From: a plasmid
Sequence record: NZ_CP054002.1
Direction: 5' to 3' (one strand)
Length of the DNA: 64,000 bases
In this document: positions 1 to 64,000 of the stretch, in pieces
Layout: each line of letters starts with the position of its first letter
How positions within the stretch are numbered: position 1 is the stretch's first letter
Position numbers and translations under genes: made by a program
The notes under the pieces: generated by a model
Seen by the model: the letters and a program-made list of their open reading frames with translations, nothing else
What the model was told of the DNA's origin: nothing
Database searches by the model: none

Positions 1-274
1 TATGCGTTACATCGACAAGATGCGCTCCCTTATTCATTATTAGATCTACATTCGTCCGGATTTCCTTCATGGATCTGCCTAAACGATCCAACGACCAGAC
101 ATATAAGATATCCCCAGTTCTAAGATCTTCTAATGCCCGGATTAATTCAGGACGTTCTTTAAACGCTGATTTTTTTTCTTGATAAATTTTCTCACAACCA
201 GCCTTTTCTAATGCTTCCAATTGCAAAGCTGGATTCTGATCCGGAGTCGATACACGTGCATATCCTATCTTCAT
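1..274 (-). CDS. serine recombinase (resolvase/invertase family), N-terminal part; gene runs off the window start
   Basis: Reverse complement of 1..274 is nucleotide-identical to the 5' end of the 195-aa recombinase gene at 23954..24541 (MKIGYARVSTPDQ...); start codon complement at 272..274. Confidence 0.8.
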   Translation of the reverse strand, partial: MKIGYARVSTPDQNPALQLEALEKAGCEKIYQEKKSAFKERPELIRALEDLRTGDILYVWSLDRLGRSMKEIRTNVDLIMNKGAHLVDVTH

Positions 275-352
275 TATAATACGAGGATTTTAATTCTTCA
301 TTAAACATTATTGAGGATTTCATTTTATACTAATTTACATTATTTAGCCAAT

Positions 353-565
353 CTAGAGCCTCCTGCAACGTATAGGCATATTCCGCATGATAAATATATG
401 AAACTTCATCACCTTGCTATATTCACGGTCATTGTCTGTTTCTCCTAGAATGTACTCCATGTTTGGAGTTCCTAATCGATGCACACCTATACAATAGGTC
501 AGATTTTCCACTCGCTGGCTTTTTTTAGTTGCTAAAAGAAATATCCTTTCTGTATCAATTGCCAT
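353..565 (-). CDS. small hypothetical protein; paralog of 23661..23897 with a different C-terminus due to an indel
   Basis: ORF track; first 48 aa identical to the 78-aa ORF of the P2 copy. Confidence 0.35.
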   Translation of the reverse strand: MAIDTERIFLLATKKSQRVENLTYCIGVHRLGTPNMEYILGETDNDREYSKVMKFHIFIMRNMPIRCRRL

Positions 566-593
566 ATTATTACTCCTTTCTTATTATTTGAAA

Positions 594-797
594 TTATCGC
601 AAATGGCTTATATTTAACCACCATCCATCAGTTTCTAGTACATTTTCCCTACTATTATTATCCTGTATAACTATATGATCATCATATAATCCATATGTAT
701 CACTACAGTCTGCACAAGTGAAGCCTATGGAAACATTGTACTTCATAAACAACTGAAGTAAATCTTTCTTCAAATCTTTAATATCATCATCAGTCAT
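594..797 (-). CDS. small Cys-containing hypothetical protein (67 aa)
   Basis: Identical protein in three copies (594..797, 23429..23632, 61244..61447); conservation suggests a real gene. Confidence 0.5.
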   Translation of the reverse strand: MTDDDIKDLKKDLLQLFMKYNVSIGFTCADCSDTYGLYDDHIVIQDNNSRENVLETDGWWLNISHLR

Positions 798-1126
798 ATC
801 TATTATGCTTTATTTTTACTTTTTGTAAAGGTAGTAAAATAATTTAGTAAACAATAAAGTAAAATGTGTTTTTCTTGATACATGCCAAAAAAACATTTTA
901 CTTAACGTATACCAAAAGTAAAACTGTTGTTTCTCTTTCTCACCTCTGATTAAGGAGATTGGAGAATTATTACTTTCCTCAAAATATGACAATTTGTCAT
1001 GCCCGATAGTATTTTTCCGAAAGTATGATGATATAAGCTGAAGGAAAAATATCATTTTTCCGGTCATTTCTTCTGTCCCCTTTGGGGATTATAGGGGTTT
1101 AGGTTTTTAGGTTATATTAAGAAATA

Positions 1127-1437
1127 TGGTGTAGCCTTTTACACAGCTGGAAAAAATCACTTTTCATTAATTATCTAAAAATCAACACTTTATTTTTTTT
1201 GCGATATCTTTAATATGGTGTAGTATTTTACACAGCTAAATTCAAAAGTGTAGTGTTTACACAGCTAAATTTTCAAAAGTGTAGCATTCTACACAGCTGG
1301 AAACCTAAAAGTGTAGTATTTACACACTGGAAACCCAAAAGTGTAGCATTCTACACAGCTGGAAACCTAAAGTGTAGTGTTTTACACAGTGGAAATGTTA
1401 CAGAATTGAAAAGTGTAGTGTTTTACACAGCTAGATA
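1127..1437. repeat. iteron array, P1 copy (inverted orientation); about 8 repeats of a ~24-bp unit at ~33-bp spacing
   Basis: Direct repeats of AAAAGTGTAG(T/C)RTTYTACACAGCT visible at 1127..1437; mirror image of 22775..23095. Confidence 0.8.
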
Positions 1438-1440
1438 ATC

Positions 1441-2596
1441 TTTTCCGGTTCAGGTGTCACAGTAGGTGGATTTTTAACTATAATTCTTTGGCTCACGTGT
1501 CACAGTCGGGGCATACTAGTTAATCCAACTCTTCAGGGGTTTTTCCAAATACCCGAAAGAAATTTTCCCTATATACTTCCTCTTTCAGTGCTTTGTTTTG
1601 TGGAGAATTAGCCCATGCCAAATAATCTTCATACAAGTTTCGATCAGATTTTATATCTTCACTTGTTAACCCGATCTCTGCCTACCGCACAATTAGGAAA
1701 GCTAAACCAGCGTATCTCCATAACAGATCACTATAGAATCTTTGAGTAACATAGCGGTATTAGCGTTCATCAAATAATCAAGCGTTTCTTGAGAAATTCA
1801 AATCTACCGTATATGCCCATTTATCATTAGCACCTTTAACGTACTTAAATTGAAAGTTGGTAATCTCAAGTGTTCATTTATCCCCTTCAAACTTTTGTTA
1901 CATTTCTTTTCCTTTCCTTATTCTCTTCAAATTGAGGTGAACAACTTAGCCAACTGATCACGGTTAATCTGTAACTAGGTGCATCTCCTGTTTTGATTTT
2001 ATACTTAATAGTATATCATTTTCGATAGTTCCAAATAGAATATCGATATTTGGAAGGTAACTCTCTATAATCTGACTTTCAATTAGATTATAGAGAGTAT
2101 AAACAGAATCCTTTATCGATTATTCAGAGTAGCACTATATAATCTTTTCGTTCCTTTCTTGGTTTTAAAATTTGTCCGGATTTCAAATTTGGTAAGGATC
2201 TGAAAATATATATGAAGTGCCTTCGCTTGTAGAAACAGGATAAGACATATTTTCTAAGCCAAGTTTATAAAGGGCGGCTTCAAAAAACGGTTTCTATGGG
2301 GTGGCTTATTTCCTCCCCGTTTATATCCTTACAGATATAATGAGGTGAGCGTTTTCCAAAAAGATCCTTCAGCTGTTCCTTAGATAGTTTTCTTTGAAGA
2401 TTTGTCCGATTATAACCCATTTATTACAAAAATCCTCTATTGAGAACCATGATTCACCAAATAGATCTCTAATATGATTCCACAAAGGTAATTATATATT
2501 AGCATTACACTACCGCCAGAATCATATAGCGCTCAATTAGCCCAGAATTGTAACTTTCACTTAATAGGCGTGGAACCCGGCTTAATTCTTTTCCAT
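1441..2596 (-). pseudogene. degraded copy of the Rep initiator gene
   Basis: Nucleotide homology to the reverse complement of 21584..22777, but no ORF >=60 aa on either strand across ~1.2 kb; multiple substitutions and indels. Confidence 0.6.
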
Positions 2597-2734
2597 AATA
2601 AATTATCATTTATCCTTTTCCGTAACTCTGACTGTACTTTTTTATCGTATGCTTCCCTCTTGATACTAGATATTCAAATTTAACTGTATCATCTACAATC
2701 TTAACGTGGAAAATAAAGAATGCTCTATAATCTC

Positions 2735-3118
2735 CTATACGAATCCGATATACTGATTTATAGGCAATGAGTTTCTTGCATTAGTAATTTCATCAATACC
2801 ATTAGCATTCTTCACTTCCCGGATCATATCAAGGACAGAAGACAGAACTTTCCCTGATAATTTATCTACTGCCTTTAAAATGGCTTTGAATATTCTACAT
2901 TCATGATAAACCATATTTCTGTTCAAAGGCTTTTTGTTCGGCTTCACTAACCATGACATGCCCTTCAGGTTGATTCTTGGAAAGAAACGTATAAGTTTTA
3001 TATCTTCTAAATCATTAGCAGCGGAGATCAATAAGCCTTCCATAAAGGCTTTAGCTGATTTCCCTTCCTTAGCTGCTTGTACGGATAGCACAGTTATAAC
3101 GTCTTCCGGCAGATCCAA
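2735..3118 (-). pseudogene. fused, frameshifted remnant of an RHH antitoxin plus RelE/ParE toxin pair
   Basis: 127-aa ORF starts with the antitoxin sequence (LPEDVITVLSVQAAKEGKSAKAF...) and continues into toxin sequence (KAVDKLSGKVLSSVLDMIREVKNANGIDEITN) in one frame; the RelE core YRIRIGDYRAFF is lost. Confidence 0.55.
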
Positions 3119-3318
3119 CAGTTTCTTTCTCTTATCAATTGGGTGTTTGAGATTGTTGTTCCATAATCATTTATGTTTTAAATTAATAATCTATATCTTT
3201 GCATGAATTAATCGCCCACAAAGATATATAACATATACAATATATATAAATATATAAGTTATATAACATTCGATTTTTGATACATTAAACTATATATACA
3301 TTTTTTAATATTAAAGAA

Positions 3319-3525
3319 ATGGATAAACTGACTTTGGAAGATTCTTTCCGCGAGCTTATTAAACAAAGAAAGTGGTATGTAAATTCCCTACGTTCACCTA
3401 TTCAGGCGAAATATGATAAAGCGACCTTTCAAAAAGGGGGCAAAGTTCCTGAAGAACGAATCCGGGACTATTTAGCTGCCGCTGGTTGGAAATGTGTTCA
3501 GCCTGAATTATGGGAGAAAACATAA
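3319..3525 (+). CDS. 68-aa hypothetical protein; first gene reading into the IR-bounded tra module
   Basis: Identical ORF at 20645..20851 (-); disrupted copy at 58469..58674 (-); each copy points into a T-module IR. Confidence 0.5.
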   Translation: MDKLTLEDSFRELIKQRKWYVNSLRSPIQAKYDKATFQKGGKVPEERIRDYLAAAGWKCVQPELWEKT

Positions 3526-3593
3526 AAATTACAATATTTAACCACAAAATTTTTGCTGTTTTAAATATTTATTTGAATTTGCATTCAATATAA

Positions 3594-3614
3594 CGAACCT
3601 TTTTTTAAACTGAA
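3594..3614. repeat. 21-bp terminal inverted repeat (IR) of tra module copy A, left end: CGAACCTTTTTTTAAACTGAA
   Basis: Perfect inverted match to 20555..20575; same IR at 41415..41435 and 58379..58399. Confidence 0.85.
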
Positions 3615-3615
3615 T

Positions 3616-4179
3616 ATGAGATTATTAAAATTAACTTTATTACTAGTGTTATGTGCATGTACACATAGTGTTTATGCACAACGGCATTATGTAGGTATTT
3701 CAGCCCTAGAAGTAAACTATGGATTGAATATTTTTGGTAGGAATAATACTAACTTAAACCTTTCAGTATCAAAGTATAGGAGTCGAACAACTTACTGGAA
3801 AATAGGTTTGAACTATTTTGAAAAGTCTTATAACTACAGTTATGAAAGCAATACTGCGGAAGTTCCAACGATAGTTTCTTTTAGCTCTACAGCAAAAGAT
3901 TACTATATTGATGCTGCTTATTTCAAAACAGTTGCGACAAATCTTTCTTCACTTATTTTAGCCTAGGTCTAGGTCTTTTTACAGGTGTAGAAGCGTACAA
4001 GAGGCAGGATAATAAGTATGATTTCTTACTTGGTTTAAAGATCGAGCCTGAATTAGAATACTTTGTATCTCCACGAGTTGCGATACTTGGACGTGTTAAG
4101 CAGTATTGGAGTCCGTTTAGCTATGCAAGCAAATGGAATACAGTCTGGAATCTTGGTGTTAAAGTCCTTATTTATTGAT
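3616..4179 (+). pseudogene. outer-membrane beta-barrel-like protein with signal peptide; frameshifted here, intact 187-aa version at 57814..58377
   Basis: ORF 3616..3966 matches the first 115 aa of the copy-B protein, then changes frame; the intact copy has the C-terminal ...VKVLIY aromatic end typical of OM beta-barrels. Confidence 0.5.
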
Positions 4180-4364
4180 TATGATATTATTATCAGCTGA
4201 TGTAAGCGCATTGATTGACTTATTCAAACAATGTGGCGAAATGCTAGCCGGTGTCGGATTTGTCTGTGCAGGTCTTGCGGTTATAAAAAAATAATAACTA
4301 ATCATGAGAAAATGAAAGAAGCTATAATTACGTATATCGTTGCATTAGTAATATTTATACTAAT

Positions 4365-4773
4365 ATGGTCGCTTATATAAATATACAAATGACTGAATAT
4401 CTAGCCACTAATTATTCATTATTTGATCTGGCGATAGTTACGATAGTTATTGTTTCAATTCTAATTTTAGGATTGGTCTATTTTTCCGGAAGTAAAAAGA
4501 AACGGAGTGTACAGCTTCACTATCAGTTGAAGAAGAAAAATCTGATTCTGATCTAGTTTTATCTCCACGCATAACAATAGTTTTCAAAAGGATCTTTCAG
4601 ATGATGAAGAATTAAGTAGAGAGATAGCGGATATGTATATTTCAAACCGGGCGTACTATTATGCTGGTAAGATACCACCATTCCAGCATCAAGTACTTTC
4701 GGAAAAATCAGATGATGTTTTTGTCAAATATGAAAGTGTTGATTTTTCCGCTTTAAGCAAGATTGATATATAA
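4365..4773 (+). pseudogene. small N-terminal-TM protein; frameshifted relative to the 130-aa copy-B ORF
   Basis: 63-aa ORF shares the N-terminus MVAYINIQMTEYLATNYSLFDLAIV... with 57235..57627, then diverges. Confidence 0.4.
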
Positions 4774-4810
4774 ATAACATGTATAAAATAACAATTAAAA
4801 TTTTAAGATT

Positions 4811-5131
4811 ATGGTACAAGTTTTGAAAAAGAGTGTAGATTTTGTTAGTGTACACAAGCGTATTATTATGATTTTAGGGCTTTTCCTGCTGACTTTTGTT
4901 GTTGTTCCTCAAGTTGTAGAAGCCCAAAGCGCATTAAAAATTAGCAGTTTGTCCGATGTTGAATCGAAAGCGCAAGAAGGTTCTGATACGATTCTTAATA
5001 TCGCAAAGTATGTATTAGCTGCCGTGCTTGGCATAGCTTTAGTATTTGTGATCTATTCCCTTGCAACGAATATCCCCACGCCAAGGAGTATCTGCTCGGC
5101 TGGATCATTGCGGTTGCGGTTATTATGGTAG
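4811..5131 (+). CDS. TraE-like small pilin-type membrane protein; C-terminus altered by indel compared with copy B
   Basis: Signal peptide or TM plus a second TM (AAVLGIALVFVIYSLATN), as in Bacteroides conjugative-transposon TraE-type proteins. Confidence 0.5.
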   Translation: MVQVLKKSVDFVSVHKRIIMILGLFLLTFVVVPQVVEAQSALKISSLSDVESKAQEGSDTILNIAKYVLAAVLGIALVFVIYSLATNIPTPRSICSAGSLRLRLLW

Positions 5132-5151
5132 CTTTCCTTATTATCTGATTA

Positions 5152-5460
5152 ATGAGGACTATAAGAAAGATAAATAGACCAATTAAGTTCTTTGGCTTAA
5201 CGTCGGGACAATTTGGTCTATTTATGTTGGCAAATGCTTTGATTATAATTGTTTGCATATTTAAGCATGTGCATCCGGTAATCATAGTTAGTGTCATGGG
5301 AGCTATATTCTTTGCTTCAGGTATCTTATTCAAGAACCTAAAACGGGAACATAAAGCTGGCAATCCGGATTATCTAACTGGCTTATCGGTTAGATCTGCA
5401 ACCCCTAAACAGATAATAGATAAACATAAGGTATTCAATTTTATAATGAAGCAGAAATGA
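5152..5460 (+). CDS. TraF-like small membrane protein (102 aa)
   Basis: Two TM helices, position between the TraE-like and VirB4-like genes; identical copy at 56531..56839. Confidence 0.5.
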   Translation: MRTIRKINRPIKFFGLTSGQFGLFMLANALIIIVCIFKHVHPVIIVSVMGAIFFASGILFKNLKREHKAGNPDYLTGLSVRSATPKQIIDKHKVFNFIMKQK

Positions 5461-5591
5461 TCTTGAAATCCTGCGGAATACGTGATACAGATTAAGGCTG
5501 TCGCTTTTTCTTGCAGAGAGTTTATATCTACTATGTGGTAACTAATTACAAAATAAAATGATAGGATTATTATTATATCGGCATTATTACT

Positions 5592-8139
5592 GTGTGGTGT
5601 CATTACATTACTCGCCATACTTTTATGCGTCCTTCTGAAGTTCCTATATCTGATAAATCAATAGATCTTTCGGCTGTACTACCGATCCAGACCATAACGG
5701 ATAGCGTTATAGTAAACGGTAGCGGAGATTTAACCATTGGATACAGATTGTTTCTTCCGGAAGTATTTACTCTTTCGCAGGAAGATGCAAAATATATACA
5801 TGAGAGGTTAGAGGGGCTTTTTAAGATGTTACCTCCTGCAACGGTGGTGCATCAGCAGTGCTTTTACTATGTAAGCCAGTATAAGAACAATGACTTTTCT
5901 GTTAATCCATTGAAAGCGGAAAGTATTAAACACTTTAATAACAAGCAAATAATAAACTGCTATACAAATTTGTATATCACTTTGCCAATACAGATTTGAA
6001 AAAGGGAGTGCGAAAAAAGGCTTCTAATACATCGCTGCTTAAAAAACTCAATTATCCTTTTAAACAGCCCTACAAGAACTATGAAGAAAGGTTATCAGAG
6101 ATTGAACCGAAAATCTTGAATTTTGAAAATGGGTTATCTTCTATAACTCAATTTGAGATAAAGAAGATGGATAGTAAAGACTTAAATAATGCTGTCTTTG
6201 ATTATCTTAATCTCTCGTATGCTAAACCAACAAAAGACGCTACTCAAGAAACAGTTAGCCCAATTATGGTAACTCCTAGCGGTGATCTGAAGGTTGGACA
6301 AGAATATTTAGCGATGCTTTCTCTTACCGTGGAAGGGGAAAATCTTTATGAGCTGAATGTACCCAATACGGGTAAATCAAAAGCGTATGGAAGTACGATT
6401 GAGCTTCCGGAGAATATACAGTCTAAATGTTCTATGTTGTACCCGGTTGGACTAGGTTTGCCTTTCGATCACATTGTAAATGTTGTGATAGAAATAACAG
6501 ATACAGATACTACGCTAACGGCTATTAATGCTGAAAAAACGGGCTAAACTATTTGACTAACTTTTATCCTCCGGCTAAAGACAAGCAAAAACAGCAAGAA
6601 CTTTTCTGTAAAGAAATTACGGATTTTGATTATCAAACAGCTTATACAGCTTTTAATGTGATTATCAATGATCCGGATCGTTCTTCTCTAATTCGGAAAA
6701 TTTCATTGGCACAGCAGGGATTTAGTTTTATGAACCAAAGTTCTTGTTATGTCGAGAATGCGGAGTTGTGCAATTTATTTTTTTCTAATATACCGGGGAA
6801 TGCTCGGAGCAATTATAGGGATTTATCAATACGACCAAACAGGCGATTTGTTATTTGCAAAAAGATAGTATTTATATTTCTGATCTGCAAGGGCATTTGT
6901 ATAATGACCGATTCGGAAATCCTGCATTGATAAATTTATGGAATAACAAGGCTTTAAACAATAGAAATAAAATAGTAATCGGTCCGTCCGGCTCCGGAAA
7001 GTCTTTTGGCTAAACAACTATATTTATCAGTCTTATTCTTTGGGTAATGATATTACAATTATTGACATCGGTGGATCTTACAGGTCTATGATTAGCCTGC
7101 ACCGAGGTAAATATTTTGATTCTACAAATCAGAAACAGTTTGCTTTTAACCCGTTCTTGTGTGAACGTGATCGGAATGGTAGATATATTTATATTGATAC
7201 TTCAGATGCAGAAGCAGCCGAGGATCTTATTAAAACGATCTGTGCTCTTTTATCCTATATCTGGAAACAAAATAAGCCTATCGATCCCACCGAGAAAGCT
7301 ATTCTTAGAAAATCAGTGATCGCATTTTATGAGTATGTAAATAATTCTTCTGTTGATGGAACAAATGAAAGGATTTTTCCTAATCTGATAGAATACCGGA
7401 ATTTCTTGCGAGATGTATTTATTTACAAAATGACTGACTTTGAAAAACGTAGATTTGAGATAGAGGAAGTGCTTTTACTACTAGAACCTTACACGGATGG
7501 AGAACTATCCTTTTTGTTGAACGCAACTGAAAATATTGATATAGTTAACGATGATTTAATTGCGTTTGATATGGAAGACGCAGCAAAGAAGGAGTATTTT
7601 CCTTTGGTAGCGATTATCACGCTTCAAATGGTTATCGATAAGATCAAGAAGCGTGAAGGAGTTAATAAGGAATTGATTATCGATGAAGCCCTAGACTTTT
7701 TAAGTGATGATAAGTTTGGTGATTTTATCGCCTATTTGTATCGTACATTCCGTAAAAAGACGGGGCTATAACGATAGCTGCCCAAAATGTACTGTTCCTG
7801 AAGAACTGTCCACCGGCGATCAAGGATTCAATACTTATAAACTGTGATACTAAAGTAATACTGGATCATTCAAGTTATAGAAAGGAGTTGCCCAATCTGC
7901 GAGATATTCTTTCTATTTCAGAAGAAGAACTAGTAATGATAGATAGTCTGCAAAATAGGGATGATGAGATCAAGTGGAGAGAGTTCTTCATTAAATTGGG
8001 AAACGAAACCTATGTTTTCGCAATGAAGTATCTGAATTTGCCGCTGTCGCTTTTGATTCAAGACAATCGACTGTGGTTAGGCTCAAACAGCTTTTTGAGG
8101 AAACAGGATCTACTTATGCTGCTATTAACCGGTATTTAG
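5592..8139 (+). pseudogene. traG: VirB4-like conjugal ATPase (TraG-type), split into at least 5 ORF fragments
   Basis: Fragments 5592..5999, 5996..6547, 6553..6930, 7040..7771, 7888..8139; the Walker A motif GPSGSGKSF lies out of frame at ~6970..7010 (ORF 54980..55249 of copy B gives ...IVIGPSGSGKSFG). Confidence 0.7.
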
Positions 8140-8157
8140 AAGAAAGGAGAAAAAAAT

Positions 8158-8376
8158 ATGAATGATGCTGTAGAAGGATTGAACCAGATAAAAGGATGGT
8201 CGGGAGAATTTAACAATACGTCTTTTAGTGTGGCAGGGTATATCACCGCTGCAATGTTAGGCGTTTCTCTGATTTTTGTAGTCTGGGCTTTAGCTACAAA
8301 GAAAGATAATGCAAGAACATATCTAGTCGCTTGGTTTGTGGCTTTGATATTTGCGATAGTGTTTATTCTGCGATAA
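8158..8376 (+). CDS. small two-TM membrane protein (72 aa)
   Basis: Hydrophobic segments; identical copy at 53617..53835. Confidence 0.45.
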   Translation: MNDAVEGLNQIKGWSGEFNNTSFSVAGYITAAMLGVSLIFVVWALATKKDNARTYLVAWFVALIFAIVFILR

Positions 8377-8420
8377 TAAATTTATAATATTATGAAAATA
8401 AAGATACTCTTATTTTTTCT

Positions 8421-8989
8421 GTGTTGCTGTTAAGTAGCTCTTTTTCTGTTCAAAAGGCTAGTGCGCAATGGGTTGTTAATGATCCGGCTCACATGGGAAT
8501 GAACCTTGGCGAATGGGGAGCGAATGCAGCGCAATGGGTTAAGCAGCTTAATGAAATGATTGATGCTGCACATATACGAGAAAATTTACAAAAGATAGAC
8601 CAACTACGCCAACTACAATCTTTAGTAGAACTTGCTGAACTGTTGGATGATGTAGCTTGTCTAAGTAGTGATTACCGTTTTTATATGAATATAGGCGGTA
8701 GCTATCATTGTTTAAAGTTTTAAACTTCCAACAAGTTACGGTAAACCTTAATTTGAGCACAGATCTATTATTTAAGGTTGCTACTGTTTCCGACTATTTC
8801 AGCATGAATAGTGAGGGAAGAATGTCCTTTGTCGGACAGGTAAGAGAAGCCTTAGAAACGGCTTCTGCTGAAATGAAATCTTTTAATGAAATAGTAAGAA
8901 GTGAGATCATAAAAGATGCAAGTCGAAAACATGTAGGGAAAACATATTATAGCGGAAATTTATCTGCTTTTAGTCGATATACTAATTAA
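8421..8989 (+). CDS. TraI-like secreted protein; internal frameshift (ORFs 8421..8723 and 8708..8989)
   Basis: N-terminal signal-like segment; copy B has a 163-aa ORF at 53004..53495. Confidence 0.45.
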
Positions 8990-8997
8990 TTAGCCTT

Positions 8998-10002
8998 ATG
9001 AACGGACAAGATACTTTTTTATGGGGATTGCAGATTAATGATTCCCTTACAACAGAATTAACTGCGCAAATGACGGTAATTGCGCTTGGTGTAGCAGTTA
9101 TTTGTTTCATCTGTAATATAGCTTATAATTACCTATATCATGGTGTTAGTCAGCTTTTAACATCGGATGAAAATAAGTTTCCGGATTTGATGGAAATAGC
9201 TCGCTGTTTTGCTTTAATATTCTGTCTTTCGCTATATACACCTATCGCAAAAACTGTCGTTGGAACCCTTGAAGTAATAAATGAAGCAACATCTTTAAGT
9301 TCAGTCCGGGCACAGGAGTTTGCGGCTTTTCTAGACAGATCAGCGGAAGAACAGCACACCATGATAGCCGATAATGAAAAAACGGCACTTGAAGCGGAAG
9401 TCGCTGCGGGGGAAGATCCGGAAGGTGCTATGAATAAAGAACTACAAAATATAGATCAAGGTAATAAAATAGATGAAAGTGCATCTACATTGAAACAAAT
9501 CTCCCAAATATTAAATCCTGCCAATTTCGCAGCAATGCTCTTACATGCTCTAGCCGCACTGCTGGTCGGGATTGTACAAATTATCATATTGGGTTTGGGC
9601 GTTGTCATTGTAAAGATCCTTGTCATATTAGGTCCCTTCGTTTTTGCTTTTTCCATTCTACCGGTATTCCAAAAGCAGCTGTCTAATTGGTTTGGTACAC
9701 TGTGTTCCGTTGGTATGGTATTTACTGTGATTAATATTTTAAATCAGATAATGTGGTTTACATTTAAGTCAATTTATGATTCTGACGCATTCAACGCAGT
9801 AGATGAAGCGACAAAACAGCTACAATATTTAGGCATGGATCTTGCTTTGATCGGTTCTTATTGTTGTTGTTTCTGGTTGGCAAGTAAGATAGTCGGTCAT
9901 GGTGATGCCGGTAGAATCATTTCTAAAACGGTATCTATTGTAACTGCTGCTGCAACGATGGCGATTGCAGGATCAGCGATAGCAGGGGGGCTACAAATGT
10001 AG
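8998..10002 (+). CDS. traJ: TraJ-like polytopic inner-membrane protein; C-terminal end shifted relative to the 350-aa copy B
   Basis: ~340 aa with several TM helices; position after the TraI-like gene. Confidence 0.6.
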   Translation: MNGQDTFLWGLQINDSLTTELTAQMTVIALGVAVICFICNIAYNYLYHGVSQLLTSDENKFPDLMEIARCFALIFCLSLYTPIAKTVVGTLEVINEATSLSSVRAQEFAAFLDRSAEEQHTMIADNEKTALEAEVAAGEDPEGAMNKELQNIDQGNKIDESASTLKQISQILNPANFAAMLLHALAALLVGIVQIIILGLGVVIVKILVILGPFVFAFSILPVFQKQLSNWFGTLCSVGMVFTVINILNQIMWFTFKSIYDSDAFNAVDEATKQLQYLGMDLALIGSYCCCFWLASKIVGHGDAGRIISKTVSIVTAAATMAIAGSAIAGGLQM

Positions 10003-10055
10003 GGGCTGCTGCTTCATTAGGTAAAAGTGTTATAGATAACGAAGAATAAATAAAT

Positions 10056-10685
10056 ATGAATCTTACAAAATTTAAAACAGTGGATCAGGCTTTTAAAACA
10101 ACTGTGATTGTTGCATCTTCTTGTTGTCTGATTATGGGTATTGCATTTACTGTCTGTTTCTTCTATTTGTCAAACAAGATAGATGCGGCTTATACGAAGG
10201 CTTTAGTACTTGATACTTCAGGACAGGTTTACGATGTTGCAGCCATTGAATCCGCAGCGATGCGAAAGTATGAATATGAAAATCATATCAAAACATTTGT
10301 TTCGCTGTGGTACTCCTTCGATGAAAGCACTTATGAGAATAACGTAACATTAGCTCTTAATTTGATTGGTAATCGAGGAAAAGAGCTTTACAACGAATAT
10401 AACGATATTAATATGCTTAATTCTTTGATTCAGAAAAATATACGCTATGGCGTTATAATCAAGGATATACATATCAATATGCAAACAGTTCCGATATCCG
10501 GGGATATACTGTTTACGCAAACCGGCTATCGTGCTAGGGGGAGCGTAGCACGTGATATTTCTGTGAACTTTACTCTATATGATGTATCTCGATCACGTGA
10601 AAACTCTCACGGTGTTAAAATCGAAAGCTGGGACGTTCGATATTCGGAACCACGAGAAATAACAGATGAAGAAAAATTAAAATAA
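10056..10685 (+). CDS. traK: TraK-like protein (209 aa, N-terminal TM)
   Basis: Size, single N-terminal TM, and order between TraJ and TraM as in CTnDOT-type tra operons. Confidence 0.55.
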   Translation: MNLTKFKTVDQAFKTTVIVASSCCLIMGIAFTVCFFYLSNKIDAAYTKALVLDTSGQVYDVAAIESAAMRKYEYENHIKTFVSLWYSFDESTYENNVTLALNLIGNRGKELYNEYNDINMLNSLIQKNIRYGVIIKDIHINMQTVPISGDILFTQTGYRARGSVARDISVNFTLYDVSRSRENSHGVKIESWDVRYSEPREITDEEKLK

Positions 10686-10715
10686 TGGAGCTATGGGAAA
10701 CTTTTAAGAGAAGCG

Positions 10716-12001
10716 TTGAAGGACAAAAACAAATTGTTAATGTTAGTACCTCTGCTTTTGGGCGTACTGTTTGTAATAGTTTTCTTTGGTAAAAAAGAAA
10801 AACCGGCTGAATCAGCATCCAATACAGAAGAAGTGAATCAGGCTTTTCTTGAACCGGACACAGAAGGAGAAAAGAAGATCGCTAATAAGGTAGATGCTTA
10901 TAAACGTGAACAAGAAGAAGCTGCTCGTAAGAAACGTGAATTGGAAAAATCACAAGTAAAAGGAAGCGATTTCTATTTTGAAATGCAGACATCCGAAGAC
11001 GAATACAACGAGAAAATGAAAGCTCGTATTGAAAAAATGAAGAAAGATCCATTGGACGAAGTTACTAGCGAATACAAGGAGCGAGGAAAAAAATCTAACA
11101 GTGCATTTTCTGATAAAATGCGCCAACAACTAAATGATATTGAGGATCAAGAAACCTTTAATCAGATAGTCAAGGAAGCAAAGAAAGAGGAAAGAATACG
11201 CAAAGAGCTAGAAGAAAATGCAAGATTCCGGGATGAAATGAGAAAGAAATATCAGGATCAAGCATCAGGAAAAGATATAGAGAAATCTCAAGAGAATATT
11301 TTCCGAAAGTAAATGATTCTGTTCCTAAAGTTGAGAAAGCTTCAAAGCCGACTTTTATAGTGGAAAATGGAAAACGGCGTCGCCGGTCACAGTTTACTAT
11401 TGACCAAAAAGTCAATCTTATCAAAGCTGCTATTTATGGAGATCAGACCATTGTTAGTGGAAGTGCTGTCCGGATGCGCTTGTTAGAGCCTTTATGGGTT
11501 GGTGGCGTTGAGATCCCTGCAAATACGATCTTCTACGGAAATGCTAGTGTCGGCTCTACTCGTTTGAAAATTACGGTAGAGAACATACGATATGGGAAAT
11601 ATATAAGTCCTGTCGCTTTTACTATTTATGATTCTGATGCGATTGAGGGATTGAATTTACCCAATAACATGAAAGCTGAAGCTGCTCGAAAAATGGAACA
11701 GGGCTTGCTTCAAGGCGTGCAGCTTCCGATTTCTTCTATTGGCACAGTAACAAGTGAGGTAACTAGTGCGATCACAGCCACTACACAGGTTACTAGACAA
11801 ATTTTAAATCAAAGCCTTTCTCAAGTAAAGGTTCATTTAAAAGCTAACTATAATATGTATATCAAGGAAGAAACTAATGAAGACAGAAAAAAGAGAGAGG
11901 AAGAAGAAGCTGAAATAGAACGTCTGTATAGAGAAATGCAGATGCAGCAGAATGAACCAAAGAAAAAGAATCCTTTAACCCAACTAATTGAAGCATTATA
12001 A
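10716..12001 (+). pseudogene. traM: TraM-like coiled-coil protein, frameshifted (198 aa + 213 aa)
   Basis: Copy A breaks at ~11300 in a T-run that is one T shorter than in copy B; copy B breaks elsewhere (352 aa + 94 aa). Confidence 0.55.
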
Positions 12002-12180
12002 TGATAATTGATATACTTAATTTTATGGTAGCTGTAGCTACTGTATTTTTGGCTTATAGGTTCTTTATAGAACGCTCTAAAGGGAAAAAGATAGCAGAAA
12101 TGAAAGTACTGATGTATAGTTTAATATCTTGTTTCGTTCTGCTTTGGATTATAAATATTTTTATTGGTTTTGTAAAATGA
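12001..12180 (+). CDS. 59-aa small membrane protein, translationally coupled between traM and traN
   Basis: ATG overlaps the traM TAA (TAATG) and its TGA overlaps the traN ATG (ATGA); C-terminal TM helix (YSLISCFVLLWIINIFIGFV); identical copy at 49811..49990 (-); just under the 60-aa track threshold. Confidence 0.4.
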   Translation: MIIDILNFMVAVATVFLAYRFFIERSKGKKIAEMKVLMYSLISCFVLLWIINIFIGFVK

Positions 12181-13259
12181 AAACATTGCTTTTTATATTA
12201 ATCATGTTTTGTGTTCCATTCTCCATTTCTGCACAGGAAAAAAAAGAACTGGACTCCCAAACAATTTATGTTTCGTTTGATAAAACGAAACATATAGTAC
12301 TTCCTGCACAAGTAAGTGACATTTCGTATGGTCGTGAAGATTATGTAAAAGTGGAACGGGTGGATAATGTTCCTAATGTTGTCCGCATAACGGCACAGGA
12401 AGAAGATTTTTCAGGAACGACAAACCTTATCATAGTTTGTACAAACGGGAATGTCTATTCTTATAAAATATCCTATCTGTTACCGGGAATGACGGATCAC
12501 TGCGGAAATATCGTATATGCCGGTGATGTGGATAGATCACGTTGTTATAACGTAATAGTCAATAATAACAATACTACAGAAATGTTTTTTCCAGCAGATG
12601 TGTTATATCTGAAACAAGGAAATGAAGAAGTTTTCGGGGTTGAGTATTATAATAATATGGTTAAAGTTGGTACAACTTTTGATGCCTTTGAACCTTCTAA
12701 TCTGTTTGTTATCGATAAAGATCTGAATACCTATGAAATTACCTTGTTTAAAGACCATGCTCTTACTTACTCTTACAACTTTGACGATGGTCGCAAATAT
12801 ATTGCACACATTGATGTAAATAGCATAGAGATGGATAATCTTATCAATAAACTGCACTATAAAAAGCGTAATATCTTCAGCTTGGGAGTTATAAAAAATA
12901 AGTTTGAGATGTCCCTTGCAAACCTATATGTAAAAGATGATTTCATGTTTTTGTATTTGATATAAAAAACTTCTCAAATATAGATTATGACGTTGATTTT
13001 ATTAAATGCTTCCTTCGTGATCAGAAGAAGGTTAAGAACTCTATCCAGCAGGAAGTTCCGTATGATCCGGTAGAACAAAAAGACTTTGATAAAAAGATAT
13101 TGGGCAAAAGCCAAAATCGCTTTGTCCTAGCATTCAATAAGTTCACTATCCCGGATGATAAGGTTTTTGAGATCGAAATGTTTGAAAGAGGTGGGGGAAG
13201 GCATATGAAATTATCTATATTGAATGAATATATATTGTCCGCTGAATTATTAAAATAAT
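12129..13259 (+). CDS. traN: TraN-like protein; frameshifted in copy A (ORF 12129..12965), intact 376 aa in copy B; likely true start at 12177 (MKTLLFILIMFCVPFSISAQE)
   Basis: Signal peptide, size ~360 aa, position after TraM. Confidence 0.55.
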
Positions 13260-13263
13260 TGTC

Positions 13264-15075
13264 ATGAAGCTACAAGAGGTTCTAACAGAATATCAATATA
13301 ATAATGTCGGGCAATTTAGGGCGATTGCGGAAAGTTTAGGTTACAAAGAAGCCTATAACAAGGGTTCTTTGCTTTTTACCCGGAATGACGAAGTATTTCG
13401 TATCGATATGGATAAGATACGTTCACACACAAAGCGAGAACCGGATTTATCTGCGGAAAAGGCTTCTATGGATCGTGTTTGCCAGTTCTTTAATCGGGAT
13501 CAGGCTTTATCTCCCGACTATAAAAGCGTATTAAAAAATGAAGGGGTTGATATTGTTAACTGGGGTGATCTAAAAAATGATGCCAAAGATCGTTTTACTG
13601 TGATCGATCATAAAAATAAAATCTGTTATACCGGAAAAGAACTATATGAGTATGCTTTGCAAAATGGTTACTCGTTAGACGGGAAAGGCACAAAGTTAGA
13701 GAAGGGTGTATTATCCGGATTAATGGATATCAATGGTAAACCAGCTAAAGTTCGGTTGCATGAACACGGTACTTCTATTATATATAGGAAGGAAGCGTTA
13801 ACCATACCGGATCGCATTTACGGAAAGAAATTATCGAAGCAACAGAAGCAAGATCTACTTGATGGCAATGTGATAGTCTTGTCAACAAAAAAAGGAGATA
13901 TACTTCTTCAGGTCGATAAGGATCTCAACGCTGTGGTGGTACGTTCGGAAAAAGAATTGTCTGTTCCTGCTAAAATTGGAGATTACGAATTGACCGCAGC
14001 AGATAAGTATCTTTTAGCGAATGGTCATTCTTTAGATAACAAAATGATCCACACTCCTGAAGGTTACATAATTACAGATATAGCTATGCTTCCGGATAAG
14101 AAAGGATATGCTTTCTCAAACATCCAGAAAATATCGGAAACAAAGGCACAGCAGATTTTACAGGCAAGAGAAATGGCAAAGGATAAAGAGTATCTTAATG
14201 ATAAGCTAAAGGATATGCAGCGTACCGGAAAAATCGATATAGACGAGTTGAAGGATAAAAGGTATGAGCAATTAATAAACAGCCATTTTGCCACAGAACA
14301 TAAGGAATACCTATCTTATCTGAAAGATGAAAATCCGGATAAAAACTATAATTATGATCTTGAAGCACGCATTAGGTTAAAGGCTGGGGATATGTTAGAA
14401 AAAGAAGGAATAATCGCCAAAGGTACAACTGAAAAGGAATTGAAAGAAGAAGGCTTTAAAGTCGAGAAGATCCGGGAACAATATCAGGAGAAAGTAACGG
14501 GTAAGGATCCTGTTCCTGATCGAGATCTTGACAAGGAGTTAAGAGAAGCCGTTGTCAAGAATGACTATGAAAAAATAGCTAGTTTGAAAGAGGAAGGTTA
14601 CAAGCCTTCAGAGGAAGTTATTAGAGGTTTGGGACAAGATACAAAGATTGATCAGACGCAAGCTATCGTTATAGAAAAACTATTTGGGATGAAACCTGAA
14701 GTGCAAAAAGCGGAAGAAGTAACACAAGCAAAGGAAGAATCCAAAGAAGCAAAGGTAGAGCTTAATGCTGATCCTGCTAGTGCTAAGGTTTCTCCGGAAC
14801 TAGATAAAGAATTTAAAGAAGCAGTAGAGAAAGGCGATTTTGTAAAGATGTCACAACTGAAGGAACAAGGCTATCAACCTTCCAAAGAGTTGATTCAGTC
14901 TTTGAATGAAACTGCATCTGGCAATACGATGATAGCCGTTCAGAAGATATTTAATCTGAAAGGCTCTGCTAATACGCTCGGAGATGTTAAGCTAGCACAA
15001 GGTCAACAAAGTGCAGAAAAAGATCTAAAGCGTCCTCTCGCCAATACGGTAAATAAAATGTTTGCCGATTTATAA
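13264..15075 (+). CDS. 603-aa conjugative-element protein with two tandem copies of the shared ~55-aa C-terminal module
   Basis: Repeat 1 (...KNDYEKIASLKEEGYKPSEEVIRGL...IVIEKLFGMK) and repeat 2 (...KGDFVKMSQLKEQGYQPSKELIQSL...MIAVQKIFNLKGSANTLGDVKLAQG). Confidence 0.7.
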   Translation: MKLQEVLTEYQYNNVGQFRAIAESLGYKEAYNKGSLLFTRNDEVFRIDMDKIRSHTKREPDLSAEKASMDRVCQFFNRDQALSPDYKSVLKNEGVDIVNWGDLKNDAKDRFTVIDHKNKICYTGKELYEYALQNGYSLDGKGTKLEKGVLSGLMDINGKPAKVRLHEHGTSIIYRKEALTIPDRIYGKKLSKQQKQDLLDGNVIVLSTKKGDILLQVDKDLNAVVVRSEKELSVPAKIGDYELTAADKYLLANGHSLDNKMIHTPEGYIITDIAMLPDKKGYAFSNIQKISETKAQQILQAREMAKDKEYLNDKLKDMQRTGKIDIDELKDKRYEQLINSHFATEHKEYLSYLKDENPDKNYNYDLEARIRLKAGDMLEKEGIIAKGTTEKELKEEGFKVEKIREQYQEKVTGKDPVPDRDLDKELREAVVKNDYEKIASLKEEGYKPSEEVIRGLGQDTKIDQTQAIVIEKLFGMKPEVQKAEEVTQAKEESKEAKVELNADPASAKVSPELDKEFKEAVEKGDFVKMSQLKEQGYQPSKELIQSLNETASGNTMIAVQKIFNLKGSANTLGDVKLAQGQQSAEKDLKRPLANTVNKMFADL

Positions 15076-15125
15076 TTAATAGATTTTTCCGAAAGTAAAA
15101 ATGTTATCACTTAAAAATAAATATC

Positions 15126-15314
15126 ATGGAAGATTACAACAAATTGGTAGAAAAGAATCAGACTGGAGAGATTGACGATCTTGAATTTTTATTAGCTCAA
15201 GAAGATTTAGCGGCTCTCTACGTTGCGGATATGCAAGCTGAAGGAGTTAGCCCGAATGCGGAAAACGCTGCTGAATGGTTGCTAAAATATGAAAATGAAC
15301 ACCTTTATCAATAA
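15126..15314 (+). CDS. 62-aa acidic hypothetical protein
   Basis: ORF conserved in both T copies; tightly packed before the ardC-like gene. Confidence 0.4.
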   Translation: MEDYNKLVEKNQTGEIDDLEFLLAQEDLAALYVADMQAEGVSPNAENAAEWLLKYENEHLYQ

Positions 15315-15317
15315 GTC

Positions 15318-16628
15318 ATGGATGGTCAGGCAAATGATAAGGCTCTGCAAAAATTTGCGGATCTTATGGTTAAGAAACTTACGGAAGTCGATGCGGATTG
15401 GCATAAACCTTGGTTTACAACAACAGGATATGGATTACCACAAAATATTGATGGGCGTGTTTATAATGGAATCAATTCCTTCATGCTTTTTCTTCTTCAA
15501 GAGGAACGTAGTTTCCAGACACCTGTATATATGACTTTTCCGCAAGCAAAGAAACAAGGGCTTCACATAAACAAAGGAGCATCGGCTTTTCCTGTCCTAT
15601 TTTGGAATTTTATGATTAAAGACGATAAGGGGAATAAAATTTCGATGGATGATTATAAGGCTTTGACTAAGGAAGAGCAGAAAGAATATACCGTTATTCC
15701 TTATACTAAACCTTATCACGTGTTCAATGTTGATCAAACAAACTTTGCGGAAGTATATCCGGAACAATGGAAGGCATTGAAGGATAAATTTAGTTGTCCT
15801 AAATTGAAAGATGAGCAGGGAATGTTTTCATCGCCAGAGTTGGATCACATGATAAAACACGGTACATGGTTATGTCCTATTATTTCTTCTTTCTCTGACA
15901 AGGCTTTTTTTCGTCCTTCAGAGGACAAGATATATTTACCCCTTAAAGGTCAATTCTATACAGGAGAAGGATTTTATAGCACATTGTTACATGAGATGGC
16001 ACATTCAACCGGTATAGATACCCGTTTAGGACGTGAAATGAAAAACATGTTTGGTGATCCCAAATATGCAAAAGAAGAATTAATCGCAGAATTTACCGCT
16101 GCTGTTTCTTGCCGTTCTCTAGGTATCGTTTCCGGAGTCCGGGAAGAAAACGCACAGTATTTAAAAAACTGGCTCGGAGCGATCAAAAAAGAACCTAAAT
16201 TCCTCTATTCCGTATTAGTTGATGTAGGTAAGGCTAGCACTATGATTTTGAATGAAGTCTGCAAGTATGAGTTATTGAAGAAGGAAGAACAGGAAAAGCA
16301 ACAGGAAGAATGCAAGCATATAGAGAATAAAAAAGTAGATGATAGCAAGGATTTTTCTGAAACCCGGAATGATGAAAAATTATCACCAGCTTTTAATATA
16401 GCTCTAGCTGCTGCGCTAGCCGGTTCGTTTAAGGAATTGGTTAACCTAAAGGAGCAGGGATATAAACTGTCTGCAAAGGAACTTGATGCGTTAAAGGATG
16501 CAGATCCGAAAATATATATTGCCGCACAGAATATATTTAATATAAAGTTGGATGATCCTACTCCTTCCCTACAATTTTCCGAATCAAAAAATAAAAATGA
16601 AGTCAAACAATTATCTTTAAATTTTTAG
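15318..16628 (+). CDS. ardC: ArdC-like antirestriction protein: N-terminal ssDNA-binding domain plus HExxH metalloprotease, with the shared C-terminal module
   Basis: N-terminal WFTTTGYGLPQNIDGRVYNGINSFMLF matches the ArdC N-domain signature; LLHEMAHSTG zinc-metalloprotease motif; C-terminal ...FKELVNLKEQGYKLSAKEL... Confidence 0.8.
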   Translation: MDGQANDKALQKFADLMVKKLTEVDADWHKPWFTTTGYGLPQNIDGRVYNGINSFMLFLLQEERSFQTPVYMTFPQAKKQGLHINKGASAFPVLFWNFMIKDDKGNKISMDDYKALTKEEQKEYTVIPYTKPYHVFNVDQTNFAEVYPEQWKALKDKFSCPKLKDEQGMFSSPELDHMIKHGTWLCPIISSFSDKAFFRPSEDKIYLPLKGQFYTGEGFYSTLLHEMAHSTGIDTRLGREMKNMFGDPKYAKEELIAEFTAAVSCRSLGIVSGVREENAQYLKNWLGAIKKEPKFLYSVLVDVGKASTMILNEVCKYELLKKEEQEKQQEECKHIENKKVDDSKDFSETRNDEKLSPAFNIALAAALAGSFKELVNLKEQGYKLSAKELDALKDADPKIYIAAQNIFNIKLDDPTPSLQFSESKNKNEVKQLSLNF

Positions 16629-16631
16629 CGT

Positions 16632-16928
16632 ATGTTTATAGGTCATGTTACGGGTTATCTTGGATCAGATGCCAAGAAAACACAGAAAGGTTATTCATTC
16701 AATGTTTCCACTAAATATAAAGAGGGAAACGAAGAAAAAACGTTGTGGATCTGTTGTTTCTTAAATTACGAAACAAAGGTTGCGGAGTTTTTAAAAACAG
16801 GAACTATGGTTCATGTGTATGGGGAAATCACTGTCGGTATCTTTAAGCGTGATACTGGTGATACAGTCCCTTCAGTAACTATGAGTGTAGATAAGGTTCA
16901 ATTACTCTCTAGCAAGAATAAAGAATAA
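16632..16928 (+). CDS. ssb: SSB-like single-stranded-DNA-binding OB-fold protein (98 aa)
   Basis: Pattern ...TLWICCFLNYETKVAEFLKTGTMVHVYGEI... resembles the SSB OB-fold core. Confidence 0.5.
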   Translation: MFIGHVTGYLGSDAKKTQKGYSFNVSTKYKEGNEEKTLWICCFLNYETKVAEFLKTGTMVHVYGEITVGIFKRDTGDTVPSVTMSVDKVQLLSSKNKE

Positions 16929-18883
16929 TGGAACCAGCAAAGAAGGAATTATCATTTGTCTTTATATTGCTTTCCGTAATAATCGGGGGTGTGATAATCT
17001 TTCAGTGGGTTTTGGTGAATGATCTTTGTTCACCAAGCCCAGCTGTATTATTGCAGTTGGGAAAGTTTTTACGCAAAGCTATTATGTTTCGATTCCTATA
17101 TGTAGTATTATTAGCTGGGTTGGCTTTCCTATTCCCTGTACAAAAGAGAAGAGATGAATCCTTGAAATATGTATATACTGCCACTACATTAATCTTAGCA
17201 ATAGCCCTAATATTAGGCTTCAGTAATGTTCTATCATGGTACAATTTATTAGTTTTTCCGATAGTATTTATAGGATTTACAATACTAGTTATCCAAACAG
17301 CCGGTTTTTACCTTAAACGGCATGTGGTATCTGATAAATCTATCTTTGGTGTATCACATGAAAAATCAGAGTTTTATTTTGATTTTGAAACAGTAGAAGG
17401 AAATCTTAGAATCCATAAGCCACAGCAAAATCTTTATATTGACGGTGGTCCGGGATCTGGAAAATCGGAAAGCTGGATTAAAGGCATCATCTATCAATGT
17501 GCAGAGCGTAACTATGCCGGATTTGTATATGATTGGGAAGGAGATCCTAGTAAACCGGGTTCACCTATTTTGTCCCGGATCGCATACGGTAGTATAGAAT
17601 ATTTTAAGAGAAAAAATGTACCTACACCAGCCTTTGCTTTCATAAATTTTGTAGACATGTCCCGGACGGTTCGTGTTAATGTACTTTCGGAAAAATATGT
17701 CCCTAAAGGAAGCGAATCCTTGTTTATTCGTAATATCGCTACTACCTTAATGAAAAACCTTGAAAGTTCATGGAAGGAAAAAACTGATTTCTGGGCGAAC
17801 AATGCGATTAACTATGTATATTCAATTGCTTATAAATGTTACAAAGAACGAGCAAAGGGAATAGGAACTTTACCCCATGTAATCGCTTTTGCATTATCAG
17901 ATAGTGATCTGGTCTTTAAATGGCTCTCTGAGGATGCGGAAATTGCGCTAAACATGTCTTCCATGTTAACCGCATGGCGTTTAGGCGCACAGCAGCAGAC
18001 CGCTGGTGCGGTATCTTCCGCACAGACTCCGCTTGTTTTGCTTAACAATAAATACATCTTTTGGGTTCTATCACCACTTCCGGAAGAAGAATATTCACTA
18101 GATATAACTAATCCGGATCATCCTACACTATTGTGTATAGGCAATGCTCCTTCAATTAAAGAAGCTGTATCTCCTCCTGTTAGTTGTATCGCTAGCGTTG
18201 TCATGTCGCAAATGAATAATCCCGGCAAACAAAAGAGCGTTTTTATGGTGGATGAATTTCCAACGGTAAATTTGCAAGGTATAGATGTATTTATAGGTAC
18301 AGCACGTAAACACAATGTAGCTACAATCTTAGCCGTACAGGACTTTAATCAAGCAATCCGGGATTATGGAGAGAAAAGTGCAAATATCCTGCGATCTTCT
18401 TGTGGTAGCCAAGCCTATGGAATGACCGGTAACGAAAAGACAGCAAAGGATCTAGAAAATCTTTTGGGAGAAACGAAAGAAGCACAGGAATCGTTCTCAC
18501 ATCAAGAATCCGGTACTGGAAGCATGACCGAATCTCTGCAAAAGGAGAAAGTAGTAAAGGCTCGTGAAGTTGCCGGACAAAGTGTTGGTCACTTCATCGG
18601 AAAGGTCGCTGGCGGAAAACCACCTTATTTTAATACACAATTTAATATGTGTAAGTTTATAGATAAGGATATTCCGGCTTTTTCCAAACCTGTAAATTTG
18701 GGAGATGGCAAAGAAGAATTAGAGTATGATATAATGGAAGAAATAGTTAGTCAACATTATCTTTCAATCATTTCAAAAGTAAATGCGATCTTGGAAGATG
18801 TAAAGAATAAGACAGAAACGGACAATAAAAATAAGGAAAAAAACATGCCGAAAGATCATAATCATAAGGCATGGAAGGAATAA
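16928..18883 (+). CDS. type IV coupling protein (VirD4/TraG/TraD family, 651 aa)
   Basis: N-terminal TM helices, P-loop GGPGSGKSES, Walker B-like FMVDEFP; identical copy at 43107..45062. Confidence 0.8.
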   Translation: MEPAKKELSFVFILLSVIIGGVIIFQWVLVNDLCSPSPAVLLQLGKFLRKAIMFRFLYVVLLAGLAFLFPVQKRRDESLKYVYTATTLILAIALILGFSNVLSWYNLLVFPIVFIGFTILVIQTAGFYLKRHVVSDKSIFGVSHEKSEFYFDFETVEGNLRIHKPQQNLYIDGGPGSGKSESWIKGIIYQCAERNYAGFVYDWEGDPSKPGSPILSRIAYGSIEYFKRKNVPTPAFAFINFVDMSRTVRVNVLSEKYVPKGSESLFIRNIATTLMKNLESSWKEKTDFWANNAINYVYSIAYKCYKERAKGIGTLPHVIAFALSDSDLVFKWLSEDAEIALNMSSMLTAWRLGAQQQTAGAVSSAQTPLVLLNNKYIFWVLSPLPEEEYSLDITNPDHPTLLCIGNAPSIKEAVSPPVSCIASVVMSQMNNPGKQKSVFMVDEFPTVNLQGIDVFIGTARKHNVATILAVQDFNQAIRDYGEKSANILRSSCGSQAYGMTGNEKTAKDLENLLGETKEAQESFSHQESGTGSMTESLQKEKVVKAREVAGQSVGHFIGKVAGGKPPYFNTQFNMCKFIDKDIPAFSKPVNLGDGKEELEYDIMEEIVSQHYLSIISKVNAILEDVKNKTETDNKNKEKNMPKDHNHKAWKE

Positions 18884-18920
18884 AAGAGGTATTTTTGTGA
18901 AAATATAAAAAAAATAATAT

Positions 18921-19400
18921 ATGAAAAGTAGGATATTGATAGTTTTATTATTTGCCTTATCTTCGTGTGGATCAACTGAATATGAAAAGGCAATAGCGGA
19001 TTGGCTTCAAACCGATGAAAACGGTACTTGGACTGATCTTAAGTTTGAATTGATAGAGTTGCTTGACGAAAAAGATGTTACAGTTTCCGACAGCTTATTG
19101 TATTTGGATAGTAAAGCTGCTCAACAGGTACAGATGATAGAAAGAGCGGAGAATCCTCGTGCTTTGGTAAAACCGCTTTTCTCTGATTACACCAAGGCTA
19201 AAGATAATTTAAAATGGATAGAGAAAAAGAAAATGGAGTATAAGGATAGAGATAGTACGGAGGTGTTAGCCAAACTATTGAAATGCAAGTATGCAATTGT
19301 TCCACCTAGTTTAAAGGCTAGGCAGGAGAGAGTTGGCGAGTTTTTACTCGCTCCCGATATGAAAACGTGCTGGGGAAGGATGAAAGCTACGACTAAATAA
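18921..19400 (+). CDS. lipoprotein (159 aa)
   Basis: Signal peptide plus lipobox (LLFALSSCGS). Confidence 0.5.
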   Translation: MKSRILIVLLFALSSCGSTEYEKAIADWLQTDENGTWTDLKFELIELLDEKDVTVSDSLLYLDSKAAQQVQMIERAENPRALVKPLFSDYTKAKDNLKWIEKKKMEYKDRDSTEVLAKLLKCKYAIVPPSLKARQERVGEFLLAPDMKTCWGRMKATTK

Positions 19401-19517
19401 GAAAAATATGAAGGTTCAGTTTTTTAAAGATTTTAGCAAGTTATCAGAAACGAGCGATTTGTTTATTGTAGAAACAGATCAATTTGGGTTTATTGATGGC
19501 AACGGCAATAGCTATTT

Positions 19518-20045
19518 TTGATAGCAGAGAAAATTTCTAGAAAGAAAAATATAAGGGTTTGTTTACTTTACATACACATGGATCTGAATTTAAAATATAT
19601 AAAGATGATGAAAAAAATTAAGCTGCATTTGTTTGCGTTATGTGCTACTCTAGTATTAGTTTCTTGTGGTGGATCGGATGATGATCCTGTTTTTAATAAT
19701 ACATCTGCTGTATATAAGGTAGTATTAGAGGCTTCAGGGGATGATTATACAGCTGAAGCTATTATTATTAATCCGGATAACGTATCAATTATAGATGAAA
19801 CAAGTAACACAGACCTAAAACAAAGTTCTGTAACGGAGTATTTTAGCGGACGGAAAGTTTATATAACCTCTAAAGAAGTGAAGGTTATTTCTGCTCAAGG
19901 GATTATTCTTAGCAAAAGTAAGTCCGGTGCTATATTGAAAATGACAGTGTATCAGGATGGAAAAGAGGTCTATCAAAATACAGTTTCCGTTCCGGATTCA
20001 GAGAATAATACAAAGTCTATACAATATACTAATATAAAGAACTAG
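19518..20045 (+). CDS. lipoprotein (likely start at MMKKIKLHLFALCATLVLVSCGG)
   Basis: Lipobox LVSC; identical copy at 41945..42472. Confidence 0.5.
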   Translation: MIAEKISRKKNIRVCLLYIHMDLNLKYIKMMKKIKLHLFALCATLVLVSCGGSDDDPVFNNTSAVYKVVLEASGDDYTAEAIIINPDNVSIIDETSNTDLKQSSVTEYFSGRKVYITSKEVKVISAQGIILSKSKSGAILKMTVYQDGKEVYQNTVSVPDSENNTKSIQYTNIKN

Positions 20046-20048
20046 ATT

Positions 20049-20540
20049 ATGGATAACCAAACGGCTATAACATTGAAGCCCAAACTAGGTTATTGGGTTT
20101 CAAAGTATTTTGTGATAATTGTTGTCGCATCTTTACTCCCGTTCTCTGCTATTTATTGGGATTTAGAAATGCCTGTACACTATGCGTTAATGGTGCTGTT
20201 TTTAGTCGTTTGGATTATGTTGTGTTACACATATATAGACACGCTGTTTGCTACAAAGTGGATTATTACTAAGGATGAACTGATTTTCAGGCATGGTATA
20301 ATCTCAAGACGAGAGGAACATTTAGAATTATATAGAGTGATTGATTATTCAGAAAAACAAAATTTCTTGCAATTAGTATTTGGCAACAAGACAGTGAAAG
20401 TTATATCAGGTGATGCTTCCGATCCTATTTTATATATGTATGGGATTGATCGGAATATTCCTATTATAGATACTTTGCGTGATAGAGTCAAAATTGCAAG
20501 GAAAGAAAGCGGAATTTTTGAAGTAGCAAATAGATCTTGA
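20049..20540 (+). CDS. membrane protein with a bacterial PH-like (YdbS/YdbT-type) domain (163 aa)
   Basis: Two N-terminal TM helices followed by a soluble domain; last gene before the right IR. Confidence 0.45.
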   Translation: MDNQTAITLKPKLGYWVSKYFVIIVVASLLPFSAIYWDLEMPVHYALMVLFLVVWIMLCYTYIDTLFATKWIITKDELIFRHGIISRREEHLELYRVIDYSEKQNFLQLVFGNKTVKVISGDASDPILYMYGIDRNIPIIDTLRDRVKIARKESGIFEVANRS

Positions 20541-20554
20541 AAAAGGAAAAAAAC

Positions 20555-20575
20555 TTCAGTTTAAAAAAAGGTTCG
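20555..20575. repeat. 21-bp terminal IR of tra module copy A, right end: TTCAGTTTAAAAAAAGGTTCG
   Basis: Perfect reverse complement of 3594..3614. Confidence 0.85.
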
Positions 20576-20644
20576 TTATATTGAATGCAAAATTCAAATA
20601 AATATTTAAAACAGCAAAAATTTTGTGGTTAAATATTGTAATTT

Positions 20645-20851
20645 TTATGTTTTCTCCCATAATTCAGGCTGAACACATTTCCAACCAGCGGCAGCTAAAT
20701 AGTCCCGGATTCGTTCTTCAGGAACTTTGCCCCCTTTTTGAAAGGTCGCTTTATCATATTTCGCCTGAATAGGTGAACGTAGGGAATTTACATACCACTT
20801 TCTTTGTTTAATAAGCTCGCGGAAAGAATCTTCCAAAGTCAGTTTATCCAT
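20645..20851 (-). CDS. 68-aa hypothetical protein (P2 copy)
   Basis: Identical to 3319..3525. Confidence 0.5.
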   Translation of the reverse strand: MDKLTLEDSFRELIKQRKWYVNSLRSPIQAKYDKATFQKGGKVPEERIRDYLAAAGWKCVQPELWEKT

Positions 20852-21002
20852 TTCTTTAATATTAAAAAATGTATATATAGTTTAATGTATCAAAAAATCG
20901 AATGTTATATAACTTATATATGTTATATATATTGTATATGTTATATATCTTTGTTGGGCGATTAATTCATGCAAAGATATAGATTATTAATTTAAAACAT
21001 AA

Positions 21003-21275
21003 ATGATTATGGGAACAACAATCTCAAACACCCAAATTGATAAGAGAAAGAAACTGTTGGATCTGCCGGAAGACGTTATAACTGTGCTATCCGTACAAGC
21101 AGCTAAGGAAGGGAAATCAGCTAAAGCCTTTATGGAAGGCTTATTGATCTCCGCTGCTAATGATTTAGAAGATATAACAACTTATACGTTTCTTTCCAAG
21201 AATCAACCTGAAGGGCATGTCATGGTTAGTGAAGCCGAACAAAAAGCCTTTGAACAGAAATATGGTTTATCATGA
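21003..21275 (+). CDS. RHH/ParD-type antitoxin (90 aa)
   Basis: Small acidic protein overlapping the downstream RelE/ParE toxin by 4 bp (ATGA). Confidence 0.6.
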   Translation: MIMGTTISNTQIDKRKKLLDLPEDVITVLSVQAAKEGKSAKAFMEGLLISAANDLEDITTYTFLSKNQPEGHVMVSEAEQKAFEQKYGLS

Positions 21276-21574
21276 ATGTAGAATATTCAAAGCCATTTTT
21301 AAAGGCAGTAGATAAATTATCAGGGAAAGTTCTGTCTTCTGTCCTTGATATGATCCGGGAAGTGAAGAATGCTAATGGTATTGATGAAATTACTAATTGC
21401 AAGAAACTCATTGCCTATAAATCAGTATATCGGATTCGTATAGGAGATTATAGAGCATTCTTTATTTTCCACGTTAAGATTGTAGATGATACAGTTAAAT
21501 TTGAATATCTAGTATCAAGAGGGGAAGCATACGATAAAAAAGTACAGTCAGAGTTACGGAAAAAGGATAAATGA
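21272..21574 (+). CDS. RelE/ParE-family toxin (100 aa)
   Basis: Characteristic core ...YRIRIGDYRAFFIFH... Confidence 0.75.
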   Translation: MNVEYSKPFLKAVDKLSGKVLSSVLDMIREVKNANGIDEITNCKKLIAYKSVYRIRIGDYRAFFIFHVKIVDDTVKFEYLVSRGEAYDKKVQSELRKKDK

Positions 21575-21583
21575 TAATTTATT

Positions 21584-22777
21584 ATGGAAAAAGAATTAAG
21601 CCGGGTTCCACGCCTATTAAGTGAAAGTTACAATTCTGGGCTAATTGAGCGCTTATATGATTCTGGCGGTAGTGTAATGCTAGATATTATAATTTACCTT
21701 TGTGGGAATCATATTAGAGATCTATTTGGTGAATCATGGTTCTCAATAGAGGATTTTTGTAATAAAATGGGTTATAATCGGACAAATCTTCAAAGAAAAC
21801 TATCTAAGGAACAGCTGAAGGATCTTTTTGGAAAACGCTCACCTCATTATATCTGTAAGGATATAAACGGGGAGGAAATAAGCCACCCCATAGAAACCGT
21901 TTTTGAAGCCGCCCTTTATAAACTTGGCTTAGAAAATATGTCTTATCCTGTTTCTACAAGCGAAGGCACTTCATATATATTTATTCAGATCCTTACCAAA
22001 TTTGAAATCCGGACAAATTTTAAAACCAAGAAAGGAACGAAAAGATTATATAGTGCTACTCTGAATAATCTGATAAAGGATTCTGTTTATACTCTCTATA
22101 ATCTAATTGAAAGTCAGGATTATAGAGAGTTACCTTCCAAATATCGATATTTCTATTTGGAACTATCGAAAATGATATATCTTATTAAGTATAAAATCAA
22201 AACAGGAGATGCACCTAGTTACAGATTAACCGTTGATCAGTTGGCTAAGTTGTTCAACCTCAATTTTGAAGAGAATAAGGAAAGGAAAAGAAATGTAACA
22301 AAAGTTTTGAAGGGGATAAATGAACACTTGAGATTTACCAACTTTCAATTTAAGTACGTTAAAGGTGCTAATGATAAATGGGCATATACGGTAGATTTTG
22401 AATTTTCTCAAGAAACGCTTGATTATTTTGATGAACGCTATACCGCTATGTTTACTCAAAGATTCTATAGTGATCTGTTATGGAGATACGCTGGTTTAGC
22501 TTTTCCTAATTGTGCGGTAGGCAGAGATCGGGTTAACAAAGTTGAAGATATAAAATCTGATCGAAACTTGTATGAAGATTATTTGGCATGGGCTAATTCT
22601 CCACAAAACAAAGCACTGAAAGAGGAAGTATATAGGGAAAATTTCTTTCGGGTATTTGGAAAAACCCCTGAAGAGTTTGGATTAACTAGTAATGCCCCGA
22701 CTGTGACACGTGAGCCAAAGGAATTTATAGTTAAAAATCCACCTACTGTGACACCTGAACCGGAAAAGATTATCTAG
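21584..22777 (+). CDS. rep: plasmid-type replication initiator (Rep, 397 aa), intact copy
   Basis: Large basic protein immediately followed by its iteron array (classic theta-replicon layout); the other two copies are disrupted. Confidence 0.6.
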   Translation: MEKELSRVPRLLSESYNSGLIERLYDSGGSVMLDIIIYLCGNHIRDLFGESWFSIEDFCNKMGYNRTNLQRKLSKEQLKDLFGKRSPHYICKDINGEEISHPIETVFEAALYKLGLENMSYPVSTSEGTSYIFIQILTKFEIRTNFKTKKGTKRLYSATLNNLIKDSVYTLYNLIESQDYRELPSKYRYFYLELSKMIYLIKYKIKTGDAPSYRLTVDQLAKLFNLNFEENKERKRNVTKVLKGINEHLRFTNFQFKYVKGANDKWAYTVDFEFSQETLDYFDERYTAMFTQRFYSDLLWRYAGLAFPNCAVGRDRVNKVEDIKSDRNLYEDYLAWANSPQNKALKEEVYRENFFRVFGKTPEEFGLTSNAPTVTREPKEFIVKNPPTVTPEPEKII

Positions 22778-23095
22778 CTGTGTAAAACACTACACTTTTC
22801 AATTCTGTTAACATTTCCAGCTGTGTAAAACACTACACTTTTAGGTTTCCAGCTGTGTAGAATGCTACACTTTTGGGTTTCCAGCTGTGTAAAATACTAC
22901 ACTTTTAGGTTTCCAGCTGTGTAGAATGCTACACTTTTGAAAATTTAGCTGTGTAAAACACTACACTTTTGAATTTAGCTGTGTAAAATACTACACCATA
23001 TTAAAGATATCGCAAAAAAATAAAGTGTTGATTTTTAGATAATTAATGAAAAGTGATTTTTTCCAGCTGTGTAAAAGGCTACACCATATTTCTTA
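22775..23095. repeat. iteron array (putative oriV): ~8 repeats of AGCTGTGTA(A/G)AA(C/T)(A/G)CTACACTTTT at ~33-bp spacing
   Basis: Directly visible; each iteron contains an internal palindrome GTGTAG-N4-CTACAC; the first iteron overlaps the rep stop codon. Confidence 0.8.
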
Positions 23096-23215
23096 ATATA
23101 ACCTAAAAACCTAAACCCCCTATAATCCCCCAAAGGGGGACAGAAGAAATGACCGGAAAAATGATATTTTTCCTTCAGCTTATATCATCATACTTTCGGA
23201 AAAATACTATCGGGC

Positions 23216-23230
23216 ATGACAAATTGTCAT
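23216..23230. promoter_or_regulatory. perfect 15-bp palindrome ATGACAAATTGTCAT, followed by repeated GTAAAAT/ATTTTAC motifs (23290..23420)
   Basis: Directly visible; same in all three P copies; lies upstream of the conserved 67-aa and 78-aa genes. Confidence 0.45.
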
Positions 23231-23428
23231 ATTTTGAGGAAAGTAATAATTCTCCAATCTCCTTTAATCAGAGGTGAGAAAGAGAAACAACAGCTGTTTT
23301 ACTTTTGGTATACGTTAAGTAAAATGTTTTTTTTGGCATGTATCAAGAAAAAACACATTTTACTTTATTGTTTTACTAAATTATTTTACTACCTTTACAA
23401 AAAGTAAAATGATAAAAGCATAATAGAT

Positions 23429-23632
23429 ATGACTGATGATGATATTAAAGATTTGAAGAAAGATTTACTTCAGTTGTTTATGAAGTACAATGTTTCCATA
23501 GGCTTCACTTGTGCAGACTGTAGTGATACATATGGATTATATGATGATCATATAGTTATACAGGATAATAATAGTAGGGAAAATGTACTAGAAACTGATG
23601 GATGGTGGTTAAATATAAGCCATTTGCGATAA
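23429..23632 (+). CDS. 67-aa Cys-containing hypothetical protein
   Basis: Identical in three copies. Confidence 0.5.
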   Translation: MTDDDIKDLKKDLLQLFMKYNVSIGFTCADCSDTYGLYDDHIVIQDNNSRENVLETDGWWLNISHLR

Positions 23633-23660
23633 TTTCAAATAATAAGAAAGGAGTAATAAT

Positions 23661-23897
23661 ATGGCAATTGATACAGAAAGGATATTTCTTTTAGCAACTA
23701 AAAAAAGCCAGCGAGTGGAAAATCTGACCTATTGTATAGGTGTGCATCGATTAGGAACTCCAAACATGGAGTACATTCTAGGAGAAACAGACAATGACCG
23801 TGAATATAGGCAAGGTGATGAAGTTTCATATATTTATCATGCGGAATATGCCTATACGTTGCAGGAGGCTCTAGATTGGCTAAATAATGTAAATTAG
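23661..23897 (+). CDS. 78-aa hypothetical protein
   Basis: Intact only in this copy; 9-bp gap with RBS-like GGAG before the start. Confidence 0.45.
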   Translation: MAIDTERIFLLATKKSQRVENLTYCIGVHRLGTPNMEYILGETDNDREYRQGDEVSYIYHAEYAYTLQEALDWLNNVN

Positions 23898-23953
23898 TAT
23901 AAAATGAAATCCTCAATAAATGTTTAATGAAGAATTAAAATCCTCGTATTATA

Positions 23954-24541
23954 ATGAAGATAGGATATGCACGTGTATCGACTCCGGATCAGAATCCAGC
24001 TTTGCAATTGGAAGCATTAGAAAAGGCTGGTTGTGAGAAAATTTATCAAGAAAAAAAATCAGCGTTTAAAGAACGTCCTGAATTAATCCGGGCATTAGAA
24101 GATCTTAGAACTGGGGATATCTTATATGTCTGGTCGTTGGATCGTTTAGGCAGATCCATGAAGGAAATCCGGACGAATGTAGATCTAATAATGAATAAGG
24201 GAGCGCATCTTGTCGATGTAACGCATAATATCGATACGTCCACTCCTTCCGGGAAACTTTTGATCCCGATATTTTCAATGTTGGCAGAAATCGATCAGGT
24301 TTTACGTACAGAAAGAACGGTTGCAGGTTGGGAAGTCGCAAAACGTGAGGGAAGAACAGGAGGAAGAAAGCCCGGCTTAAATGATTTAGCGAAAAAGAAA
24401 GCCGAGCAGGCAAAGAAAATGTATCTGTCAAAAGATCCCTTCTATTCAGCAAAAGAGATCGCTTCAATTCTCAATATCTCCACGAGAACTTTGTATAAAT
24501 ATTTGCGTTCTGTTGGGGTTGAACCAAAACAAAACCAGTAA
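23954..24541 (+). CDS. serine recombinase (resolvase/DNA-invertase family, 195 aa)
   Basis: N-terminal catalytic motif GYARVSTPDQ..., C-terminal HTH (ISTRTLYKYL). Confidence 0.85.
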   Translation: MKIGYARVSTPDQNPALQLEALEKAGCEKIYQEKKSAFKERPELIRALEDLRTGDILYVWSLDRLGRSMKEIRTNVDLIMNKGAHLVDVTHNIDTSTPSGKLLIPIFSMLAEIDQVLRTERTVAGWEVAKREGRTGGRKPGLNDLAKKKAEQAKKMYLSKDPFYSAKEIASILNISTRTLYKYLRSVGVEPKQNQ

Positions 24542-24579
24542 CCGGTTATCTCTTAATGGAAAGTAAGGTAGGAAATCCC

Positions 24580-24804
24580 CTACCCTATTTCCATTTTAAC
24601 TTGTTGCAAAGCCCCTTTGAGTTCTTTCATTGTGTCCCTTTTGTGCTTCTTGCATTCTTCCGGCTGAATGATTTGGAACTGTTCATCTTGGTAGTTGACC
24701 GCACCGCAAATCTTTCCGTCATGGTCGCAAATGGTATCATAACCGCCAAGTGTTTCACTTAGCCATAGCATACCGCAAGAGCATTGCACTTTTATTATTC
24801 CCAT
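24580..24804 (-). CDS. 74-aa Cys4 zinc-ribbon-like hypothetical protein
   Basis: CSCG...CDHDGKIC; conserved in the P3 copy (62393..62617). Confidence 0.4.
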   Translation of the reverse strand: MGIIKVQCSCGMLWLSETLGGYDTICDHDGKICGAVNYQDEQFQIIQPEECKKHKRDTMKELKGALQQVKMEIG

Positions 24805-24898
24805 ATATATATTTTTAGTTGATTATTTACATGTCTTCTATTGTCAATGATTTACTAATTAATATGATAAGGAAAGGTAAAACAACCTTTCCTTATGG

Positions 24899-25387
24899 CT
24901 ATTTTTTTCCTAAAGTACCGTTTATGAATTTGCGTTTATAGCTTGCTATTTCTTTCTTATTTTCTTCCAAAAATGCTTCAAGCAGATTTCCTAGCATTTG
25001 CATCATTGGAACTTTTGACATTGTAGATAGTATTTTAAGTTCTTGATGGAACTCTCTAGGTATCTTTATCGTTTCCGTGTCTATTATCTCTCTTTTAGCG
25101 AAAAGCAAAGAAAGACCTTTAGGAAAAGATGATTCGGGAAATTCTGAAGGTTCTTCTGTCATATTCTCATTTTCCTGAATGATTTCTTCTTCTTGTACTG
25201 GAGCAACAACTTTAGCTGGTTCTGTGGTGCTGGCTGCTGGTTGTACTTCCGGAATTTTCTCTTCTGAAGTCTGTTGTGATGAAACAGATTTTATACTTTG
25301 AACTTTCTTAGCTTCTTCTTTACCAGCCTGTACCAATGCGAACATTGATGTTTTGGGTTTTCCTGTATTTTTCTTTTCTTCAGCCAT
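24899..25387 (-). CDS. ParA-partner protein (TraB-like; possible centromere-binding adaptor), 162 aa
   Basis: Immediately downstream of parA on the same strand; low-complexity acidic N-terminal half. Confidence 0.45.
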   Translation of the reverse strand: MAEEKKNTGKPKTSMFALVQAGKEEAKKVQSIKSVSSQQTSEEKIPEVQPAASTTEPAKVVAPVQEEEIIQENENMTEEPSEFPESSFPKGLSLLFAKREIIDTETIKIPREFHQELKILSTMSKVPMMQMLGNLLEAFLEENKKEIASYKRKFINGTLGKK

Positions 25388-25391
25388 AATT

Positions 25392-26087
25392 TCATTTTTT
25401 AACGTAATTGATTAATAATTGTATCATTTCTTCTCCGAAATCATCACAGGTGTGATTATAGTTGTTTATTATCGTAGAAAGGTTTCTTTGGTAATTAACT
25501 TTGCTTTCCTTGATATGATTGTTCAGTAGCTCGAAAGGTAAATTGTCTTTGTTTGCTATAAGCTCTTTATATTCAAGCAAATTAGGTGTTACCTTGTTAG
25601 GCAATCCTTTTACTATTGTTTTGTAACCTAGACTTTCTCGTTTAGATAAGATATTTTCCTTGTAGTAATTGTAGAACTTTACAGTGTGCAATACTTCGAT
25701 TTTTGAAGGAGCAAAAGGTATAATGACCACATCCATCATCATTAGGGTTTCTACTACTCCTGCCTGTTTCAAGTTTCCCGGAAAGTCAACCACTATTATA
25801 TCGAAACTTTCTTTGAGAAATTCTATGCTGTTAATGAAGTCTGATGAAGATATACTCATTACTTCATACTCGTCTTTTATATCCTCTTCCTGTTGTGCTT
25901 CATCGAAAGCTCTTAACTCCCCCATTGTATTTTGCGCATCGTCTATATCGACAACGCCAATGGTTAAACCTGTCTGCTCGTGGCTCTCATGTACATATCC
26001 TGCGAACAAGGCTGTTAATGTTGATTTACCTGTTCCACCTTTTGGGTTCTCGAATGCTACGAATATACCCGGTAATATTTTTCCCAT
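25392..26087 (-). CDS. parA: ParA/Soj-family partition ATPase (TraA-like), 231 aa
   Basis: Deviant Walker A KGGTGKST near the N-terminus. Confidence 0.8.
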   Translation of the reverse strand: MGKILPGIFVAFENPKGGTGKSTLTALFAGYVHESHEQTGLTIGVVDIDDAQNTMGELRAFDEAQQEEDIKDEYEVMSISSSDFINSIEFLKESFDIIVVDFPGNLKQAGVVETLMMMDVVIIPFAPSKIEVLHTVKFYNYYKENILSKRESLGYKTIVKGLPNKVTPNLLEYKELIANKDNLPFELLNNHIKESKVNYQRNLSTIINNYNHTCDDFGEEMIQLLINYVKK

Positions 26088-26099
26088 AACGTTACGAGT

Positions 26100-26340
26100 T
26101 TAAATTTTTCGCAATATATGAATTAATAATCTAACTAACAAATTAATCAGCTTGTTTAACAAATAATTAACCAATAATCTTATTACATAACCATTTAATA
26201 AACTAATTAGTTAATTAAATGGTTAATTATACAATTAATAGATTAGTTATCTAGTTAATAAGTTATTTGATTTATTTATTAATTAGTTAATTAGTTTATG
26301 GATTAATTAGTTTTCTGATAAACTAGCTAACTAGTTGTTT
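26100..26340. repeat. AT-rich array of degenerate TTAATTAG / CTAATTAA / AACTAGCTAACTAGTT repeats upstream of parA (parS/centromere-like candidate)
   Basis: Directly visible; at least 10 occurrences of TAATTAG-type units within ~240 bp. Confidence 0.4.
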
Positions 26341-26485
26341 TTTTGTTGCCGTGCTTTCAGTTCTTCCTTTTGTTAAGTTATCTGGTTACTTGGTTAATTA
26401 GGGAATCAGTTCTTTGGGTTGATTTTTCCGAAAGTATAGATCTTAAAGTTTTGGTGCTTTATAATTTTTATCTATCTTTGTATAT

Positions 26486-26522
26486 GCAAGGTGTGGTTTT
26501 GTAGCTACAAAACCCACCTTGC
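26486..26522. other. candidate oriT hairpin GCAAGGTGTGGTTTTGTAG-CTACAAAACCCACCTTGC
   Basis: Near-perfect 18-bp inverted repeat in the parA–mobA intergenic region, ~70 bp upstream of mobA. Confidence 0.45.
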
Positions 26523-26589
26523 GACAGCCGAGCTGACGAGTGATGTTCGTTTCACTCACATACATTAGAATAGAGAATAGGAATATAGA

Positions 26590-26898
26590 ATGAAAGAGAA
26601 TAGAACTAAAGTTATTCGGGCACGTCTTTCTGAAGAAGAAAAGGAACAGGTTTTCAGACGAGCTAAAGCTGAAGGTGTAACACTTTCTATGTATTTAAGA
26701 AAATCTGTTTTAGGGGAAAGGATAACTTCAAAAGCGGATATTCAAACCGTCTTTGAACTGAAAAAAATAGGTACTAATTTGAATCAACTTGCAAAGCATG
26801 TTAACTCTTTACCTGTTGATGAAAATATTCGTCTTTCATTGGAAAGTATAGAGATGTACATTAAAGAGTTGAAGCAAATAACAGATAAACTAATATGA
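26590..26898 (+). CDS. mobA: MobA/MobC-type relaxosome accessory protein (RHH-like, 102 aa)
   Basis: Small basic protein overlapping the relaxase start by 4 bp. Confidence 0.55.
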   Translation: MKENRTKVIRARLSEEEKEQVFRRAKAEGVTLSMYLRKSVLGERITSKADIQTVFELKKIGTNLNQLAKHVNSLPVDENIRLSLESIEMYIKELKQITDKLI

Positions 26899-28313
26899 TA
26901 GCGGAGATACAAGACCCGTTTGTAGGAGAAGCATTAAACCGTAAAATCGATTATCAGTTAAAGAAGATTGAAAGCGGTGTAGCTAGGGAATTATATAATT
27001 CTTCTGGTGATTCTCTTATTAATATGTATCGTAATATGTCCCTTGTTGCTGGTCTGAATGATCGTGTGAAATCACCATATATAGAATTTATTCTTAGCAG
27101 CCCGATAGGGGAGGATCTTCCGGACGAAAAGTTTTCTGAAGTAGCGAAAGAATATTTGGAAAGAATGGGATACGGTGATTCTTGCTACACCATCATAAAG
27201 AACGATGATAAGGACCACCGACATGTACATATACTTGCCACTACGATAGACTTAAACGGCTTGTGGATCTCTGATAGTTACAGCAAGGGACGTTCTGGAA
27301 AGATCATGCGAGAGCTAGAGCTTAAACATGGGCTTGAAGTTATGGAGAAAGGAAAGTCTTCCCGGAACAAGACGTTGGGAGAATCCCAGTACCGGCAATA
27401 TTTCTTTGACACAGCTTTGCACAAGGCTTTGCGCAGCCATAATGCAAAAGAACGGGTGAAGGATCTTCTAGGGCAGTCGGAAACCTTTAAAACGATTAAT
27501 CCTGATATGACTAAGGCTTATACTAATGCGGAATGGAAAATCATATTGGGGGAAGATACATACGAAAATATGTTAGATATGTTATCAAAAGGAAAGTTCT
27601 TTAATCCATTACTCAAGGACGAGTTACTTTCCGTCATGGATCGTTTGCGTCAGGAATGCGGCAACATGAAAGAGTTCCGGGATCGATTGGAAAAAGAAGG
27701 GTATTATATGCGTCTGGTATCGGACAAGGGGAAATCTCATTATGTATATGGCATTCCTGATAGGGGCTTTTATCTGAAAGATACAGCCCTTCCGGAATCG
27801 TACCGGTTTGGGAAACTTTTGTTCGCCGGAAAACAAATGACCGCAGACGAGCAAAAGCATTATCTGTATAACCAGATCTTTGCAGTTCTTAATGGTTCAT
27901 CCAGCTATGAAGATTTTAAAGACCGGCTAGCGGAGCATAATATAAATCTGATCGAGCACGTCAACGGTAAAGGGATATACGGCATATCCTTTGCCCTTAC
28001 AAATGTCGATACTCCGGAAATCTTTAAAAGCTCTGATGTATCAAGGAGATTAACCTATCAGAACATACAAGACTTCTTCCAAAAAGAGCAGAATCCGGAA
28101 CAGGGAAAAGAACAGGAGAGAGCAACACCCATCGATCCGGTTATCGTGTGTTATGCGAGTAATCCGCACGAATGGGAGAAGGATCTTATCTATATGTACC
28201 CGGTTGCCATGTCAATGGCTTTAGATAACGGATCAGGGAAGCACCGGAAAGGTGATGAAGATCTTCCGGACAACAAGAAAAAGAAAAAGCGAAATAAAGG
28301 ATTATCATATTAA
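26895..28313 (+). CDS. mobB: relaxase / mobilization nuclease (MobB-like, 472 aa)
   Basis: Histidine-triad motif KDHRHVHILATTIDLNG in the N-terminal domain. Confidence 0.75.
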   Translation: MIAEIQDPFVGEALNRKIDYQLKKIESGVARELYNSSGDSLINMYRNMSLVAGLNDRVKSPYIEFILSSPIGEDLPDEKFSEVAKEYLERMGYGDSCYTIIKNDDKDHRHVHILATTIDLNGLWISDSYSKGRSGKIMRELELKHGLEVMEKGKSSRNKTLGESQYRQYFFDTALHKALRSHNAKERVKDLLGQSETFKTINPDMTKAYTNAEWKIILGEDTYENMLDMLSKGKFFNPLLKDELLSVMDRLRQECGNMKEFRDRLEKEGYYMRLVSDKGKSHYVYGIPDRGFYLKDTALPESYRFGKLLFAGKQMTADEQKHYLYNQIFAVLNGSSSYEDFKDRLAEHNINLIEHVNGKGIYGISFALTNVDTPEIFKSSDVSRRLTYQNIQDFFQKEQNPEQGKEQERATPIDPVIVCYASNPHEWEKDLIYMYPVAMSMALDNGSGKHRKGDEDLPDNKKKKKRNKGLSY

Positions 28314-28358
28314 TAACAAAATTGAATAGAAAATGCGCAAAAAAAGAAGCAAATTAGT

Positions 28359-28571
28359 ATGGAAGCAAATCGCTTCAAAAACGTAAGCGAATTGATAAAA
28401 TCGTTTGAGGAGTATTCTGGGTTCAGTATTGATCCGGAAGAGATAGATACTCGTGATAAGCTGTTGGATAAAATTTCGGAAATACAGGACTATTTATCTA
28501 ATGAAGTATCAGATATATGTTCTCAGTATTATTATGAAGCAGGACAATTAATGCCTGAAGATGAAGATTAA
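28359..28571 (+). CDS. 70-aa acidic hypothetical protein
   Basis: ORF track only. Confidence 0.35.
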   Translation: MEANRFKNVSELIKSFEEYSGFSIDPEEIDTRDKLLDKISEIQDYLSNEVSDICSQYYYEAGQLMPEDED

Positions 28572-28588
28572 CGTATAACGAATCGGAA

Positions 28589-28849
28589 ATGAACGATATA
28601 CTATTCAAAAAAATAAAAAGAGCAAACAGTAAATATGCTGAATACTTATCAGCTTGCGATAAAGTAGCTAAAGCAGCCCAAAAGCATATAAACTGGAACG
28701 ATAGCGTAGGTTGTGCCTATATGCCGGGTGACGGTCTTTGCATAGAGATTGAAGCCCATGTTTGCCCAGCTACAAGATTTTTTGAGCTACCTGATATTAT
28801 CGGTAATGATATGATTGATGAATACACATATCGAACCAATTGCATTTAA
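28589..28849 (+). CDS. 86-aa hypothetical protein
   Basis: ORF track only. Confidence 0.35.
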   Translation: MNDILFKKIKRANSKYAEYLSACDKVAKAAQKHINWNDSVGCAYMPGDGLCIEIEAHVCPATRFFELPDIIGNDMIDEYTYRTNCI

Positions 28850-28866
28850 TTTAAAACAAGTTAATC

Positions 28867-29838
28867 ATGAACTACAGCGAAGTTTTAAATCCATACCAGC
28901 CGTTAGAAACCGGCGATTTCATGTACCGGTATTATATTAATGACCGGGAGTATATAATTTATTCACCGGAACGAAACAAGATATCCTGTTTGGAGTTGTT
29001 CGATTTCAAAGATCTTAGCGCTTTTCAATTATCTATATCCATCCAAGCGAAAGTACAGGTGCAATCGGAAAGCGAGGAATTGAAGGAGTTTAGTTTTGAT
29101 CACGTATGTAGCAAAGAAGATCTGATAGCTTATCTCTTTGATATTACTGAAGGAAAAACGGAGATCCGGAAGGTGAGAAAGGTTTCAAATAACGAGGGCT
29201 ATTTCCTTTTTGAACTGAAGAGTGCGCATAAGATCCGGAACTTTTACCAGTTCAACCCGGAAAGTAAAGAGTATCAGCTCGTGTTTGACAATGATATTTG
29301 CTGTGCAGCGATATATGAAGATGTAACTTCTGATGTCGTAAACGTGTGCTGGAATCCTGCTATCTTTAGTATATTAGAAGGACAGACAGAGCAGCAGAAT
29401 ACTTCTTATCTTCTGCCTTCTTCTAATCCTATCCTTTGTGCGCATGTCTGCAAGAAAGCGCAGGAGAGAAACGCTAGGATCAATCTGTACGTAGGCAAAA
29501 ACGGCATAGAAGCTCTTTTGTTCTTTTCTTACTATATAGCTTCTAAAGGAATTGAGAAAAGCATTTCTATTTTTTCCGACAGTAAGCAGGTGACTGTAGA
29601 AATGGATCGTTGGAATCCTGTTACGGTGGTTAAACTTATGTCTAAGATGCAGAAAACGATCAATGATAAGTTAAGGAAACAGTTTGGGGAAGAAGATGAA
29701 GTGACCATTTACCGGCTGGAATCCGTAGCGGGGAAATCTTTTCTTGCTTTTCAAAACCATCCTCTAGCAATAGATGTGTTCTTTCGGAATATCATCCCGT
29801 TATATGGTTTGGAAAATATTGAGTATATAGAAATGTAG
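28867..29838 (+). CDS. 323-aa hypothetical protein
   Basis: ORF track only; no recognisable motif. Confidence 0.45.
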   Translation: MNYSEVLNPYQPLETGDFMYRYYINDREYIIYSPERNKISCLELFDFKDLSAFQLSISIQAKVQVQSESEELKEFSFDHVCSKEDLIAYLFDITEGKTEIRKVRKVSNNEGYFLFELKSAHKIRNFYQFNPESKEYQLVFDNDICCAAIYEDVTSDVVNVCWNPAIFSILEGQTEQQNTSYLLPSSNPILCAHVCKKAQERNARINLYVGKNGIEALLFFSYYIASKGIEKSISIFSDSKQVTVEMDRWNPVTVVKLMSKMQKTINDKLRKQFGEEDEVTIYRLESVAGKSFLAFQNHPLAIDVFFRNIIPLYGLENIEYIEM

Positions 29839-30158
29839 CTTGTTGTTTATCTGATAAACAAGAAAAAATTATTCTAAATAGGAAACATTTTTATAGGGAA
29901 ATTGTTATTTTTGTGCAGTCGTAAACCGACCGTGTTTTTACATATTGAAGAAAAAAAGCGTTTAGCTGATTTCTGTGCAAGCGAAAAGTCCAAAAATTGC
30001 ATTATACACAGAGAAACAGATAAATGCTCCCCGTGATATGCGGGGGGTATCTCCTGTTTGTGTGTATAGGGCTTGGACTCCCTCGCTTGCGGATAGGCGA
30101 ATGCCCTTCCGCTTTTTTTATGTTTATTGGCTTGGTGTAGGGCACAAGCGAAAACCTT

Positions 30159-30485
30159 ATGGCAATGGAAAAGACACAGCGAAAACAGTCCCTAAACTGC
30201 TTGTCAAACACTCCTAAGCTGTTTGACCTAAACGAACTACTAAGCTCGCTCAAGATCACACCCGGACAAATGGAGAACATGAAAGGGTTGATATACATCG
30301 AAGGGCTGACGGAAAAGCAAGTACGCCAAAGATTAAGCCATGCAAAGATCATCAGAACAAATAAATTCGGGGTTAATTCCTGCCTGTATTATATCCTCTT
30401 TGAGGATGTAAAGGGGAGATATTTGTGCCTGTTTAACGGTGACAGGGAATGTTTCAGAGCGTTGTTTTTCAGTATTCACCTGTAA
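30159..30485 (+). CDS. 108-aa hypothetical ORF in the ermF upstream region; may be a remnant
   Basis: ORF track only; a terminator-like hairpin plus T7 run (30088..30125) lies just upstream. Confidence 0.25.
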   Translation: MAMEKTQRKQSLNCLSNTPKLFDLNELLSSLKITPGQMENMKGLIYIEGLTEKQVRQRLSHAKIIRTNKFGVNSCLYYILFEDVKGRYLCLFNGDRECFRALFFSIHL

Positions 30486-30495
30486 GAAGTTACTA

Positions 30496-31296
30496 ATGAC
30501 AAAAAAGAAATTGCCCGTTCGTTTTACGGGTCAGCACTTTACTATTGATAAAGTGCTAATAAAAGATGCAATAAGACAAGCAAATATAAGTAATCAGGAT
30601 ACGGTTTTAGATATTGGGGCAGGCAAGGGGTTTCTTACTGTTCATTTATTAAAAATCGCCAACAATGTTGTTGCTATTGAAAACGACACAGCTTTGGTTG
30701 AACATTTACGAAAATTATTTTCTGATGCCCGAAATGTTCAAGTTGTCGGTTGTGATTTTAGGAATTTTGCAGTTCCGAAATTTCCTTTCAAAGTGGTGTC
30801 AAATATTCCTTATGGCATTACTTCCGATATTTTCAAAATCCTGATGTTTGAGAGTCTTGGAAATTTTCTGGGAGGTTCCATTGTCCTTCAATTAGAACCT
30901 ACACAAAAGTTATTTTCGAGGAAGCTTTACAATCCATATACCGTTTTCTATCATACTTTTTTTGATTTGAAACTTGTCTATGAGGTAGGTCCTGAAAGTT
31001 TCTTGCCACCGCCAACTGTCAAATCAGCCCTGTTAAACATTAAAAGAAAACACTTATTTTTTGATTTTAAGTTTAAAGCCAAATACTTAGCATTTATTTC
31101 CTGTCTGTTAGAGAAACCTGATTTATCTGTAAAAACAGCTTTAAAGTCGATTTTCAGGAAAAGTCAGGTCAGGTCAATTTCGGAAAAATTCGGTTTAAAC
31201 CTTAATGCTCAAATTGTTTGTTTGTCTCCAAGTCAATGGTTAAACTGTTTTTTGGAAATGCTGGAAGTTGTCCCTGAAAAATTTCATCCTTCGTAG
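30496..31296 (+). CDS. ermF: 23S rRNA (adenine-N6) methyltransferase ErmF (MLSB resistance), 266 aa
   Basis: Protein from MTKKKLPVRFTGQHFTIDKVLIKD... matches ErmF as recalled; SAM-binding LDIGAGKG; the track start at 30439 is an in-frame upstream Met. Confidence 0.9.
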   Translation: MTKKKLPVRFTGQHFTIDKVLIKDAIRQANISNQDTVLDIGAGKGFLTVHLLKIANNVVAIENDTALVEHLRKLFSDARNVQVVGCDFRNFAVPKFPFKVVSNIPYGITSDIFKILMFESLGNFLGGSIVLQLEPTQKLFSRKLYNPYTVFYHTFFDLKLVYEVGPESFLPPPTVKSALLNIKRKHLFFDFKFKAKYLAFISCLLEKPDLSVKTALKSIFRKSQVRSISEKFGLNLNAQIVCLSPSQWLNCFLEMLEVVPEKFHPS

Positions 31297-31508
31297 TTCA
31301 AAGTCGGGTGGTTGTCAAGATGATTTTTTTGGTTTGGTGTCGTCTTTTTTTAAGCTGCCGCATAACGGCTGGCAAATTGGCGATGGAGCCGACTTTTAGC
31401 ACAAATGTTGAATAGAATTACTAATCTTCAACATTGCACAAAAGTTCAATAGAAGTACTTCACCGGCTCTATTGCCAATTTGTTTGTTATGTGCCGTTTT
31501 ATTCCATT

Positions 31509-32675
<1,167 letters not shown>

Positions 32676-33456
32676 TCAAAAATGGCCCATAACAATGGCT
32701 CGGCGAATTGGCGAAGTAGCGAAGCTGTATCGAAGATACAAAAGCGGAGCTATTTAGCCAAGTCGCTTGTTGTAAGCAGTCCGCGAAGCGGCGGCTTACG
32801 GCAAGCGACGTAAGTCGCCGAGCCATTGTTAGCAAGGAGCGCAGCGGATTGCTAACAACGGTTTGCAGCTATACGCAGGCAGGGATTTTTACCACTAAGC
32901 TACCTACGATGAACTGAACTTTAAATTTACCACTTTCCTGTCTTACGAAGCACGAACCCCCTGCTTGCGTATAGGTGATGTTATGCGGTCGGCTTTCATT
33001 TTCTCTTCTTTCTCGTTAATTTGTCAAGCAAAGTTACTAAATTTGCAGTCAAGCAATTTCAATTTTTGAATTATGTATTTCAGCAGACCTTGGACTTCTA
33101 TCTAAGTGATAGGCAGTCCTGAATAAATTCCAATCAATCTTTTAGGGCAAGACAATCAGTCTATGCTTTGTGTGTGCTGTCATTTTTTTTGATGGCATTG
33201 CTTTGTCGTAGTTGCTCTGTCGGGTAATACTGTCTATTCACTTCTCTGTGATTTGAATTCAAGGTATTACTAAATTAACCCCCTATAAGATAGAATTGTA
33301 AAGTTCTTTTCATCCGCAAAATGGAATGAATAGAACGTAATATTCATATTGTTAAAATCTATTAACGGGGGGGGGTAAATTCTAATTTGTATTTCTACAT
33401 GCTTTGAATAATAAAATATATACATATTTTTGAACCATTAAAATATAAACTTTATC

Positions 33457-33657
33457 ATGGAAAAAGCAAATATAGGATTTAAAGCCGGGATCATCTTAGA
33501 AAAATTAGGCGAAACCGGACTTATAACCATTGCCGAGCTTGCGAGAAGGCTAAATCTTGCGGCTGATGAAACCGCACTCGCCGCCGGGTGGCTCGCACGT
33601 GAGAATAAGATATACATCGAACGGCGAAACGGTTTGCTGTATATCAGGAAAGAGTGA
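33457..33657 (+). CDS. small winged-HTH-like DNA-binding protein (66 aa)
   Basis: Paralog of the next ORF (shared ...A(L/S)A(A/I)GWLARE(N/D)KI...). Confidence 0.4.
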   Translation: MEKANIGFKAGIILEKLGETGLITIAELARRLNLAADETALAAGWLARENKIYIERRNGLLYIRKE

Positions 33658-33779
33658 TACAACGTATCAAAAGGATAAACGATAAACGCTGGAATGTTTG
33701 CAGTGCGTAACACTATTGATGTAAAAGTGCTTTTCATTATCCATTTGAAACCATTTATAAACTTATAAAAAATACAGGT

Positions 33780-34016
33780 ATGGATAAGCACATCATCAGA
33801 GAGAACGCAGGGAAACTCTGGCGCTTATTAAGCACAGACGTACACCGGAAATGGAATTTGCAGGAAGTAAAGGAATTGACAGGGTTCAATGATCTGGAAG
33901 TCGCCAGTGCGATAGGCTGGCTCGCTCGTGAGGACAAGATTCAATTCGAGCTTGAACACCACGACACTAAGGATAAGAACGCATTACTATACCTTATGTT
34001 GAACGTCTATTTCTAA
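33780..34016 (+). CDS. small winged-HTH-like DNA-binding protein (78 aa), tandem paralog
   Basis: See previous feature. Confidence 0.4.
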   Translation: MDKHIIRENAGKLWRLLSTDVHRKWNLQEVKELTGFNDLEVASAIGWLAREDKIQFELEHHDTKDKNALLYLMLNVYF

Positions 34017-34039
34017 ACACCTCCCTTTGAATTGTAAAA

Positions 34040-34084
34040 GCCTCCGGCGGGGTTTTCGCCGGGGGGCTTCTTGCATTTGCATAT
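34040..34084 (+). repeat. 45-bp direct repeat, copy 1 (GCCTCCGGCGGGGTTTTCGCCGGGGGGCTTCTTGCATTTGCATAT)
   Basis: Identical copy at 35384..35428; contains a GC hairpin CCGGCG-N7-CGCCGG. Confidence 0.75.
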
Positions 34085-34360
34085 ATAACCTCAAAGGCAA
34101 GTCAAATCGGACGGGGTGGCGGTCGGACGGCTGAAAAGTCGAAAACGTAACACAGGCGTGTTACTACTTGTCTTTGACAAGGCATTTTTTAGGGGTGCTG
34201 GCATACAATCCGAAAGGGGCGGGAACGGCTGTTCCCGTTTGTTCTCCCTGCAACCTACAGGATATTAACCTTAAATCATTAAGTGATAAACACTATATTT
34301 AATAACCCCTTTTAGCCAACAAATTGTTATCTTTGCGTAGGGTAAACAAAAAATAAGCTT

Positions 34361-34804
34361 ATGAAAACTGCTATGGAAAAAAAAGAAACCGGCTTAATGA
34401 GACAGATCGGTTATCTCTCTTTTGTCGTTGTTTTGTTGTATGGGCTTACGCTATTTGCGGTTTCTTGTGACAATGATGAAGATCCTCCTCTTCCTCCCGC
34501 AGTGGAAAAAGTAGTGCTGGCATTTGGTGTGGATCAGGGTGAAGGTCAGCTTTCGGCTAAACCGGAGTTGGAAAATACGGCTGCGGAAAAGATAGGAGAA
34601 TTGATCTCTCCGGCTGAAATAGCGAAAGGCACAACGGTGCATTTTCGTGCTACCCATTCCAAATCATGGACAATCATGTATTGGAAAGTCAATGGCGTCA
34701 TTATTCGTTCTGTGGAGCCGGAGCAGACTTTCGTCATCGATGAGCATAAGGAGGTTCGGGTTGCTTTCAAGCCTTACAAGTCACCGGAACCGGAGGGGCT
34801 GTAA
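34361..34804 (+). CDS. lipoprotein (147 aa)
   Basis: TM or signal segment plus Cys (FAVSCDNDED). Confidence 0.45.
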   Translation: MKTAMEKKETGLMRQIGYLSFVVVLLYGLTLFAVSCDNDEDPPLPPAVEKVVLAFGVDQGEGQLSAKPELENTAAEKIGELISPAEIAKGTTVHFRATHSKSWTIMYWKVNGVIIRSVEPEQTFVIDEHKEVRVAFKPYKSPEPEGL

Positions 34805-34886
34805 AACAAACTGTGTCAGCAAAGCAATAAAATATTAATTTTGCTGACACAGTTTAATTGAATTCTCTTTTTGCTGTTCATTTGCT

Positions 34887-35192
34887 TTATTTCAGGACTT
34901 CGCCCTTCTCGTTGAAGAACACTTCGCTGTCCGTGCCTTCTGCATCGGTAAATGTCACCTTGTAGGTCTTTGTGCCTTCCTCGCTTTCCTCAACTGCGGC
35001 TTCCTTGATTGTCAGGTCTGCGAAATCCTTCTTGATCGTGTCCTGAACCGCCTGCGGCAGATCCTTTACCTCGATTGGCTTATAATCGTTCACCATTACC
35101 ACAATCTCAACATCCGATACCATGTTGCCGGCGAATGCCACTGAACTACCCAATCCCATAACAAGTGCTACTGCAAATAATACCTTTTTCAT
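34887..35192 (-). CDS. secreted small protein, PepSY-like fold candidate (101 aa)
   Basis: Signal peptide MKKVLFAVALVMGLGSSVAFA; short beta-rich body. Confidence 0.45.
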   Translation of the reverse strand: MKKVLFAVALVMGLGSSVAFAGNMVSDVEIVVMVNDYKPIEVKDLPQAVQDTIKKDFADLTIKEAAVEESEEGTKTYKVTFTDAEGTDSEVFFNEKGEVLK

Positions 35193-35383
35193 AATCCAAT
35201 CTATTTAAATATTTAACATATGGTTTCTGAAAGACAAAGAACAAACATTGTGCCAAACAAACAAACAAGTCATATATACCTGATAATCAAAAGCATACAA
35301 AAAACACATATATTTATTGAAGAACTGTTATCTGTGTATCATTTCCACATTTTGTGGAAACGATACACAGACTTTCTACAATT

Positions 35384-35428
35384 GCCTCCGGCGGGGTTTT
35401 CGCCGGGGGGCTTCTTGCATTTGCATAT
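35384..35428 (+). repeat. 45-bp direct repeat, copy 2
   Basis: Identical to 34040..34084. Confidence 0.75.
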
Positions 35429-35842
35429 CTATCAAAAAGAAAGCAATATCGGAGCGTTACACCATAAAAACAGCTAGCCGGTTATTACAAAATGATATTG
35501 CCACAGTTGAGCATAAGGACAGGTCCAGCTATAAAATGGAGTAGGAGAGTAGCAAAATGATATTTATGTTTTAGGCGTTCCCTTCGGTCAGGCTTTCCGC
35601 TTCTACATGGTAAACGCTTCAATCCTTAACGCATAATGCCCACCCACCCGAATAAGGTAGGCTATTTTCCGATTGATCGGTTCGGTGAGCCATCCGGTAA
35701 ACCGAATGACTTTCACCGATCCGAACAGTCGGAAAAGGAGTACCCGGAATAAACCTTTCCGGCTGATAGGTGCAAGCACTTACCAGCTGGAAAGATATAT
35801 TCCTGCATGGGTACTCCGGTAGCCGGTTGTTTGATCCCGTTA

Positions 35843-36766
35843 TTATACTTTCGGAAAAAATCTGTGTTTAGATACTTTTTCTGTGTTTAATCCTAGTTCT
35901 TTGCTATCGCTTTGGGCTAGTTTGATGTTGCTTAATCCGGGAGCATCAGAGGGCAGACCGAAGATCTTCTGGACTGCTATCATCGTTGGAGCCGGTGCGG
36001 ATCCTTTCAGGTTGTTTATCGCTTCCGGAGAAGGGATATATCCTTCATCCTTTAGGAAAGAGATCTGTGCAAAGTCATTTTTTTTTATGGCAAGAAAAAA
36101 GTCTTTTTCTTTTAGATATTGATCTACCATTTCTTTTAAATCATCTTTTACTAATGACCAGTAGTTACCCTTGAAGCAATCTATTCCTTCAGGTGATTCT
36201 TTTACAGAATCTATTTTTTGAAACCCATTTAATATACCTTCCTCTGTAACACTCCATTCGTTCCTTTTTATTCCCCAGTCGATCATATCTTTGAATGAAT
36301 ATTTTTCATTTAGTTCGTGGATATCCCAAAAGTCTTTTTGTCTTGGTTCTTCTTCTGTAATGGCAGATAGTTTCATGGCTGCTATTTCCCGTATGTCTGC
36401 TATTCGTATGTGGTCGATTTCTTGTATGGGGAAAATAAATTTTTCAGTATAGAAAAAATCGACTTTAATTTTGTCTATAGGGGAGTCCCCCATGTATAGT
36501 GTATATCCTAAAGCTGATGTGTCCAGAGAATCTGTATTCTCGGAATATGGAAAACTCCTTTGAATAAACTCTTTCATTTCTTTTGTATTCATGGTTCCAT
36601 AATCTATATCAGTGAATAAATCTATGTCAATAGATCTTCGATGTCCTAGTTGTAGGCTCAAACAGGTTCCACCTATAAGCGTGAAATCTTTAAAAATAGG
36701 ACTATTGACCAGCTTTTGCAGAGTTTCTTTTAATAAAGGAGAAACAGTTTCATAATGTAAGTTCAT
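35843..36766 (-). CDS. AbiEii/DUF1814-type nucleotidyltransferase fused to the shared C-terminal module (307 aa)
   Basis: NTase motifs LIGGTCLSLQLGHRRSIDIDLF; C-terminal ...KKNDFAQISFLKDEGYIPSPEAINNLKGSAPAPTMIAVQKIFGLPSDAPGLSNIKLAQ... Confidence 0.65.
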   Translation of the reverse strand: MNLHYETVSPLLKETLQKLVNSPIFKDFTLIGGTCLSLQLGHRRSIDIDLFTDIDYGTMNTKEMKEFIQRSFPYSENTDSLDTSALGYTLYMGDSPIDKIKVDFFYTEKFIFPIQEIDHIRIADIREIAAMKLSAITEEEPRQKDFWDIHELNEKYSFKDMIDWGIKRNEWSVTEEGILNGFQKIDSVKESPEGIDCFKGNYWSLVKDDLKEMVDQYLKEKDFFLAIKKNDFAQISFLKDEGYIPSPEAINNLKGSAPAPTMIAVQKIFGLPSDAPGLSNIKLAQSDSKELGLNTEKVSKHRFFPKV

Positions 36767-37311
36767 AGAATGTATTTTTGATAGTTATCGTTTCTTGTGT
36801 TACTATTCCATTTGTTTTTTATGTTGGGAATGACTTGTTTTATGGTTTCTATTCCATAGAACCGAATAATCTCCTTGATCTCGATATCGTTGCCATATTC
36901 AAAAGCCCGTTGTATAACCCATTCCTTGTTCCTTATCCAATTTATCTTATCTATTCGTGTGTCCCAAAATAATCCTTTACTTAGTTTAGATAAGTCAGGA
37001 TGTTTCTTTCGCTCTTCTTTCATTATGAAGGTATATATGTCATGGTTGGCTTGTATTTTAAAGAAAAAGCCTTCAATGTTTATGTTTAACGCTTTTTCTA
37101 TTGAAATGGAGGCTTTTATAGTGAATTTTCGTTCCCCTTTTATATAGTCACAAATACGTTGCGGATATTCATTTGACATATGCGCTAACTTTTTTTGAGA
37201 TATATTCCTTTTTTTAAGGATTACATCCAATATCTTACCTGCCGGAACATCTTCCATTGACAAGTATTTTTCATATTTTATATTCATAGGACTATAATTT
37301 TGTTTTGGCAA
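36763..37311 (-). CDS. HTH (XRE-like) protein, putative cognate antitoxin or regulator of the downstream NTase (182 aa)
   Basis: HTH ...ISQKKLAHMSNEYPQRICDYI...; 4-bp overlap with the NTase gene. Confidence 0.5.
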   Translation of the reverse strand: MPKQNYSPMNIKYEKYLSMEDVPAGKILDVILKKRNISQKKLAHMSNEYPQRICDYIKGERKFTIKASISIEKALNINIEGFFFKIQANHDIYTFIMKEERKKHPDLSKLSKGLFWDTRIDKINWIRNKEWVIQRAFEYGNDIEIKEIIRFYGIETIKQVIPNIKNKWNSNTRNDNYQKYIL

Positions 37312-37365
37312 AAATAATGACTCTTAATACAATAACCAAATTTGGTTATTGTTATTTTGGAAAAA

Positions 37366-38643
37366 TTATAATGCCTGCTCAATATTTTTCCCGATTGTTT
37401 GCCTATCATTTTGGGCTAGCTTTATGTCGCTTAGTCCGGGAGTATCAGAGAGCAGACCGAAGATCTTCTGGACTGCTATCATCGTTGGAGCCGGTGCGGA
37501 TCCTTTCAGTTCGTCTATTATTTTAGGGGAAGGGATATACCCTTCATCCTTCAGCCCGGCGATCCGGGTAAAATCGTTTTTTTTTATGGCATCTTGGAAC
37601 TCACATTCCTTGCCTTTTGATATGGATGCTTGTAGATCATCGTTCCAATCACTGTTTACCGATAACTCCACGTTAGGCAGTTGAAGAACTTTATCCTTCA
37701 GTTCTTCAACTGGCAGACCTTCAATATTGGGTAACTCTTGACCTTTTAAGAATGTATCTAGCTTCAGCGCATATTTATAGCCGTTGCTATCATTGTCAAA
37801 TATATAAGTAACCTGATCGGTTATATTATTAATATTTTGCTTTGACAGGAGCAGCTTTATAACGCCCATTTGTCCCTGTGTGATGTTCCCTTCAGTGCTG
37901 ATATATAAGATGTTCTTTTCGGTATTCAGAAGCTTCATTTGATAATGGGACGCAGCATCGATCATGCTTTCACTGATATATATATGCTCTATTGGTCTTG
38001 TCTTGTCATGCTTAGACACTACGATACTATCGTATTTGTTGCCTGATATGCCTTTGAAGCTCTTGCCGTCTTCAGGTCTTATCCCCCTTTGGGAAATACC
38101 CTGAAAGCCGTTTTGGTTAATAAGTCTGGTACAGGTATTATTATAGACTTTTCCATCTTTCCGGTGTTCCCTAGAGGTGAATACCCCGGAAAATACCGGT
38201 GAAGATAGTGTATCTTGAGTAATTCCTCTCTTTTGCAAGAAATCCCCTTGATAGGGTTTCAGTTGGCTGTTCAGGAACGCCAGCTGATTAGGATCTAGTT
38301 TTGCGTTGCTAACTCCAAACCGGCTATCTTGAGATAATACGACTTCTTTATTGTTTACATAGTTCTGAACGGCTTCCCCGGCTTCTCGCAGGCTAGGCAT
38401 TCTCCCGGTCTGGTCGTAGATATGCTTCTGCATTAGATCTATGATAGTCTTTCCTCGTGCTTCTCCGTGAACGTCCCAATAGGTATAGTAATCCTTACTA
38501 TTCTTCTTGATAATAACGGTATCGGATCCGTTGCTCATCTTAGGGGACGAGTTGGAAGATCCGGAAACAAACTTCCAGCCTAAATAGAGAAAAAACTCCG
38601 GAAGGGAAACATCCCTTTTCAGTTTGTCAAAGTCTACTTTCAT
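37366..38643 (-). CDS. Toprim-domain protein (primase/topoisomerase-like) fused to the shared C-terminal module (425 aa)
   Basis: Toprim-like acidic motifs (YISESMIDAAS ... IFDNDSNGYKYA); C-terminal ...KKNDFTRIAGLKDEGYIPSPKIIDELKGSAPAPTMIAVQKIFGLLSDTPGLSDIKLAQ. Confidence 0.6.
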   Translation of the reverse strand: MKVDFDKLKRDVSLPEFFLYLGWKFVSGSSNSSPKMSNGSDTVIIKKNSKDYYTYWDVHGEARGKTIIDLMQKHIYDQTGRMPSLREAGEAVQNYVNNKEVVLSQDSRFGVSNAKLDPNQLAFLNSQLKPYQGDFLQKRGITQDTLSSPVFSGVFTSREHRKDGKVYNNTCTRLINQNGFQGISQRGIRPEDGKSFKGISGNKYDSIVVSKHDKTRPIEHIYISESMIDAASHYQMKLLNTEKNILYISTEGNITQGQMGVIKLLLSKQNINNITDQVTYIFDNDSNGYKYALKLDTFLKGQELPNIEGLPVEELKDKVLQLPNVELSVNSDWNDDLQASISKGKECEFQDAIKKNDFTRIAGLKDEGYIPSPKIIDELKGSAPAPTMIAVQKIFGLLSDTPGLSDIKLAQNDRQTIGKNIEQAL

Positions 38644-38647
38644 AACG

Positions 38648-39865
38648 TCAGATTTTTAGGTTATTACTTTTATCTTTACCTAGCCCTACATTATCGCTTT
38701 GGGCTAGTTTGATGTTGCTTAATCCGGGAGCGTCAGAGGACAGACCGAAGATCTTCTGGACTGCTATCATTGTTGGAGCCGGTGCGGATTTTTTCAGCTC
38801 GTCTATTATTTTAGGGGAAGGGATATACCCTTCATCCTTCAGCCCGGCGATCCGGGTAAAATCGTTTTTTTTTATTGAATCTGAAAAAATAGAATCGGTT
38901 ATTTGTTGCTGTGTTCTTATGATGATAGGATGATCCTGTATGTTATTCAGGATCTCCTTATCAGAAAACAAAAGATCCGGCTTATATTTCCCAGCGTAGA
39001 AGTTTGACAGGTACAGTTCCTCTGAAGGCTCTAATTTCATTAGCGAAGATACGAAATCAGCCACCTTATCGTTGATCTCCTGCATGGGATATTTTCCGCT
39101 GTTGGTATGCATCATCGGAAGTAGCTGCTGCCTTATCTCCGTAAAGGTCACATTCTCTATGCTTTGTTTTGGATCAGCCTTTAACATTTCCTTATTCTCC
39201 GGATTGCCAAGAGAAGAGTAAAAAACAATGGATTTCCTTAAAAGATCCCTTTCTTCTTTGCTCGTCAATATATCAGAGGATGCAAGGGAGAAGAGGTCAT
39301 ATATATCTCTAGGCTTACATCTTTCATAGAACGCCTTTATCTTTCCTGCAAACAATTCGATAGGATTGACGTAGTTTACTACAAATGAAGTCTTGTTCTC
39401 TCTGATGAAGGGAAACTCAATAGATTTAACTTCCGGTTTGAATATATGGGATCGATTATGATAGTTTATATCTAGTTTTATCTTATCTCCGCTTCCTGTC
39501 ACCGTATTATAGTGCAAAGAGAGAGAATCTAGGGTAAAATTACTTCTTTCGGTCTTCCTATACCCGTTCTGCTGGAAATAGCTATCTAAAGCCTTGTTGA
39601 TTTGTTCTCTCTCCGCTAACATATCCTCTTTAGATACGTTTTTAGAGAAATCAAGATCCAGATCGACAGAAAGCCGGGGAAGATCGAAAACAAGCAGGTT
39701 TATAGCCGTTCCCCCCTTCAGTAACAATTTACCGCTAAACTCCGGCTGATTGTTAAGGTCATTGAGGATATTGGATAATCGCATAACTTTCTCTATTCCA
39801 GCAACCGTAAAATTATTTTCTTTTGCTAGTCTAGTGATTTCTTCTTGTGTATAATCAAAACTCAT
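38648..39865 (-). CDS. AbiEii-type nucleotidyltransferase toxin-like protein fused to the shared C-terminal module (405 aa)
   Basis: LKGGTAINLL...RLSVDLDLDF NTase signature; same C-terminal module. Confidence 0.65.
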   Translation of the reverse strand: MSFDYTQEEITRLAKENNFTVAGIEKVMRLSNILNDLNNQPEFSGKLLLKGGTAINLLVFDLPRLSVDLDLDFSKNVSKEDMLAEREQINKALDSYFQQNGYRKTERSNFTLDSLSLHYNTVTGSGDKIKLDINYHNRSHIFKPEVKSIEFPFIRENKTSFVVNYVNPIELFAGKIKAFYERCKPRDIYDLFSLASSDILTSKEERDLLRKSIVFYSSLGNPENKEMLKADPKQSIENVTFTEIRQQLLPMMHTNSGKYPMQEINDKVADFVSSLMKLEPSEELYLSNFYAGKYKPDLLFSDKEILNNIQDHPIIIRTQQQITDSIFSDSIKKNDFTRIAGLKDEGYIPSPKIIDELKKSAPAPTMIAVQKIFGLSSDAPGLSNIKLAQSDNVGLGKDKSNNLKI

Positions 39866-40604
39866 AATATACTCCTTTCTCTATTTCTTTCATTACATCT
39901 TTAGGCGCACATACATTCCATTCCTTGAAATAGGTATCACAACGGGAAGGATTTGTAAGGTAACTTGTTGTATTACCCATCTTCTTTTTACATACATCGA
40001 AGAACATATCCGATAGGTTTAGTTGTTCCTGAAGCTGGGACAGGATGAATCCTGTACGTTGATACAGGCTTTTCTTTTGGTATAGCTTCAGGCATTCTAA
40101 CATATCTTCTTCTATTACGGAATCCGGATCAACCTCGATTAAGGCAAATAACAGTTCTTCAATGCCACCGGCTAAGCCTATATTGTTTAAGCAGTCAATT
40201 ATGGTTTGGCTGATTGATGTAACCGTGATAGGATAGCCGGTATCTTTTTTTGTAACCAATGGTTTGTATATAAACTGCAAAGGCTTATATACATAACGCT
40301 GGTTCAGGTACTCAAAAGACCGGAAGGGAGTAGAACTGTGCACATAAAGCCAGTTAAATTCCTGTGTCTGTAACATATAGAACTCTAATGCAGAATGATA
40401 AGCTAGGCAACCATTATCAACGGAATTGCAAGCTATCTGATACTTGTTCTGTATGTTAGCCGGCAAATATACTCCCCGGCGAATATGTGATAACAAACCT
40501 CGCTTTTTCCAGTTGTAAAGACGGGATTTCATGGTGTTATATCCTACTGGTTGATCTATGCTTATCATGCCTGTTTCTTTATATTTAGATATTATATTAC
40601 TCAT
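39855..40604 (-). CDS. AbiEi-like antitoxin/transcriptional regulator (249 aa)
   Basis: Directly upstream of the NTase gene and overlapping it by 11 bp, as in abiEi-abiEii operons. Confidence 0.5.
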   Translation of the reverse strand: MSNIISKYKETGMISIDQPVGYNTMKSRLYNWKKRGLLSHIRRGVYLPANIQNKYQIACNSVDNGCLAYHSALEFYMLQTQEFNWLYVHSSTPFRSFEYLNQRYVYKPLQFIYKPLVTKKDTGYPITVTSISQTIIDCLNNIGLAGGIEELLFALIEVDPDSVIEEDMLECLKLYQKKSLYQRTGFILSQLQEQLNLSDMFFDVCKKKMGNTTSYLTNPSRCDTYFKEWNVCAPKDVMKEIEKGVYYEF

Positions 40605-40740
40605 TTTACTTAGAATTTATTTCAAAGATATCAAATTTGATAGTATTGAGCAAATTTCTAAGTATATTTTTTATATTTAAACTTGATATTATCAGTTAGT
40701 AGACAGATAATTAAGAATATACTTTCGGAAAAATATTCTC

Positions 40741-41340
40741 TTATCTTTTTCTGCCCTGTATGTTAATCCCTTCTATCCTTAGATACTTGTATAGGGTAGC
40801 TCTGGAAACTCCTACTATCCGGCAAACATCATCTATCGTGCCTATTTCATTTTGTAGATACTTGGTGTATTCTATAGCCGCTAGTTTAGCTTTCCTTTTA
40901 GCTTGATCTGTTAGACCGGGCTTGCGTCCTCCTATTCGTCCTTTTGCCTTTGCTGAAGTCAAACCGGCTATTGTACGCTCGGAAATTATATTTCGCTCCA
41001 TTTCTGCAATACAGCATAAAAGATGAAACGCAAACTTTCCGATTGGTGTTGATGTATTTAATTGCTCTGTTAGACTAATTAGAGCAATGTTTTTCTTTTC
41101 AAGAGCTTCTTGAAGTTTTATAAGTTCGCAGGTTCTTCTTCCTAATCGGTCTAGTTTCCACACGATAAGCTGATCTCCTGTTTTTAATTTTGCAATTAAA
41201 GCATCTAAAACAGGCTTATTTTTATTCTTTCCAGATATTTTTTCTTCACAGATGTGATCCACTCCGTATAAACGTAATGCGTCCAGTTGGAGATTTAAGC
41301 ATTGATCCGGAGTTGATACACGTGCATAACCATATTTCAT
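40741..41340 (-). CDS. second serine recombinase (resolvase/invertase family, 199 aa), distinct from the 195-aa copy
   Basis: GYARVSTPDQ catalytic motif; C-terminal HTH (VSRATLYKYL); start ~75 bp from the T-module IR at 41415. Confidence 0.85.
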   Translation of the reverse strand: MKYGYARVSTPDQCLNLQLDALRLYGVDHICEEKISGKNKNKPVLDALIAKLKTGDQLIVWKLDRLGRRTCELIKLQEALEKKNIALISLTEQLNTSTPIGKFAFHLLCCIAEMERNIISERTIAGLTSAKAKGRIGGRKPGLTDQAKRKAKLAAIEYTKYLQNEIGTIDDVCRIVGVSRATLYKYLRIEGINIQGRKR

Positions 41341-41414
41341 AATTTTTACGGCAAAAGTAGCACGTACATAGCCTTTGAAAAATATAGAGAAGGTGATTTT
41401 TGAATTTATTAAAA

Positions 41415-41435
41415 CGAACCTTTTTTTAAACTGAA
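41415..41435. repeat. 21-bp terminal IR of tra module copy B (end adjoining unique DNA next to recombinase 2)
   Basis: CGAACCTTTTTTTAAACTGAA, identical to 3594..3614. Confidence 0.85.
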
Positions 41436-41449
41436 GTTTTTTTCCTTTT

Positions 41450-41941
41450 TCAAGATCTATTTGCTACTTCAAAAATTCCGCTTTCTTTCCTTGCAATTTT
41501 GACTCTATCACGCAAAGTATCTATAATAGGAATATTCCGATCAATCCCATACATATATAAAATAGGATCGGAAGCATCACCTGATATAACTTTCACTGTC
41601 TTGTTGCCAAATACTAATTGCAAGAAATTTTGTTTTTCTGAATAATCAATCACTCTATATAATTCTAAATGTTCCTCTCGTCTTGAGATTATACCATGCC
41701 TGAAAATCAGTTCATCCTTAGTAATAATCCACTTTGTAGCAAACAGCGTGTCTATATATGTGTAACACAACATAATCCAAACGACTAAAAACAGCACCAT
41801 TAACGCATAGTGTACAGGCATTTCTAAATCCCAATAAATAGCAGAGAACGGGAGTAAAGATGCGACAACAATTATCACAAAATACTTTGAAACCCAATAA
41901 CCTAGTTTGGGCTTCAATGTTATAGCCGTTTGGTTATCCAT
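41450..41941 (-). CDS. PH-like-domain membrane protein (copy B)
   Basis: Identical to 20049..20540. Confidence 0.45.
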   Translation of the reverse strand: MDNQTAITLKPKLGYWVSKYFVIIVVASLLPFSAIYWDLEMPVHYALMVLFLVVWIMLCYTYIDTLFATKWIITKDELIFRHGIISRREEHLELYRVIDYSEKQNFLQLVFGNKTVKVISGDASDPILYMYGIDRNIPIIDTLRDRVKIARKESGIFEVANRS

Positions 41942-41944
41942 AAT

Positions 41945-42472
41945 CTAGTTCTTTATATTAGTATATTGTATAGACTTTGTATTATTCTCTGAATCCGGAA
42001 CGGAAACTGTATTTTGATAGACCTCTTTTCCATCCTGATACACTGTCATTTTCAATATAGCACCGGACTTACTTTTGCTAAGAATAATCCCTTGAGCAGA
42101 AATAACCTTCACTTCTTTAGAGGTTATATAAACTTTCCGTCCGCTAAAATACTCCGTTACAGAACTTTGTTTTAGGTCTGTGTTACTTGTTTCATCTATA
42201 ATTGATACGTTATCCGGATTAATAATAATAGCTTCAGCTGTATAATCATCCCCTGAAGCCTCTAATACTACCTTATATACAGCAGATGTATTATTAAAAA
42301 CAGGATCATCATCCGATCCACCACAAGAAACTAATACTAGAGTAGCACATAACGCAAACAAATGCAGCTTAATTTTTTTCATCATCTTTATATATTTTAA
42401 ATTCAGATCCATGTGTATGTAAAGTAAACAAACCCTTATATTTTTCTTTCTAGAAATTTTCTCTGCTATCAA
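41945..42472 (-). CDS. lipoprotein (copy B)
   Basis: Identical to 19518..20045. Confidence 0.5.
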   Translation of the reverse strand: MIAEKISRKKNIRVCLLYIHMDLNLKYIKMMKKIKLHLFALCATLVLVSCGGSDDDPVFNNTSAVYKVVLEASGDDYTAEAIIINPDNVSIIDETSNTDLKQSSVTEYFSGRKVYITSKEVKVISAQGIILSKSKSGAILKMTVYQDGKEVYQNTVSVPDSENNTKSIQYTNIKN

Positions 42473-42589
42473 AAATAGCTATTGCCGTTGCCATCAATAA
42501 ACCCAAATTGATCTGTTTCTACAATAAACAAATCGCTCGTTTCTGATAACTTGCTAAAATCTTTAAAAAACTGAACCTTCATATTTTTC

Positions 42590-43069
42590 TTATTTAGTCG
42601 TAGCTTTCATCCTTCCCCAGCACGTTTTCATATCGGGAGCGAGTAAAAACTCGCCAACTCTCTCCTGCCTAGCCTTTAAACTAGGTGGAACAATTGCATA
42701 CTTGCATTTCAATAGTTTGGCTAACACCTCCGTACTATCTCTATCCTTATACTCCATTTTCTTTTTCTCTATCCATTTTAAATTATCTTTAGCCTTGGTG
42801 TAATCAGAGAAAAGCGGTTTTACCAAAGCACGAGGATTCTCCGCTCTTTCTATCATCTGTACCTGTTGAGCAGCTTTACTATCCAAATACAATAAGCTGT
42901 CGGAAACTGTAACATCTTTTTCGTCAAGCAACTCTATCAATTCAAACTTAAGATCAGTCCAAGTACCGTTTTCATCGGTTTGAAGCCAATCCGCTATTGC
43001 CTTTTCATATTCAGTTGATCCACACGAAGATAAGGCAAATAATAAAACTATCAATATCCTACTTTTCAT
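42590..43069 (-). CDS. lipoprotein (copy B)
   Basis: Identical to 18921..19400. Confidence 0.5.
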   Translation of the reverse strand: MKSRILIVLLFALSSCGSTEYEKAIADWLQTDENGTWTDLKFELIELLDEKDVTVSDSLLYLDSKAAQQVQMIERAENPRALVKPLFSDYTKAKDNLKWIEKKKMEYKDRDSTEVLAKLLKCKYAIVPPSLKARQERVGEFLLAPDMKTCWGRMKATTK

Positions 43070-43106
43070 ATATTATTTTTTTTATATTTTCACAAAAATA
43101 CCTCTT

Positions 43107-45062
43107 TTATTCCTTCCATGCCTTATGATTATGATCTTTCGGCATGTTTTTTTCCTTATTTTTATTGTCCGTTTCTGTCTTATTCTTTACATCTTCCAAG
43201 ATCGCATTTACTTTTGAAATGATTGAAAGATAATGTTGACTAACTATTTCTTCCATTATATCATACTCTAATTCTTCTTTGCCATCTCCCAAATTTACAG
43301 GTTTGGAAAAAGCCGGAATATCCTTATCTATAAACTTACACATATTAAATTGTGTATTAAAATAAGGTGGTTTTCCGCCAGCGACCTTTCCGATGAAGTG
43401 ACCAACACTTTGTCCGGCAACTTCACGAGCCTTTACTACTTTCTCCTTTTGCAGAGATTCGGTCATGCTTCCAGTACCGGATTCTTGATGTGAGAACGAT
43501 TCCTGTGCTTCTTTCGTTTCTCCCAAAAGATTTTCTAGATCCTTTGCTGTCTTTTCGTTACCGGTCATTCCATAGGCTTGGCTACCACAAGAAGATCGCA
43601 GGATATTTGCACTTTTCTCTCCATAATCCCGGATTGCTTGATTAAAGTCCTGTACGGCTAAGATTGTAGCTACATTGTGTTTACGTGCTGTACCTATAAA
43701 TACATCTATACCTTGCAAATTTACCGTTGGAAATTCATCCACCATAAAAACGCTCTTTTGTTTGCCGGGATTATTCATTTGCGACATGACAACGCTAGCG
43801 ATACAACTAACAGGAGGAGATACAGCTTCTTTAATTGAAGGAGCATTGCCTATACACAATAGTGTAGGATGATCCGGATTAGTTATATCTAGTGAATATT
43901 CTTCTTCCGGAAGTGGTGATAGAACCCAAAAGATGTATTTATTGTTAAGCAAAACAAGCGGAGTCTGTGCGGAAGATACCGCACCAGCGGTCTGCTGCTG
44001 TGCGCCTAAACGCCATGCGGTTAACATGGAAGACATGTTTAGCGCAATTTCCGCATCCTCAGAGAGCCATTTAAAGACCAGATCACTATCTGATAATGCA
44101 AAAGCGATTACATGGGGTAAAGTTCCTATTCCCTTTGCTCGTTCTTTGTAACATTTATAAGCAATTGAATATACATAGTTAATCGCATTGTTCGCCCAGA
44201 AATCAGTTTTTTCCTTCCATGAACTTTCAAGGTTTTTCATTAAGGTAGTAGCGATATTACGAATAAACAAGGATTCGCTTCCTTTAGGGACATATTTTTC
44301 CGAAAGTACATTAACACGAACCGTCCGGGACATGTCTACAAAATTTATGAAAGCAAAGGCTGGTGTAGGTACATTTTTTCTCTTAAAATATTCTATACTA
44401 CCGTATGCGATCCGGGACAAAATAGGTGAACCCGGTTTACTAGGATCTCCTTCCCAATCATATACAAATCCGGCATAGTTACGCTCTGCACATTGATAGA
44501 TGATGCCTTTAATCCAGCTTTCCGATTTTCCAGATCCCGGACCACCGTCAATATAAAGATTTTGCTGTGGCTTATGGATTCTAAGATTTCCTTCTACTGT
44601 TTCAAAATCAAAATAAAACTCTGATTTTTCATGTGATACACCAAAGATAGATTTATCAGATACCACATGCCGTTTAAGGTAAAAACCGGCTGTTTGGATA
44701 ACTAGTATTGTAAATCCTATAAATACTATCGGAAAAACTAATAAATTGTACCATGATAGAACATTACTGAAGCCTAATATTAGGGCTATTGCTAAGATTA
44801 ATGTAGTGGCAGTATATACATATTTCAAGGATTCATCTCTTCTCTTTTGTACAGGGAATAGGAAAGCCAACCCAGCTAATAATACTACATATAGGAATCG
44901 AAACATAATAGCTTTGCGTAAAAACTTTCCCAACTGCAATAATACAGCTGGGCTTGGTGAACAAAGATCATTCACCAAAACCCACTGAAAGATTATCACA
45001 CCCCCGATTATTACGGAAAGCAATATAAAGACAAATGATAATTCCTTCTTTGCTGGTTCCAT
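43107..45062 (-). CDS. type IV coupling protein (copy B)
   Basis: Identical to 16928..18883. Confidence 0.8.
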   Translation of the reverse strand: MEPAKKELSFVFILLSVIIGGVIIFQWVLVNDLCSPSPAVLLQLGKFLRKAIMFRFLYVVLLAGLAFLFPVQKRRDESLKYVYTATTLILAIALILGFSNVLSWYNLLVFPIVFIGFTILVIQTAGFYLKRHVVSDKSIFGVSHEKSEFYFDFETVEGNLRIHKPQQNLYIDGGPGSGKSESWIKGIIYQCAERNYAGFVYDWEGDPSKPGSPILSRIAYGSIEYFKRKNVPTPAFAFINFVDMSRTVRVNVLSEKYVPKGSESLFIRNIATTLMKNLESSWKEKTDFWANNAINYVYSIAYKCYKERAKGIGTLPHVIAFALSDSDLVFKWLSEDAEIALNMSSMLTAWRLGAQQQTAGAVSSAQTPLVLLNNKYIFWVLSPLPEEEYSLDITNPDHPTLLCIGNAPSIKEAVSPPVSCIASVVMSQMNNPGKQKSVFMVDEFPTVNLQGIDVFIGTARKHNVATILAVQDFNQAIRDYGEKSANILRSSCGSQAYGMTGNEKTAKDLENLLGETKEAQESFSHQESGTGSMTESLQKEKVVKAREVAGQSVGHFIGKVAGGKPPYFNTQFNMCKFIDKDIPAFSKPVNLGDGKEELEYDIMEEIVSQHYLSIISKVNAILEDVKNKTETDNKNKEKNMPKDHNHKAWKE

Positions 45063-45358
45063 TATTCTTTATTCTTGCTAGAGAGTAATTGAACCTTATC
45101 TACACTCATAGTTACTGAAGGGACTGTATCACCAGTATCACGCTTAAAGATACCGACAGTGATTTCCCCATACACATGAACCATAGTTCCTGTTTTTAAA
45201 AACTCCGCAACCTTTGTTTCGTAATTTAAGAAACAACAGATCCACAACGTTTTTTCTTCGTTTCCCTCTTTATATTTAGTGGAAACATTGAATGAATAAC
45301 CTTTCTGTGTTTTCTTGGCATCTGATCCAAGATAACCCGTAACATGACCTATAAACAT
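45062..45358 (-). CDS. ssb: SSB-like protein (copy B)
   Basis: Identical to 16632..16928. Confidence 0.5.
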   Translation of the reverse strand: MFIGHVTGYLGSDAKKTQKGYSFNVSTKYKEGNEEKTLWICCFLNYETKVAEFLKTGTMVHVYGEITVGIFKRDTGDTVPSVTMSVDKVQLLSSKNKE

Positions 45359-45361
45359 ACG

Positions 45362-46672
45362 CTAAAAATTTAAAGATAATTGTTTGACTTCATTTTTATT
45401 TTTTGATTCGGAAAATTGTAGGGAAGGAGTAGGATCATCCAACTTTATATTAAATATATTCTGTGCGGCAATATATATTTTCGGATCTGCATCCTTTAAC
45501 GCATCAAGTTCCTTTGCAGACAGTTTATATCCCTGCTCCTTTAGGTTAACCAATTCCTTAAACGAACCGGCTAGCGCAGCAGCTAGAGCTATATTAAAAG
45601 CTGGTGATAATTTTTCATCATTCCGGGTTTCAGAAAAATCCTTGCTATCATCTACTTTTTTATTCTCTATATGCTTGCATTCTTCCTGTTGCTTTTCCTG
45701 TTCTTCCTTCTTCAATAACTCATACTTGCAGACTTCATTCAAAATCATAGTGCTAGCCTTACCTACATCAACTAATACGGAATAGAGGAATTTAGGTTCT
45801 TTTTTGATCGCTCCGAGCCAGTTTTTTAAATACTGTGCGTTTTCTTCCCGGACTCCGGAAACGATACCTAGAGAACGGCAAGAAACAGCAGCGGTAAATT
45901 CTGCGATTAATTCTTCTTTTGCATATTTGGGATCACCAAACATGTTTTTCATTTCACGTCCTAAACGGGTATCTATACCGGTTGAATGTGCCATCTCATG
46001 TAACAATGTGCTATAAAATCCTTCTCCTGTATAGAATTGACCTTTAAGGGGTAAATATATCTTGTCCTCTGAAGGACGAAAAAAAGCCTTGTCAGAGAAA
46101 GAAGAAATAATAGGACATAACCATGTACCGTGTTTTATCATGTGATCCAACTCTGGCGATGAAAACATTCCCTGCTCATCTTTCAATTTAGGACAACTAA
46201 ATTTATCCTTCAATGCCTTCCATTGTTCCGGATATACTTCCGCAAAGTTTGTTTGATCAACATTGAACACGTGATAAGGTTTAGTATAAGGAATAACGGT
46301 ATATTCTTTCTGCTCTTCCTTAGTCAAAGCCTTATAATCATCCATCGAAATTTTATTCCCCTTATCGTCTTTAATCATAAAATTCCAAAATAGGACAGGA
46401 AAAGCCGATGCTCCTTTGTTTATGTGAAGCCCTTGTTTCTTTGCTTGCGGAAAAGTCATATATACAGGTGTCTGGAAACTACGTTCCTCTTGAAGAAGAA
46501 AAAGCATGAAGGAATTGATTCCATTATAAACACGCCCATCAATATTTTGTGGTAATCCATATCCTGTTGTTGTAAACCAAGGTTTATGCCAATCCGCATC
46601 GACTTCCGTAAGTTTCTTAACCATAAGATCCGCAAATTTTTGCAGAGCCTTATCATTTGCCTGACCATCCAT
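45362..46672 (-). CDS. ardC: ArdC-like antirestriction protein with the shared C-terminal module (copy B)
   Basis: Identical to 15318..16628. Confidence 0.8.
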   Translation of the reverse strand: MDGQANDKALQKFADLMVKKLTEVDADWHKPWFTTTGYGLPQNIDGRVYNGINSFMLFLLQEERSFQTPVYMTFPQAKKQGLHINKGASAFPVLFWNFMIKDDKGNKISMDDYKALTKEEQKEYTVIPYTKPYHVFNVDQTNFAEVYPEQWKALKDKFSCPKLKDEQGMFSSPELDHMIKHGTWLCPIISSFSDKAFFRPSEDKIYLPLKGQFYTGEGFYSTLLHEMAHSTGIDTRLGREMKNMFGDPKYAKEELIAEFTAAVSCRSLGIVSGVREENAQYLKNWLGAIKKEPKFLYSVLVDVGKASTMILNEVCKYELLKKEEQEKQQEECKHIENKKVDDSKDFSETRNDEKLSPAFNIALAAALAGSFKELVNLKEQGYKLSAKELDALKDADPKIYIAAQNIFNIKLDDPTPSLQFSESKNKNEVKQLSLNF

Positions 46673-46675
46673 GAC

Positions 46676-46864
46676 TTATTGATAAAGGTGTTCATTTTCA
46701 TATTTTAGCAACCATTCAGCAGCGTTTTCCGCATTCGGGCTAACTCCTTCAGCTTGCATATCCGCAACGTAGAGAGCCGCTAAATCTTCTTGAGCTAATA
46801 AAAATTCAAGATCGTCAATCTCTCCAGTCTGATTCTTTTCTACCAATTTGTTGTAATCTTCCAT
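46676..46864 (-). CDS. 62-aa hypothetical (copy B)
   Basis: Identical to 15126..15314. Confidence 0.4.
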   Translation of the reverse strand: MEDYNKLVEKNQTGEIDDLEFLLAQEDLAALYVADMQAEGVSPNAENAAEWLLKYENEHLYQ

Positions 46865-46914
46865 GATATTTATTTTTAAGTGATAACATTTTTACTTTCG
46901 GAAAAATCTATTAA

Positions 46915-48726
46915 TTATAAATCGGCAAACATTTTATTTACCGTATTGGCGAGAGGACGCTTTAGATCTTTTTCTGCACTTTGTTGACCTTGTGCTAGCT
47001 TAACATCTCCGAGCGTATTAGCAGAGCCTTTCAGATTAAATATCTTCTGAACGGCTATCATCGTATTGCCAGATGCAGTTTCATTCAAAGACTGAATCAA
47101 CTCTTTGGAAGGTTGATAGCCTTGTTCCTTCAGTTGTGACATCTTTACAAAATCGCCTTTCTCTACTGCTTCTTTAAATTCTTTATCTAGTTCCGGAGAA
47201 ACCTTAGCACTAGCAGGATCAGCATTAAGCTCTACCTTTGCTTCTTTGGATTCTTCCTTTGCTTGTGTTACTTCTTCCGCTTTTTGCACTTCAGGTTTCA
47301 TCCCAAATAGTTTTTCTATAACGATAGCTTGCGTCTGATCAATCTTTGTATCTTGTCCCAAACCTCTAATAACTTCCTCTGAAGGCTTGTAACCTTCCTC
47401 TTTCAAACTAGCTATTTTTTCATAGTCATTCTTGACAACGGCTTCTCTTAACTCCTTGTCAAGATCTCGATCAGGAACAGGATCCTTACCCGTTACTTTC
47501 TCCTGATATTGTTCCCGGATCTTCTCGACTTTAAAGCCTTCTTCTTTCAATTCCTTTTCAGTTGTACCTTTGGCGATTATTCCTTCTTTTTCTAACATAT
47601 CCCCAGCCTTTAACCTAATGCGTGCTTCAAGATCATAATTATAGTTTTTATCCGGATTTTCATCTTTCAGATAAGATAGGTATTCCTTATGTTCTGTGGC
47701 AAAATGGCTGTTTATTAATTGCTCATACCTTTTATCCTTCAACTCGTCTATATCGATTTTTCCGGTACGCTGCATATCCTTTAGCTTATCATTAAGATAC
47801 TCTTTATCCTTTGCCATTTCTCTTGCCTGTAAAATCTGCTGTGCCTTTGTTTCCGATATTTTCTGGATGTTTGAGAAAGCATATCCTTTCTTATCCGGAA
47901 GCATAGCTATATCTGTAATTATGTAACCTTCAGGAGTGTGGATCATTTTGTTATCTAAAGAATGACCATTCGCTAAAAGATACTTATCTGCTGCGGTCAA
48001 TTCGTAATCTCCAATTTTAGCAGGAACAGACAATTCTTTTTCCGAACGTACCACCACAGCGTTGAGATCCTTATCGACCTGAAGAAGTATATCTCCTTTT
48101 TTTGTTGACAAGACTATCACATTGCCATCAAGTAGATCTTGCTTCTGTTGCTTCGATAATTTCTTTCCGTAAATGCGATCCGGTATGGTTAACGCTTCCT
48201 TCCTATATATAATAGAAGTACCGTGTTCATGCAACCGAACTTTAGCTGGTTTACCATTGATATCCATTAATCCGGATAATACACCCTTCTCTAACTTTGT
48301 GCCTTTCCCGTCTAACGAGTAACCATTTTGCAAAGCATACTCATATAGTTCTTTTCCGGTATAACAGATTTTATTTTTATGATCGATCACAGTAAAACGA
48401 TCTTTGGCATCATTTTTTAGATCACCCCAGTTAACAATATCAACCCCTTCATTTTTTAATACGCTTTTATAGTCGGGAGATAAAGCCTGATCCCGATTAA
48501 AGAACTGGCAAACACGATCCATAGAAGCCTTTTCCGCAGATAAATCCGGTTCTCGCTTTGTGTGTGAACGTATCTTATCCATATCGATACGAAATACTTC
48601 GTCATTCCGGGTAAAAAGCAAAGAACCCTTGTTATAGGCTTCTTTGTAACCTAAACTTTCCGCAATCGCCCTAAATTGCCCGACATTATTATATTGATAT
48701 TCTGTTAGAACCTCTTGTAGCTTCAT
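46915..48726 (-). CDS. 603-aa protein with two copies of the shared module (copy B)
   Basis: Identical to 13264..15075. Confidence 0.7.
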   Translation of the reverse strand: MKLQEVLTEYQYNNVGQFRAIAESLGYKEAYNKGSLLFTRNDEVFRIDMDKIRSHTKREPDLSAEKASMDRVCQFFNRDQALSPDYKSVLKNEGVDIVNWGDLKNDAKDRFTVIDHKNKICYTGKELYEYALQNGYSLDGKGTKLEKGVLSGLMDINGKPAKVRLHEHGTSIIYRKEALTIPDRIYGKKLSKQQKQDLLDGNVIVLSTKKGDILLQVDKDLNAVVVRSEKELSVPAKIGDYELTAADKYLLANGHSLDNKMIHTPEGYIITDIAMLPDKKGYAFSNIQKISETKAQQILQAREMAKDKEYLNDKLKDMQRTGKIDIDELKDKRYEQLINSHFATEHKEYLSYLKDENPDKNYNYDLEARIRLKAGDMLEKEGIIAKGTTEKELKEEGFKVEKIREQYQEKVTGKDPVPDRDLDKELREAVVKNDYEKIASLKEEGYKPSEEVIRGLGQDTKIDQTQAIVIEKLFGMKPEVQKAEEVTQAKEESKEAKVELNADPASAKVSPELDKEFKEAVEKGDFVKMSQLKEQGYQPSKELIQSLNETASGNTMIAVQKIFNLKGSANTLGDVKLAQGQQSAEKDLKRPLANTVNKMFADL

Positions 48727-48731
48727 GACAA

Positions 48732-49862
48732 TTATTTTAATAATTCAGCGGACAATATATATTCATTCAATATAGATAATTTCATATGCCTTCCCCCACC
48801 TCTTTCAAACATTTCGATCTCAAAAACCTTATCATCCGGGATAGTGAACTTATTGAATGCTAGGACAAAGCGATTTTGGCTTTTGCCCAATATCTTTTTA
48901 TCAAAGTCTTTTTGTTCTACCGGATCATACGGAACTTCCTGCTGGATAGAGTTCTTAACCTTCTTCTGATCACGAAGGAAGCATTTAATAAAATCAACGT
49001 CATAATCTATATTTGAGAAGTTTTTTATATCAAATACAAAAAACATGAAATCATCTTTTACATATAGGTTTGCAAGGGACATCTCAAACTTATTTTTTAT
49101 AACTCCCAAGCTGAAGATATTACGCTTTTTATAGTGCAGTTTATTGATAAGATTATCCATCTCTATGCTATTTACATCAATGTGTGCAATATATTTGCGA
49201 CCATCGTCAAAGTTGTAAGAGTAAGTAAGAGCATGGTCTTTAAACAAGGTAATTTCATAGGTATTCAGATCTTTATCGATAACAAACAGATTAGAAGGTT
49301 CAAAGGCATCAAAAGTTGTACCAACTTTAACCATATTATTATAATACTCAACCCCGAAAACTTCTTCATTTCCTTGTTTCAGATATAACACATCTGCTGG
49401 AAAAAACATTTCTGTAGTATTGTTATTATTGACTATTACGTTATAACAACGTGATCTATCCACATCACCGGCATATACGATATTTCCGCAGTGATCCGTC
49501 ATTCCCGGTAACAGATAGGATATTTTATAAGAATAGACATTCCCGTTTGTACAAACTATGATAAGGTTTGTCGTTCCTGAAAAATCTTCTTCCTGTGCCG
49601 TTATGCGGACAACATTAGGAACATTATCCACCCGTTCCACTTTTACATAATCTTCACGACCATACGAAATGTCACTTACTTGTGCAGGAAGTACTATATG
49701 TTTCGTTTTATCAAACGAAACATAAATTGTTTGGGAGTCCAGTTCTTTTTTTTCCTGTGCAGAAATGGAGAATGGAACACAAAACATGATTAATATAAAA
49801 AGCAATGTTTTCATTTTACAAAACCAATAAAAATATTTATAATCCAAAGCAGAACGAAACAA
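48732..49862 (-). CDS. traN: TraN-like protein, intact (376 aa)
   Basis: Full-length version of the frameshifted copy-A gene. Confidence 0.6.
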   Translation of the reverse strand: MFRSALDYKYFYWFCKMKTLLFILIMFCVPFSISAQEKKELDSQTIYVSFDKTKHIVLPAQVSDISYGREDYVKVERVDNVPNVVRITAQEEDFSGTTNLIIVCTNGNVYSYKISYLLPGMTDHCGNIVYAGDVDRSRCYNVIVNNNNTTEMFFPADVLYLKQGNEEVFGVEYYNNMVKVGTTFDAFEPSNLFVIDKDLNTYEITLFKDHALTYSYNFDDGRKYIAHIDVNSIEMDNLINKLHYKKRNIFSLGVIKNKFEMSLANLYVKDDFMFFVFDIKNFSNIDYDVDFIKCFLRDQKKVKNSIQQEVPYDPVEQKDFDKKILGKSQNRFVLAFNKFTIPDDKVFEIEMFERGGGRHMKLSILNEYILSAELLK

Positions 49863-49990
49863 GATATTAAACTATACATCAGTACTTTCATTTCTGCTAT
49901 CTTTTTCCCTTTAGAGCGTTCTATAAAGAACCTATAAGCCAAAAATACAGTAGCTACAGCTACCATAAAATTAAGTATATCAATTATCAT
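49811..49990 (-). CDS. 59-aa translationally coupled small membrane protein (copy B)
   Basis: Identical to 12001..12180. Confidence 0.4.
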   Translation of the reverse strand: MIIDILNFMVAVATVFLAYRFFIERSKGKKIAEMKVLMYSLISCFVLLWIINIFIGFVK

Positions 49991-51299
49991 TATAATGCTT
50001 CAATTAGTTGGGTTAAAGGATTCTTTTTCTTTGGTTCATTCTGCTGCATCTGCATTTCTCTATACAGACGTTCTATTTCAGCTTCTTCTTCCTCTCTCTT
50101 TTTTCTGTCTTCATTAGTTTCTTCCTTGATATACATATTATAGTTAGCTTTTAAATGAACCTTTACTTGAGAAAGGCTTTGATTTAAAATTTGTCTAGTA
50201 ACCTGTGTAGTGGCTGTGATCGCACTAGTTACCTCACTTGTTACTGTGCCAATAGAAGAAATCGGAAGCTGCACGCTTGAAGCAAGCCCTGTTCCATTTT
50301 TCGAGCAGCTTCAGCTTTCATGTTATTGGGTAAATTCAATCCCTCAATCGCATCAGAATCATAAATAGTAAAAGCGACAGGACTTATATATTTCCCATAT
50401 CGTATGTTCTCTACCGTAATTTTCAAACGAGTAGAGCCGACACTAGCATTTCCGTAGAAGATCGTATTTGCAGGGATCTCAACGCCACCAACCCATAAAG
50501 GCTCTAACAAGCGCATCCGGACAGCACTTCCACTAACAATGGTCTGATCTCCATAAATAGCAGCTTTGATAAGATTGACTTTTTGGTCAATAGTAAACTG
50601 TGACCGGCGACGCCGTTTTCCATTTTCCACTATAAAAGTCGGCTTTGAAGCTTTCTCAACTTTAGGAACAGAATCATTTACTTTCGGAAAAATATTCTCT
50701 TGAGATTTCTCTATATCTTTTCCTGATGCTTGATCCTGATATTTCTTTCTCATTTCATCCCGGAATCTTGCATTTTCTTCTAGCTCTTTGCGTATTCTTT
50801 CCTCTTTCTTTGCTTCCTTGACTATCTGATTAAAGGTTTCTTGATCCTCAATATCATTTAGTTGTTGGCGCATTTTATCAGAAAATGCACTGTTAGATTT
50901 TTTTCCTCGCTCCTTGTATTCGCTAGTAACTTCGTCCAATGGATCTTTCTTCATTTTTTCAATACGAGCTTTCATTTTCTCGTTGTATTCGTCTTCGGAT
51001 GTCTGCATTTCAAAATAGAAATCGCTTCCTTTTACTTGTGATTTTTCCAATTCACGTTTCTTACGAGCAGCTTCTTCTTGTTCACGTTTATAAGCATCTA
51101 CCTTATTAGCGATCTTCTTTTCTCCTTCTGTGTCCGGTTCAAGAAAAGCCTGATTCACTTCTTCTGTATTGGATGCTGATTCAGCCGGTTTTTCTTTTTT
51201 ACCAAAGAAAACTATTACAAACAGTACGCCCAAAAGCAGAGGTACTAACATTAACAATTTGTTTTTGTCCTTCAACGCTTCTCTTAAAAAGTTTCCCAT
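49990..51299 (-). pseudogene. traM: TraM-like protein, frameshifted (352 aa + 94 aa), at a different site from copy A
   Basis: ORFs 50241..51299 and 49990..50274 overlap in different frames. Confidence 0.5.
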
Positions 51300-51306
51300 A
51301 GCTCCA

Positions 51307-51936
51307 TTATTTTAATTTTTCTTCATCTGTTATTTCTCGTGGTTCCGAATATCGAACGTCCCAGCTTTCGATTTTAACACCGTGAGAGTTTTCACGTGAT
51401 CGAGATACATCATATAGAGTAAAGTTCACAGAAATATCACGTGCTACGCTCCCCCTAGCACGATAGCCGGTTTGCGTAAACAGTATATCCCCGGATATCG
51501 GAACTGTTTGCATATTGATATGTATATCCTTGATTATAACGCCATAGCGTATATTTTTCTGAATCAAAGAATTAAGCATATTAATATCGTTATATTCGTT
51601 GTAAAGCTCTTTTCCTCGATTACCAATCAAATTAAGAGCTAATGTTACGTTATTCTCATAAGTGCTTTCATCGAAGGAGTACCACAGCGAAACAAATGTT
51701 TTGATATGATTTTCATATTCATACTTTCGCATCGCTGCGGATTCAATGGCTGCAACATCGTAAACCTGTCCTGAAGTATCAAGTACTAAAGCCTTCGTAT
51801 AAGCCGCATCTATCTTGTTTGACAAATAGAAGAAACAGACAGTAAATGCAATACCCATAATCAGACAACAAGAAGATGCAACAATCACAGTTGTTTTAAA
51901 AGCCTGATCCACTGTTTTAAATTTTGTAAGATTCAT
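51307..51936 (-). CDS. traK: TraK-like protein (copy B)
   Basis: Identical to 10056..10685. Confidence 0.55.
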   Translation of the reverse strand: MNLTKFKTVDQAFKTTVIVASSCCLIMGIAFTVCFFYLSNKIDAAYTKALVLDTSGQVYDVAAIESAAMRKYEYENHIKTFVSLWYSFDESTYENNVTLALNLIGNRGKELYNEYNDINMLNSLIQKNIRYGVIIKDIHINMQTVPISGDILFTQTGYRARGSVARDISVNFTLYDVSRSRENSHGVKIESWDVRYSEPREITDEEKLK

Positions 51937-51942
51937 ATTTAT

Positions 51943-52995
51943 TTATTCTTCGTTATCTATAACACTTTTACCTAATGAAGCAGCAGCCCCTACATTTGTA
52001 GCCCCCCCTGCTATCGCTGATCCTGCAATCGCCATCGTTGCAGCAGCAGTTACAATAGATACCGTTTTAGAAATGATTCTACCGGCATCACCATGACCGA
52101 CTATCTTACTTGCCAACCAGAAACAACAACAATAAGAACCGATCAAAGCAAGATCCATGCCTAAATATTGTAGCTGTTTTGTCGCTTCATCTACTGCGTT
52201 GAATGCGTCAGAATCATAAATTGACTTAAATGTAAACCACATTATCTGATTTAAAATATTAATCACAGTAAATACCATACCAACGGAACACAGTGTACCA
52301 AACCAATTAGACAGCTGCTTTTGGAATACCGGTAGAATGGAAAAAGCAAAAACGAAGGGACCTAATATGACAAGGATCTTTACAATGACAACGCCCAAAC
52401 CCAATATGATAATTTGTACAATCCCGACCAGCAGTGCGGCTAGAGCATGTAAGAGCATTGCTGCGAAATTGGCAGGATTTAATATTTGGGAGATTTGTTT
52501 CAATGTAGATGCACTTTCATCTATTTTATTACCTTGATCTATATTTTGTAGTTCTTTATTCATAGCACCTTCCGGATCTTCCCCCGCAGCGACTTCCGCT
52601 TCAAGTGCCGTTTTTTCATTATCGGCTATCATGGTGTGCTGTTCTTCCGCTGATCTGTCTAGAAAAGCCGCAAACTCCTGTGCCCGGACTGAACTTAAAG
52701 ATGTTGCTTCATTTATTACTTCAAGGGTTCCAACGACAGTTTTTGCGATAGGTGTATATAGCGAAAGACAGAATATTAAAGCAAAACAGCGAGCTATTTC
52801 CATCAAATCCGGAAACTTATTTTCATCCGATGTTAAAAGCTGACTAACACCATGATATAGGTAATTATAAGCTATATTACAGATGAAACAAATAACTGCT
52901 ACACCAAGCGCAATTACCGTCATTTGCGCAGTTAATTCTGTTGTAAGGGAATCATTAATCTGCAATCCCCATAAAAAAGTATCTTGTCCGTTCAT
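51943..52995 (-). CDS. traJ: TraJ-like polytopic membrane protein, full length (350 aa)
   Basis: Longer C-terminus than copy A. Confidence 0.6.
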   Translation of the reverse strand: MNGQDTFLWGLQINDSLTTELTAQMTVIALGVAVICFICNIAYNYLYHGVSQLLTSDENKFPDLMEIARCFALIFCLSLYTPIAKTVVGTLEVINEATSLSSVRAQEFAAFLDRSAEEQHTMIADNEKTALEAEVAAGEDPEGAMNKELQNIDQGNKIDESASTLKQISQILNPANFAAMLLHALAALLVGIVQIIILGLGVVIVKILVILGPFVFAFSILPVFQKQLSNWFGTLCSVGMVFTVINILNQIMWFTFKSIYDSDAFNAVDEATKQLQYLGMDLALIGSYCCCFWLASKIVGHGDAGRIISKTVSIVTAAATMAIAGSAIAGGATNVGAAASLGKSVIDNEE

Positions 52996-53003
52996 AAGGC
53001 TAA

Positions 53004-53495
53004 TTAATTAGTATATCGACTAAAAGCAGATAAATTTCCGCTATAATATGTTTTCCCTACATGTTTTCGACTTGCATCTTTTATGATCTCACTTCTTACT
53101 ATTTCATTAAAAGATTTCATTTCAGCAGAAGCCGTTTCTAAGGCTTCTCTTACCTGTCCGACAAAGGACATTCTTCCCTCACTATTCATGCTGAAATAGT
53201 CGGAAACAGTAGCAACCTTAAATAATAGATCTGTGCTCAAATTAAGGTTTACCGTAACTTGTTGGAAGTTTAAAAACTTTAAACAATGATAGCTACCGCC
53301 TATATTCATATAAAAACGGTAATCACTACTTAGACAAGCTACATCATCCAACAGTTCAGCAAGTTCTACTAAAGATTGTAGTTGGCGTAGTTGGTCTATC
53401 TTTTGTAAATTTTCTCGTATATGTGCAGCATCAATCATTTCATTAAGCTGCTTAACCCATTGCGCTGCATTCGCTCCCCATTCGCCAAGGTTCAT
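53004..53495 (-). CDS. TraI-like protein (163-aa ORF; the N-terminal signal region lies upstream in another frame)
   Basis: Matches 8421..8989 of copy A. Confidence 0.45.
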   Translation of the reverse strand: MNLGEWGANAAQWVKQLNEMIDAAHIRENLQKIDQLRQLQSLVELAELLDDVACLSSDYRFYMNIGGSYHCLKFLNFQQVTVNLNLSTDLLFKVATVSDYFSMNSEGRMSFVGQVREALETASAEMKSFNEIVRSEIIKDASRKHVGKTYYSGNLSAFSRYTN

Positions 53496-53616
53496 TCCAT
53501 GTGAGCCGGATCATTAACAACCCATTGCGCACTAGCCTTTTGAACAGAAAAAGAGCTACTTAACAGCAACACAGAAAAAATAAGAGTATCTTTATTTTCA
53601 TAATATTATAAATTTA

Positions 53617-53835
53617 TTATCGCAGAATAAACACTATCGCAAATATCAAAGCCACAAACCAAGCGACTAGATATGTTCTTGCATTATCTTTCTTTGTAGC
53701 TAAAGCCCAGACTACAAAAATCAGAGAAACGCCTAACATTGCAGCGGTGATATACCCTGCCACACTAAAAGACGTATTGTTAAATTCTCCCGACCATCCT
53801 TTTATCTGGTTCAATCCTTCTACAGCATCATTCAT
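53617..53835 (-). CDS. 72-aa two-TM protein (copy B)
   Basis: Identical to 8158..8376. Confidence 0.45.
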   Translation of the reverse strand: MNDAVEGLNQIKGWSGEFNNTSFSVAGYITAAMLGVSLIFVVWALATKKDNARTYLVAWFVALIFAIVFILR

Positions 53836-53853
53836 ATTTTTTTCTCCTTTCTT

Positions 53854-56398
53854 CTAAATACCGGTTAATAGCAGCATAAGTAGATCCTGTTTCCTCAAAA
53901 AGCTGTTTGAGCCTAACCACAGTCGATTGTCTTGAATCAAAGCGACAGCGGCAAATTCAGATACTTCATTGCGAAAAACATAGGTTTCGTTTCCCAATTT
54001 AATGAAGAACTCTCTCCACTTGATCTCATCATCCCTATTTTGCAGACTATCTATCATTACTAGTTCTTCTTCTGAAATAGAAAGAATATCTCGCAGATTG
54101 GGCAACTCCTTTCTATAACTTGAATGATCCAGTATTACTTTAGTATCACAGTTTATAAGTATTGAATCCTTGATCGCCGGTGGACAGTTCTTCAGGAACA
54201 GTACATTTTGGGCAGCTATCGTTATAGCCCCGTCTTTTTTACGGAATGTACGATACAAATAGGCGATAAAATCACCAAACTTATCATCACTTAAAAAGTC
54301 TAGGGCTTCATCGATAATCAATTCCTTATTAACTCCTTCACGCTTCTTGATCTTATCGATAACCATTTGAAGCGTGATAATCGCTACCAAAGGAAAATAC
54401 TCCTTCTTTGCTGCGTCTTCCATATCAAACGCAATTAAATCATCGTTAACTATATCAATATTTTCAGTTGCGTTCAACAAAAGGATAGTTCTCCATCCGT
54501 GTAAGGTTCTAGTAGTAAAAGCACTTCCTCTATCTCAAATCTACGTTTTTCAAAGTCAGTCATTTTGTAAATAAATACATCTCGCAAGAAATTCCGGTAT
54601 TCTATCAGATTAGGAAAAATCCTTTCATTTGTTCCATCAACAGAAGAATTATTTACATACTCATAAAATGCGATCACTGATTTTCTAAGAATAGCTTTCT
54701 CGGTGGGATCGATAGGCTTATTTTGTTTCCAGATATAGGATAAAAGAGCACAGATCGTTTTAATAAGATCCTCGGCTGCTTCTGCATCTGAAGTATCAAT
54801 ATAAATATATCTACCATTCCGATCACGTTCACACAAGAACGGGTTAAAAGCAAACTGTTTCTGATTTGTAGAATCAAAATATTTACCTCGGTGCAGGCTA
54901 ATCATAGACCTGTAAGATCCACCGATGTCAATAATTGTAATATCATTACCCAAAGAATAAGACTGATAAATATAGTTGTTTAGCCAAAAGACTTTCCGGA
55001 GCCGGACGGACCGATTACTATTTTATTTCTATTGTTTAAAGCCTTGTTATTCCATAAATTTATCAATGCAGGATTTCCGAATCGGTCATTATACAAATGC
55101 CCTTGCAGATCAGAAATATAAATACTATCTTTTTGCAAATAACAAATCGCCTGTTTGGTCGTATTGATAAATCCCCTATAATTGCTCCGAGCATTCCCCG
55201 GTATATTAGAAAAAATAAATTGCACAACTCCGCATTCTCGACATAACAAGAACTTTGGTTCATAAAACTAAATCCCTGCTGTGCCAATGAAATTTTCCGA
55301 ATTAGAGAAGAACGATCCGGATCATTGATAATCACATTAAAAGCTGTATAAGCTGTTTGATAATCAAAATCCGTAATTTCTTTACAGAAAAGTTCTTGCT
55401 GTTTTGCTTGTCTTTAGCCGGAGGATAAAAGTTAGTCAAATAGTTTAGCCCGTTTTTTTCAGCATTAATAGCCGTTAGCGTAGTATCTGTATCTGTTATT
55501 TCTATCACAACATTTACAATGTGATCGAAAGGCAAACCTAGTCCAACCGGGTACAACATAGAACATTTAGACTGTATATTCTCCGGAAGCTCAATCGTAC
55601 TTCCATACGCTTTTGATTTACCCGTATTGGGTACATTCAGCTCATAAAGATTTTCCCCTTCCACGGTAAGAGAAAGCATCGCTAAATATTCTTGTCCAAC
55701 CTTCAGATCACCGCTAGGAGTTACCATAATTGGGCTAACTGTTTCTTGAGTAGCGTCTTTTGTTGGTTTAGCATACGAGAGATTAAGATAATCAAAGACA
55801 GCATTATTTAAGTCTTTACTATCCATCTTCTTTATCTCAAATTGAGTTATAGAAGATAACCCATTTCAAATTCAAGATTTTCGGTTCAATCTCTGATAAC
55901 CTTTCTTCATAGTTCTTGTAGGGCTGTTTAAAAGGATAATTGAGTTTTTTAAGCAGCGATGTATTAGAAGCCTTTTTTCGCACTCCCTTTTCAAATCTGT
56001 ATTGGCAAAAGTGATATACAAATTTGTATAGCAGTTTATTATTTGCTTGTTATTAAAGTGTTTAATACTTTCCGCTTTCAATGGATTAACAGAAAAGTCA
56101 TTGTTCTTATACTGGCTTACATAGTAAAGCACTGCTGATGCACCACCGTTGCAGGAGGTAACATCTTAAAAAGCCCCTCTAACCTCTCATGTATATATTT
56201 TGCATCTTCCTGCGAAAGAGTAAATACTTCCGGAAGAAACAATCTGTATCCAATGGTTAAATCTCCGCTACCGTTTACTATAACGCTATCCGTTATGGTC
56301 TGGATCGGTAGTACAGCCGAAAGATCTATTGATTTATCAGATATAGGAACTTCAGAAGGACGCATAAAAGTATGGCGAGTAATGTAATGACACCACAC
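53854..56398 (-). pseudogene. traG: VirB4-like conjugal ATPase (TraG-type), fragmented into at least 7 ORFs in this copy
   Basis: ORFs 56117..56398, 55872..56132, 55332..55826, 55063..55335, 54980..55249 (contains GPSGSGKSFG), 54474..54953, 53854..54480. Confidence 0.7.
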
Positions 56399-56530
56399 AG
56401 TAATAATGCCGATATAATAATAAATCCTATCATTTTATTTTGTAATTAGTTACCACATAGTAGATATAAACTCTCTGCAAGAAAAAGCGACAGCCTTAAT
56501 CTGTATCACGTATTCCGCAGGATTTCAAGA

Positions 56531-56839
56531 TCATTTCTGCTTCATTATAAAATTGAATACCTTATGTTTATCTATTATCTGTTTAGGGGTTGCAGATCTA
56601 ACCGATAAGCCAGTTAGATAATCCGGATTGCCAGCTTTATGTTCCCGTTTTAGGTTCTTGAATAAGATACCTGAAGCAAAGAATATAGCTCCCATGACAC
56701 TAACTATGATTACCGGATGCACATGCTTAAATATGCAAACAATTATAATCAAAGCATTTGCCAACATAAATAGACCAAATTGTCCCGACGTTAAGCCAAA
56801 GAACTTAATTGGTCTATTTATCTTTCTTATAGTCCTCAT
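56531..56839 (-). CDS. TraF-like small membrane protein (copy B)
   Basis: Identical to 5152..5460. Confidence 0.5.
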   Translation of the reverse strand: MRTIRKINRPIKFFGLTSGQFGLFMLANALIIIVCIFKHVHPVIIVSVMGAIFFASGILFKNLKREHKAGNPDYLTGLSVRSATPKQIIDKHKVFNFIMKQK

Positions 56840-56842
56840 TAA

Positions 56843-57124
56843 TCAGATAATAAGGAAAGCTACCATAATAACCGCAACCGCAATGATCCAGCCGAGCAGA
56901 TACTCCTTGGCGTGGGGATTATTCGTTGCAAGGGAATAGATCACAAATACTAAAGCTATGCCAAGCACGGCAGCTAATACATACTTTGCGATATTAAGAA
57001 TCGTATCAGAACCTTCTTGCGCTTTCGATTCAACATCGGACAAACTGCTAATTTTTAATGCGCTTTGGGCTTCTACAACTTGAGGAACAACAACAAAAGT
57101 CAGCAGGAAAAGCCCTAAAATCAT
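56843..57124 (-). CDS. TraE-like small membrane protein (93 aa, hydrophobic C-terminal TM intact)
   Basis: The C-terminus ...EYLLGWIIAVAVIMVAFLII looks native compared with the frameshifted copy A. Confidence 0.5.
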   Translation of the reverse strand: MILGLFLLTFVVVPQVVEAQSALKISSLSDVESKAQEGSDTILNIAKYVLAAVLGIALVFVIYSLATNNPHAKEYLLGWIIAVAVIMVAFLII

Positions 57125-57234
57125 AATAATACGCTTGTGTACACTAACAAAATCTACACTCTTTTCAAAACTTGTACCATAATCTTAAAATTTTAATTGT
57201 TATTTTATACATGTTATTTATATATCAATCTTGC

Positions 57235-57627
57235 TTAAAGCGGAAAAATCAACACTTTCATATTGACAAAAACATCATCTGATTTTTCCGAAAGTACTTG
57301 ATGCTGGAATGGTGGTATCTTACCAGCATAATAGTACGCCCGGTTTGAAATATACATATCCGCTATCTCTCTACTTAATTCTTCATCATCTGAAAGATCC
57401 TTTTGAAAAACTATTGTTATGCGTGGAGATAAAACTAGATCAGAATCAGATTTTTCTTCTTCAACTGATAGTGAAGCTGTACACTCCGTTTTCTTTTTAC
57501 TTCCGGAAAAATAGACCAATCCTAAAATTAGAATTGAAACAATAACTATCGTAACTATCGCCAGATCAAATAATGAATAATTAGTGGCTAGATATTCAGT
57601 CATTTGTATATTTATATAAGCGACCAT
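57235..57627 (-). CDS. 130-aa N-terminal-TM protein (intact version of 4365..4773)
   Basis: ORF track. Confidence 0.4.
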   Translation of the reverse strand: MVAYINIQMTEYLATNYSLFDLAIVTIVIVSILILGLVYFSGSKKKTECTASLSVEEEKSDSDLVLSPRITIVFQKDLSDDEELSREIADMYISNRAYYYAGKIPPFQHQVLSEKSDDVFVNMKVLIFPL

Positions 57628-57813
57628 ATTAGTATAAATATTACTAATGCAACGATATACGTAATTATAGCTTCTTTCATTTTCTCATGATTAGTTATTA
57701 TTTTTTTATAACCGCAAGACCTGCACAGACAAATCCGACACCGGCTAGCATTTCGCCACATTGTTTGAATAAGTCAATCAATGCGCTTACATCAGCTGAT
57801 AATAATATCATAA

Positions 57814-58377
57814 TCAATAAATAAGGACTTTAACACCAAGATTCCAGACTGTATTCCATTTGCTTGCATAGCTAAACGGACTCCAATACTGCTTAACACG
57901 TCCAAGTATCGCAACTCGTGGAGATACAAAGTATTCTAATTCAGGCTCGATCTTTAAACCAAGTAAGAAATCATACTTATTATCCTGCCTCTTGTACGCT
58001 TCTACACCTGTAAAAAGACCTAGACCTAGGCTAAAATAAAGTGAAGAAAGATTTGTCGCAACTGTTTTGAAATAAGCAGCATCAATATAGTAATCTTTTG
58101 CTGTAGAGCTAAAAGAAACTATCGTTGGAACTTCCGCAGTATTGCTTTCATAACTGTAGTTATAAGACTTTTCAAAATAGTTCAAACCTATTTTCCAGTA
58201 AGTTGTTCGACTCCTATACTTTGATACTGAAAGGTTTAAGTTAGTATTATTCCTACCAAAAATATTCAATCCATAGTTTACTTCTAGGGCTGAAATACCT
58301 ACATAATGCCGTTGTGCATAAACACTATGTGTACATGCACATAACACTAGTAATAAAGTTAATTTTAATAATCTCAT
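57814..58377 (-). CDS. outer-membrane beta-barrel-like protein with signal peptide (187 aa, intact)
   Basis: Signal peptide (cleavage ~VYA/QR), alternating-hydrophobic beta-strand pattern, C-terminal aromatic ...VKVLIY. Confidence 0.5.
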   Translation of the reverse strand: MRLLKLTLLLVLCACTHSVYAQRHYVGISALEVNYGLNIFGRNNTNLNLSVSKYRSRTTYWKIGLNYFEKSYNYSYESNTAEVPTIVSFSSTAKDYYIDAAYFKTVATNLSSLYFSLGLGLFTGVEAYKRQDNKYDFLLGLKIEPELEYFVSPRVAILGRVKQYWSPFSYASKWNTVWNLGVKVLIY

Positions 58378-58378
58378 A

Positions 58379-58399
58379 TTCAGTTTAAAAAAAGGTTCG
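58379..58399. repeat. 21-bp terminal IR of tra module copy B (end adjoining P3)
   Basis: TTCAGTTTAAAAAAAGGTTCG. Confidence 0.85.
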
Positions 58400-58468
58400 T
58401 TATATTGAATGCAAAATTCAAATAAATATTTAAAACAGCAAAAATTTTGTGGTTAAATATTGTAATTT

Positions 58469-58674
58469 TTATGTTTTCTCCCATAATTCAGGCTGAACAC
58501 ATTTCCAACCAGCGGCAGCTAAATAGTCCCGGATTCGTTCTTCAGGAACTTTGCCCCCTTTTGAAAGGTCGCTTTATCATATTTCGCCTGAATAGGTGAA
58601 CGTAGGGAATTTACATACCACTTTCTTTGTTTAATAAGCTCGCGGAAAGAATCTTCCAAAGTCAGTTTATCCAT
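58469..58674 (-). pseudogene. 68-aa gene copy, disrupted by a 1-bp deletion in a T-run (~58560)
   Basis: Nucleotide identity to 20645..20851 except T4 versus T5; absent from the ORF track. Confidence 0.45.
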
Positions 58675-58825
58675 TTCTTTAATATTAAAAAATGTATATA
58701 TAGTTTAATGTATCAAAAAATCGAATGTTATATAACTTATATATGTTATATATATTGTATATGTTATATATCTTTGTTGGGCGATTAATTCATGCAAAGA
58801 TATAGATTATTAATTTAAAACATAA

Positions 58826-59098
58826 ATGATTATGGGAACAACAATCTCAAACACCCAAATTGATAAGAGAAAGAAACTGTTGGATCTGCCGGAAGACGTT
58901 ATAACTGTGCTATCCGTACAAGCAGCTAAGGAAGGGAAATCAGCTAAAGCCTTTATGGAAGGCTTATTGATCTCCGCTGCTAATGATTTAGAAGATATAA
59001 CAACTTATACGTTTCTTTCCAAGAATCAACCTGAAGGGCATGTCATGGTTAGTGAAGCCGAACAAAAAGCCTTTGAACAGAAATATGGTTTATCATGA
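58826..59098 (+). CDS. RHH/ParD-type antitoxin (P3 copy)
   Basis: Identical to 21003..21275. Confidence 0.6.
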   Translation: MIMGTTISNTQIDKRKKLLDLPEDVITVLSVQAAKEGKSAKAFMEGLLISAANDLEDITTYTFLSKNQPEGHVMVSEAEQKAFEQKYGLS

Positions 59099-59391
59099 AT
59101 GTAGAATATTCAAAGCCATTTTTAAAGGCAGTAGATAAATTATCAGGGAAAGTTCTGTCTTCTGTCCTTGATATGATCCGGGAAGTGAAGAATGCTAATG
59201 GTATTGATGAAATTACTAATTGCAAGAAACTCATTGCCTATAAATCAGTATATCGGATTCGTATAGGAGATTATAGAGCATTCTTTATTTTCCACGTTAA
59301 GATTGTAGATGATACAGTTAAATTTGAATATCTAGTATCAAGAGGGAAGCATACGATAAAAAGTACAGTCAGAGTTACGGAAAAAGGATAA
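59095..59391 (+). CDS. RelE/ParE-family toxin (P3 copy, C-terminal 15 aa altered by indel)
   Basis: YRIRIGDYRAFFIFH retained; tail differs from the P2 copy. Confidence 0.6.
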   Translation: MNVEYSKPFLKAVDKLSGKVLSSVLDMIREVKNANGIDEITNCKKLIAYKSVYRIRIGDYRAFFIFHVKIVDDTVKFEYLVSRGKHTIKSTVRVTEKG

Positions 59392-60596
59392 ATGATAATT
59401 TATTATGGAAAAGAATTAAGCCGGGTTCCACGCCTATTAAGTGAAAGTTACAATTCTGGGCTAATTGAGCGCTTATATGATTCTGGCGGTAGTGTAATGC
59501 TAGATATTATAATTTACCTTTGTGGGAATCATATTAGAGATCTATTTGGTGAATCATGGTTCTCAATAGAGGATTTTTGTAATAAAATGGGTTATAATCG
59601 GACAAATCTTCAAAGAAAACTATCTAAGGAACAGCTGAAGGATCTTTTGGAAAACGCTCACCTCATTATATCTGTAAGGATATAAACGGGGAGGAAATAA
59701 GCCACCCCATAGAAACCGTTTTTGAAGCCGCCCTTTATAAACTTGGCTTAGAAAATATGTCTTATCCTGTTTCTACAAGCGAAGGCACTTCATATATATT
59801 TATTCAGATCCTTACCAAATTTGAAATCCGGACAAATTTTAAAACCAAGAAAGGAACGAAAAGATTATATAGTGCTACTCTGAATAATCTGATAAAGGAT
59901 TCTGTTTATACTCTCTATAATCTAATTGAAAGTCAGGATTATAGAGAGTTACCTTCCAAATATCGATATTTCTATTTGGAACTATCGAAAATGATATATC
60001 TTATTAAGTATAAAATCAAAACAGGAGATGCACCTAGTTACAGATTAACCGTTGATCAGTTGGCTAAGTTGTTCAACCTCAATTTTGAAGAGAATAAGGA
60101 AAGGAAAAGAAATGTAACAAAAGTTTTGAAGGGGATAAATGAACACTTGAGATTTACCAACTTTCAATTTAAGTACGTTAAAGGTGCTAATGATAAATGG
60201 GCATATACGGTAGATTTTGAATTTTCTCAAGAAACGCTTGATTATTTTGATGAACGCTATACCGCTATGTTTACTCAAAGATTCTATAGTGATCTGTTAT
60301 GGAGATACGCTGGTTTAGCTTTTCCTAATTGTGCGGTAGGCAGAGATCGGGTTAACAAAGTTGAAGATATAAAATCTGATCGAAACTTGTATGAAGATTA
60401 TTTGGCATGGGCTAATTCTCCACAAAACAAAGCACTGAAAGAGGAAGTATATAGGGAAAATTTCTTTCGGGTATTTGGAAAAACCCCTGAAGAGTTTGGA
60501 TTAACTAGTAATGCCCCGACTGTGACACGTGAGCCAAAGGAATTTATAGTTAAAAATCCACCTACTGTGACACCTGAACCGGAAAAGATTATCTAG
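59392..60596 (+). pseudogene. rep: Rep initiator with internal frameshift (97 aa + 279 aa) in a T-run at ~59646
   Basis: TTTT here versus TTTTT in the intact copy (gatcttttggaaaacgc versus gatctttttggaaaacgc). Confidence 0.5.
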
Positions 60597-60915
60597 CTGT
60601 GTAAAACACTACACTTTTCAATTCTGTTAACATTTCCAGCTGTGTAAAACACTACACTTTTAGGTTTCCAGCTGTGTAGAATGCTACACTTTTGGGTTTC
60701 CAGCTGTGTAAAATACTACACTTTTAGGTTTCCAGCTGTGTAGAATGCTACACTTTTGAAAATTTAGCTGTGTAAACACTACACTTTTGAATTTAGCTGT
60801 GTAAAATACTACACCATATTAAAGATATCGCAAAAAAATAAAGTGTTGATTTTTAGATAATTAATGAAAAGTGATTTTTTCCAGCTGTGTAAAAGGCTAC
60901 ACCATATTTCTTAAT
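60595..60915. repeat. iteron array, P3 copy
   Basis: Same repeats as 22775..23095. Confidence 0.8.
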
Positions 60916-61243
60916 ATAACCTAAAAACCTAAACCCCCTATAATCCCCAAAGGGGACAGAAGAAATGACCGGAAAAATGATATTTTTCCTTCAGCTTATA
61001 TCATCATACTTTCGGAAAAATACTATCGGGCATGACAAATTGTCATATTTTGAGGAAAGTAATAATTCTCCAATCTCCTTTAATCAGAGGTGAGAAAGAG
61101 AAACAACAGCTGTTTTACTTTTGGTATACGTTAAGTAAAATGTTTTTTTGGCATGTATCAAGAAAAAACACATTTTACTTTATTGTTTTACTAAATTATT
61201 TTACTACCTTTACAAAAAGTAAAATGATAAAAGCATAATAGAT

Positions 61244-61447
61244 ATGACTGATGATGATATTAAAGATTTGAAGAAAGATTTACTTCAGTTGTTTATGAAG
61301 TACAATGTTTCCATAGGCTTCACTTGTGCAGACTGTAGTGATACATATGGATTATATGATGATCATATAGTTATACAGGATAATAATAGTAGGGAAAATG
61401 TACTAGAAACTGATGGATGGTGGTTAAATATAAGCCATTTGCGATAA
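61244..61447 (+). CDS. 67-aa Cys-containing hypothetical (P3 copy)
   Basis: Identical to 23429..23632. Confidence 0.5.
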   Translation: MTDDDIKDLKKDLLQLFMKYNVSIGFTCADCSDTYGLYDDHIVIQDNNSRENVLETDGWWLNISHLR

Positions 61448-61767
61448 TTTCAAATAATAAGAAAGGAGTAATAATATGGCAATTGATACAGAAAGGATAT
61501 TTCTTTTAGCAACTAAAAAAAGCCAGCGAGTGGAAATCTGACCTATTGTATAGGTGTGCATCGATTAGGAACTCCAAACATGGAGTACATTCTAGGAGAA
61601 ACAGACAATGACCGTGAATATAGGCAAGGTGATGAAGTTTCATATATTTATCATGCGGAATATGCCTATACGTTGCAGGAGGCTCTAGATTGGCTAAATA
61701 ATGTAAATTAGTATAAAATGAAATCCTCAATAAATGTTTAATGAAGAATTAAAATCCTCGTATTATA

Positions 61768-62379
61768 ATGAAGATAGGATATGCACGTGTATCGACTCCG
61801 GATCAGAATCCAGCTTTGCAATTGGAAGCATTAGAAAAGGCTGGTTGTGAGAAAATTTATCAAGAAAAAAAATCAGCGTTTAAAGAACGTCCTGAATTAA
61901 TCCGGGCATTAGAAGATCTTAGAACTGGGGATATCTTATATGTCTGGTCGTTGGATCGTTTAGGCAGATCCATGAAGGAAATCCGGACGAATGTAGATCT
62001 AATAATGAATAAGGGAGCGCATCTTGTCGATGTAACGCATAATATCGATACGTCCACTCCTTCCGGGAAACTTTTGATCCCGATATTTTCAATGTTGGCA
62101 GAAATCGATCAGGTTTTACGTACAGAAAGAACGGTTGCAGGTTGGGAAGTCGCAAAACGTGAGGGAAGAACAGGAGGAAGAAAGCCCGGCTTAAATGATT
62201 TAGCGAAAAAGAAAGCCGAGCAGGCAAAGAAAATGTATCTGTCAAAAGATCCCTTCTATTCAGCAAAGAGATCGCTTCAATTCTCAATATCTCCACGAGA
62301 ACTTTGTATAAATATTTGCGTTCTGTTGGGGTTGAACCAAAACAAAACCAGTAACCGGTTATCTCTTAATGGAAAGTAA
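61768..62379 (+). CDS. serine recombinase (P3 copy); the C-terminal HTH region is frameshifted (203-aa ORF with a divergent tail)
   Basis: Identical to the P2 copy up to ...DPFYSAK, then a different frame. Confidence 0.6.
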   Translation: MKIGYARVSTPDQNPALQLEALEKAGCEKIYQEKKSAFKERPELIRALEDLRTGDILYVWSLDRLGRSMKEIRTNVDLIMNKGAHLVDVTHNIDTSTPSGKLLIPIFSMLAEIDQVLRTERTVAGWEVAKREGRTGGRKPGLNDLAKKKAEQAKKMYLSKDPFYSAKRSLQFSISPRELCINICVLLGLNQNKTSNRLSLNGK

Positions 62380-62392
62380 GGTAGGAAATCCC

Positions 62393-62617
62393 CTACCCTA
62401 TTTCCATTTTAACTTGTTGCAAAGCCCCTTTGAGTTCTTTCATTGTGTCCCTTTTGTGCTTCTTGCATTCTTCCGGCTGAATGATTTGGAACTGTTCATC
62501 TTGGTAGTTGACCGCACCGCAAATCTTTCCGTCATGGTCGCAAATGGTATCATAACCGCCAAGTGTTTCACTTAGCCATAGCATACCGCAAGAGCATTGC
62601 ACTTTTATTATTCCCAT
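62393..62617 (-). CDS. 74-aa Cys4 hypothetical (P3 copy)
   Basis: Identical to 24580..24804. Confidence 0.4.
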   Translation of the reverse strand: MGIIKVQCSCGMLWLSETLGGYDTICDHDGKICGAVNYQDEQFQIIQPEECKKHKRDTMKELKGALQQVKMEIG

Positions 62618-62671
62618 ATATATATTTTTAGTTGATTATTTACATGTCTTCTATTGTCAATGATTTACTAA

Positions 62672-63157
62672 TTAATATGATAAGGAAAGGTAAAACAACC
62701 TTTCCTTATGGCTATTTTTTCCTAAAGTACCGTTTATGAATTTGCGTTTATAGCTTGCTATTTCTTTCTTATTTTCTTCCAAAAATGCTTCAAGCAGATT
62801 TCCTAGCATTTGCATCATTGGAACTTTTGACATTGTAGATAGTATTTTAAGTTCTTGATGGAACTCTCTAGGTATCTTTATCGTTTCCGTGTCTATTATC
62901 TCTCTTTTAGCGAAAAGCAAAGAAAGACCTTTAGGAAAAGATGATTCGGGAAATTCTGAAGGTTCTTCTGTCATATTCTCATTTTCCTGAATGATTTCTT
63001 CTTCTTGTACTGGAGCAACAACTTTAGCTGGTTCTGTGGTGCTGGCTGCTGGTTGTACTTCCGGAATTTTCTCTTCTGAAGTCTGTTGTGATGAAACAGA
63101 TTTTATACTTTGAACTTTCTTAGCTTCTTCTTTACCAGCCTGTACCAATGCGAACAT
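62672..63157 (-). CDS. ParA-partner (TraB-like) protein, P3 copy with indels at both ends
   Basis: The N-terminus starts at the internal MFALVQ... and the C-terminus is extended relative to the P2 copy. Confidence 0.4.
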   Translation of the reverse strand: MFALVQAGKEEAKKVQSIKSVSSQQTSEEKIPEVQPAASTTEPAKVVAPVQEEEIIQENENMTEEPSEFPESSFPKGLSLLFAKREIIDTETIKIPREFHQELKILSTMSKVPMMQMLGNLLEAFLEENKKEIASYKRKFINGTLGKNSHKERLFYLSLSY

Positions 63158-63202
63158 TGATGTTTTGGGTTTTCCTGTATTTTCTTTTCTTCAGCCATAA
63201 TT

Positions 63203-63898
63203 TCATTTTTTAACGTAATTGATTAATAATTGTATCATTTCTTCTCCGAAATCATCACAGGTGTGATTATAGTTGTTTATTATCGTAGAAAGGTTTCTTT
63301 GGTAATTAACTTTGCTTTCCTTGATATGATTGTTCAGTAGCTCGAAAGGTAAATTGTCTTTGTTTGCTATAAGCTCTTTATATTCAAGCAAATTAGGTGT
63401 TACCTTGTTAGGCAATCCTTTTACTATTGTTTTGTAACCTAGACTTTCTCGTTTAGATAAGATATTTTCCTTGTAGTAATTGTAGAACTTTACAGTGTGC
63501 AATACTTCGATTTTTGAAGGAGCAAAAGGTATAATGACCACATCCATCATCATTAGGGTTTCTACTACTCCTGCCTGTTTCAAGTTTCCCGGAAAGTCAA
63601 CCACTATTATATCGAAACTTTCTTTGAGAAATTCTATGCTGTTAATGAAGTCTGATGAAGATATACTCATTACTTCATACTCGTCTTTTATATCCTCTTC
63701 CTGTTGTGCTTCATCGAAAGCTCTTAACTCCCCCATTGTATTTTGCGCATCGTCTATATCGACAACGCCAATGGTTAAACCTGTCTGCTCGTGGCTCTCA
63801 TGTACATATCCTGCGAACAAGGCTGTTAATGTTGATTTACCTGTTCCACCTTTTGGGTTCTCGAATGCTACGAATATACCCGGTAATATTTTTCCCAT
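63203..63898 (-). CDS. parA: ParA/Soj-family ATPase (P3 copy)
   Basis: Identical to 25392..26087. Confidence 0.8.
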   Translation of the reverse strand: MGKILPGIFVAFENPKGGTGKSTLTALFAGYVHESHEQTGLTIGVVDIDDAQNTMGELRAFDEAQQEEDIKDEYEVMSISSSDFINSIEFLKESFDIIVVDFPGNLKQAGVVETLMMMDVVIIPFAPSKIEVLHTVKFYNYYKENILSKRESLGYKTIVKGLPNKVTPNLLEYKELIANKDNLPFELLNNHIKESKVNYQRNLSTIINNYNHTCDDFGEEMIQLLINYVKK

Positions 63899-64000
63899 AA
63901 CGTTACGAGTTTAAATTTTTCGCAATATATGAATTAATAATCTAACTAACAAATTAATCAGCTTGTTTAACAAATAATTAACCAATAATCTTATTACATA

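Follow-up and report, generated by a model that had tools for sequence, protein, structure and literature searches.

The conjugation (tra) module of this plasmid lies between two inverted 28-bp sites and, as judged from assembled sequences, occurs in nature in both orientations. Site-specific inversion of the entire conjugation operon by the adjacent serine recombinase is well supported, because contigs with the flipped junctions were assembled independently, the palindromic site is conserved, and the breakpoints of natural variants fall on the AA core. The window (the whole 64,000-nucleotide stretch analyzed here, from plasmid record NZ_CP054002.1) is probably best read, with some reserve, as an assembly walk through a mixed-orientation population of a circular Bacteroides plasmid of ~37.8 kb, on which a recombinase termed rec-U would flip the tra switch.

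The 21-mer CGAACCTTTTTTTAAACTGAA has four exact copies in the window (3594, +; 20555, −; 41415, +; 58379, −), against a chance expectation of 0. A search of the window allowing up to two mismatches found nothing beyond these four. The 21-mer marks every end of two 17-kb tra modules that are identical but oppositely oriented. Relative to the P sequence that follows it (P2), copy A (3594..20575, +) is oriented as in the public plasmids; it is 99.8% identical to CP103200. The flipped copy (41415..58399, −) is the reverse complement of copy A. The initial annotation had described two opposite modules, each bounded by this repeat, and this description holds. Positions 1-20596 are mirrored by 41394-62041 with 99.54% identity, 5 mismatches, and 86 gap openings. 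Apart from a third P copy, the whole window is one large inverted repeat whose arms are separated by a spacer of 20.8 kb.

Three of the four outer flanks are the same P sequence, while the fourth (41341-41414, termed the U flank) is unique and abuts the recombinase gene at 40741-41340, as initially annotated. The U and P flanks align without gaps for the first ~25 bp only, and the outer flanks do not align across recombinase lineages. An inverted-repeat arm reaching ~21 bp beyond the 21-mer was ruled out, as the flanks match imperfectly (~19 of 25 bases).

The backbone (B, composed of P and U; 20576..41414, +) carries a 68-amino-acid gene, the replication, partition, and mobilization genes, a resistance insert, and rec-U. 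It includes RepA (21584-22777), 32-bp iterons representing oriV (22782-23037), the serine recombinase rec-P (23954-24541) beside ParA (25392-26087), and MobC/relaxase (26590-28313). These are followed by an insert with an erm methyltransferase gene and tet(X) at 30.4-32.7 kb, and the backbone further carries Toprim and AbiEii. The iterons are 2.2 kb from one crossover site and 18.4 kb from the other. A look-up of the tet(X) ORF (31509-32675) returned matches to unrelated resistance islands only.

Two further P copies lie outside the modules. P1 (1..3593, −) is an inverted partial copy, and P3 (58400..64000, +) is a direct repeat of P2 after the flipped module. Relative to P2, P1 has 0 substitutions and 61 gap openings, mostly in homopolymers, and P3 has 0 substitutions and 13 gaps; across all repeat copies, the differences are almost solely homopolymer indels. 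Gap columns against CP103200 number 12-27 per kb at 1-4 kb, which includes P1, and 1-4 per kb at 4-13 kb. Within the 13-53 kb core, most bins show 0-1 per kb, and the figure is 1-5 per kb over 53-64 kb (1-4 per kb in P3), with the exception of the 58-59 kb junction bin. Because P1 differs by no substitutions and mostly by homopolymer gaps, its differences are read-consensus errors. Biological decay was rejected for P1, which the initial annotation had called degraded. P1 is most likely the low-coverage end of the assembly walk, derived from other-strand reads of orientation-2 molecules.

The module genes lie on a single strand and include traO, a DUF3875 TraG-like ATPase, TraJ-, TraK-, TraM-, and TraN-like genes, DUF3945, an ArdC-like zincin, SSB, the T4 coupling protein, a PLCC lipoprotein, and a PH-domain gene. 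Gene models before ~13 kb are broken up by indel errors. The first gene of the module is traO (57814..58377, −, in the flipped copy), which encodes a 187-amino-acid lipoprotein and has its ATG 2 nucleotides past the 21-mer and 6 nucleotides past the 28-bp site. Assignment to the CTnDOT-like Bacteroidetes type IV secretion systems (T4SS) uses the annotation of CP103200 and CP103219 together with Pfam matches on contig genes (DUF3875/P-loop_TraG, CtnDOT_TraJ, Transposon_TraM, DUF4138, TraO, and T4SS-DNA_transf). The set found comprises TraG (DUF3875), TraJ, TraK, TraM, TraN (DUF4138), a TraO-like protein, and the coupling protein.

Although the 21-mer marks the module ends in four exact copies, the functional repeat is a 28-bp site composed of two 13-bp half-sites around an AA core (3583-3610, 20559-20586, 41404-41431, and 58383-58410). 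The site beside rec-U (41404..41431, +) reads ATTTATTAAAACG-AA-CCTTTTTTTAAAC. The site on the P, or replication, side (20559..20586, −; copies at 3583-3610, +, and 58383-58410, −) reads ATTCAATATAACG-AA-CCTTTTTTTAAAC. Both are summarized as ATT(T/C)A(T/A)TA(A/T)AACG-AA-CCTTTTTTTAAAC and form an inverted pair of imperfect palindromes with the same core. The 21-mer starts with the CG and AA core of the site, spans the inner half-site, and runs 4 bases beyond it. A dyad search centered within the 21-mer found weak symmetry only; the true center is the AA at 21-mer positions 3-4, which became evident only after comparison with other lineages. In the L080 lineage, the site is a 12-of-13 dyad, GTTTAATAAAACG-AA-CGTTTTTTTAAAC. 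The palindromic site is kept beside recombinases of 100, 70, 67, and 56% identity, whereas the remainder of the intergenic region is not.

The breakpoints of four variants that arose naturally by deletion or fusion (L028, L029, L041, and L058) intersect on the AA. Two of them (L028 and L041) trace to pseudo-sites within the module that share the AA. The sole match to the 21-mer in a scan of a genome collection (L003) has no other similarity to the window and was discarded as chance.

The candidate invertase, rec-U (40741..41340, −), is a small serine recombinase of 199 amino acids that diverges from its site, 74 bp away. It has a catalytic YARVSTPDQ motif and a C-terminal HTH, with Pfam matches to Resolvase (7e-39) and HTH_7. 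Its best PDB matches are Gin invertase chains 4m6f and 3uj3 (6e-39), compared with 4e-24 for gamma-delta resolvase; Gin invertase is the best match of the recombinases. The order of rec-U, site, and traO is retained in four lineages, with the site between a Gin-like recombinase gene (56-100% identical) and traO. We infer that rec-U, rather than rec-P, is the probable invertase. Membership of rec-U in the Mpi family (NCBIfam NF009949) was rejected, as it scores 86.1 bits (rec-P, 52.5 bits), far under the equivalog cut-off of 272.

Comparison with related genomes, a check proposed in the initial annotation, located the inverted sites in relatives and the flipped junctions in four independent public assemblies. 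CP103200 and CP103219, the public plasmids nearest to this one, have one tra copy in orientation 1. This orientation is that of the majority of contigs as well. Orientation 2 is present in the window and in L006, L030, L035, and L062/L076, of which L006 belongs to a lineage of ~90% identity. Outside the window, the junction of the U flank with the PH-domain end of the module (U|site|PH) is found in L006, L030, and L035, and the P|site|traO junction is found in a k=141 contig (L062/L076). An unbiased metagenome scan counted 15 U|traO, 7 PH|P, and 1 U|PH junctions. An inverted 29-bp site pair and just one such recombinase are also present on a 117-kb plasmid of B. ovatus, where the promoter-like box of the P flank and its 12-nucleotide spacing are conserved. 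A PLSDB search for copies of the B. ovatus plasmid returned that single record only.

An orphan Bacteroides-type promoter-like box, TTTG-N19-GAATTTTG, lies in the P flank (20588..20618, −) and points into the module. It ends 12 nucleotides ahead of CGAACC, lies 27 nucleotides downstream of the stop of the 68-amino-acid gene, and does not vary across all P flanks examined. Its copies are at 58412-58442 (−) and ~3551-3580 (+, with a 1-nucleotide error). A weaker box, TTTG-N17-GATTTTTG, lies in the U flank (41374..41402, +) and likewise ends 12 nucleotides ahead of CGAACC. Its last G is G, A, T, or C in natural variants, and its counterpart is absent from other lineages. The strict Bacteroides promoter motif occurs four times, always in B and never in the module. 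The relaxed form of the motif has eight matches in each monomer, including both inward-facing flank boxes.

The conserved 68-amino-acid gene (20645..20851, −; copy at 3319-3525, +) reads toward the P-side site; in P3, a read error shifts its reading frame. In the B. ovatus plasmid, the corresponding position is occupied by a 135-amino-acid gene, each half of which is 72% identical to the 68-amino-acid protein, and Pfam and NCBIfam gave no match to this protein. It is possibly an accessory factor or the product of the first gene of the "on" operon.

The proposed switch consists of the backbone (rep-par-mob-rec) and the tra module. Gin-like rec-U, encoded 74 bp from one site, would cut both sites at AA and invert the module relative to the backbone. 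The tra operon would be transcribed from the flank, since traO starts 2-6 nucleotides past the site and no strict-consensus promoter motif is present in the module. In the common orientation 1, traO would face the rec-U flank, without a conserved promoter, and tra would be off or expressed at a basal level. In orientation 2, which is rare, the orphan promoter conserved in the P flank would lie upstream of traO, and tra would be on. The predicted outcome is phase-variable conjugation, in which the operon flips and the promoter stays in place. The on/off part is suggested by the positions of the boxes and of traO; given the box in the U flank, the switch might instead swap two promoters rather than silence tra. 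Orientation 2 could also be a rare stable rearrangement and not frequent phase variation, though it is present in at least four sequence backgrounds.

The initial annotation had offered inversion, or capture or duplication of the operon, as explanations of the two modules. Inversion is favored by the flipped junctions found elsewhere, the palindromic site, and the AA breakpoints. Capture or duplication lacks support: relatives are single-copy, the copies differ by sequencing-type indels only, which are denser toward the window ends, and the junction set fits no monomer or dimer. The junctions within the window are P|traO, PH|P, U|PH, and traO|P, with three P-ends and no U|traO. Orientation 2 is represented in full by the flipped copy, which has the U flank on one side and P3 on the other (U|PH...traO|P). 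Within one molecule, this set would require at least three backbone copies. A simple fold-back read had been rightly excluded, but an unphased walk through a mixed-orientation population had been overlooked, and this fits best. The sample probably held both orientations, and the assembler would have walked P'-A-P-U-A'-P through the 17-kb module with its ends unphased. On this reading, the second tra copy and the additional P copies would not belong to one real molecule.

Were both tra copies real, the window would represent a rearranged multimer of at least three units, in which the same recombinase joined sites of different units. A variant of this is amplification by a double rolling circle like that of the 2-micron plasmid, in which inversion during replication reverses one fork. 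The U|PH and PH|P junctions both lie within the error-free core, serine recombinases are able to fuse or invert between any pair of sites, and the unequal distances from the iterons to the sites (2.2 and 18.4 kb) give the asymmetry required by the Futcher model. An isolate contig (JANUNX010000006.1), 100% identical to the window over 6.6 kb, is also longer (54,767 bp) than the 37.8-kb monomer. Such a multimer is nonetheless unlikely, as it needs three P-ends in one molecule and its copies lack real substitutions. Public assemblies of the plasmid are mostly contigs of 20-50 kb, errors become denser toward the window ends as in low-coverage contig ends, and orientation 1 is far predominant, not part of a near-equal isomer mix. 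In the boldest form of the idea, the inverted sites and recombinase would be a bacterial counterpart of 2-micron Flp/FRT: inversion during theta replication from the iteron origin would start a double rolling circle, yielding copy-number amplification or transfer-ready concatemers, and P'-A-P-U-A'-P would be a real snapshot of scrambled multimers. This analogy we regard as very improbable.

It is quite doubtful that the recombinase and its sites serve mainly in multimer resolution, as a stability function, with tra inversion a tolerated by-product of no regulatory role. Dimer resolution is a frequent role of small serine recombinases encoded beside replication or partition genes, identical sites become direct repeats in a dimer, orientation 1 predominates, and the same enzyme evidently also produces the pseudo-site deletions. 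However, one site per monomer suffices for resolution, yet a second inverted site is kept in two plasmid families with recombinases 56% identical. The monomer has its two sites in inverted orientation, and neither shows the three-subsite res architecture, each being instead a single 28-bp hix-like palindrome. Resolution also leaves the fixed spacing of the traO start and the P-flank box to the site unexplained, and the separate rec-P beside ParA could act as resolvase. A reading without site-specific inversion, in which the flipped junctions come from artefacts (chimeric or fold-back reads, or assembly errors across the short inverted repeat) or from homologous recombination between inverted P copies, is largely refuted and scarcely credible. 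The window does come from a noisy long-read assembly, and the 3.6 kb of inverted P sequence flanking copy A could support RecA-mediated flipping. The junctions, however, fall exactly at the site in every case and recur in short-read contigs of the 90% lineage and of unrelated samples, for which the assembly k-mers exceeded the repeat in length; a fold-back or chimeric read was rejected on these grounds. The single-copy public plasmids have no inverted P copies, and the site, recombinase, and breakpoints fit one serine-recombinase picture.

The proposed inversion switch resembles Hin/hix (the Salmonella flagellar switch) and Gin/gix (the G segment of phage Mu). These too have a small serine recombinase with a C-terminal HTH, encoded beside the segment, and two inverted sites with half-sites of ~12-13 bp around an asymmetric AA core. 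Crossover in hix and gix is at the central 2-bp core. In both, inversion alters a promoter-gene relation, as is proposed here. The segment here is 17 kb, half of the plasmid, versus 1-3 kb (105 kb versus 11.6 kb for the segments of the B. ovatus relative), the promoter would be fixed while the whole T4SS operon flips, and rec-U scores well under any curated equivalog cut-off. Inversion by Hin and Gin typically requires a Fis-bound recombinational enhancer; we know of no Fis homologue in Bacteroides and of no Fis/enhancer system in the host.

Mpi, the master serine invertase of B. fragilis, shares the host group, the recombinase superfamily, and phase variation by inversion. It inverts short promoter segments at many chromosomal loci and has a different repeat consensus, whereas here one plasmid-borne site pair has its recombinase linked in cis. 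The R64/IncI shufflon (Rci) is likewise a site-specific inversion on a conjugative plasmid that affects conjugation. There, a tyrosine recombinase acting at numerous 19-bp sfx sites rearranges the 3' end of a single pilin gene, pilV, and thereby changes recipient specificity. Here, the recombinase is of the serine type, and the monomer has just two sites, which lie between genes and enclose the entire transfer operon. In 2-micron Flp/FRT and the beta-recombinase/six system of pSM19035, two inverted sites also halve the circle, with the origin near one site. Flp belongs to the tyrosine recombinases, its repeats measure 599 bp, and its isomers are present in roughly equal amounts, and streptococcal pSM19035 has very long inverted duplications; the sites here are 28 bp, and one isomer is dominant.

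No description of inversion of this tra operon was found in open-access sources, which is not proof of novelty. The inversions reported in the pMMCAT preprint are tyrosine-recombinase eps promoter inversions only, and transfer is given there as ~1e-8, varying strongly among mice. If correct, the proposed switch could account for low and erratic transfer frequencies. Through a heritable and reversible flip of the entire T4SS operon, conjugation would become a bet-hedging trait; such a switch would offer a handle for locking transfer on or off and would extend serine-invertase switches to payloads of 17-105 kb. The plasmid is among the commonest of the human gut, because the exact rec-U and 68-amino-acid proteins are indexed in ~23,000 and ~29,000 blocks, respectively, of a public assembly collection, and in the window it bears the erm methyltransferase gene and tet(X). 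The site pair also accounts for the over-length inverted-repeat contigs that long-read assemblers produce for these plasmids.

The window contains two copies of the 17-kb single-strand tra module in opposite orientations, one at 3594-20575 (A, plus strand) and one at 41415-58399 (A', minus strand). The ends of both are formed by the 21-nucleotide repeat CGAACCTTTTTTTAAACTGAA, which is present four times (3594+, 20555-, 41415+, and 58379-) with a chance expectation of none. The backbone is composed of a replication-side flank (P) and a flank (U) that carries the serine recombinase rec-U (40741-41340). An inverted copy of P precedes A (P1', 1-3593), a second copy of P, not inverted, lies between A and U (P2, from 20576, with U extending to 41414), and a third, a direct repeat of P2, follows A' (P3, 58400-64000). 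The unit from the start of P2 to the start of P3 is 37,824 bp. The backbone harbors a 68-aa gene, RepA, 32-bp iterons, a second serine recombinase (rec-P), ParA, MobC, a relaxase, an erm/tet(X) insert, Toprim and AbiEii genes, and rec-U. The eight to nine tandem iterons (22782-23037, also 60601-60824 and approximately 1218-1435) directly follow the Rep3-type repA and are presumably oriV; the recombination site on the P side is 2.2 kb away.

Four junctions are defined here. J1 (U-site-traO) and J2 (PH-site-P, PH being the PH-domain gene end of the module) make up orientation 1, and J3 (U-site-PH) and J4 (traO-site-P) make up orientation 2. Inversion of the tra module, one of the readings offered in the initial annotation, is real and recurrent, with flipped junctions found in independent data. 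When public metagenome contigs were scanned for exact matches, 23 loci emerged, of which 15 are J1, 7 are J2, and 1 is J3. The J3 locus, L006, is colinear with the window through the junction for 1,650 bp. Its lineage shares just ~90% identity with the window and also includes a J1 locus, L017. Look-up by exact protein located J3 in two further contigs, L030 and L035 (the latter from an isolate), and J4 in L062/L076, a MEGAHIT contig assembled at k=141. This k-mer far exceeds the repeat length, and reads must therefore span the J4 junction. Linked polymorphisms differ among L030, L035, L006, and the window, so the flip arose repeatedly. Among the assembled junctions, some 4-8% are of orientation 2, with the protein look-ups skewed to the longest contigs. 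One further locus (L032, JGI 3300014808) has a 10-N run at 2910-2935, exactly inside the recombination site (CGAAC-N10-GAACC), a position that would fit a break in the assembly graph where the sample contained both orientations. The U region of the L062/L076 contig (ERZ27953925 k141_125853, 160 kb, orientation 2) is interrupted by an IS21-family element followed by reverse transcriptase, methyltransferase, and alpha-L-fucosidase genes. This suggests integration in a chromosome or larger element, or a chimeric contig.

The presence of two module copies in the window looks like assembly rather than biology. The window junctions are J4 (reversed), J2, J3, and J4, which gives three P-ends, and J1 is not among them. 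This set is impossible from a monomer or dimer, and a real molecule requires at least three backbone copies. The walk P1'-A-P2-U-A'-P3 would be a path through a bidirected assembly graph built from a population with both orientations. Such a graph allows precisely this path, since the two ends of A cannot be phased by reads under 17 kb. In the self-comparison, 1-20596 and 41394-62041 are inverted copies with 99.54% identity, separated by 5 mismatches and 86 gap openings. No mismatches separate P1 from P2 (61 gap openings) or P2 from P3 (13 gap openings), and 82 of the 92 indel columns are in homopolymer context. In comparison with the closest public plasmid, the density of gap columns is 12-27 per kb in 1-4 kb of the window, 1-4 in 4-13 kb, and 0-1 in most bins of 13-53 kb, where two bins that contain real sequence differences reach 12-13. 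There are 1-5 per kb in 53-64 kb, apart from the junction bin at 58-59 kb, which has 11. This profile is the signature of a long-read consensus with depth dropping toward the contig ends, and P1, previously described as degraded, therefore reflects read noise. Comparison with related plasmids, as the initial annotation had advised, identified two circular relatives, each with one tra copy in orientation 1: CP103200.1 (33,962 bp, 99.8% identical over A) and CP103219.1 (35,266 bp, 99.3%). The 21-nucleotide repeat is perfectly kept in the ~90%-identity lineage of L006. With single-copy relatives, and copies that differ mainly by homopolymer indels, the proposed capture or duplication of the operon is not upheld. 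A real scrambled multimer is an unlikely source of the window. In its favor, J2 and J3 both lie within the clean core, and the isolate contig JANUNX010000006.1, which matches the window at 100% identity across 6.6 kb, exceeds one monomer at 54,767 bp.

The recombination site overlaps the repeat and is a 13+2+13 palindrome with an asymmetric AA center, located at 3583-3610, 20559-20586, 41404-41431, and 58383-58410. No additional copies are present in the window at two or fewer mismatches. Between rec-U and traO, the site is the only element alignable across recombinase lineages. Given as site and traO start, it reads TTTATTAAAACG-AA-CCTTTTTTTAAACTGAAT-ATG in the window, TTCAAATAAACG-AA-CGTTTTTTTAAACTGCTT-ATG in L077 (rec-U identity 70%), GTTTAATAAAACG-AA-CGTTTTTTTAAACTGTGCCT-ATG in L080 (67%, dyad matching at 12 of 13 positions), and GTTCATTAAAACG-AA-CGTTTTTTTAAACTATGCCT-ATG in the B. 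ovatus plasmid NZ_CP041396 (56%). Four natural rearranged variants have breakpoints (shown as a slash) within the 21-nucleotide repeat. L028 (U...AAAACGAA/GAATAAAT) is a deletion to a pseudo-site, GATAACGAA/GAAT, at window position 10044, and L041 (P...ATAACGAA/CGTTATAATC) is a deletion to AATCAA/CGTCATAATC in traN. L029 (U...AAAACGAA/CGTTACC) fuses the site to a second tra-like module known from larger variants, and L058 joins foreign sequence (...GATATG/AACCTTTTTTT). The ambiguity intervals of the four breakpoints share only AA, positions 3-4 of the repeat. These derivatives arose by recombination between the site and pseudo-sites. Two have lost module DNA, either the initial 6.4 kb or the final ~7.6 kb, and two are fused to tra-like DNA of foreign origin. 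Besides inverting the transfer region, the recombinase appears to reshape and erode it. The partner DNA of the L029 fusion is a second, different tra-like cluster (PLCC, M23 peptidase, DUF4138, and TraM-like genes), found in the U region of four contigs of 54-65 kb (L069, L071, L073, and L075). In CP103200.1, a 17-bp deletion at 17500-17515 within the rec-U-side site (CGAACC/TGAGATT) takes out the inner half-site along with the native start codon (ATG) of traO. This plasmid may be a naturally locked, tra-defective variant, or the record may contain a consensus error.

Both rec-U (199 aa) and rec-P (195 aa) are serine recombinases with a C-terminal HTH and share 43% identity. For each, the match to Gin invertase is much stronger than that to the gamma-delta or Tn3 resolvases (6e-39 versus 4e-24 in the case of rec-U). 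The Mpi equivalog was ruled out at 86 bits for rec-U and 52 bits for rec-P, relative to a cut-off of 272 bits. In every case found, rec-U lies ~90-110 bp from the site and is divergent from traO. The rec-U-type recombinase is the sole one on the 117-kb B. ovatus plasmid, where a perfect 29-bp inverted pair, 11.6 kb apart, surrounds a rec-toprim-relaxase-ParA backbone. Inversion is therefore assigned to rec-U, the probable invertase of the tra module. It is plausible that rec-P, which adjoins ParA, is a dimer resolvase.

The start of traO is 2-6 nucleotides past the site in every lineage. The strict Bacteroides promoter consensus (TTTG-N17-21-TAnnTTTG) has four matches per monomer, all in the backbone at sensible places (e.g., upstream of mobC), and none in A. 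The relaxed form (nAnnTTTG) has eight per monomer, two of which are flank boxes that end exactly 12 nucleotides before CGAAC and point into A. The P-flank box, TTTG-N19-GAATTTTG, is unchanged in all P flanks seen and lies downstream of the 68-aa gene stop. It would be an orphan promoter in orientation 1, because only the 3' end of convergent genes lies ahead. The B. ovatus plasmid has this box with identical spacings (TTTG-N19-GACTTTTG-N12-CGAAC). By hand alignment, ~41 of 50 bases of the two P flanks are identical, and the neighboring 68-aa proteins are 72% identical, above the recombinase conservation. Its invariance, orphan position, B. ovatus likeness, and conserved neighbor suggest that the P-flank box is meaningful. 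In the U-flank box, the spacer is short (N17) and the critical last G is variable, all four bases being found among natural variants; the other recombinase lineages compared have no counterpart of this box. The variable position (window 41395, 22 nucleotides before the AA core, GATTTTT followed by G, A, T, C, or an extra T) lies just beyond the half-site and, in plasmids that are otherwise near-identical, stands out as a polymorphic hot spot.

The simplest model, each step of which we infer, is a two-state switch. Orientation 1 would leave tra without a good promoter. Orientation 2 would place traO behind the P-flank promoter, with read-through of the tra operon into rec-U, and conjugation would be expressed in a small, reversible subpopulation. 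Reported transfer of pMMCAT is very low and varies from mouse to mouse, which fits this model loosely but does not count as evidence for it.

By mechanism, the system is probably a Hin/Gin-type serine invertase switch, to judge from the type of recombinase, the architecture of the sites, their inverted pairing, and the occurrence of both isomers. The hix and gix sites are likewise palindromes around an asymmetric 2-bp center. In contrast to Hin and Gin, the payload is a whole T4SS operon of 17 kb (or, viewed conversely, the backbone is what inverts, relative to as much as 105 kb), the promoter would be fixed while the operon moves, and the carriers are very prevalent gut plasmids. The Mpi inverton, shufflon, and res system do not apply. 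A search of open-access literature found no description of a tra-operon inversion of this kind.

Several other backbone features were identified. The resistance insert (30439-32675), missing from CP103200, contains an Erm-type 23S rRNA methyltransferase ORF (30439-31296, plus strand) beside a tet(X)-type FAD monooxygenase (31509-32675, minus strand). The identical tet(X) protein is present in many chromosomal islands and plasmids across Bacteroidota. Three minus-strand genes in a row (a 307-aa ORF, the Toprim gene, and the AbiEii gene) each have at the 3' end a copy of a ~190-nucleotide repeat, 83-92% identical (35905-36095, 37404-37594, and 38692-38882), and share a C-terminal module of ~60 aa. 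Two copies of a 48-nucleotide GC-rich element beginning GCCTCCGGCGGGGTTTTCGCCGGGGGGC (34040-34087 and 35384-35431) are 1.3 kb apart in the AT-rich U region. With a hairpin and T-run, this element looks like a terminator.

Follow-up and report, generated by a model that had tools for sequence, protein, structure and literature searches.

What a conjugative plasmid gains from placing one and the same module at the end of several otherwise dissimilar proteins is the question raised by this locus. The window analysed here is a stretch of 64,000 nucleotides from sequence record NZ_CP054002.1, the source of which is a common gut Bacteroides conjugative plasmid. A preliminary description of this DNA had listed five ORFs with a common C-terminal module and had read the module as a translocation or docking tag for proteins taking part in conjugation.

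Module copies and tagged genes in the window

Translations, HMM searches and BLASTP agreed on the five ORFs and on their common C-terminus. The module comprises ~70 aa and was found in six copies across five distinct proteins, as first counted, although the total for the window is nine when the identical duplicated genes described below are included. The 603-aa DUF3945-family protein (13264-15075, plus strand) begins with alpha/beta domains (aa 1-290), continues through a helical linker into two modules in tandem and ends in an RP-x-x-T-x-N-x-x-F-x-D-L motif. Its internal copy a (aa 419-486; 14518-14721, plus strand; HMM 5.9e-29) lacks the KLAQ tail motif, and copy b (aa 510-582; 14791-15009, plus strand; HMM 2e-35) is followed in the translation by a conserved tail, the two together spanning 14791-15072 and reaching the extreme C-terminus ...RPLANTVNKMFADL. 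The ArdC-like protein (15318-16628, plus strand; Pfam ArdcN 3.9e-29, zincin metallopeptidase MPTase-PolyVal 5.5e-31) carries a diverged module at aa 355-425 (16380-16592, plus strand; HMM 6.1e-27) with the tail ...KQLSLNF. The other tagged genes lie on the minus strand and encode NTase-307, an AbiEii-family nucleotidyltransferase of 307 aa (35843-36766; Pfam AbiEii 2.1e-16) with a translation-checked module at aa 219-290 (35897-36112; HMM 2.6e-35), a Toprim (primase-like) protein of 425 aa (37366-38643; Pfam Toprim_2 6.7e-6) with a module at aa 345-415 (37399-37611; HMM 3.2e-37), and NTase-405, an AbiEii-family nucleotidyltransferase of 405 aa (38648-39865; Pfam AbiEii 6.6e-26) with a module at aa 323-393 (38687-38899; HMM 1.6e-36).

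Pairwise BLASTP comparisons of the five proteins gave alignments confined to the C-termini and no mutual similarity elsewhere. The Toprim protein matched the two module copies of the 603-aa protein at 2e-16 and 4e-8, and the ArdC-like protein matched NTase-405 at 3e-5 with the C-terminus alone aligning. A six-frame search of the window with an HMM of the six copies recovered the tagged ORFs alone, with E-values from 1e-27 to 1e-64 and the next match at E=0.24; judged by these values, the similarity is far beyond chance. The carriers had been called five unrelated proteins, which should be corrected to four unrelated N-terminal families, both NTases being AbiEii. The single motif printed for all copies also understates their divergence, which is strong for the ArdC module and for copy a of the 603-aa protein (28–32% identity to the NTase copy). 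The same six-frame search showed no module in the plasmid relaxase ORF (26895-28313).

Upstream of the plus-strand genes lies TraN (DUF4138; 12129-12965, plus strand; Pfam DUF4138 1.8e-21), so annotated in CP103200.1, which is the final T4SS structural gene ahead of the tagged genes and is truncated in this window copy via a 1-nt indel (repeat-arm break at ~12948-12952). Downstream follow a plasmid SSB of 98 aa (16632-16928, plus strand; NCBIfam PRK06293 5.6e-11, Pfam SSB 1.8e-4), which is an OB fold alone, ending ...LLSSKNKE without an acidic C-terminal tail, and a VirD4/TraG/MobC-like type IV coupling protein (T4CP; 16928-18883, plus strand; Pfam T4SS-DNA_transf, TraG-D_C and TrwB_AAD_bind), which matched NCBIfam Bacteroid_MobC at 5e-76, under the family cut-off. 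Both NTase genes have overlapping neighbours on the minus strand. A 182-aa HTH_3 and DUF6922 protein (36763-37311; Pfam HTH_3 3.2e-6, DUF6922 2.6e-21) is a putative antitoxin or regulator of the NTase-307 cassette, given the 4-nt overlap of its gene with the beginning of the NTase gene. A 249-aa protein, the ORF of which (39855-40604) overlaps the start of NTase-405 by 11 nt, had no family match in Pfam or NCBIfam and is by position the putative AbiEi-type partner of NTase-405.

Fold and C-terminal tail

The module core was predicted by AF2 as four helices (pLDDT 88–92), a weakly ankyrin-like helical stub, followed by a tail of low confidence (pLDDT 45–54). The full-length model of the 603-aa protein has a beads-on-a-string appearance with disorder at 481–508 and 567–592; copy a forms four helices (422–474), and copy b forms helices at 511–562, a disordered stretch and a terminal helix at 592–602. 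The conserved unit is thus composed of a folded core of ~55 aa, a tail motif of ~15 aa (L-x-D/N-I/V-K-L-A-Q) and a constrained extreme C-terminus; the size of ~55–60 aa given previously fits the core and falls short of the whole unit. The net charge of the module is -5 to 0, i.e., neutral to acidic, which is unlike that of a nucleic-acid-binding domain.

Among 42 members of the 603-aa family, with identities to the window protein down to 42%, the tail residues D574, V575, K576, L577, A578, R590, N597, F600, D602 and L603 were at least 90% conserved or invariant, and L577, F600 and L603 were invariant. The last residue was hydrophobic (L, I, M, F, V, Y or W) in 51 of 60 cluster representatives (85%); among the remaining CDS of the plasmid the count was 11 of 36 (Fisher p=1e-7), and among 208 further ORFs the share was 36%. 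Internal module copies are without the tail motif, and the mean net charge of the tails is ~+0.65. Judged from these alignments, the disordered tail is under selection.

Comparison with described domains

The preliminary description had suggested that the module might correspond to a database DUF, which was not borne out. A search of the six isolated modules against Pfam at E<=10 returned noise alone, NCBIfam gave no match, and no relative was found among PDB sequences (best profile match E=0.31), so that the module maps to no characterised domain in these three collections. DUF3945 (PF13101) was ruled out, as it lies at aa 174-206 only of the 603-aa protein, away from both modules, and had no Pfam match in the other four tagged proteins. 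An Ank family assignment by sequence was rejected as well (none at E<=10), and no described LPD profile matched over the module. Neither did XVIPCD (no Pfam match at E<=10, and tails that are not Gln-rich) nor a BID-type signal (no BID Pfam match, a tail that is not strongly basic, and a relaxase without the module) account for it. Some tagged proteins contain a DUF4116-like 23-aa repeat, to which the module showed no profile-profile similarity (hhalign probability 0.7%) and which matches upstream of it.

Family distribution, cargo and genomic setting

An exhaustive profile search of 1.84 billion representatives yielded 114 protein clusters. In nearly all full-length members the last module ends 10–55 aa short of the C-terminus. 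A set of 108 complete ORFs, taken from 90 loci, has 1–30 aa after the module in all cases but one. The N-terminal parts of the carriers form distinct clusters in BLAST and belong to different Pfam families, i.e., the module is a portable unit with defined boundaries. The census of cargo domains gave DUF3945 (23/66), ART-PolyVal (5), LPD23 (5), AbiEii (4) and ArdcN with MPTase (2), and further carriers contain Toprim, PBECR5, HipA_C (HipA-like kinase) and AAA_14. Two module copies in tandem are a constant feature of the DUF3945 family. Besides, in elements with a T4SS, combinations were found of ART, PBECR5, LPD23 and the module (P0080) and of ART, LPD23 and the module (P0075, P0090, and P0073), with LPD23 matching hundreds of residues upstream of the module. 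The profile search and domain census proposed at the outset thus point to a strongly C-terminal module on largely polyvalent-protein cargo. A Toprim orthologue in a P. plebeius-type element (L003 14559-15584, 341 aa) is without the module.

All named host records are Bacteroidales except for two, which are probable contaminants, and a search of 2.9 million viral contigs (IMG/VR) gave no match to the module. Runs of one to five tagged genes per locus were located with traN (DUF4138) on one side and the SSB and T4CP genes on the other, an arrangement seen in the window and in L003, L012, L014, L039, L092, and L094. Given enough flanking DNA, tagged genes belong to a Bacteroidetes-type T4SS operon or lie among the cargo genes of the same plasmids. 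Among the 31 loci that extend over 15 kb or more, 25 contain a T4CP 68–100% identical to that of the window, the remaining six representing a plasmid cargo region or being cut at a contig end. In two short contigs (3.7–8.5 kb) with tagged HipA-like or AAA_14 proteins, no T4SS genes were seen. Wide occurrence outside conjugative elements, which would have spoken against the proposal, was accordingly not observed in these Bacteroidales loci or in the viral contigs. Across elements the module is 28–50% identical at amino-acid level and, outside recently converted copies, keeps its helix pattern.

Inverted duplicate and recombination within module-coding DNA

Minus-strand duplicates of the 603-aa, ArdC, SSB and T4CP genes were found inside a large inverted repeat. 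The second 603-aa gene (46915-48726, minus strand; modules 47269-47472 and 46981-47199) is 100% identical to the first, and so are the second copies of the ArdC-like gene (45362-46672, minus strand; module 45398-45610), the SSB gene (45062-45358, minus strand) and the T4CP gene (43107-45062, minus strand). A further repeat of 191 nt, which encodes the module core, occurs on the minus strand at 35905-36095, 37404-37594 and 38692-38882 with 83–92% DNA identity. Codon comparison showed the near-identity of these three adjacent copies to be limited to the module core, with sharp boundaries.

A 1.3-kb stretch (36093-37394), containing the N-terminal part of NTase-307 and its partner gene and having the module-coding repeat at both ends, is missing from plasmid CP103200.1. 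In a BLASTN comparison of the window with CP103200.1, the flanking matches overlapped by 196 bp in that plasmid (13488-13683), where the 3′ end of the Toprim gene encodes the module. This footprint indicates that the extra tagged-toxin cassette (NTase-307) was gained by recombination within module-coding DNA. Chimeric or split tagged ORFs also exist (P0087; a 95-aa stand-alone module beside hipA in L013).

Discussion

Several known systems resemble the module in part. XVIPCD is found, conserved, at the C-terminus of effectors that differ in their N-terminal domains; its folded N-terminal part binds the all-alpha domain of the VirD4 T4CP, and secretion needs both this part and the disordered tail behind it (PMC8740702). 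The module shares this position and two-part anatomy, but it is shorter (~70 aa compared to ~120 aa), its tail is not glutamine-rich and there is no sequence relationship. The machine differs too, being a Bacteroidetes-type conjugative T4SS instead of a chromosomal bacteria-killing VirB/D4, and so does the cargo, which consists of anti-defence and establishment enzymes instead of cell-wall toxins with immunity proteins. BID domains with a basic tail, known from Bartonella Bep effectors and some relaxases, form a bipartite C-terminal T4SS signal in which a small helical domain and an unstructured tail are portable together, and they serve both host targeting and export. The module with its tail is likewise a bipartite, C-terminal and portable helical unit; BID and VirB/D4 tails are, however, strongly basic, unlike the tails described here, and the plasmid relaxase is untagged. 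In Dot/Icm and VirB/D4 substrates the signal lies at the extreme C-terminus, as with the hydrophobic residues close to the RalF terminus, and TraM takes up the last residue of TraD, a Phe. The largely hydrophobic-ended tagged families resemble these in that the extreme C-terminus matters, whereas those signals are short and degenerate with no conserved fold and the tail here is preceded by a recognisable domain.

Regarding cargo, Iyer et al. (2017; PMC5512222) propose that the domains of polyvalent proteins are co-transferred with DNA; ArdC-N, MPTase, ART, and PBECR are named there as such domains, and among those confined to the conjugative type the authors list DnaG/Toprim primases and pol-beta NTases. 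The tagged proteins have the same repertoire (ArdC-N, MPTase, ART, PBECR, LPD23, Toprim primase, pol-beta NTase, kinase) and a T4SS-adjacent setting, and some are truly polyvalent, e.g., P0080 and P0075. This lineage differs in having mostly solo-domain proteins, each with a common C-terminal tag, for which no counterpart was found in the passages of PMC5512222 searched. The same paper cites the RP4 TraC1 and ColIb/R64 Sog primases and pSa ArdC as transferred in conjugation, and translocation of plasmid proteins by conjugative T4SSs is known (PMC8406263 and PMC11288057). These are the same functional classes (Toprim primase-like, ArdC-N with MPTase) on conjugative elements, but RP4 TraC1, Sog and pSa ArdC are without such a tag, and the Toprim protein here is only putatively a primase. 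ArdC export through a T4SS, which the preliminary description had taken as known, is not established, since R388 ArdC works if made in the recipient, donor expression is no help and export is not required (PMC7213743).

The likeliest reading, to which we give about an even chance, is that module, tail and free C-terminus together constitute a portable tag by which proteins are recruited to, or translocated by, the Bacteroidetes-type conjugative T4SS of one Bacteroidales plasmid/ICE family. The checks of identity, distribution, position and cargo lend circumstantial support to such a tag, as proposed at first, while two of its premises, ArdC export and a database DUF, needed correction. We infer from the sequence data that the tag binds the T4CP and that tagged proteins are actually transferred. 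The four-helix core would offer a docking surface for the coupling protein, the T4CP at 16928-18883 being the proposed receptor, or for a T4CP-bound adaptor, and the disordered tail with its two linear motifs (L-x-D-(I/V)-K-L-A-Q and the terminal hydrophobic residue) would engage the translocation channel, so that tagged proteins would arrive in the recipient together with the transferred strand or immediately behind it. The set delivered would comprise the DUF3945 DNA-binding-like protein, ArdC, the Toprim primase-like protein, large ART/PBECR5 polyvalent proteins, and toxins of pol-beta-type NTase and HipA type; this lineage may label each solo early-invasion effector, where other lineages fuse effectors into one polyvalent protein. 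Because neighbouring genes have almost the same module-coding DNA, this DNA may double as a homologous-recombination handle for gaining new N-terminal 'warheads'. Against the tag stand the absence of the module from the relaxase, the one certain T4SS substrate, the unproven export of ArdC (R388; PMC7213743), a tail charge unlike the strongly basic VirB/D4 or Bep signals, and the two tagged contigs in which no T4SS genes were seen, short as these are.

A docking domain for another partner fits the data nearly as well, and it is possible, if somewhat doubtful, that the module is no secretion signal and assembles the enzymes on one shared partner in the donor or on plasmid DNA. This partner could be the relaxosome, the tail-less SSB on the T-strand or the two-copy DUF3945 protein, gathering the tagged enzymes as a non-covalent polyvalent protein that is transferred by piggy-back or not at all. 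An ankyrin-like small helical stub would suit a generic protein-binding module, the constant pair of copies in the DUF3945 family fits a scaffold or bridge, the SSB encoded nearby is without the acidic tail through which such proteins usually bind partners, and the ...F-x-D-L ends resemble the tail-into-pocket recognition of SSB-Ct and TraD-TraM; the operon and lineage evidence applies equally. Docking does not by itself explain the last-domain position, the predominantly hydrophobic free C-terminus and the tail loss in internal copies, and domains of this kind are usually tolerated at either protein end. If the module were shared since all tagged proteins must act at one place, it might instead target a conserved Bacteroidales host factor or site, such as a restriction or defence complex, the replisome or the DNA entry site. 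This appears improbable, as such targeting has no need for a strict C-terminal position or a constrained free C-terminus, and the module co-occurs with one T4CP lineage and not with a host clade, which recognition by the machine explains equally well or better; host targeting is also compatible with the tag, as BID domains do both.

It is very unlikely that the common sequence has no dedicated docking role and is chiefly a DNA-level recombination handle, a leftover of shuffled cassettes or a C-terminal degron that keeps the proteins short-lived. The high DNA identity and sharp edges of the three adjacent copies, the extra NTase cassette placed exactly between two module-coding repeats and the chimeric or split ORFs would all agree with a handle, and non-polar C-termini are classic protease recognition signals. 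Yet the protein domain persists between elements at an identity where the DNA is too dissimilar for homologous recombination, and it has a confident predicted fold and invariant residues, while a degron needs no 55-aa folded domain.

Returning to the translocation tag, its presence on toxins of apparent toxin-antitoxin (TA) pairs is awkward for an export signal, because an exported toxin would reach the recipient ahead of its antitoxin; an earlier claim that Legionella HipT is a T4SS-translocated TA toxin was not reproducible (PMC10653801). A bolder version, which we regard as rather unlikely, turns this into a function: one C-terminal unit would serve both as T4SS delivery label and as DNA recombination handle in an exchangeable effector-cassette system, with TA toxins injected ahead of the antitoxin genes. 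If this were true, injection of toxins (AbiEii NTases and HipA-like kinases) would poison those recipients that destroy the plasmid or fail to establish it, an 'establish-or-die' form of counter-defence.

A C-terminal module shared by five plasmid proteins

Five ORFs of the window had been described as ending in a shared module, and this was borne out by our searches: the 603-aa DUF3945 protein (13264–15075), the ArdC-like protein (15318–16628), the Toprim protein (37366–38643) and two AbiEii proteins, NTase-307 (35843–36766) and NTase-405 (38648–39865), are alike only at their C-termini. An HMM built from the six copies of the module (hereafter also the tag) detected those ORFs only in a six-frame translation of the whole window (E 1e-27 to 1e-64), together with minus-strand duplicates of the 603-aa and ArdC genes that are identical to the first copies, and the next-best match had E = 0.24. 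The coordinates of all nine module copies were confirmed by translation. Pairwise BLASTP comparisons aligned the C-terminal 60–90 residues alone between otherwise unrelated proteins (E = 2e-16, 4e-8 and 3e-5). The N-terminal families were DUF3945, ArdC-N plus zincin metallopeptidase, Toprim_2 and AbiEii; the five proteins, previously called unrelated, represent four N-terminal families, two of the proteins both being AbiEii.

The module had also been suggested to correspond to a database DUF. This did not hold, as the DUF3945 match was located at aa 174–206 of the 603-aa protein, outside the module. No Pfam-A or NCBIfam model spanned the module in the full-length proteins, the six isolated modules gave only noise against Pfam at E ≤ 10, and a profile search of all PDB sequences with the module gave a best E of 0.31. 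Foldseek comparison of the full-length model of the 603-aa protein with PDB returned nothing significant (best E = 9e-3, TM 0.07) and thus gave no assignment for the N-terminal domains of this protein. An origin as a derived DUF4116 repeat pair was rejected (hhalign probability 0.7%); sub-threshold DUF4116 matches were located upstream of the tag. No description of the tag was found in the open-access literature searched or in the Pfam, NCBIfam and PDB-sequence libraries, and within that literature we found no earlier report of a C-terminal substrate-recognition domain of this kind for this T4SS lineage.

Predicted anatomy of the tag

AlphaFold2 modelling of the module from a 32-sequence alignment predicted four helices (residues 2–15, 19–27, 34–43 and 46–56 of the modelled segment), with block-mean pLDDT of ~84–92 over helices 2–4 and the end of helix 1, and of 45–54 in the tail after them. 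In the full-length model of the 603-aa protein, the two modules form separate beads with disordered linkers between, and the final 11 residues fold into a short helix at the C-terminus. The predicted-disordered tail is conserved, D574, V575, K576, L577, A578, R590, N597, F600, D602 and L603 being invariant or present in at least 90% of 42 DUF3945-family sequences. The motif L-x-(D/N)-(I/V)-K-L-A-Q is kept by terminal module copies in other cargo families and is absent from internal copies. The last residue was hydrophobic in 51 of 60 cluster representatives compared to 11 of 36 other proteins of the same plasmid (Fisher p = 1e-7, which overstates independence because the representatives are interrelated; the trend was seen across different cargo families), and in 36% of 208 unrelated ORFs from the same loci. 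Because of the predicted folded core, the conserved tail motif and the hydrophobic last residue, the tag is best described, from alignments and models, as tripartite: the core is folded, a linear motif follows it, and the free C-terminus is constrained.

A VirB/D4-type basic tail was considered as well and found unsupported. Canonical SSBs recruit partner proteins by an acidic C-terminal tail; the 98-aa SSB encoded here (16632–16928; copy 45062–45358) ends in ...LLSSKNKE, without such a tail, and the tagged proteins adjoining it end in ...F-x-D-L-type tails.

Census of tagged proteins

An exhaustive HMMER search over 1.84 billion cluster representatives (cut-off E ≤ 1e-3) matched 114 proteins, 51 of them at E ≤ 1e-10, and superseded a word-indexed protein search with a 72-aa profile that gave just 36 short fragments and no architectures. 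In almost every full-length match the last module ended 10–55 residues before the C-terminus, the exceptions being the representatives P0060 and P0105 and some short ORFs or fragments. Weak partial matches were discounted, namely P0100 with PG_binding repeats, P0128 with seven partial stretches and P0136 with short partial repeats. Among the 66 matches of ~200 aa or more, Pfam assigned DUF3945 to 23, ART-PolyVal and LPD23 to 5 each, AbiEii to 4, DUF4116 and Toprim_Crpt to 3 each, ArdcN+MPTase to 2, and Toprim_2, PBECR5, HipA_C and AAA_14 to 1 each. The largest matches, such as P0080 (1631 aa; ART+PBECR5+LPD23+tag) and P0075 (1424 aa; ART+LPD23+tag), are genuine polyvalent proteins. Iyer et al. 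2017 (PMC5512222) name ArdC-N, MPTase, ART and PBECR as polyvalent-protein domains, assign DnaG/Toprim primases and pol-beta NTases specifically to the type found in conjugative elements, and read such proteins as delivered along with the DNA.

Plasmid context and window structure

CP103200.1 and CP103219.1, circular Bacteroides fragilis plasmids of ~34–35 kb, matched the window at 98–100% identity. These two plasmids encode a conjugative T4SS of the Bacteroidetes type (TraO, a DUF3875/VirB4-like ATPase, TraM and TraN), ParA, two small serine recombinases, and a MobA/VirD2-type relaxase with a NikA/MobC-like accessory protein (both within window 26590–28313). Directly after traN follow the genes for the 603-aa protein, a small ORF, the ArdC-like protein, the SSB and the coupling protein (T4CP; 16928–18883, plus strand), the proposed receptor of the tag.

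The window itself is no simple plasmid and has the layout X'-Y-X-Y'-X, where Y, the ~17-kb T4SS half including the 603-aa, ArdC, SSB and T4CP genes, occurs in both orientations and X stands for the cargo/relaxase half. The 23-bp sequence TTCAGTTTAAAAAAAGGTTCGTT was found at all four X/Y junctions in alternating orientation (3592–3614, minus; 20555–20577, plus; 41413–41435, minus; 58379–58401, plus), with small serine recombinase genes near these sites (23939–24538, plus; 40741–41340, minus); one full X/Y unit spans 20555–58378 (37,824 bp). This layout reflects either a T4SS segment that can invert, caught in a multimer, or a population with both orientations that was mis-assembled from long reads. 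The inverted Y copies are identical except for single-base indels (arm breaks, e.g., 12948–12952), which look like homopolymer errors of long-read assembly; one of them shortens the TraN ORF of copy 1 (end 12965), and TraN of CP103200.1 reaches the start of the 603-aa gene. Compared to CP103200.1, a 2.8-kb insertion at 30475–33260 carries erm(F) (30439–31296; 612 bits) and tet(X) (31509–32675; 861 bits), both above the curated cut-off, and no IS element was found within the inserted stretch. A 410-bp segment of CP103200.1 (3870–4279), just upstream of the recombinase gene, was absent from all three window copies (23906/23907, 61720/61721 and 320/321).

Distribution of tagged loci

Four of the five tagged window proteins are each present as exact sequences on ~1,000 or more contigs in public data, under the label 'MULTISPECIES [Bacteroidales]'; NTase-307 was found as an exact sequence on a single contig, and near-identical cluster members are common. 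Species-representative genomes contained 10 loci, all of one widespread element (Bacteroides, Phocaeicola, Tidjanibacter and one Bacillota-labelled MAG), and metagenomes contained 76, many labelled as human gut metagenome assemblies. No module was found in the viral contigs scanned with the module profile; the wide occurrence outside conjugative elements that the preliminary description had set against a role in transfer was not encountered there. In 108 complete tagged ORFs from 90 loci the tail was 1–30 aa long, with one exception, and across the 90 loci the DUF3945 family always carried two tandem modules. A T4CP 68–100% identical to that of the window was present in 25 of the 31 loci of at least 15 kb; the other six either come from the cargo region of the plasmid or break off just ahead of the T4CP gene. 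In more distant elements, tagged genes occur in unbroken runs after traN, comprising a 507-aa DUF3945 protein, a 417-aa protein, a 1631-aa polyvalent protein and ArdC at locus L014, five genes at L039, and three genes ahead of the T4CP gene at L092/L093.

Downstream of the T4CP gene, the more distant elements carry DUF3575, DUF5119 and Mfa-like fimbrial genes (L012 11823–17047; L014 19667–24896), which may specify an adhesin or pilus module for mating. In the interval from traN to the T4CP gene, several proteins built of ~23-aa 'P-S-E-x-V-x-L-A-A-V' repeats with sub-threshold DUF4116 matches are encoded (L014 7699–9988; L045 6986–8164); two of these end in the tag, and a third (L014 8975–9988), without a detectable module, ends in ...ERLSL. 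Two records with Bacillota attribution, the 4.9-kb MAG contig L010 and a partial Turicibacter sanguinis protein (P0299), are most likely binning or contamination artefacts and not true hosts.

Gain, loss and recombination of the tag

In the Phocaeicola plebeius DSM 17135 element, the Toprim orthologue (L003 14559–15584; 341 aa) stops just before the position where the tag of the window protein starts, and the tag is therefore gained and lost on given cargo. In the cargo region, the module-coding 3' ends of three adjacent tagged genes form a 191-nt direct repeat (83–92% identity), with near-identity limited to the module core and sharp divergence on either side. Compared to CP103200.1, the window contains an extra 1.3-kb stretch encoding the N-terminal part of NTase-307 and an HTH_3/DUF6922 partner gene; the alignments flanking it overlap by 196 bp in CP103200.1, precisely where the Toprim gene encodes the module, which is a hallmark of homologous recombination through this DNA. 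Recombination is also suggested by a chimeric tagged ORF (P0087) and by a 95-aa ORF beside hipA (L013) that consists of the module alone.

At 3234–6818 of the 8.5-kb L013 contig, on which no T4SS genes were found, a chimeric-looking ORF combining a Radical_SAM fragment, HipA_C and the tag is located near an HTH_3 gene and a full hipA, which is followed by the tag-only ORF. This arrangement may be debris of recombination through tag DNA.

Proposed role of the tag

The most economical reading, plausible from the sequences, models and known parallels, is that the tag is a lineage-specific T4SS recruitment or translocation tag. This is suggested by its strict C-terminal placement, by the constraint on both the disordered tail behind the folded core and the free C-terminus, by carriers belonging to an 'early invasion' repertoire, by the position of their genes inside the T4SS operon and adjoining the coupling-protein gene, and by the limitation to one T4CP lineage and absence from phages. 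In XVIPCD, the C-terminal VirD4-interacting domain of Xanthomonas effectors, binding to the VirD4 all-alpha domain resides in the folded part and secretion needs the disordered tail too (PMC8740702), and the predicted tag has a parallel two-part anatomy. The tag would best be classed as a C-terminal domain for T4SS substrate recognition, like XVIPCD and BID, the latter a bipartite C-terminal T4SS signal domain.

Against a T4SS tag, the module HMM showed the relaxase of the window to be without it, the tail is not basic, and ArdC of R388 acts when made in the recipient, so that export is not required (PMC7213743). Tags on TA-type toxins are unexpected as well, and the sole previous claim that a T4SS translocates a TA toxin could not be reproduced (PMC10653801). 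As the main rival, the module may dock some other shared partner, such as the relaxosome, the strand coated by SSB or the DUF3945 protein with its two modules, which would account for the tag being common to these proteins but leaves the C-terminal constraints unexplained. The T4SS tag withstood every refutation check that could be run; we infer it on these grounds and do not regard it as proven.

Even if only a docking domain, the tag would represent a structured family without annotation and an interaction hub of these plasmids. If it labels proteins for delivery, those sent into recipients by Bacteroidales conjugative elements could be listed by a simple profile search, for a T4SS type that is very prevalent. 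It would then provide a handle for engineered protein delivery between gut Bacteroides, would explain the co-delivery of solo anti-defence proteins without fusion into polyvalent proteins, and would raise the idea that toxin-antitoxin toxins are used offensively in conjugation.

Follow-up and report, generated by a model that had tools for sequence, protein, structure and literature searches.

Organization of the plasmid and of the repeated word

The window considered here, a stretch of 64,000 nucleotides from the record NZ_CP054002.1, derives from a Bacteroides conjugative plasmid, as identified by megablast and Pfam searches. Its sequence is non-unique: the reverse complement of part of a segment C (1-3580) is followed, in order, by segment B (3546-20596), C (20555-25651), a unique segment D (~25651-41394), the reverse complement of B (41394-58447) and C again (58379-63462). 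The two copies of B are distinguished by 28 one-base indels, 26 of them in homopolymers, and five substitutions, and those of C by 13 homopolymer indels and no substitutions. Since the copies thus differ mostly by homopolymer indels, a signature of noisy long reads, the window reads as an unpolished long-read concatemer or fold-back of a single circle of ~37.8 kb. Its matched parts are 98.6% identical to the plasmid CP103200.1 of Bacteroides fragilis BFG-642 (33,962 bp, polished; locus L001 below), which served as our clean reference. Relative to the latter the window has a tetX-containing insertion and one extra gene, neither of which lies at the motif described below.

The backbone encodes a Rep3-type initiator, followed by eight iterons of ~32 bp, ParA with a ribbon-helix-helix partner, MobC with a MobA/VirD2 relaxase, a Toprim protein, AbiEi/AbiEii, two small serine recombinases, and a Bacteroidetes-type transfer operon, the end of which comprises genes for a DUF3945 protein, a 62-aa protein, ArdC, Ssb and the coupling protein (T4CP). 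The sole rearrangement seen is an inversion of the 17-kb tra segment (segment B), which uses a 23-bp core, AACGAACCTTTTTTTAAACTGAA, distinct from the motif.

A preliminary description of this DNA had reported a recurrent 15-bp word at eight or more independent loci. With the assembly duplicates collapsed, the word resolves into a 14-mer core, TTTTTCCGAAAGTA, also present in a 15-mer form, ATTTTTCCGAAAGTA, with eight independent perfect copies of the former; to these are added five independent one-mismatch copies that had escaped the earlier listing (starting at 24903, 29570, 44724, 48036 and 57498). The same eight perfect and five one-mismatch sites are present in CP103200.1. The primary positions given earlier stand, and several of the duplicates were misplaced by 1-8 nt, their true positions being 23191-23205, 61007-61021, 46893-46907, 50679-50693, 44294-44308 and 4694-4708. 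The "T4 variant" at 11297 is the same locus as the perfect copy at 50679, with a homopolymer-length difference between the two copies of the kind that separates them throughout. The "A6 variant" at 35846 holds up as a real site, its 14-mer core being perfect and only base 1 of the 15-mer differing. The longer flanks said to be shared by several instances (GAGAAT and G) are not conserved in relatives. The sites and adjacent features are as follows, in window coordinates:

23191..23205, minus strand: perfect copy, ~115 nt beyond the last replication iteron (duplicates 1011-1025, plus, and 61007-61021, minus)
24903..24917, plus strand: one-mismatch copy, TTTTTTCCTAAAGTA, at the 3' end of the gene for the ribbon-helix-helix partner of ParA (24899-25387, minus; duplicate 62715-62729, plus)
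26422..26436, plus strand: perfect copy, with 13 nt from its end to the -33 element of the promoter for mobC and the relaxase gene; its T-run edge is the exact left boundary of the conserved mob module
26450..26480, plus strand: mobC promoter, a perfect Bacteroides consensus (TTTG-N19-TATCTTTG)
~26486-26522: oriT-like 18-bp inverted repeat, downstream of the mobC promoter
26590: ATG of mobC
29570..29584, plus strand: one-mismatch copy, TTTTTTCCGACAGTA, in the 323-aa gene after the relaxase gene
35846..35860, minus strand: perfect 14-mer core, base 1 of the 15-mer being T, at the 3' end of a gene group that ends with the Toprim gene
40623..40654, minus strand: abiEi promoter, a perfect consensus (TTTG-N20-TATCTTTG), upstream of the abiEi-like gene (39855-40604)
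40720..40734, minus strand: perfect copy, 6-7 nt past the stop of the serine recombinase gene at 40741-41340, with the -33 element of the abiEi promoter 65 nt further downstream
44294..44308, plus strand: perfect copy in the T4CP gene, antisense, over codons V-L-S-E-K that are frozen across the clade (duplicate 17682-17696, minus)
44724..44738, minus strand: one-mismatch copy, GTTTTTCCGATAGTA, in the T4CP gene, sense, over codons F-P-I-V, with synonymous sites kept in most lineages (duplicate 17252-17266, plus)
46893..46907, minus strand: perfect copy, 7-8 nt past the DUF3945 stop (duplicate 15083-15097, plus)
48036..48050, plus strand: one-mismatch copy, CTTTTTCCGAACGTA, in the DUF3945 gene, antisense, over frozen codons V-R-S-E-K (duplicate 13940-13954, minus)
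50679..50693, minus strand: perfect copy in traM (duplicate 11297-11311, plus, with the T4 homopolymer-length difference)
57282..57296, plus strand: perfect copy in a small membrane-protein gene of the transfer operon, antisense (duplicate 4694-4708, minus)
57498..57512, minus strand: one-mismatch copy, ATTTTTCCGGAAGTA, in the same gene as the 57282 copy, convergent with it and ~200 bp away (duplicate 4480-4494, plus)

Several of these copies have further features in their surroundings. The copy at 23191 has its GTA end facing the iterons and adjoins a pair of inverted half-motifs, CCGGAAAAAT-GAT-ATTTTTCC; that at 24903 coincides with the boundary of the conserved par module; and that at 46893 is followed after 28 nt by the start codon (ATG) of the 62-aa gene, which is located ahead of ardC.

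The word is non-random and specific to a plasmid lineage

In the window the 15-mer ATTTTTCCGAAAGTA has 12 exact matches, half of which are assembly duplicates, as against 0.00 in 100 dinucleotide-preserving shuffles, which bears out the earlier impression that it is far too frequent to be due to chance; at up to two mismatches there are 24 matches against 0.63 in the shuffles. In CP103200.1, using the analytic first-order Markov expectation that was also applied to the relatives below, eight perfect copies compare with 0.0013 expected, and 13 copies at up to one mismatch with 0.049. The flanks are unrelated between copies, and hence we are dealing with a short motif rather than with a repeated fragment or the by-product of one duplicated piece of DNA. 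TTTTTCCGAAAGTA is also the commonest 14-mer of both CP103200.1 and pMMCAT (NZ_CP072215.1, 98 kb), a plasmid whose T4CP is 73% identical to that of the present one and which has seven perfect copies against 0.0024 expected. These are mostly at positions non-orthologous to those of L001, and since the places of the copies mostly differ between the two lineages, the motif appears to have been maintained rather than inherited as one block. Likewise, 80 metagenome contigs encoding a T4CP 71-100% identical to the present version contain 66 perfect copies against 0.024 expected and 186 at up to one mismatch against 1.0 expected, in 72 non-redundant contexts with flanks that are not conserved. Thus, the enrichment on related elements for which the preliminary description had proposed a test is indeed observed. 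A scan of one genome per bacterial species recovered, among the matches listed, scattered single matches in all phyla at approximately the chance rate, which is contrary to the word being equally frequent genome-wide; multiple matches per locus were confined, among the same matches, to the plasmid-like fragments L005 and L045 and one unrelated repeat family, L081, and none of the matches listed was a conserved chromosomal copy. The plasmids bearing the motif are hosted by Bacteroides, Phocaeicola and Parabacteroides. The motif is therefore real, being both non-random and lineage-specific.

Across the 72 non-redundant contexts the near-invariant positions are T5, C6, C7 and G8 together with G12 and T13, and A9-A11 and T3 are tolerant. 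Palindromy is confined to the TTTC-C-GAAA core, conservation is asymmetric, and there is no dyad or direct-repeat array of the kind expected for dimeric HTH or RHH repressors; only one of the 72 sites, at position 54316 of pMMCAT, is a double site. The 13 copies are distributed over the plus (seven) and minus (six) strands with no bias relative to oriV or oriT, and a comparison of the flanks within this lineage uncovered neither a common inverted repeat nor a hairpin.

More distant plasmids were found to have sister motifs. In pBF9343 and pBdorCL06T03-3, whose T4CPs are 26% identical to the present one, the top repeated word is TTTTCCCTAAAGTT, with 18-19 copies at up to two mismatches; in register, 11 of its 14 positions agree with TTTTTCCGAAAGTA, and positions 9-11 are likewise tolerant. 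Its copies mostly bound intergenic modules of 250-300 bp that are repeated upstream of backbone genes, in which they form clusters of three per ~400 bp, and in these families of the pBF9343 type the orientation of the motif tends to be away from the neighboring gene rather than toward it. The same word recurs with other flanks in pBACSA01 of P. salanitronis, and the plasmid unnamed2 of B. faecis BFG-527 has a further sister motif, TTTTCCCTATYGTT, with ~15 copies, 13 of 16 being intergenic. Even within B. fragilis the plasmid families differ in their variant (CCGAAAGTA versus CCCTAAAGTT). As a class, these motifs can be described as T4-5 C2-3, one or two variable bases, an A-rich triplet, GT and A/T. 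The class is missing from p5482, where the only copy has one mismatch, as well as from a circular element of the CTnDOT type, even though the latter encodes DUF3945 and Toprim proteins. These comparisons show what appears to be a DNA-level recognition element specific to a plasmid clade, with a specificity that would co-evolve between clades.

Both p5482 and the CTnDOT-like element lack MobC and a MobA/VirD2-type relaxase. Indeed, the combination of ribbon-helix-helix MobC and this type of relaxase co-occurs perfectly with the motif class across the elements compared, which number only seven; for BFG-527 unnamed2 the MobC counterpart is presumed to be the product of an unannotated ORF immediately upstream of the relaxase gene. 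MobC is hence the best-correlated candidate for a binder, although in such a small sample this is only a pointer.

Intragenic copies are under purifying selection

About half of the copies are intragenic. To judge the constraint on them we used all nine distinct lineages with a T4CP at least 77% identical, chosen without regard to retention of the motif, and four sites, namely T4CP +326 (sense), T4CP +755 (antisense), traM (sense) and DUF3945 (antisense). Among codon columns with a shared amino acid, 15 are invariant and four variable inside the motif, as against 14 invariant and 119 variable outside it (odds ratio 32, Fisher p = 1e-9, for the four genes and nine lineages). The traM copy, in particular, corresponds to an invariant I-F-P-K-V island within an otherwise indel-rich, hypervariable linker, and in the pMMCAT-type lineages, which do not have the intragenic copies, the same codons drift freely. 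This is direct evidence, at the level of aligned sequences, that the DNA word itself is under purifying selection in either orientation and in any frame. The earlier suggestion of a DNA-level signal, drawn from copies both in intergenic and in coding DNA, is strongly supported by this conservation of synonymous positions, which spans four genes, both strands and different frames, and by the recurrence of the word at non-orthologous places in diverged relatives.

Placement relative to genes, promoters, iterons and homology boundaries

Non-coding DNA, which makes up 9.9% of the sequence (that without long ORFs), holds 21 of the 72 sites (p = 4e-6), and for perfect sites alone the share rises to 15 of 28 against the same 9.9% expected (p = 9e-9). 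Six of 70 sites are placed 6-8 nt past the stop codon of an ORF on the same strand, in comparison with 1% of random positions. The copies of the window that are situated just past stops follow the DUF3945, recombinase and Toprim-group genes, and in CP103200.1 the counterpart of the 35846 copy is 8 nt past the toprim stop. A perfect promoter (TTTG-N19-21-TAnnTTTG) is found at most 120 nt downstream on the same strand at six of 71 sites, versus 0.13% of random positions, and the remaining three geometries of motif and promoter account for 0, 0 and 1 cases. The distance between motif and promoter is variable (13, 46, 49, 65 and 105 nt), and pMMCAT has no copy upstream of its mobC. A copy is located 115-255 nt from iteron clusters in L001, pMMCAT (at both clusters), pBF9343 and pBACSA01; in the present plasmid the array of ~32-bp iterons is separate from the motif, which both adjoins the array and is scattered elsewhere.

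The motif also marks boundaries of homology in a polar manner. Alignments with diverged relatives start 0-5 nt from the T-run edge and extend toward the GTA side: 16 unique contexts of HSP ends fall in the 6-nt window at the T-run edge, against an estimated ~0.5 by chance, and in the same alignments none falls at the opposite edge. At the mob module, for instance, the alignment begins with the first T of the motif and continues at 94% identity, the DNA upstream being unalignable. The 62-aa/ardC and par modules have the same boundary at the T-run edge, the homology between loci L144 and L187 breaks inside the T-run, and in locus L130 an inserted 98-codon ORF occupies exactly the interval from the DUF3945 stop to the motif. 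Since weak similarity persists in the flanks at the ori site, the boundary there, at least, is one of conservation rather than of exchange. This polarity fits a unit of which the motif would be the outermost functional element; a recombination site would give rise to it too.

Possible functions of the motif

Our best reading, which we consider quite possible and by no means assured, is that TTTTTCCGAAAGTA is a double-stranded DNA site for a plasmid-encoded sequence-specific protein, which would act in an operator-like manner to coordinate the backbone operons. Copies at the heads of transcription units, right after the stop of the preceding gene, and copies 13-105 bp upstream of the -33 elements of mobC, abiEi and other promoters would serve as operators, and further copies adjoin the iterons or fall within the long operon for transfer. 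Given this distribution, one protein could couple the genes for replication, partition, mobilisation and transfer, in the way of KorA and KorB on IncP-1 plasmids. The binding of a protein, its origin from the plasmid and its effect on transcription are all elements that we infer. Of the three roles envisaged in the preliminary description, a regulator binding site is the best-supported guess in view of the non-coding enrichment, the oriented proximity to promoters and the sister motifs in intergenic modules. Several features sit uneasily with this operator-like role: an asymmetric and almost always single site is unusual for dimeric repressors, and a simple promoter operator would not predict that the T4CP, TraM and DUF3945 genes contain strongly conserved copies in both orientations. 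The variable distance to promoters, the missing copy upstream of mobC in pMMCAT and the orientation in the pBF9343-type families also count against it. Moreover, searches with Pfam, NCBIfam and PHROGs recovered no regulator common to the motif-bearing plasmids, and the small proteins encoded downstream of the T4CP gene, which we considered for such a role, are lipoproteins in this lineage.

An alternative, which we regard as rather unlikely, is a single-strand initiation (priming) signal for the plasmid's own Toprim/DUF3991 primase module. Under this model the pyrimidine tract T5CC would serve as the start of the template, with pppGGAAAAA as the resulting primer, and GAAAGTA would act as the 3' recognition element; the iteron-side copy would start vegetative replication, and copies on both strands would prime complementary-strand synthesis. 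In its favor, single asymmetric sites are the rule, with T5-C6-C7-G8 and G12-T13 hardly varying around a tolerant middle, and every sister motif keeps a T/C tract followed by a 7-nt element. In L001, pMMCAT (both clusters), pBF9343 and pBACSA01 a copy adjoins the iterons, Toprim/DUF3991 proteins are encoded by each of the five plasmid families with the motif, intragenic copies under selection occur on both strands every few kb, and the position just past a same-strand stop codon at six of 70 sites is also in keeping with it. However, there is neither a strand bias (seven plus, six minus) nor a hairpin, a specificity of 14 nt is far beyond that of known distributed primase sites, and the CTnDOT-like element has DUF3945 and toprim genes without the motif. 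Furthermore, the intergenic clusters of the pBF9343 type, with three copies per ~400 bp, would not be required for priming, and the orientation-specific link with promoters would go unexplained. The polar homology breaks would fit another reading, in which related plasmids swap backbone modules at the motif, which would then be a recombination or module-exchange site, such as the half-site of a plasmid serine recombinase with crossover beside the T-run. The breaks within 0-5 nt of the T-run edge, with homology always running GTA-ward, the extra gene placed exactly between stop codon and motif in L130, the two serine recombinase genes and a perfect palindrome of two half-sites (TACTTTCGGAAAAA-G-ATTTTTCGGAAGTA) beside the pMMCAT iterons would all agree with this. 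Yet paired half-sites are confined to one of 72 sites, among the 80 loci neither inversions nor deletions end at the motif, the tra inversion uses its own 23-bp core, and none of the insertions that set the window apart from CP103200.1 is at a motif. The ori-site boundary, with its weakly homologous flanks, is one of conservation, the copies in essential genes are conserved, with inversion between convergent pairs predicted to truncate the T4CP and the small membrane protein, and BFG-527 unnamed2 has the motif class with no annotated serine recombinase. Thus, of the earlier proposal of a recombination site the boundaries at one motif edge survive, while the inversion core and the near-absence of paired half-sites go against it, and we consider such a role improbable. 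We also entertain, as rather unlikely, the more general possibility of a hitherto undescribed cis-acting system, common to conjugative plasmids of the replicative MobC/MOBP type in gut Bacteroidales, the pervasive pMMCAT among them, which would not be one of classical promoter repression. Its sites could be distributed loading or priming sites for DNA-processing proteins or polar boundary sites of module exchange, which would explain both the frozen copies on either strand of essential transfer genes and the breaks at the T-run edge.

Exploitation by the plasmid of a binding site for a Bacteroidales host factor, at the origin and promoters for instance, would be in line with the failure of the above profile searches to uncover a plasmid-encoded binder, and with the presence of one motif in plasmids from Bacteroides, Phocaeicola and Parabacteroides. 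Against this, plasmid families of a single host species, B. fragilis, use different variants, CCGAAAGTA and CCCTAAAGTT, and conserved chromosomal copies are absent among the matches listed, which renders a host factor quite improbable. Very improbable indeed is that the word is an artefact of the duplicated assembly, a set of fragments of one repeat, or a target of restriction-modification or methylation. While half of the 12 exact 15-mer matches are assembly duplicates, eight loci are independent with unrelated flanks, and the sites recur in CP103200.1, a polished record, as well as across 80 independent contigs from metagenomes, which rules out a longer repeat or a duplication artefact. In a test for a dispersed repeat or MITE there was no similarity beyond the core in the present lineage; the sister motif of the pBF9343 type occurs in longer repeated modules. 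As a modification target, which had been suggested earlier, the word would be atypical in its length of 14 bp, well above that of known methyltransferase targets, and it is enriched rather than avoided. A study of the methylomes of the B. fragilis group reports no such motif (PMC10333322).

Several other candidates were considered and set aside. The reverse complement of the motif, TACTTTCG, resembles the -7 box TAnnTTTG of a core promoter, but the wrong positions are conserved and variable, and the distances to starts vary. At several copies an ATG is present 8-12 nt downstream, as for a start-codon-proximal or RNA-level element, but the ORFs concerned are mostly tiny or antisense to real genes, and a role in RNA is further countered by the conservation of both sense and antisense copies. 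An array of TTAATTAGTTAA repeats between parA and mobC supplies candidate centromere repeats that are separate from the motif, making the latter unlikely to be the centromere for ParA and its ribbon-helix-helix partner. The motif matches the DnaA box TTWTNCACA at seven of nine positions, but the critical CAC is missing and the word varies by plasmid family. Binding by the Rep protein is likewise unlikely: there is a loose likeness to iteron junctions, most evident in pBF9343 (TTTTTGTCCCTAGAAAGTT versus TTTTCCCTAAAGTT), but the iterons differ between L001 and pMMCAT, which share the motif. A nicking target, as had been proposed, or oriT nic site is unlikely, with 13 copies lacking an adjacent inverted repeat and a separate 18-bp inverted repeat lying downstream of the mobC promoter (26486-26522). 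An intragenic invertible switch formed by convergent pairs would truncate both proteins on inversion, and no inverted state was seen in the loci compared; an insertion hot spot for cargo is at odds with the tetX-region and extra-gene insertions of the window, which are not at motifs. Finally, a genome-wide oriented word of the type of Chi, uptake sequences or KOPS would be expected at a high chromosomal frequency, which was not seen among the matches listed.

Comparison with known systems and implications

In IncP-1 plasmids such as RK2 the operators of KorB (OB) and KorA (OA) are palindromic, and the dimeric proteins that bind them are known. Like them, the present motif is a sequence of 13-15 bp in ~7-12 copies per conjugative backbone, specific to a plasmid lineage, with some copies at promoters for replication, partition and transfer and others distant or intragenic. 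Unlike them, it is asymmetric and single, and the plasmid encodes no ParB/KorB-type protein, the partner of ParA being a ribbon-helix-helix protein. The CUP (conserved upstream repeat) elements of IncN plasmids such as pKM101 and R46, which may couple plasmid genes in the same way, and the repeated operator families of the IncW plasmid R388 provide another parallel: CUP elements are promoter-region modules repeated upstream of several backbone or leading-region genes, and the 250-300-bp modules of the pBF9343 type look very similar to them. In contrast, the plasmid of the window repeats the 14-bp core alone, and about half of its copies are intragenic and selected. The ssiA and ssiB sites of RSF1010 are hairpins of ~40 nt, two per plasmid, which are strand-specific and situated beside iterons. 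The shared aspects are a plasmid-specific signal beside iterons and a plasmid that encodes its own primase-type protein, whereas the present motif is of 14 nt, unstructured, and found 8-13 times per plasmid on both strands. The crossover sites of small serine recombinases (hix, gix, res) have two inverted half-sites of 12-13 bp around a central dinucleotide, over ~26-30 bp. Their half-sites recall the motif in having an A/T run flanked by a specific block and a similar length, and recombinase genes and homology breaks at the T-run are present here; unlike them, 71 of the 72 loci have no second half-site, and no rearrangement is seen at the sites.

The sequence of the motif was not found in the literature searched, the preprint on pMMCAT makes no mention of it, and publications on pMMCAT, pBF9343/FinB and DUF3945 held nothing relevant. 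Thus, as far as the searched literature shows, plasmid-wide sets of repeated operators are known in IncP, IncW and IncN plasmids and nothing comparable has been described for those of Bacteroidales.

Among the dominant Bacteroidales of the human gut, plasmids of this kind spread resistance to tetracycline and macrolides, and pMMCAT spreads biofilm traits; the coordination of their replication, partition and transfer genes has hardly been characterized. The motif offers a probe for the controlling protein, 13 defined sites to mutate, and a signature by which this plasmid clade and its cousins can be recognized in metagenomes. If its true function were non-transcriptional, be it in priming, loading or module exchange, it would represent new conjugation biology in the Bacteroidota.

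Inversion of the transfer segment and quality of the assembly

Both orientations of the 17-kb transfer segment are present within the window (3546-20596 and 41394-58447), and the segment is inverted relative to CP103200.1, the polished plasmid of B. fragilis BFG-642. The crossover core of this tra inversion is a 23-bp inverted repeat, AACGAACCTTTTTTTAAACTGAA, which is separated by 54 nt from the start of a serine recombinase gene and resembles ARACGTWCGT, the consensus of the Mpi/Fin invertase repeats, at 8 of 10 positions.

about 3556-3578, junction core
about 20563-20585, junction core
about 41413-41435, junction core
about 58397-58419, junction core
40741-41340 (-), serine recombinase gene

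This arrangement suggests that the entire tra region is flipped by the recombinase, and it was probably this flip that caused the fold-back assembly of the window. Over 22 kb, the differences between copies of a repeated segment are almost exclusively single-base homopolymer indels, with 41 indels and 5 substitutions in all. Many ORFs consequently have one interrupted and one intact version; traM, for example, is uninterrupted at 50241-51299, whereas its other copy is broken into 10716-11312 and 11360-12001. ORF calls from the window are accordingly to be compared with CP103200.1.

Relative to that plasmid, the window also carries a 2.8-kb insertion (30475-33260) containing the gene for an FAD-dependent monooxygenase (31509-32675, minus strand); the gene matches plasmids from Riemerella, Sphingobacterium and Enterobacteria that bear tet(X). 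The plasmid is therefore derived from a cryptic backbone and carries resistance.

Candidate origin and centromere

Two repeat regions are placed as follows (CP103200.1 coordinates in brackets):

about 22790-23090 (2738-3038), eight iterons of ~32 bp each (TTTCCAGCTGTGTAAAACACTACACTTTTAGG), immediately after the Rep3-type rep gene
about 26130-26340 (6500-6710), dense repeat array TTAATTAGTTAA / AACTAATTAGTT, between parA and mobC

After the iterons come a G5/C5 hairpin and the inverted half-motifs CCGGAAAAAT-GAT-ATTTTTCC, and this region is probably oriV. ParA and its ribbon-helix-helix partner (24899-25387, minus strand) are likely to use the dense array as their centromere.

A shared C-terminal module

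Five otherwise unrelated proteins of the window, namely an extra 307-aa ORF, a Toprim protein, an AbiEii-like nucleotidyltransferase, ArdC (a weaker match) and DUF3945 (two copies), have in common a C-terminal module of ~65-70 aa (...KKNDFTRIAGLKDEGYIPSP...SAPAPTMIAVQKIFGL...IKLAQ). Their genes are:

35843-36766 (-)
37366-38643 (-)
38648-39865 (-)
45362-46672 (-)
46915-48726 (-)

Direct repeats of 191 nt at 35905, 37404 and 38692 are the DNA-level trace of this module, which may signal the secretion or recruitment of proteins exported via the conjugation channel.

Repeated intergenic words in other Bacteroides plasmids

In plasmids of the pBF9343 type, an intergenic module of 250-300 bp occurs four to five times, with convergent copies of the sister motif TTTTCCCTAAAGTT at its borders; this arrangement recalls the CUP repeats of IncN plasmids. 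The 22-bp iteron junction of these plasmids (TTTTTGTCCCTAGAAAGTT) is also similar to the sister motif. The plasmid p5482 uses a different repeated word of its own, TTAGTATTTTAGTA with its relatives, which is intergenic and adjoins the rep, parA and ardC genes.

pBF9343 2129-2412, intergenic module
pBF9343 16535-16818, intergenic module
pBF9343 32827-33080, intergenic module
pBF9343 33671-33970, intergenic module
p5482 1038-3942, TTAGTATTTTAGTA-type word region
p5482 26743-26764, TTAGTATTTTAGTA-type word region
p5482 31004-31697, TTAGTATTTTAGTA-type word region

Plasmid-specific repeated intergenic words may be general among Bacteroides plasmids.

Follow-up and report, generated by a model that had tools for sequence, protein, structure and literature searches.

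Three consecutive minus-strand genes of a gut Bacteroides conjugative plasmid (record NZ_CP054002.1; the window analysed here is the whole 64,000-nt stretch) end in direct copies of one 191-nt repeat, which is the coding sequence of a single protein module of ~60 residues. Judging from sequence comparisons, these copies very probably recombine with one another, such that gene conversion would homogenise them and unequal crossover would shuffle different gene bodies onto the same tag. The module itself is an undescribed domain, absent from Pfam and NCBIfam, and it caps many other accessory proteins encoded on conjugative and mobilisable elements of Bacteroidales, where it may serve their type IV secretion systems (T4SS).

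Three direct repeats at the 3' ends of neighbouring genes

A repeat search of the window revealed one family of three 191-nt direct copies, all located in minus-strand genes (Table 1). Alignment of the three copies showed a sharp onset of identity at the A/S-IKKNDF codons and a stop after KLAQxD, with unalignable flanks on either side. The original prediction of near-identical 3' ends on three consecutive genes thus held (83-92% identity), and its repeat coordinates named the same segments with positions that were 2-35 nt off. The degenerate 64-mer quoted there occurs exactly three times in the window, at 35939, 37438 and 38726 (0-1 mismatch), against an expected count of 0 in 100 shuffles. 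Antisense open reading frames with a common protein sequence, as had been pointed out, are indeed present, but they are a trivial consequence of the repeat. Promoter and terminator scans returned background level only.

Table 1. Positions of the repeat copies, the genes carrying them and related features in the window.
Feature	Position	Strand	Description
Distant module copies (two), near C-terminus of DUF3945 protein	14539..15000	+	25-42% identical to copy B
Divergent module, C-terminus of ArdC-like protein	16407..16568	+	module HMM E=2e-11
Type IV coupling protein, TraG/TraD family	16928..18883	+	Pfam T4SS-DNA_transf, TraG-D_C, TrwB_AAD_bind
Gene A	35843..36766	-	short AbiEii-type nucleotidyltransferase (NTase) + C-terminal module; Pfam AbiEii E=2e-16, residues 16-157
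Repeat copy A	35905..36095	-	gene A module core IKKNDF...KLAQSD; 83% identical to copy B; module HMM E=2e-24
HTH_3 + DUF6922 protein	36763..37311	-	Pfam DUF6922 E=3e-21, HTH_3 E=3e-6
Gene B	37366..38643	-	Toprim-domain protein + C-terminal module; Pfam Toprim_2 E=7e-6, residues 222-303
Repeat copy B	37404..37594	-	Toprim gene B module core; family reference copy; module HMM E=2e-25
Gene C	38648..39865	-	canonical AbiEii, residues 4-321, + appended module; Pfam AbiEii PF08843 E=7e-26
Repeat copy C	38692..38882	-	gene C module core; 92% identical to copy B; module HMM E=3e-25
AbiEi, predicted antitoxin of gene C	39855..40604	-	PADLOC AbiEi E=1e-77

Gene bodies and their partner genes

The three genes had been predicted to carry NTase, Toprim and NTase domains, and these calls agree with Pfam (AbiEii, Toprim_2 and AbiEii), whereas the claim that the N-terminal domains are unrelated does not hold strictly for the two NTase bodies, since both fall in one Pfam family and share 28% identity across 131 residues. 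Gene C matches the PADLOC AbiEii profile PDLC02305 (E=2e-98) over profile positions 2-305 of 306, and the AbiEi gene lies directly upstream in the same orientation with an 11-nt overlap. The operon has a serine recombinase gene ~900 bp upstream of it, and the order recombinase-AbiEi-AbiEii+module-Toprim is also found in a distant locus (L081). Gene A matches the PADLOC AbiEii profiles weakly, and its start is overlapped by 4 nt by the HTH_3 + DUF6922 gene, which comes and goes with the body of gene A among natural variants and whose product presumably serves gene A as antitoxin or regulator. The window comes from a noisy long-read assembly, in which the gene A tail is frameshifted; because the window reads A5 where its relatives (CP103200, L004 and L017) read A6, the true stop is probably at ~35868-35870 (C-terminus ...NTEKSI), with the 3' end at 35843 reflecting a homopolymer error with a 1-nt deficit. 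Gene B scores 26.8 bits with Toprim_2 against a cutoff of 22.1, and its translation shows the E (ISESMIDA) and DxD (FDNDSNG) motifs of the Toprim fold; a PDB sequence search with it returned no relative, and orthologous proteins of other elements, 349 aa long and 45-49% identical, do not have the module.

Concerted evolution and re-assortment of gene bodies

Comparison between plasmids revealed that module-core paralogues inside one plasmid are 79-93% identical at the DNA level, whereas orthologous cores from different plasmid lineages are only 56-71% identical even though the Toprim bodies stay at 74-77%. Because the within-plasmid cores exceed the between-lineage orthologues in this way, the sequences indicate that the three cores evolve in concert by gene conversion. 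Identity extends well outside the conserved codons: synonymous/non-synonymous codon differences over the 183-nt core were 9/12 for A-B, 8/10 for A-C and 6/5 for B-C, and a ~60-nt run is identical across all three copies, while the NTase bodies have diverged to the level given above. Maps of diagnostic sites further showed patchy mosaics with crossover points that differ between variants.

Related plasmids also vary in the bodies themselves. The antitoxin + gene A unit is missing in CP103200 (a B. fragilis plasmid), CP103219 and L013, while L009 lacks the body of gene B, in each case with breakpoints inside the repeat. Two loci (L023 and L031) carry an A-type NTase body with a C-type tail upstream of the Toprim gene, and a third NTase type occurs in two more (L025 and L026). 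Metagenome contigs, which may be chimeric at repeats (odd open reading frames P0016 and P0017 are examples), supply much of this comparative evidence, and the deletion and re-ordering variants with repeat breakpoints include two complete B. fragilis isolate plasmids. Taken with the concerted evolution and the mosaics, these variants bear out the proposal of recent gene conversion or cassette-like swapping of bodies onto a 3' tag. Ordinary homologous recombination suffices to account for such diversification: the repeats, close together and in direct orientation, would recombine with each other, gene conversion would keep the module copies near-identical within a plasmid lineage, and unequal crossovers in the repeat would delete, add and re-order whole gene bodies, therefore placing different effector bodies on the same tag.

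The module is an undescribed C-terminal domain

The original prediction had left the identity of the tag unnamed. The module consists of a core of ~50 residues, with four short helices in two hairpins that are weakly ankyrin-like and a net charge of ~0, followed by a disordered tail of ~25-35 residues, with a range of 23-59, that usually ends in a hydrophobic residue (L/I/M/V/F in 76% of tails; 5% Gln). The motifs LKxxGYxPS and IAVQKIFG are strongly conserved in the core. An exhaustive profile search yielded 97 representative proteins, and the match ends ≤22 residues from the C-terminus in 94 of the 103 proteins to which the module HMM was applied. Metagenomes are essentially the only known source of the family, and its conservation at the protein level reaches down to ~25-40% identity across ~100 clusters, where DNA similarity is lost.

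Searches with the module returned no family in Pfam (E up to 10) or NCBIfam, no match among the Pfam-held models for polyvalent-protein (LPD) domains, and nothing significant from Foldseek against the PDB. A first genome-contig scan with narrow patterns and a viral-contig scan likewise found no relatives, and literature on DUF3945, Bacteroides T4SS translocation signals and related terms held no description of it. Toprim_Crpt was excluded as the identity of the module, its match lying elsewhere in the protein and below cutoff.

Fusion partners and gene neighbourhood

Partners fused to the module were DUF3945 (17), ART-PolyVal (5), LPD23 (5), AbiEii (4) and DUF4116 (3), with further cases of ArdcN+MPTase-PolyVal, HipA_C, PBECR5 and Toprim_2; the protein P0065 combines ART-PolyVal, PBECR5, LPD23 and the module in 1631 aa. 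Hosts were Bacteroides, Phocaeicola, Parabacteroides and Tidjanibacter. The synteny traN - DUF3945 - [tagged effectors] - ArdC - T4CP was common to all 22 loci whose flanks were long enough, with the coupling-protein (T4CP) gene directly downstream of the tagged genes (22/22). One tagged HipA-like protein is encoded by a mobilisable element and has no T4SS in the 10 kb around it.

In the window, the DUF3945 protein (13264-15075) matches the module HMM twice, at residues 432-496 (E=8e-18) and 523-585 (E=6e-29), and Pfam DUF3945 at residues 174-206 only, while the ArdC-like protein (15318-16628) combines ArdcN and MPTase-PolyVal (Pfam). The DUF3945 gene has an identical inverted duplicate at 46915-48726, and the ArdC-like and coupling-protein genes are duplicated at 45362-46672 and 43107-45062. 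The relaxase carries no module.

A possible tag for conjugative secretion

We tentatively propose that the module acts as a tag by which proteins are recruited to, or translocated by, the conjugative T4SS. Tagged proteins would dock on the secretion system, with the coupling protein of the adjacent gene as the probable receptor, and would pass into the recipient along with the plasmid DNA. This proposal is made because the partner repertoire matches the one assigned to proteins that T4SS elements co-transfer with DNA (Iyer et al. 2017, PMC5512222) and because the architecture parallels that of XVIPCD, compared below. The link between module and coupling protein is one of gene adjacency, i.e. 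guilt by association. Several observations count against a tag, namely the untagged relaxase, which is the canonical T4SS substrate, the internal second module of DUF3945 proteins, an uncommon feature in a signal that is purely C-terminal (although Beps with several BID domains exist), the HipA-like protein whose element has no T4SS within 10 kb, and the export of a toxin-antitoxin (TA) toxin that has a cognate antitoxin, which is not an established behaviour.

A bolder version, which we consider distinctly unlikely, holds that the module is the long-missing translocation signal of Bacteroidota-type conjugation machines and defines a 'conjugative effectorome', with AbiEii and HipA toxins injected ahead of or with the DNA so that a recipient that destroys the plasmid, and hence makes no antitoxin, is poisoned. 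If true, TA systems would be used for entry enforcement or retaliation, or for conjugation-mediated antagonism in the gut.

A somewhat unlikely alternative is that the module serves more generally for protein-protein interaction or assembly and not as a secretion tag, either gathering accessory enzymes on a scaffold such as the two-copy DUF3945 protein or targeting them to a common hub in donor or recipient, e.g. the replisome or an SSB-type partner; the account of recombination at the DNA level would be unchanged. The weakly ankyrin-like hairpin fold is typical of binding modules, the two conserved motifs are as expected of an interface, and both the internal copy in DUF3945 proteins and the presence of the module on a mobilisable element without its own T4SS are consistent with it. 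However, a scaffold needs neither strict placement at the extreme C-terminus nor a disordered tail whose end is constrained, close linkage to the gene for the coupling protein would not be required, and the partner repertoire fits proteins thought to be active in the recipient. It is very unlikely that the module is instead a nucleic-acid binder that holds enzymes on the single strand under transfer, as 'escort' proteins that piggy-back into the recipient without recognition by the secretion machinery, an idea to which the many partners acting on nucleic acids (Toprim, AbiEii NTase, ArdC-N and PBECR) and a small helical bundle that could be HTH-like lend some appeal.

Hardly credible is the last alternative, that the 191 nt are chiefly a DNA or RNA element (a shufflon-like serine-recombinase site, or a structured or antisense RNA) with protein conservation secondary, as suggested by the upstream serine recombinase gene, the variants breaking within the repeat and the identical ~60-nt run: the copies are direct rather than inverted and the module is kept as protein where DNA similarity is gone, site-specific recombination was ruled out because crossover points vary and the site-specific junctions of the plasmid use a distinct 22-bp core (ACGAACCTTTTTTTAAACTGAA), and the RNA element was dropped because an Rfam scan of the whole window gave no match and RNAalifold on the three copies gave no covariation (covariation term +0.23).

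The literature searched gave no account of which proteins Bacteroidales conjugation systems send into recipients, or of how these are recognised, and such systems are among the major vehicles for gene flow in the human gut. With the module marking ArdC-like, ADP-ribosyltransferase, nuclease, Toprim, DUF3945 and toxin proteins beside the coupling-protein gene, a compact, sequence-defined tag would allow candidate transferred proteins to be listed directly and would offer a handle for reporter fusions. Whatever the function of the module, the locus represents a clean natural case of concerted evolution in a domain-coding repeat, and the same repeat doubles as a recombination substrate by which defence and addiction genes are gained, lost and re-assorted on a plasmid.

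Comparison with known systems

A close parallel to the proposed tag is XVIPCD, the Xanthomonas VirD4-interacting protein conserved domain of X-Tfe T4SS effectors, which has a folded N-terminal part and a disordered tail, both required for translocation, and the coupling protein VirD4 as receptor (PMC8740702). Like XVIPCD, the module is a conserved C-terminal domain on diverse N-terminal enzymes with the same layout of folded part and tail, and its genes adjoin a T4CP gene, although for the module a receptor role of the T4CP is only proposed. XVIPCD differs in size and composition (~120 residues with a Gln-rich tail, versus a core of ~50 and a Gln-poor tail with a hydrophobic end) and serves a bacteria-killing T4SS of Proteobacteria, whereas the module is found in Bacteroidales conjugation systems; it also has no detectable sequence or fold similarity to the module, and the lack of such a match to either XVIPCD or BID counts against a tag. 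The BID domain of Bartonella Beps and alpha-proteobacterial relaxases is a helical, conjugation-derived C-terminal T4SS signal with a tail, found on varied N-terminal effectors and sometimes in multiple copies. BID is larger, has a positively charged tail and occurs on relaxases, whereas the relaxase here has no module, and homology between the two was not detected.

Polyvalent proteins combine 2-15 conflict-related domains per polypeptide and are encoded by phages or conjugative elements (Iyer 2017, PMC5512222). The module family shares with them ART-PolyVal, LPD23, PBECR5, ArdC-N+MPTase, Toprim and Pol-beta-type NTase domains and the T4SS-element setting (Iyer et al. 2017, PMC5512222), and it includes true polyvalent proteins, up to 1631 aa long, with the module at their end, whereas genes A, B and C are separate proteins that each carry one effector domain and their own module.

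The likeness to polymorphic toxins that had been suggested for this locus is loose. As in polymorphic toxin, CDI and Rhs systems, effectors are exchanged by homologous recombination through a common block, and antitoxin genes travel with the effector body. Those systems, however, have a constant N-terminal part, a variable C-terminal toxin, and downstream immunity genes with orphan cassettes, whereas at this locus the C-terminal block is the constant one, antitoxins are encoded upstream and there is no sign of dedicated diversification machinery; orphan cassettes were not observed, and the short open reading frames of metagenome loci are full genes broken by frameshifts. Shufflon and invertase systems use inverted sites at fixed positions, in contrast to the direct repeats and variable crossovers of the window. 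Finally, gene C and its upstream AbiEi form a canonical overlapping pair of the AbiE type IV toxin-antitoxin (abortive-infection) kind, and gene A encodes a shorter AbiEii whose partner has an HTH domain, but canonical AbiEii ends at about residue 306-321, whereas gene C has ~84 extra residues appended.

Three adjacent genes end in the same module

The genes that the original prediction had described as sharing near-identical 3' ends lie in a tight minus-strand operon running from AbiEi through gene C (AbiEii), gene B (Toprim) and an HTH_3/DUF6922 gene to gene A (a shorter AbiEii). A repeat search returned a single family of three 191-nt direct copies, slightly offset from the predicted positions; copies A and C are 83% and 92% identical, respectively, to the middle copy B, and the degenerate 64-mer proposed earlier occurs exactly three times and never in shuffled sequence. 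Alignment of the three copies revealed that identity begins at the IKKNDF codons and stops past KLAQxD; neither the upstream bodies nor the final 10-18 codons align among the genes. The bodies had been called unrelated, which holds for the Toprim body against both NTases but not for the NTase bodies, which are 28% identical over 131 residues. Downstream of the operon, two small genes are flanked by a GC-rich direct repeat of 48 nt (copies 98% identical, hairpin inside, GCCTCCGGCGGGGTTTTCGCCGGGGGGCTTCTTGCATTTGCATAT...), perhaps a regulatory or terminator element.

Positions of genes, module copies and structural features in the window
Feature	Position	Strand or orientation	Remark
AbiEi antitoxin	40604-39855	-	
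Gene C, AbiEii	39865-38648	-	
Gene B, Toprim_2	38643-37366	-	
HTH_3/DUF6922 protein	37311-36763	-	
Gene A, shorter AbiEii	36766-35843	-	
Repeat copies A, B, C	35905-36095, 37404-37594, 38692-38882	direct	
DUF3945 protein	13264-15075		two distant module copies
ArdC-like protein	15318-16628		divergent module copy
Coupling protein (T4CP)	16928-18883		
48-nt repeat	34040-34087, 35384-35431	direct	
Small genes	34361-34804, 34887-35192		
2.8-kb segment	30474-33261		missing in CP103200
ORFs at 2.8-kb segment	30439-31296	+	
	31509-32675	-	
17-kb tra segment	~3546-20596		
Second tra copy	41394-58447	inverted	
5.5-kb Rep/ParA segment	20555 to ~26100		
Rep/ParA copy	58379-63900	direct	
Rep/ParA copy	1-3580	inverted	
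Junctions	near 3590-3611, 20557-20578, 41397-41418, 58380-58401		22-bp core
Small serine recombinase genes	40741-41340, 23954-24541		near junctions

The module as a protein family

The module has no match in Pfam (to E=10) or NCBIfam. A profile search run exhaustively over 1.84 billion representatives recovered 97 proteins at E<=1e-3, and a scan with the module HMM placed the end of the match at most 22 residues from the C-terminus in 94 of 103 proteins. Its N-terminal partners include DUF3945 (17), ART-PolyVal (5), LPD23 (5), AbiEii (4) and DUF4116 (3), as well as ArdcN+MPTase-PolyVal, HipA_C, PBECR5, Toprim_2 and numerous unannotated bodies. LKxEGYxPS and IAVQKIFG are motifs of the core. Family members have a core with a net charge near 0 and a polar tail of 23-59 residues, whose last residue is L, I, M, V or F in 76%.

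Recent exchange between module copies

Within the 183-nt core, synonymous/non-synonymous codon differences were 9/12 (A-B), 8/10 (A-C) and 6/5 (B-C), so synonymous sites are far from saturated and the identity extends beyond a few conserved codons with the divergence of ancient paralogs. For comparison we recovered 63 related loci in metagenomes of the human gut and added the complete plasmids CP103200 and CP103219 of B. fragilis. In the divergent plasmid lineages L023, L025 and L026, two cores within one locus share 79-93% DNA identity, whereas cores from different lineages, of the same gene or any, share only 56-71%, even though orthologous Toprim bodies are 74-77% identical between lineages. 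Within-locus similarity exceeding between-lineage similarity in this way is the hallmark of concerted evolution. A map of diagnostic sites placed variants of one copy as short patches within another, with crossover positions that differ among variants. Unlike the cores, the tails past KLAQxD track gene position (...KDKSNDL(K/N)I upstream of Toprim, ...NIEQ(A/S)L on Toprim), so conversion tracts are confined to the core. The compared loci show a protein domain that gene conversion homogenises across three adjacent genes.

Gain, loss and re-ordering of gene bodies

Relatives carry different N-terminal domains on the same tag. The 1499-bp unit from copy A to copy B, comprising the antitoxin and the body of gene A, is absent from both B. 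fragilis plasmids and metagenome locus L013, whose Toprim genes end in an A-type tail, and L009 has lost the Toprim body by a C x B crossover. In L023 and L031 the antitoxin and an A-type body with a C-type tail lie directly upstream of Toprim, while in L025 and L026 that place holds a third AbiEii type, 38-39% identical to C; even a relative of <50% identity (P0021, locus L081) retains the order recombinase, AbiEi, AbiEii with module, Toprim. These arrangements show unequal crossover, with the repeat as substrate, re-assorting gene bodies. Because N-terminal domains vary and the shared identity is not that of ancient paralogs, the predicted recent gene conversion or cassette-like swapping onto a fixed 3' tag is supported.

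Metagenome contigs may be chimeric at repeats, and our key inferences are based on contigs holding both copies plus the two isolate plasmids. Two metagenome ORFs (P0016, P0017) carry the module tail behind sequence unrelated to it: in one, a SusD-like lipoprotein N-terminus; in the other, the 3' end of gene B in antisense, folded back onto its sense strand. The likely explanation for both is chimeric assembly or fold-back at the repeat, not real fusion.

Assembly quality and plasmid structure

Between the two tra copies there are 28 single-base homopolymer indels and, apart from the junction, not one substitution, so the window is a noisy long-read assembly, and the indels point to uncorrected consensus errors. 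Several tra ORFs are unequal in length between copies (e.g. TraN, 278 vs 376 aa). At the end of gene A (35866-35875) the window reads A5 where CP103200, L004 and L017 read A6; the apparent tail (...EKVSKHRFFPKV) is probably a frameshift artefact of this run, and the true C-terminus probably ...NTEKSI*, with its stop at ~35868-35870.

The window spans ~1.7 plasmid units of 38 kb, rc(X)-A-X-U-rc(A)-X, and all 4 junctions share the 22-bp core ACGAACCTTTTTTTAAACTGAA. CP103200 holds the tra segment in a single orientation only. The layout reflects either site-specific inversion, or plasmid multimer isomers, or assembly of an isomer mixture.

Conjugative context and possible function

The window is from a Bacteroides conjugative plasmid, encoding Rep3-like, ParA, MobC, relaxase, TraM/N/O and TraG-family coupling proteins. 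Among related loci with enough flank, the order was traN, DUF3945, tagged effectors, ArdC-like, coupling protein (T4CP) in 22 of 22, with two modules on DUF3945, one on ArdC-like and 0-2 extra tagged effectors between them (DUF4116; an ART polyvalent protein of 743 or 1020 aa). Hosts were Bacteroides, Phocaeicola, Parabacteroides and Tidjanibacter.

A Toprim orthologue without the module often follows the T4CP gene in these loci, and since Toprim orthologues elsewhere lack it, the module on gene B is a lineage-specific acquisition. Such orthologues occur just downstream of T4CP in many Bacteroidales elements (L059, L066-L077; ~14500-17000 in locus coordinates); their stop-to-stop ORFs span 341-404 aa (349 in most), with 45-49% identity to the body of gene B.

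A mobilisable element with integrase, MobC and relaxase, but no T4SS of its own in the vicinity, carries one HipA-type tagged protein. In L083/L084 (10001-11251), a 416-aa protein with partial Radical_SAM and HipA_C matches plus the module looks like a chimeric gene; on a mobilisable element of this integrase/MobC/relaxase kind, it adjoins a second HipA that has an HTH partner.

We tentatively favour, on analogy, the module as a T4SS recruitment or translocation tag, given its partner repertoire, its layout and its neighbourhood to the T4CP gene. A scaffold or hub-binding domain is a less likely though serious alternative. A nucleic-acid tether is improbable, as the core is charge neutral and DNA-binding matches are absent. 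That the repeat serves as a DNA or RNA element is very hard to credit: its crossover positions vary, its copies are in direct orientation, the protein is conserved where DNA similarity has vanished, Rfam matches and covariation are absent, and the plasmid's site-specific junctions have a different 22-bp core.

For the T4SS tag, BID domains offer a parallel, with a layout like that of the module: diverse effectors, a folded C-terminal domain and a disordered tail. The Xanthomonas effector signal domain XVIPCD, which binds VirD4 and is required for translocation (PMC8740702), resembles it in the same three features, and module genes lie beside a coupling-protein gene; the module's partner domains are the ones attributed to proteins that T4SS elements transfer together with DNA (Iyer et al., PMC5512222). 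The libraries and literature searched hold no description of the module. Signal domains at the C-terminus of modular T4SS substrates are already known, as is recombination via a shared block; the module would be a non-homologous variant of the T4SS signal domain in Bacteroidota conjugation systems, with toxin-antitoxin toxins among the proteins carrying this proposed tag.
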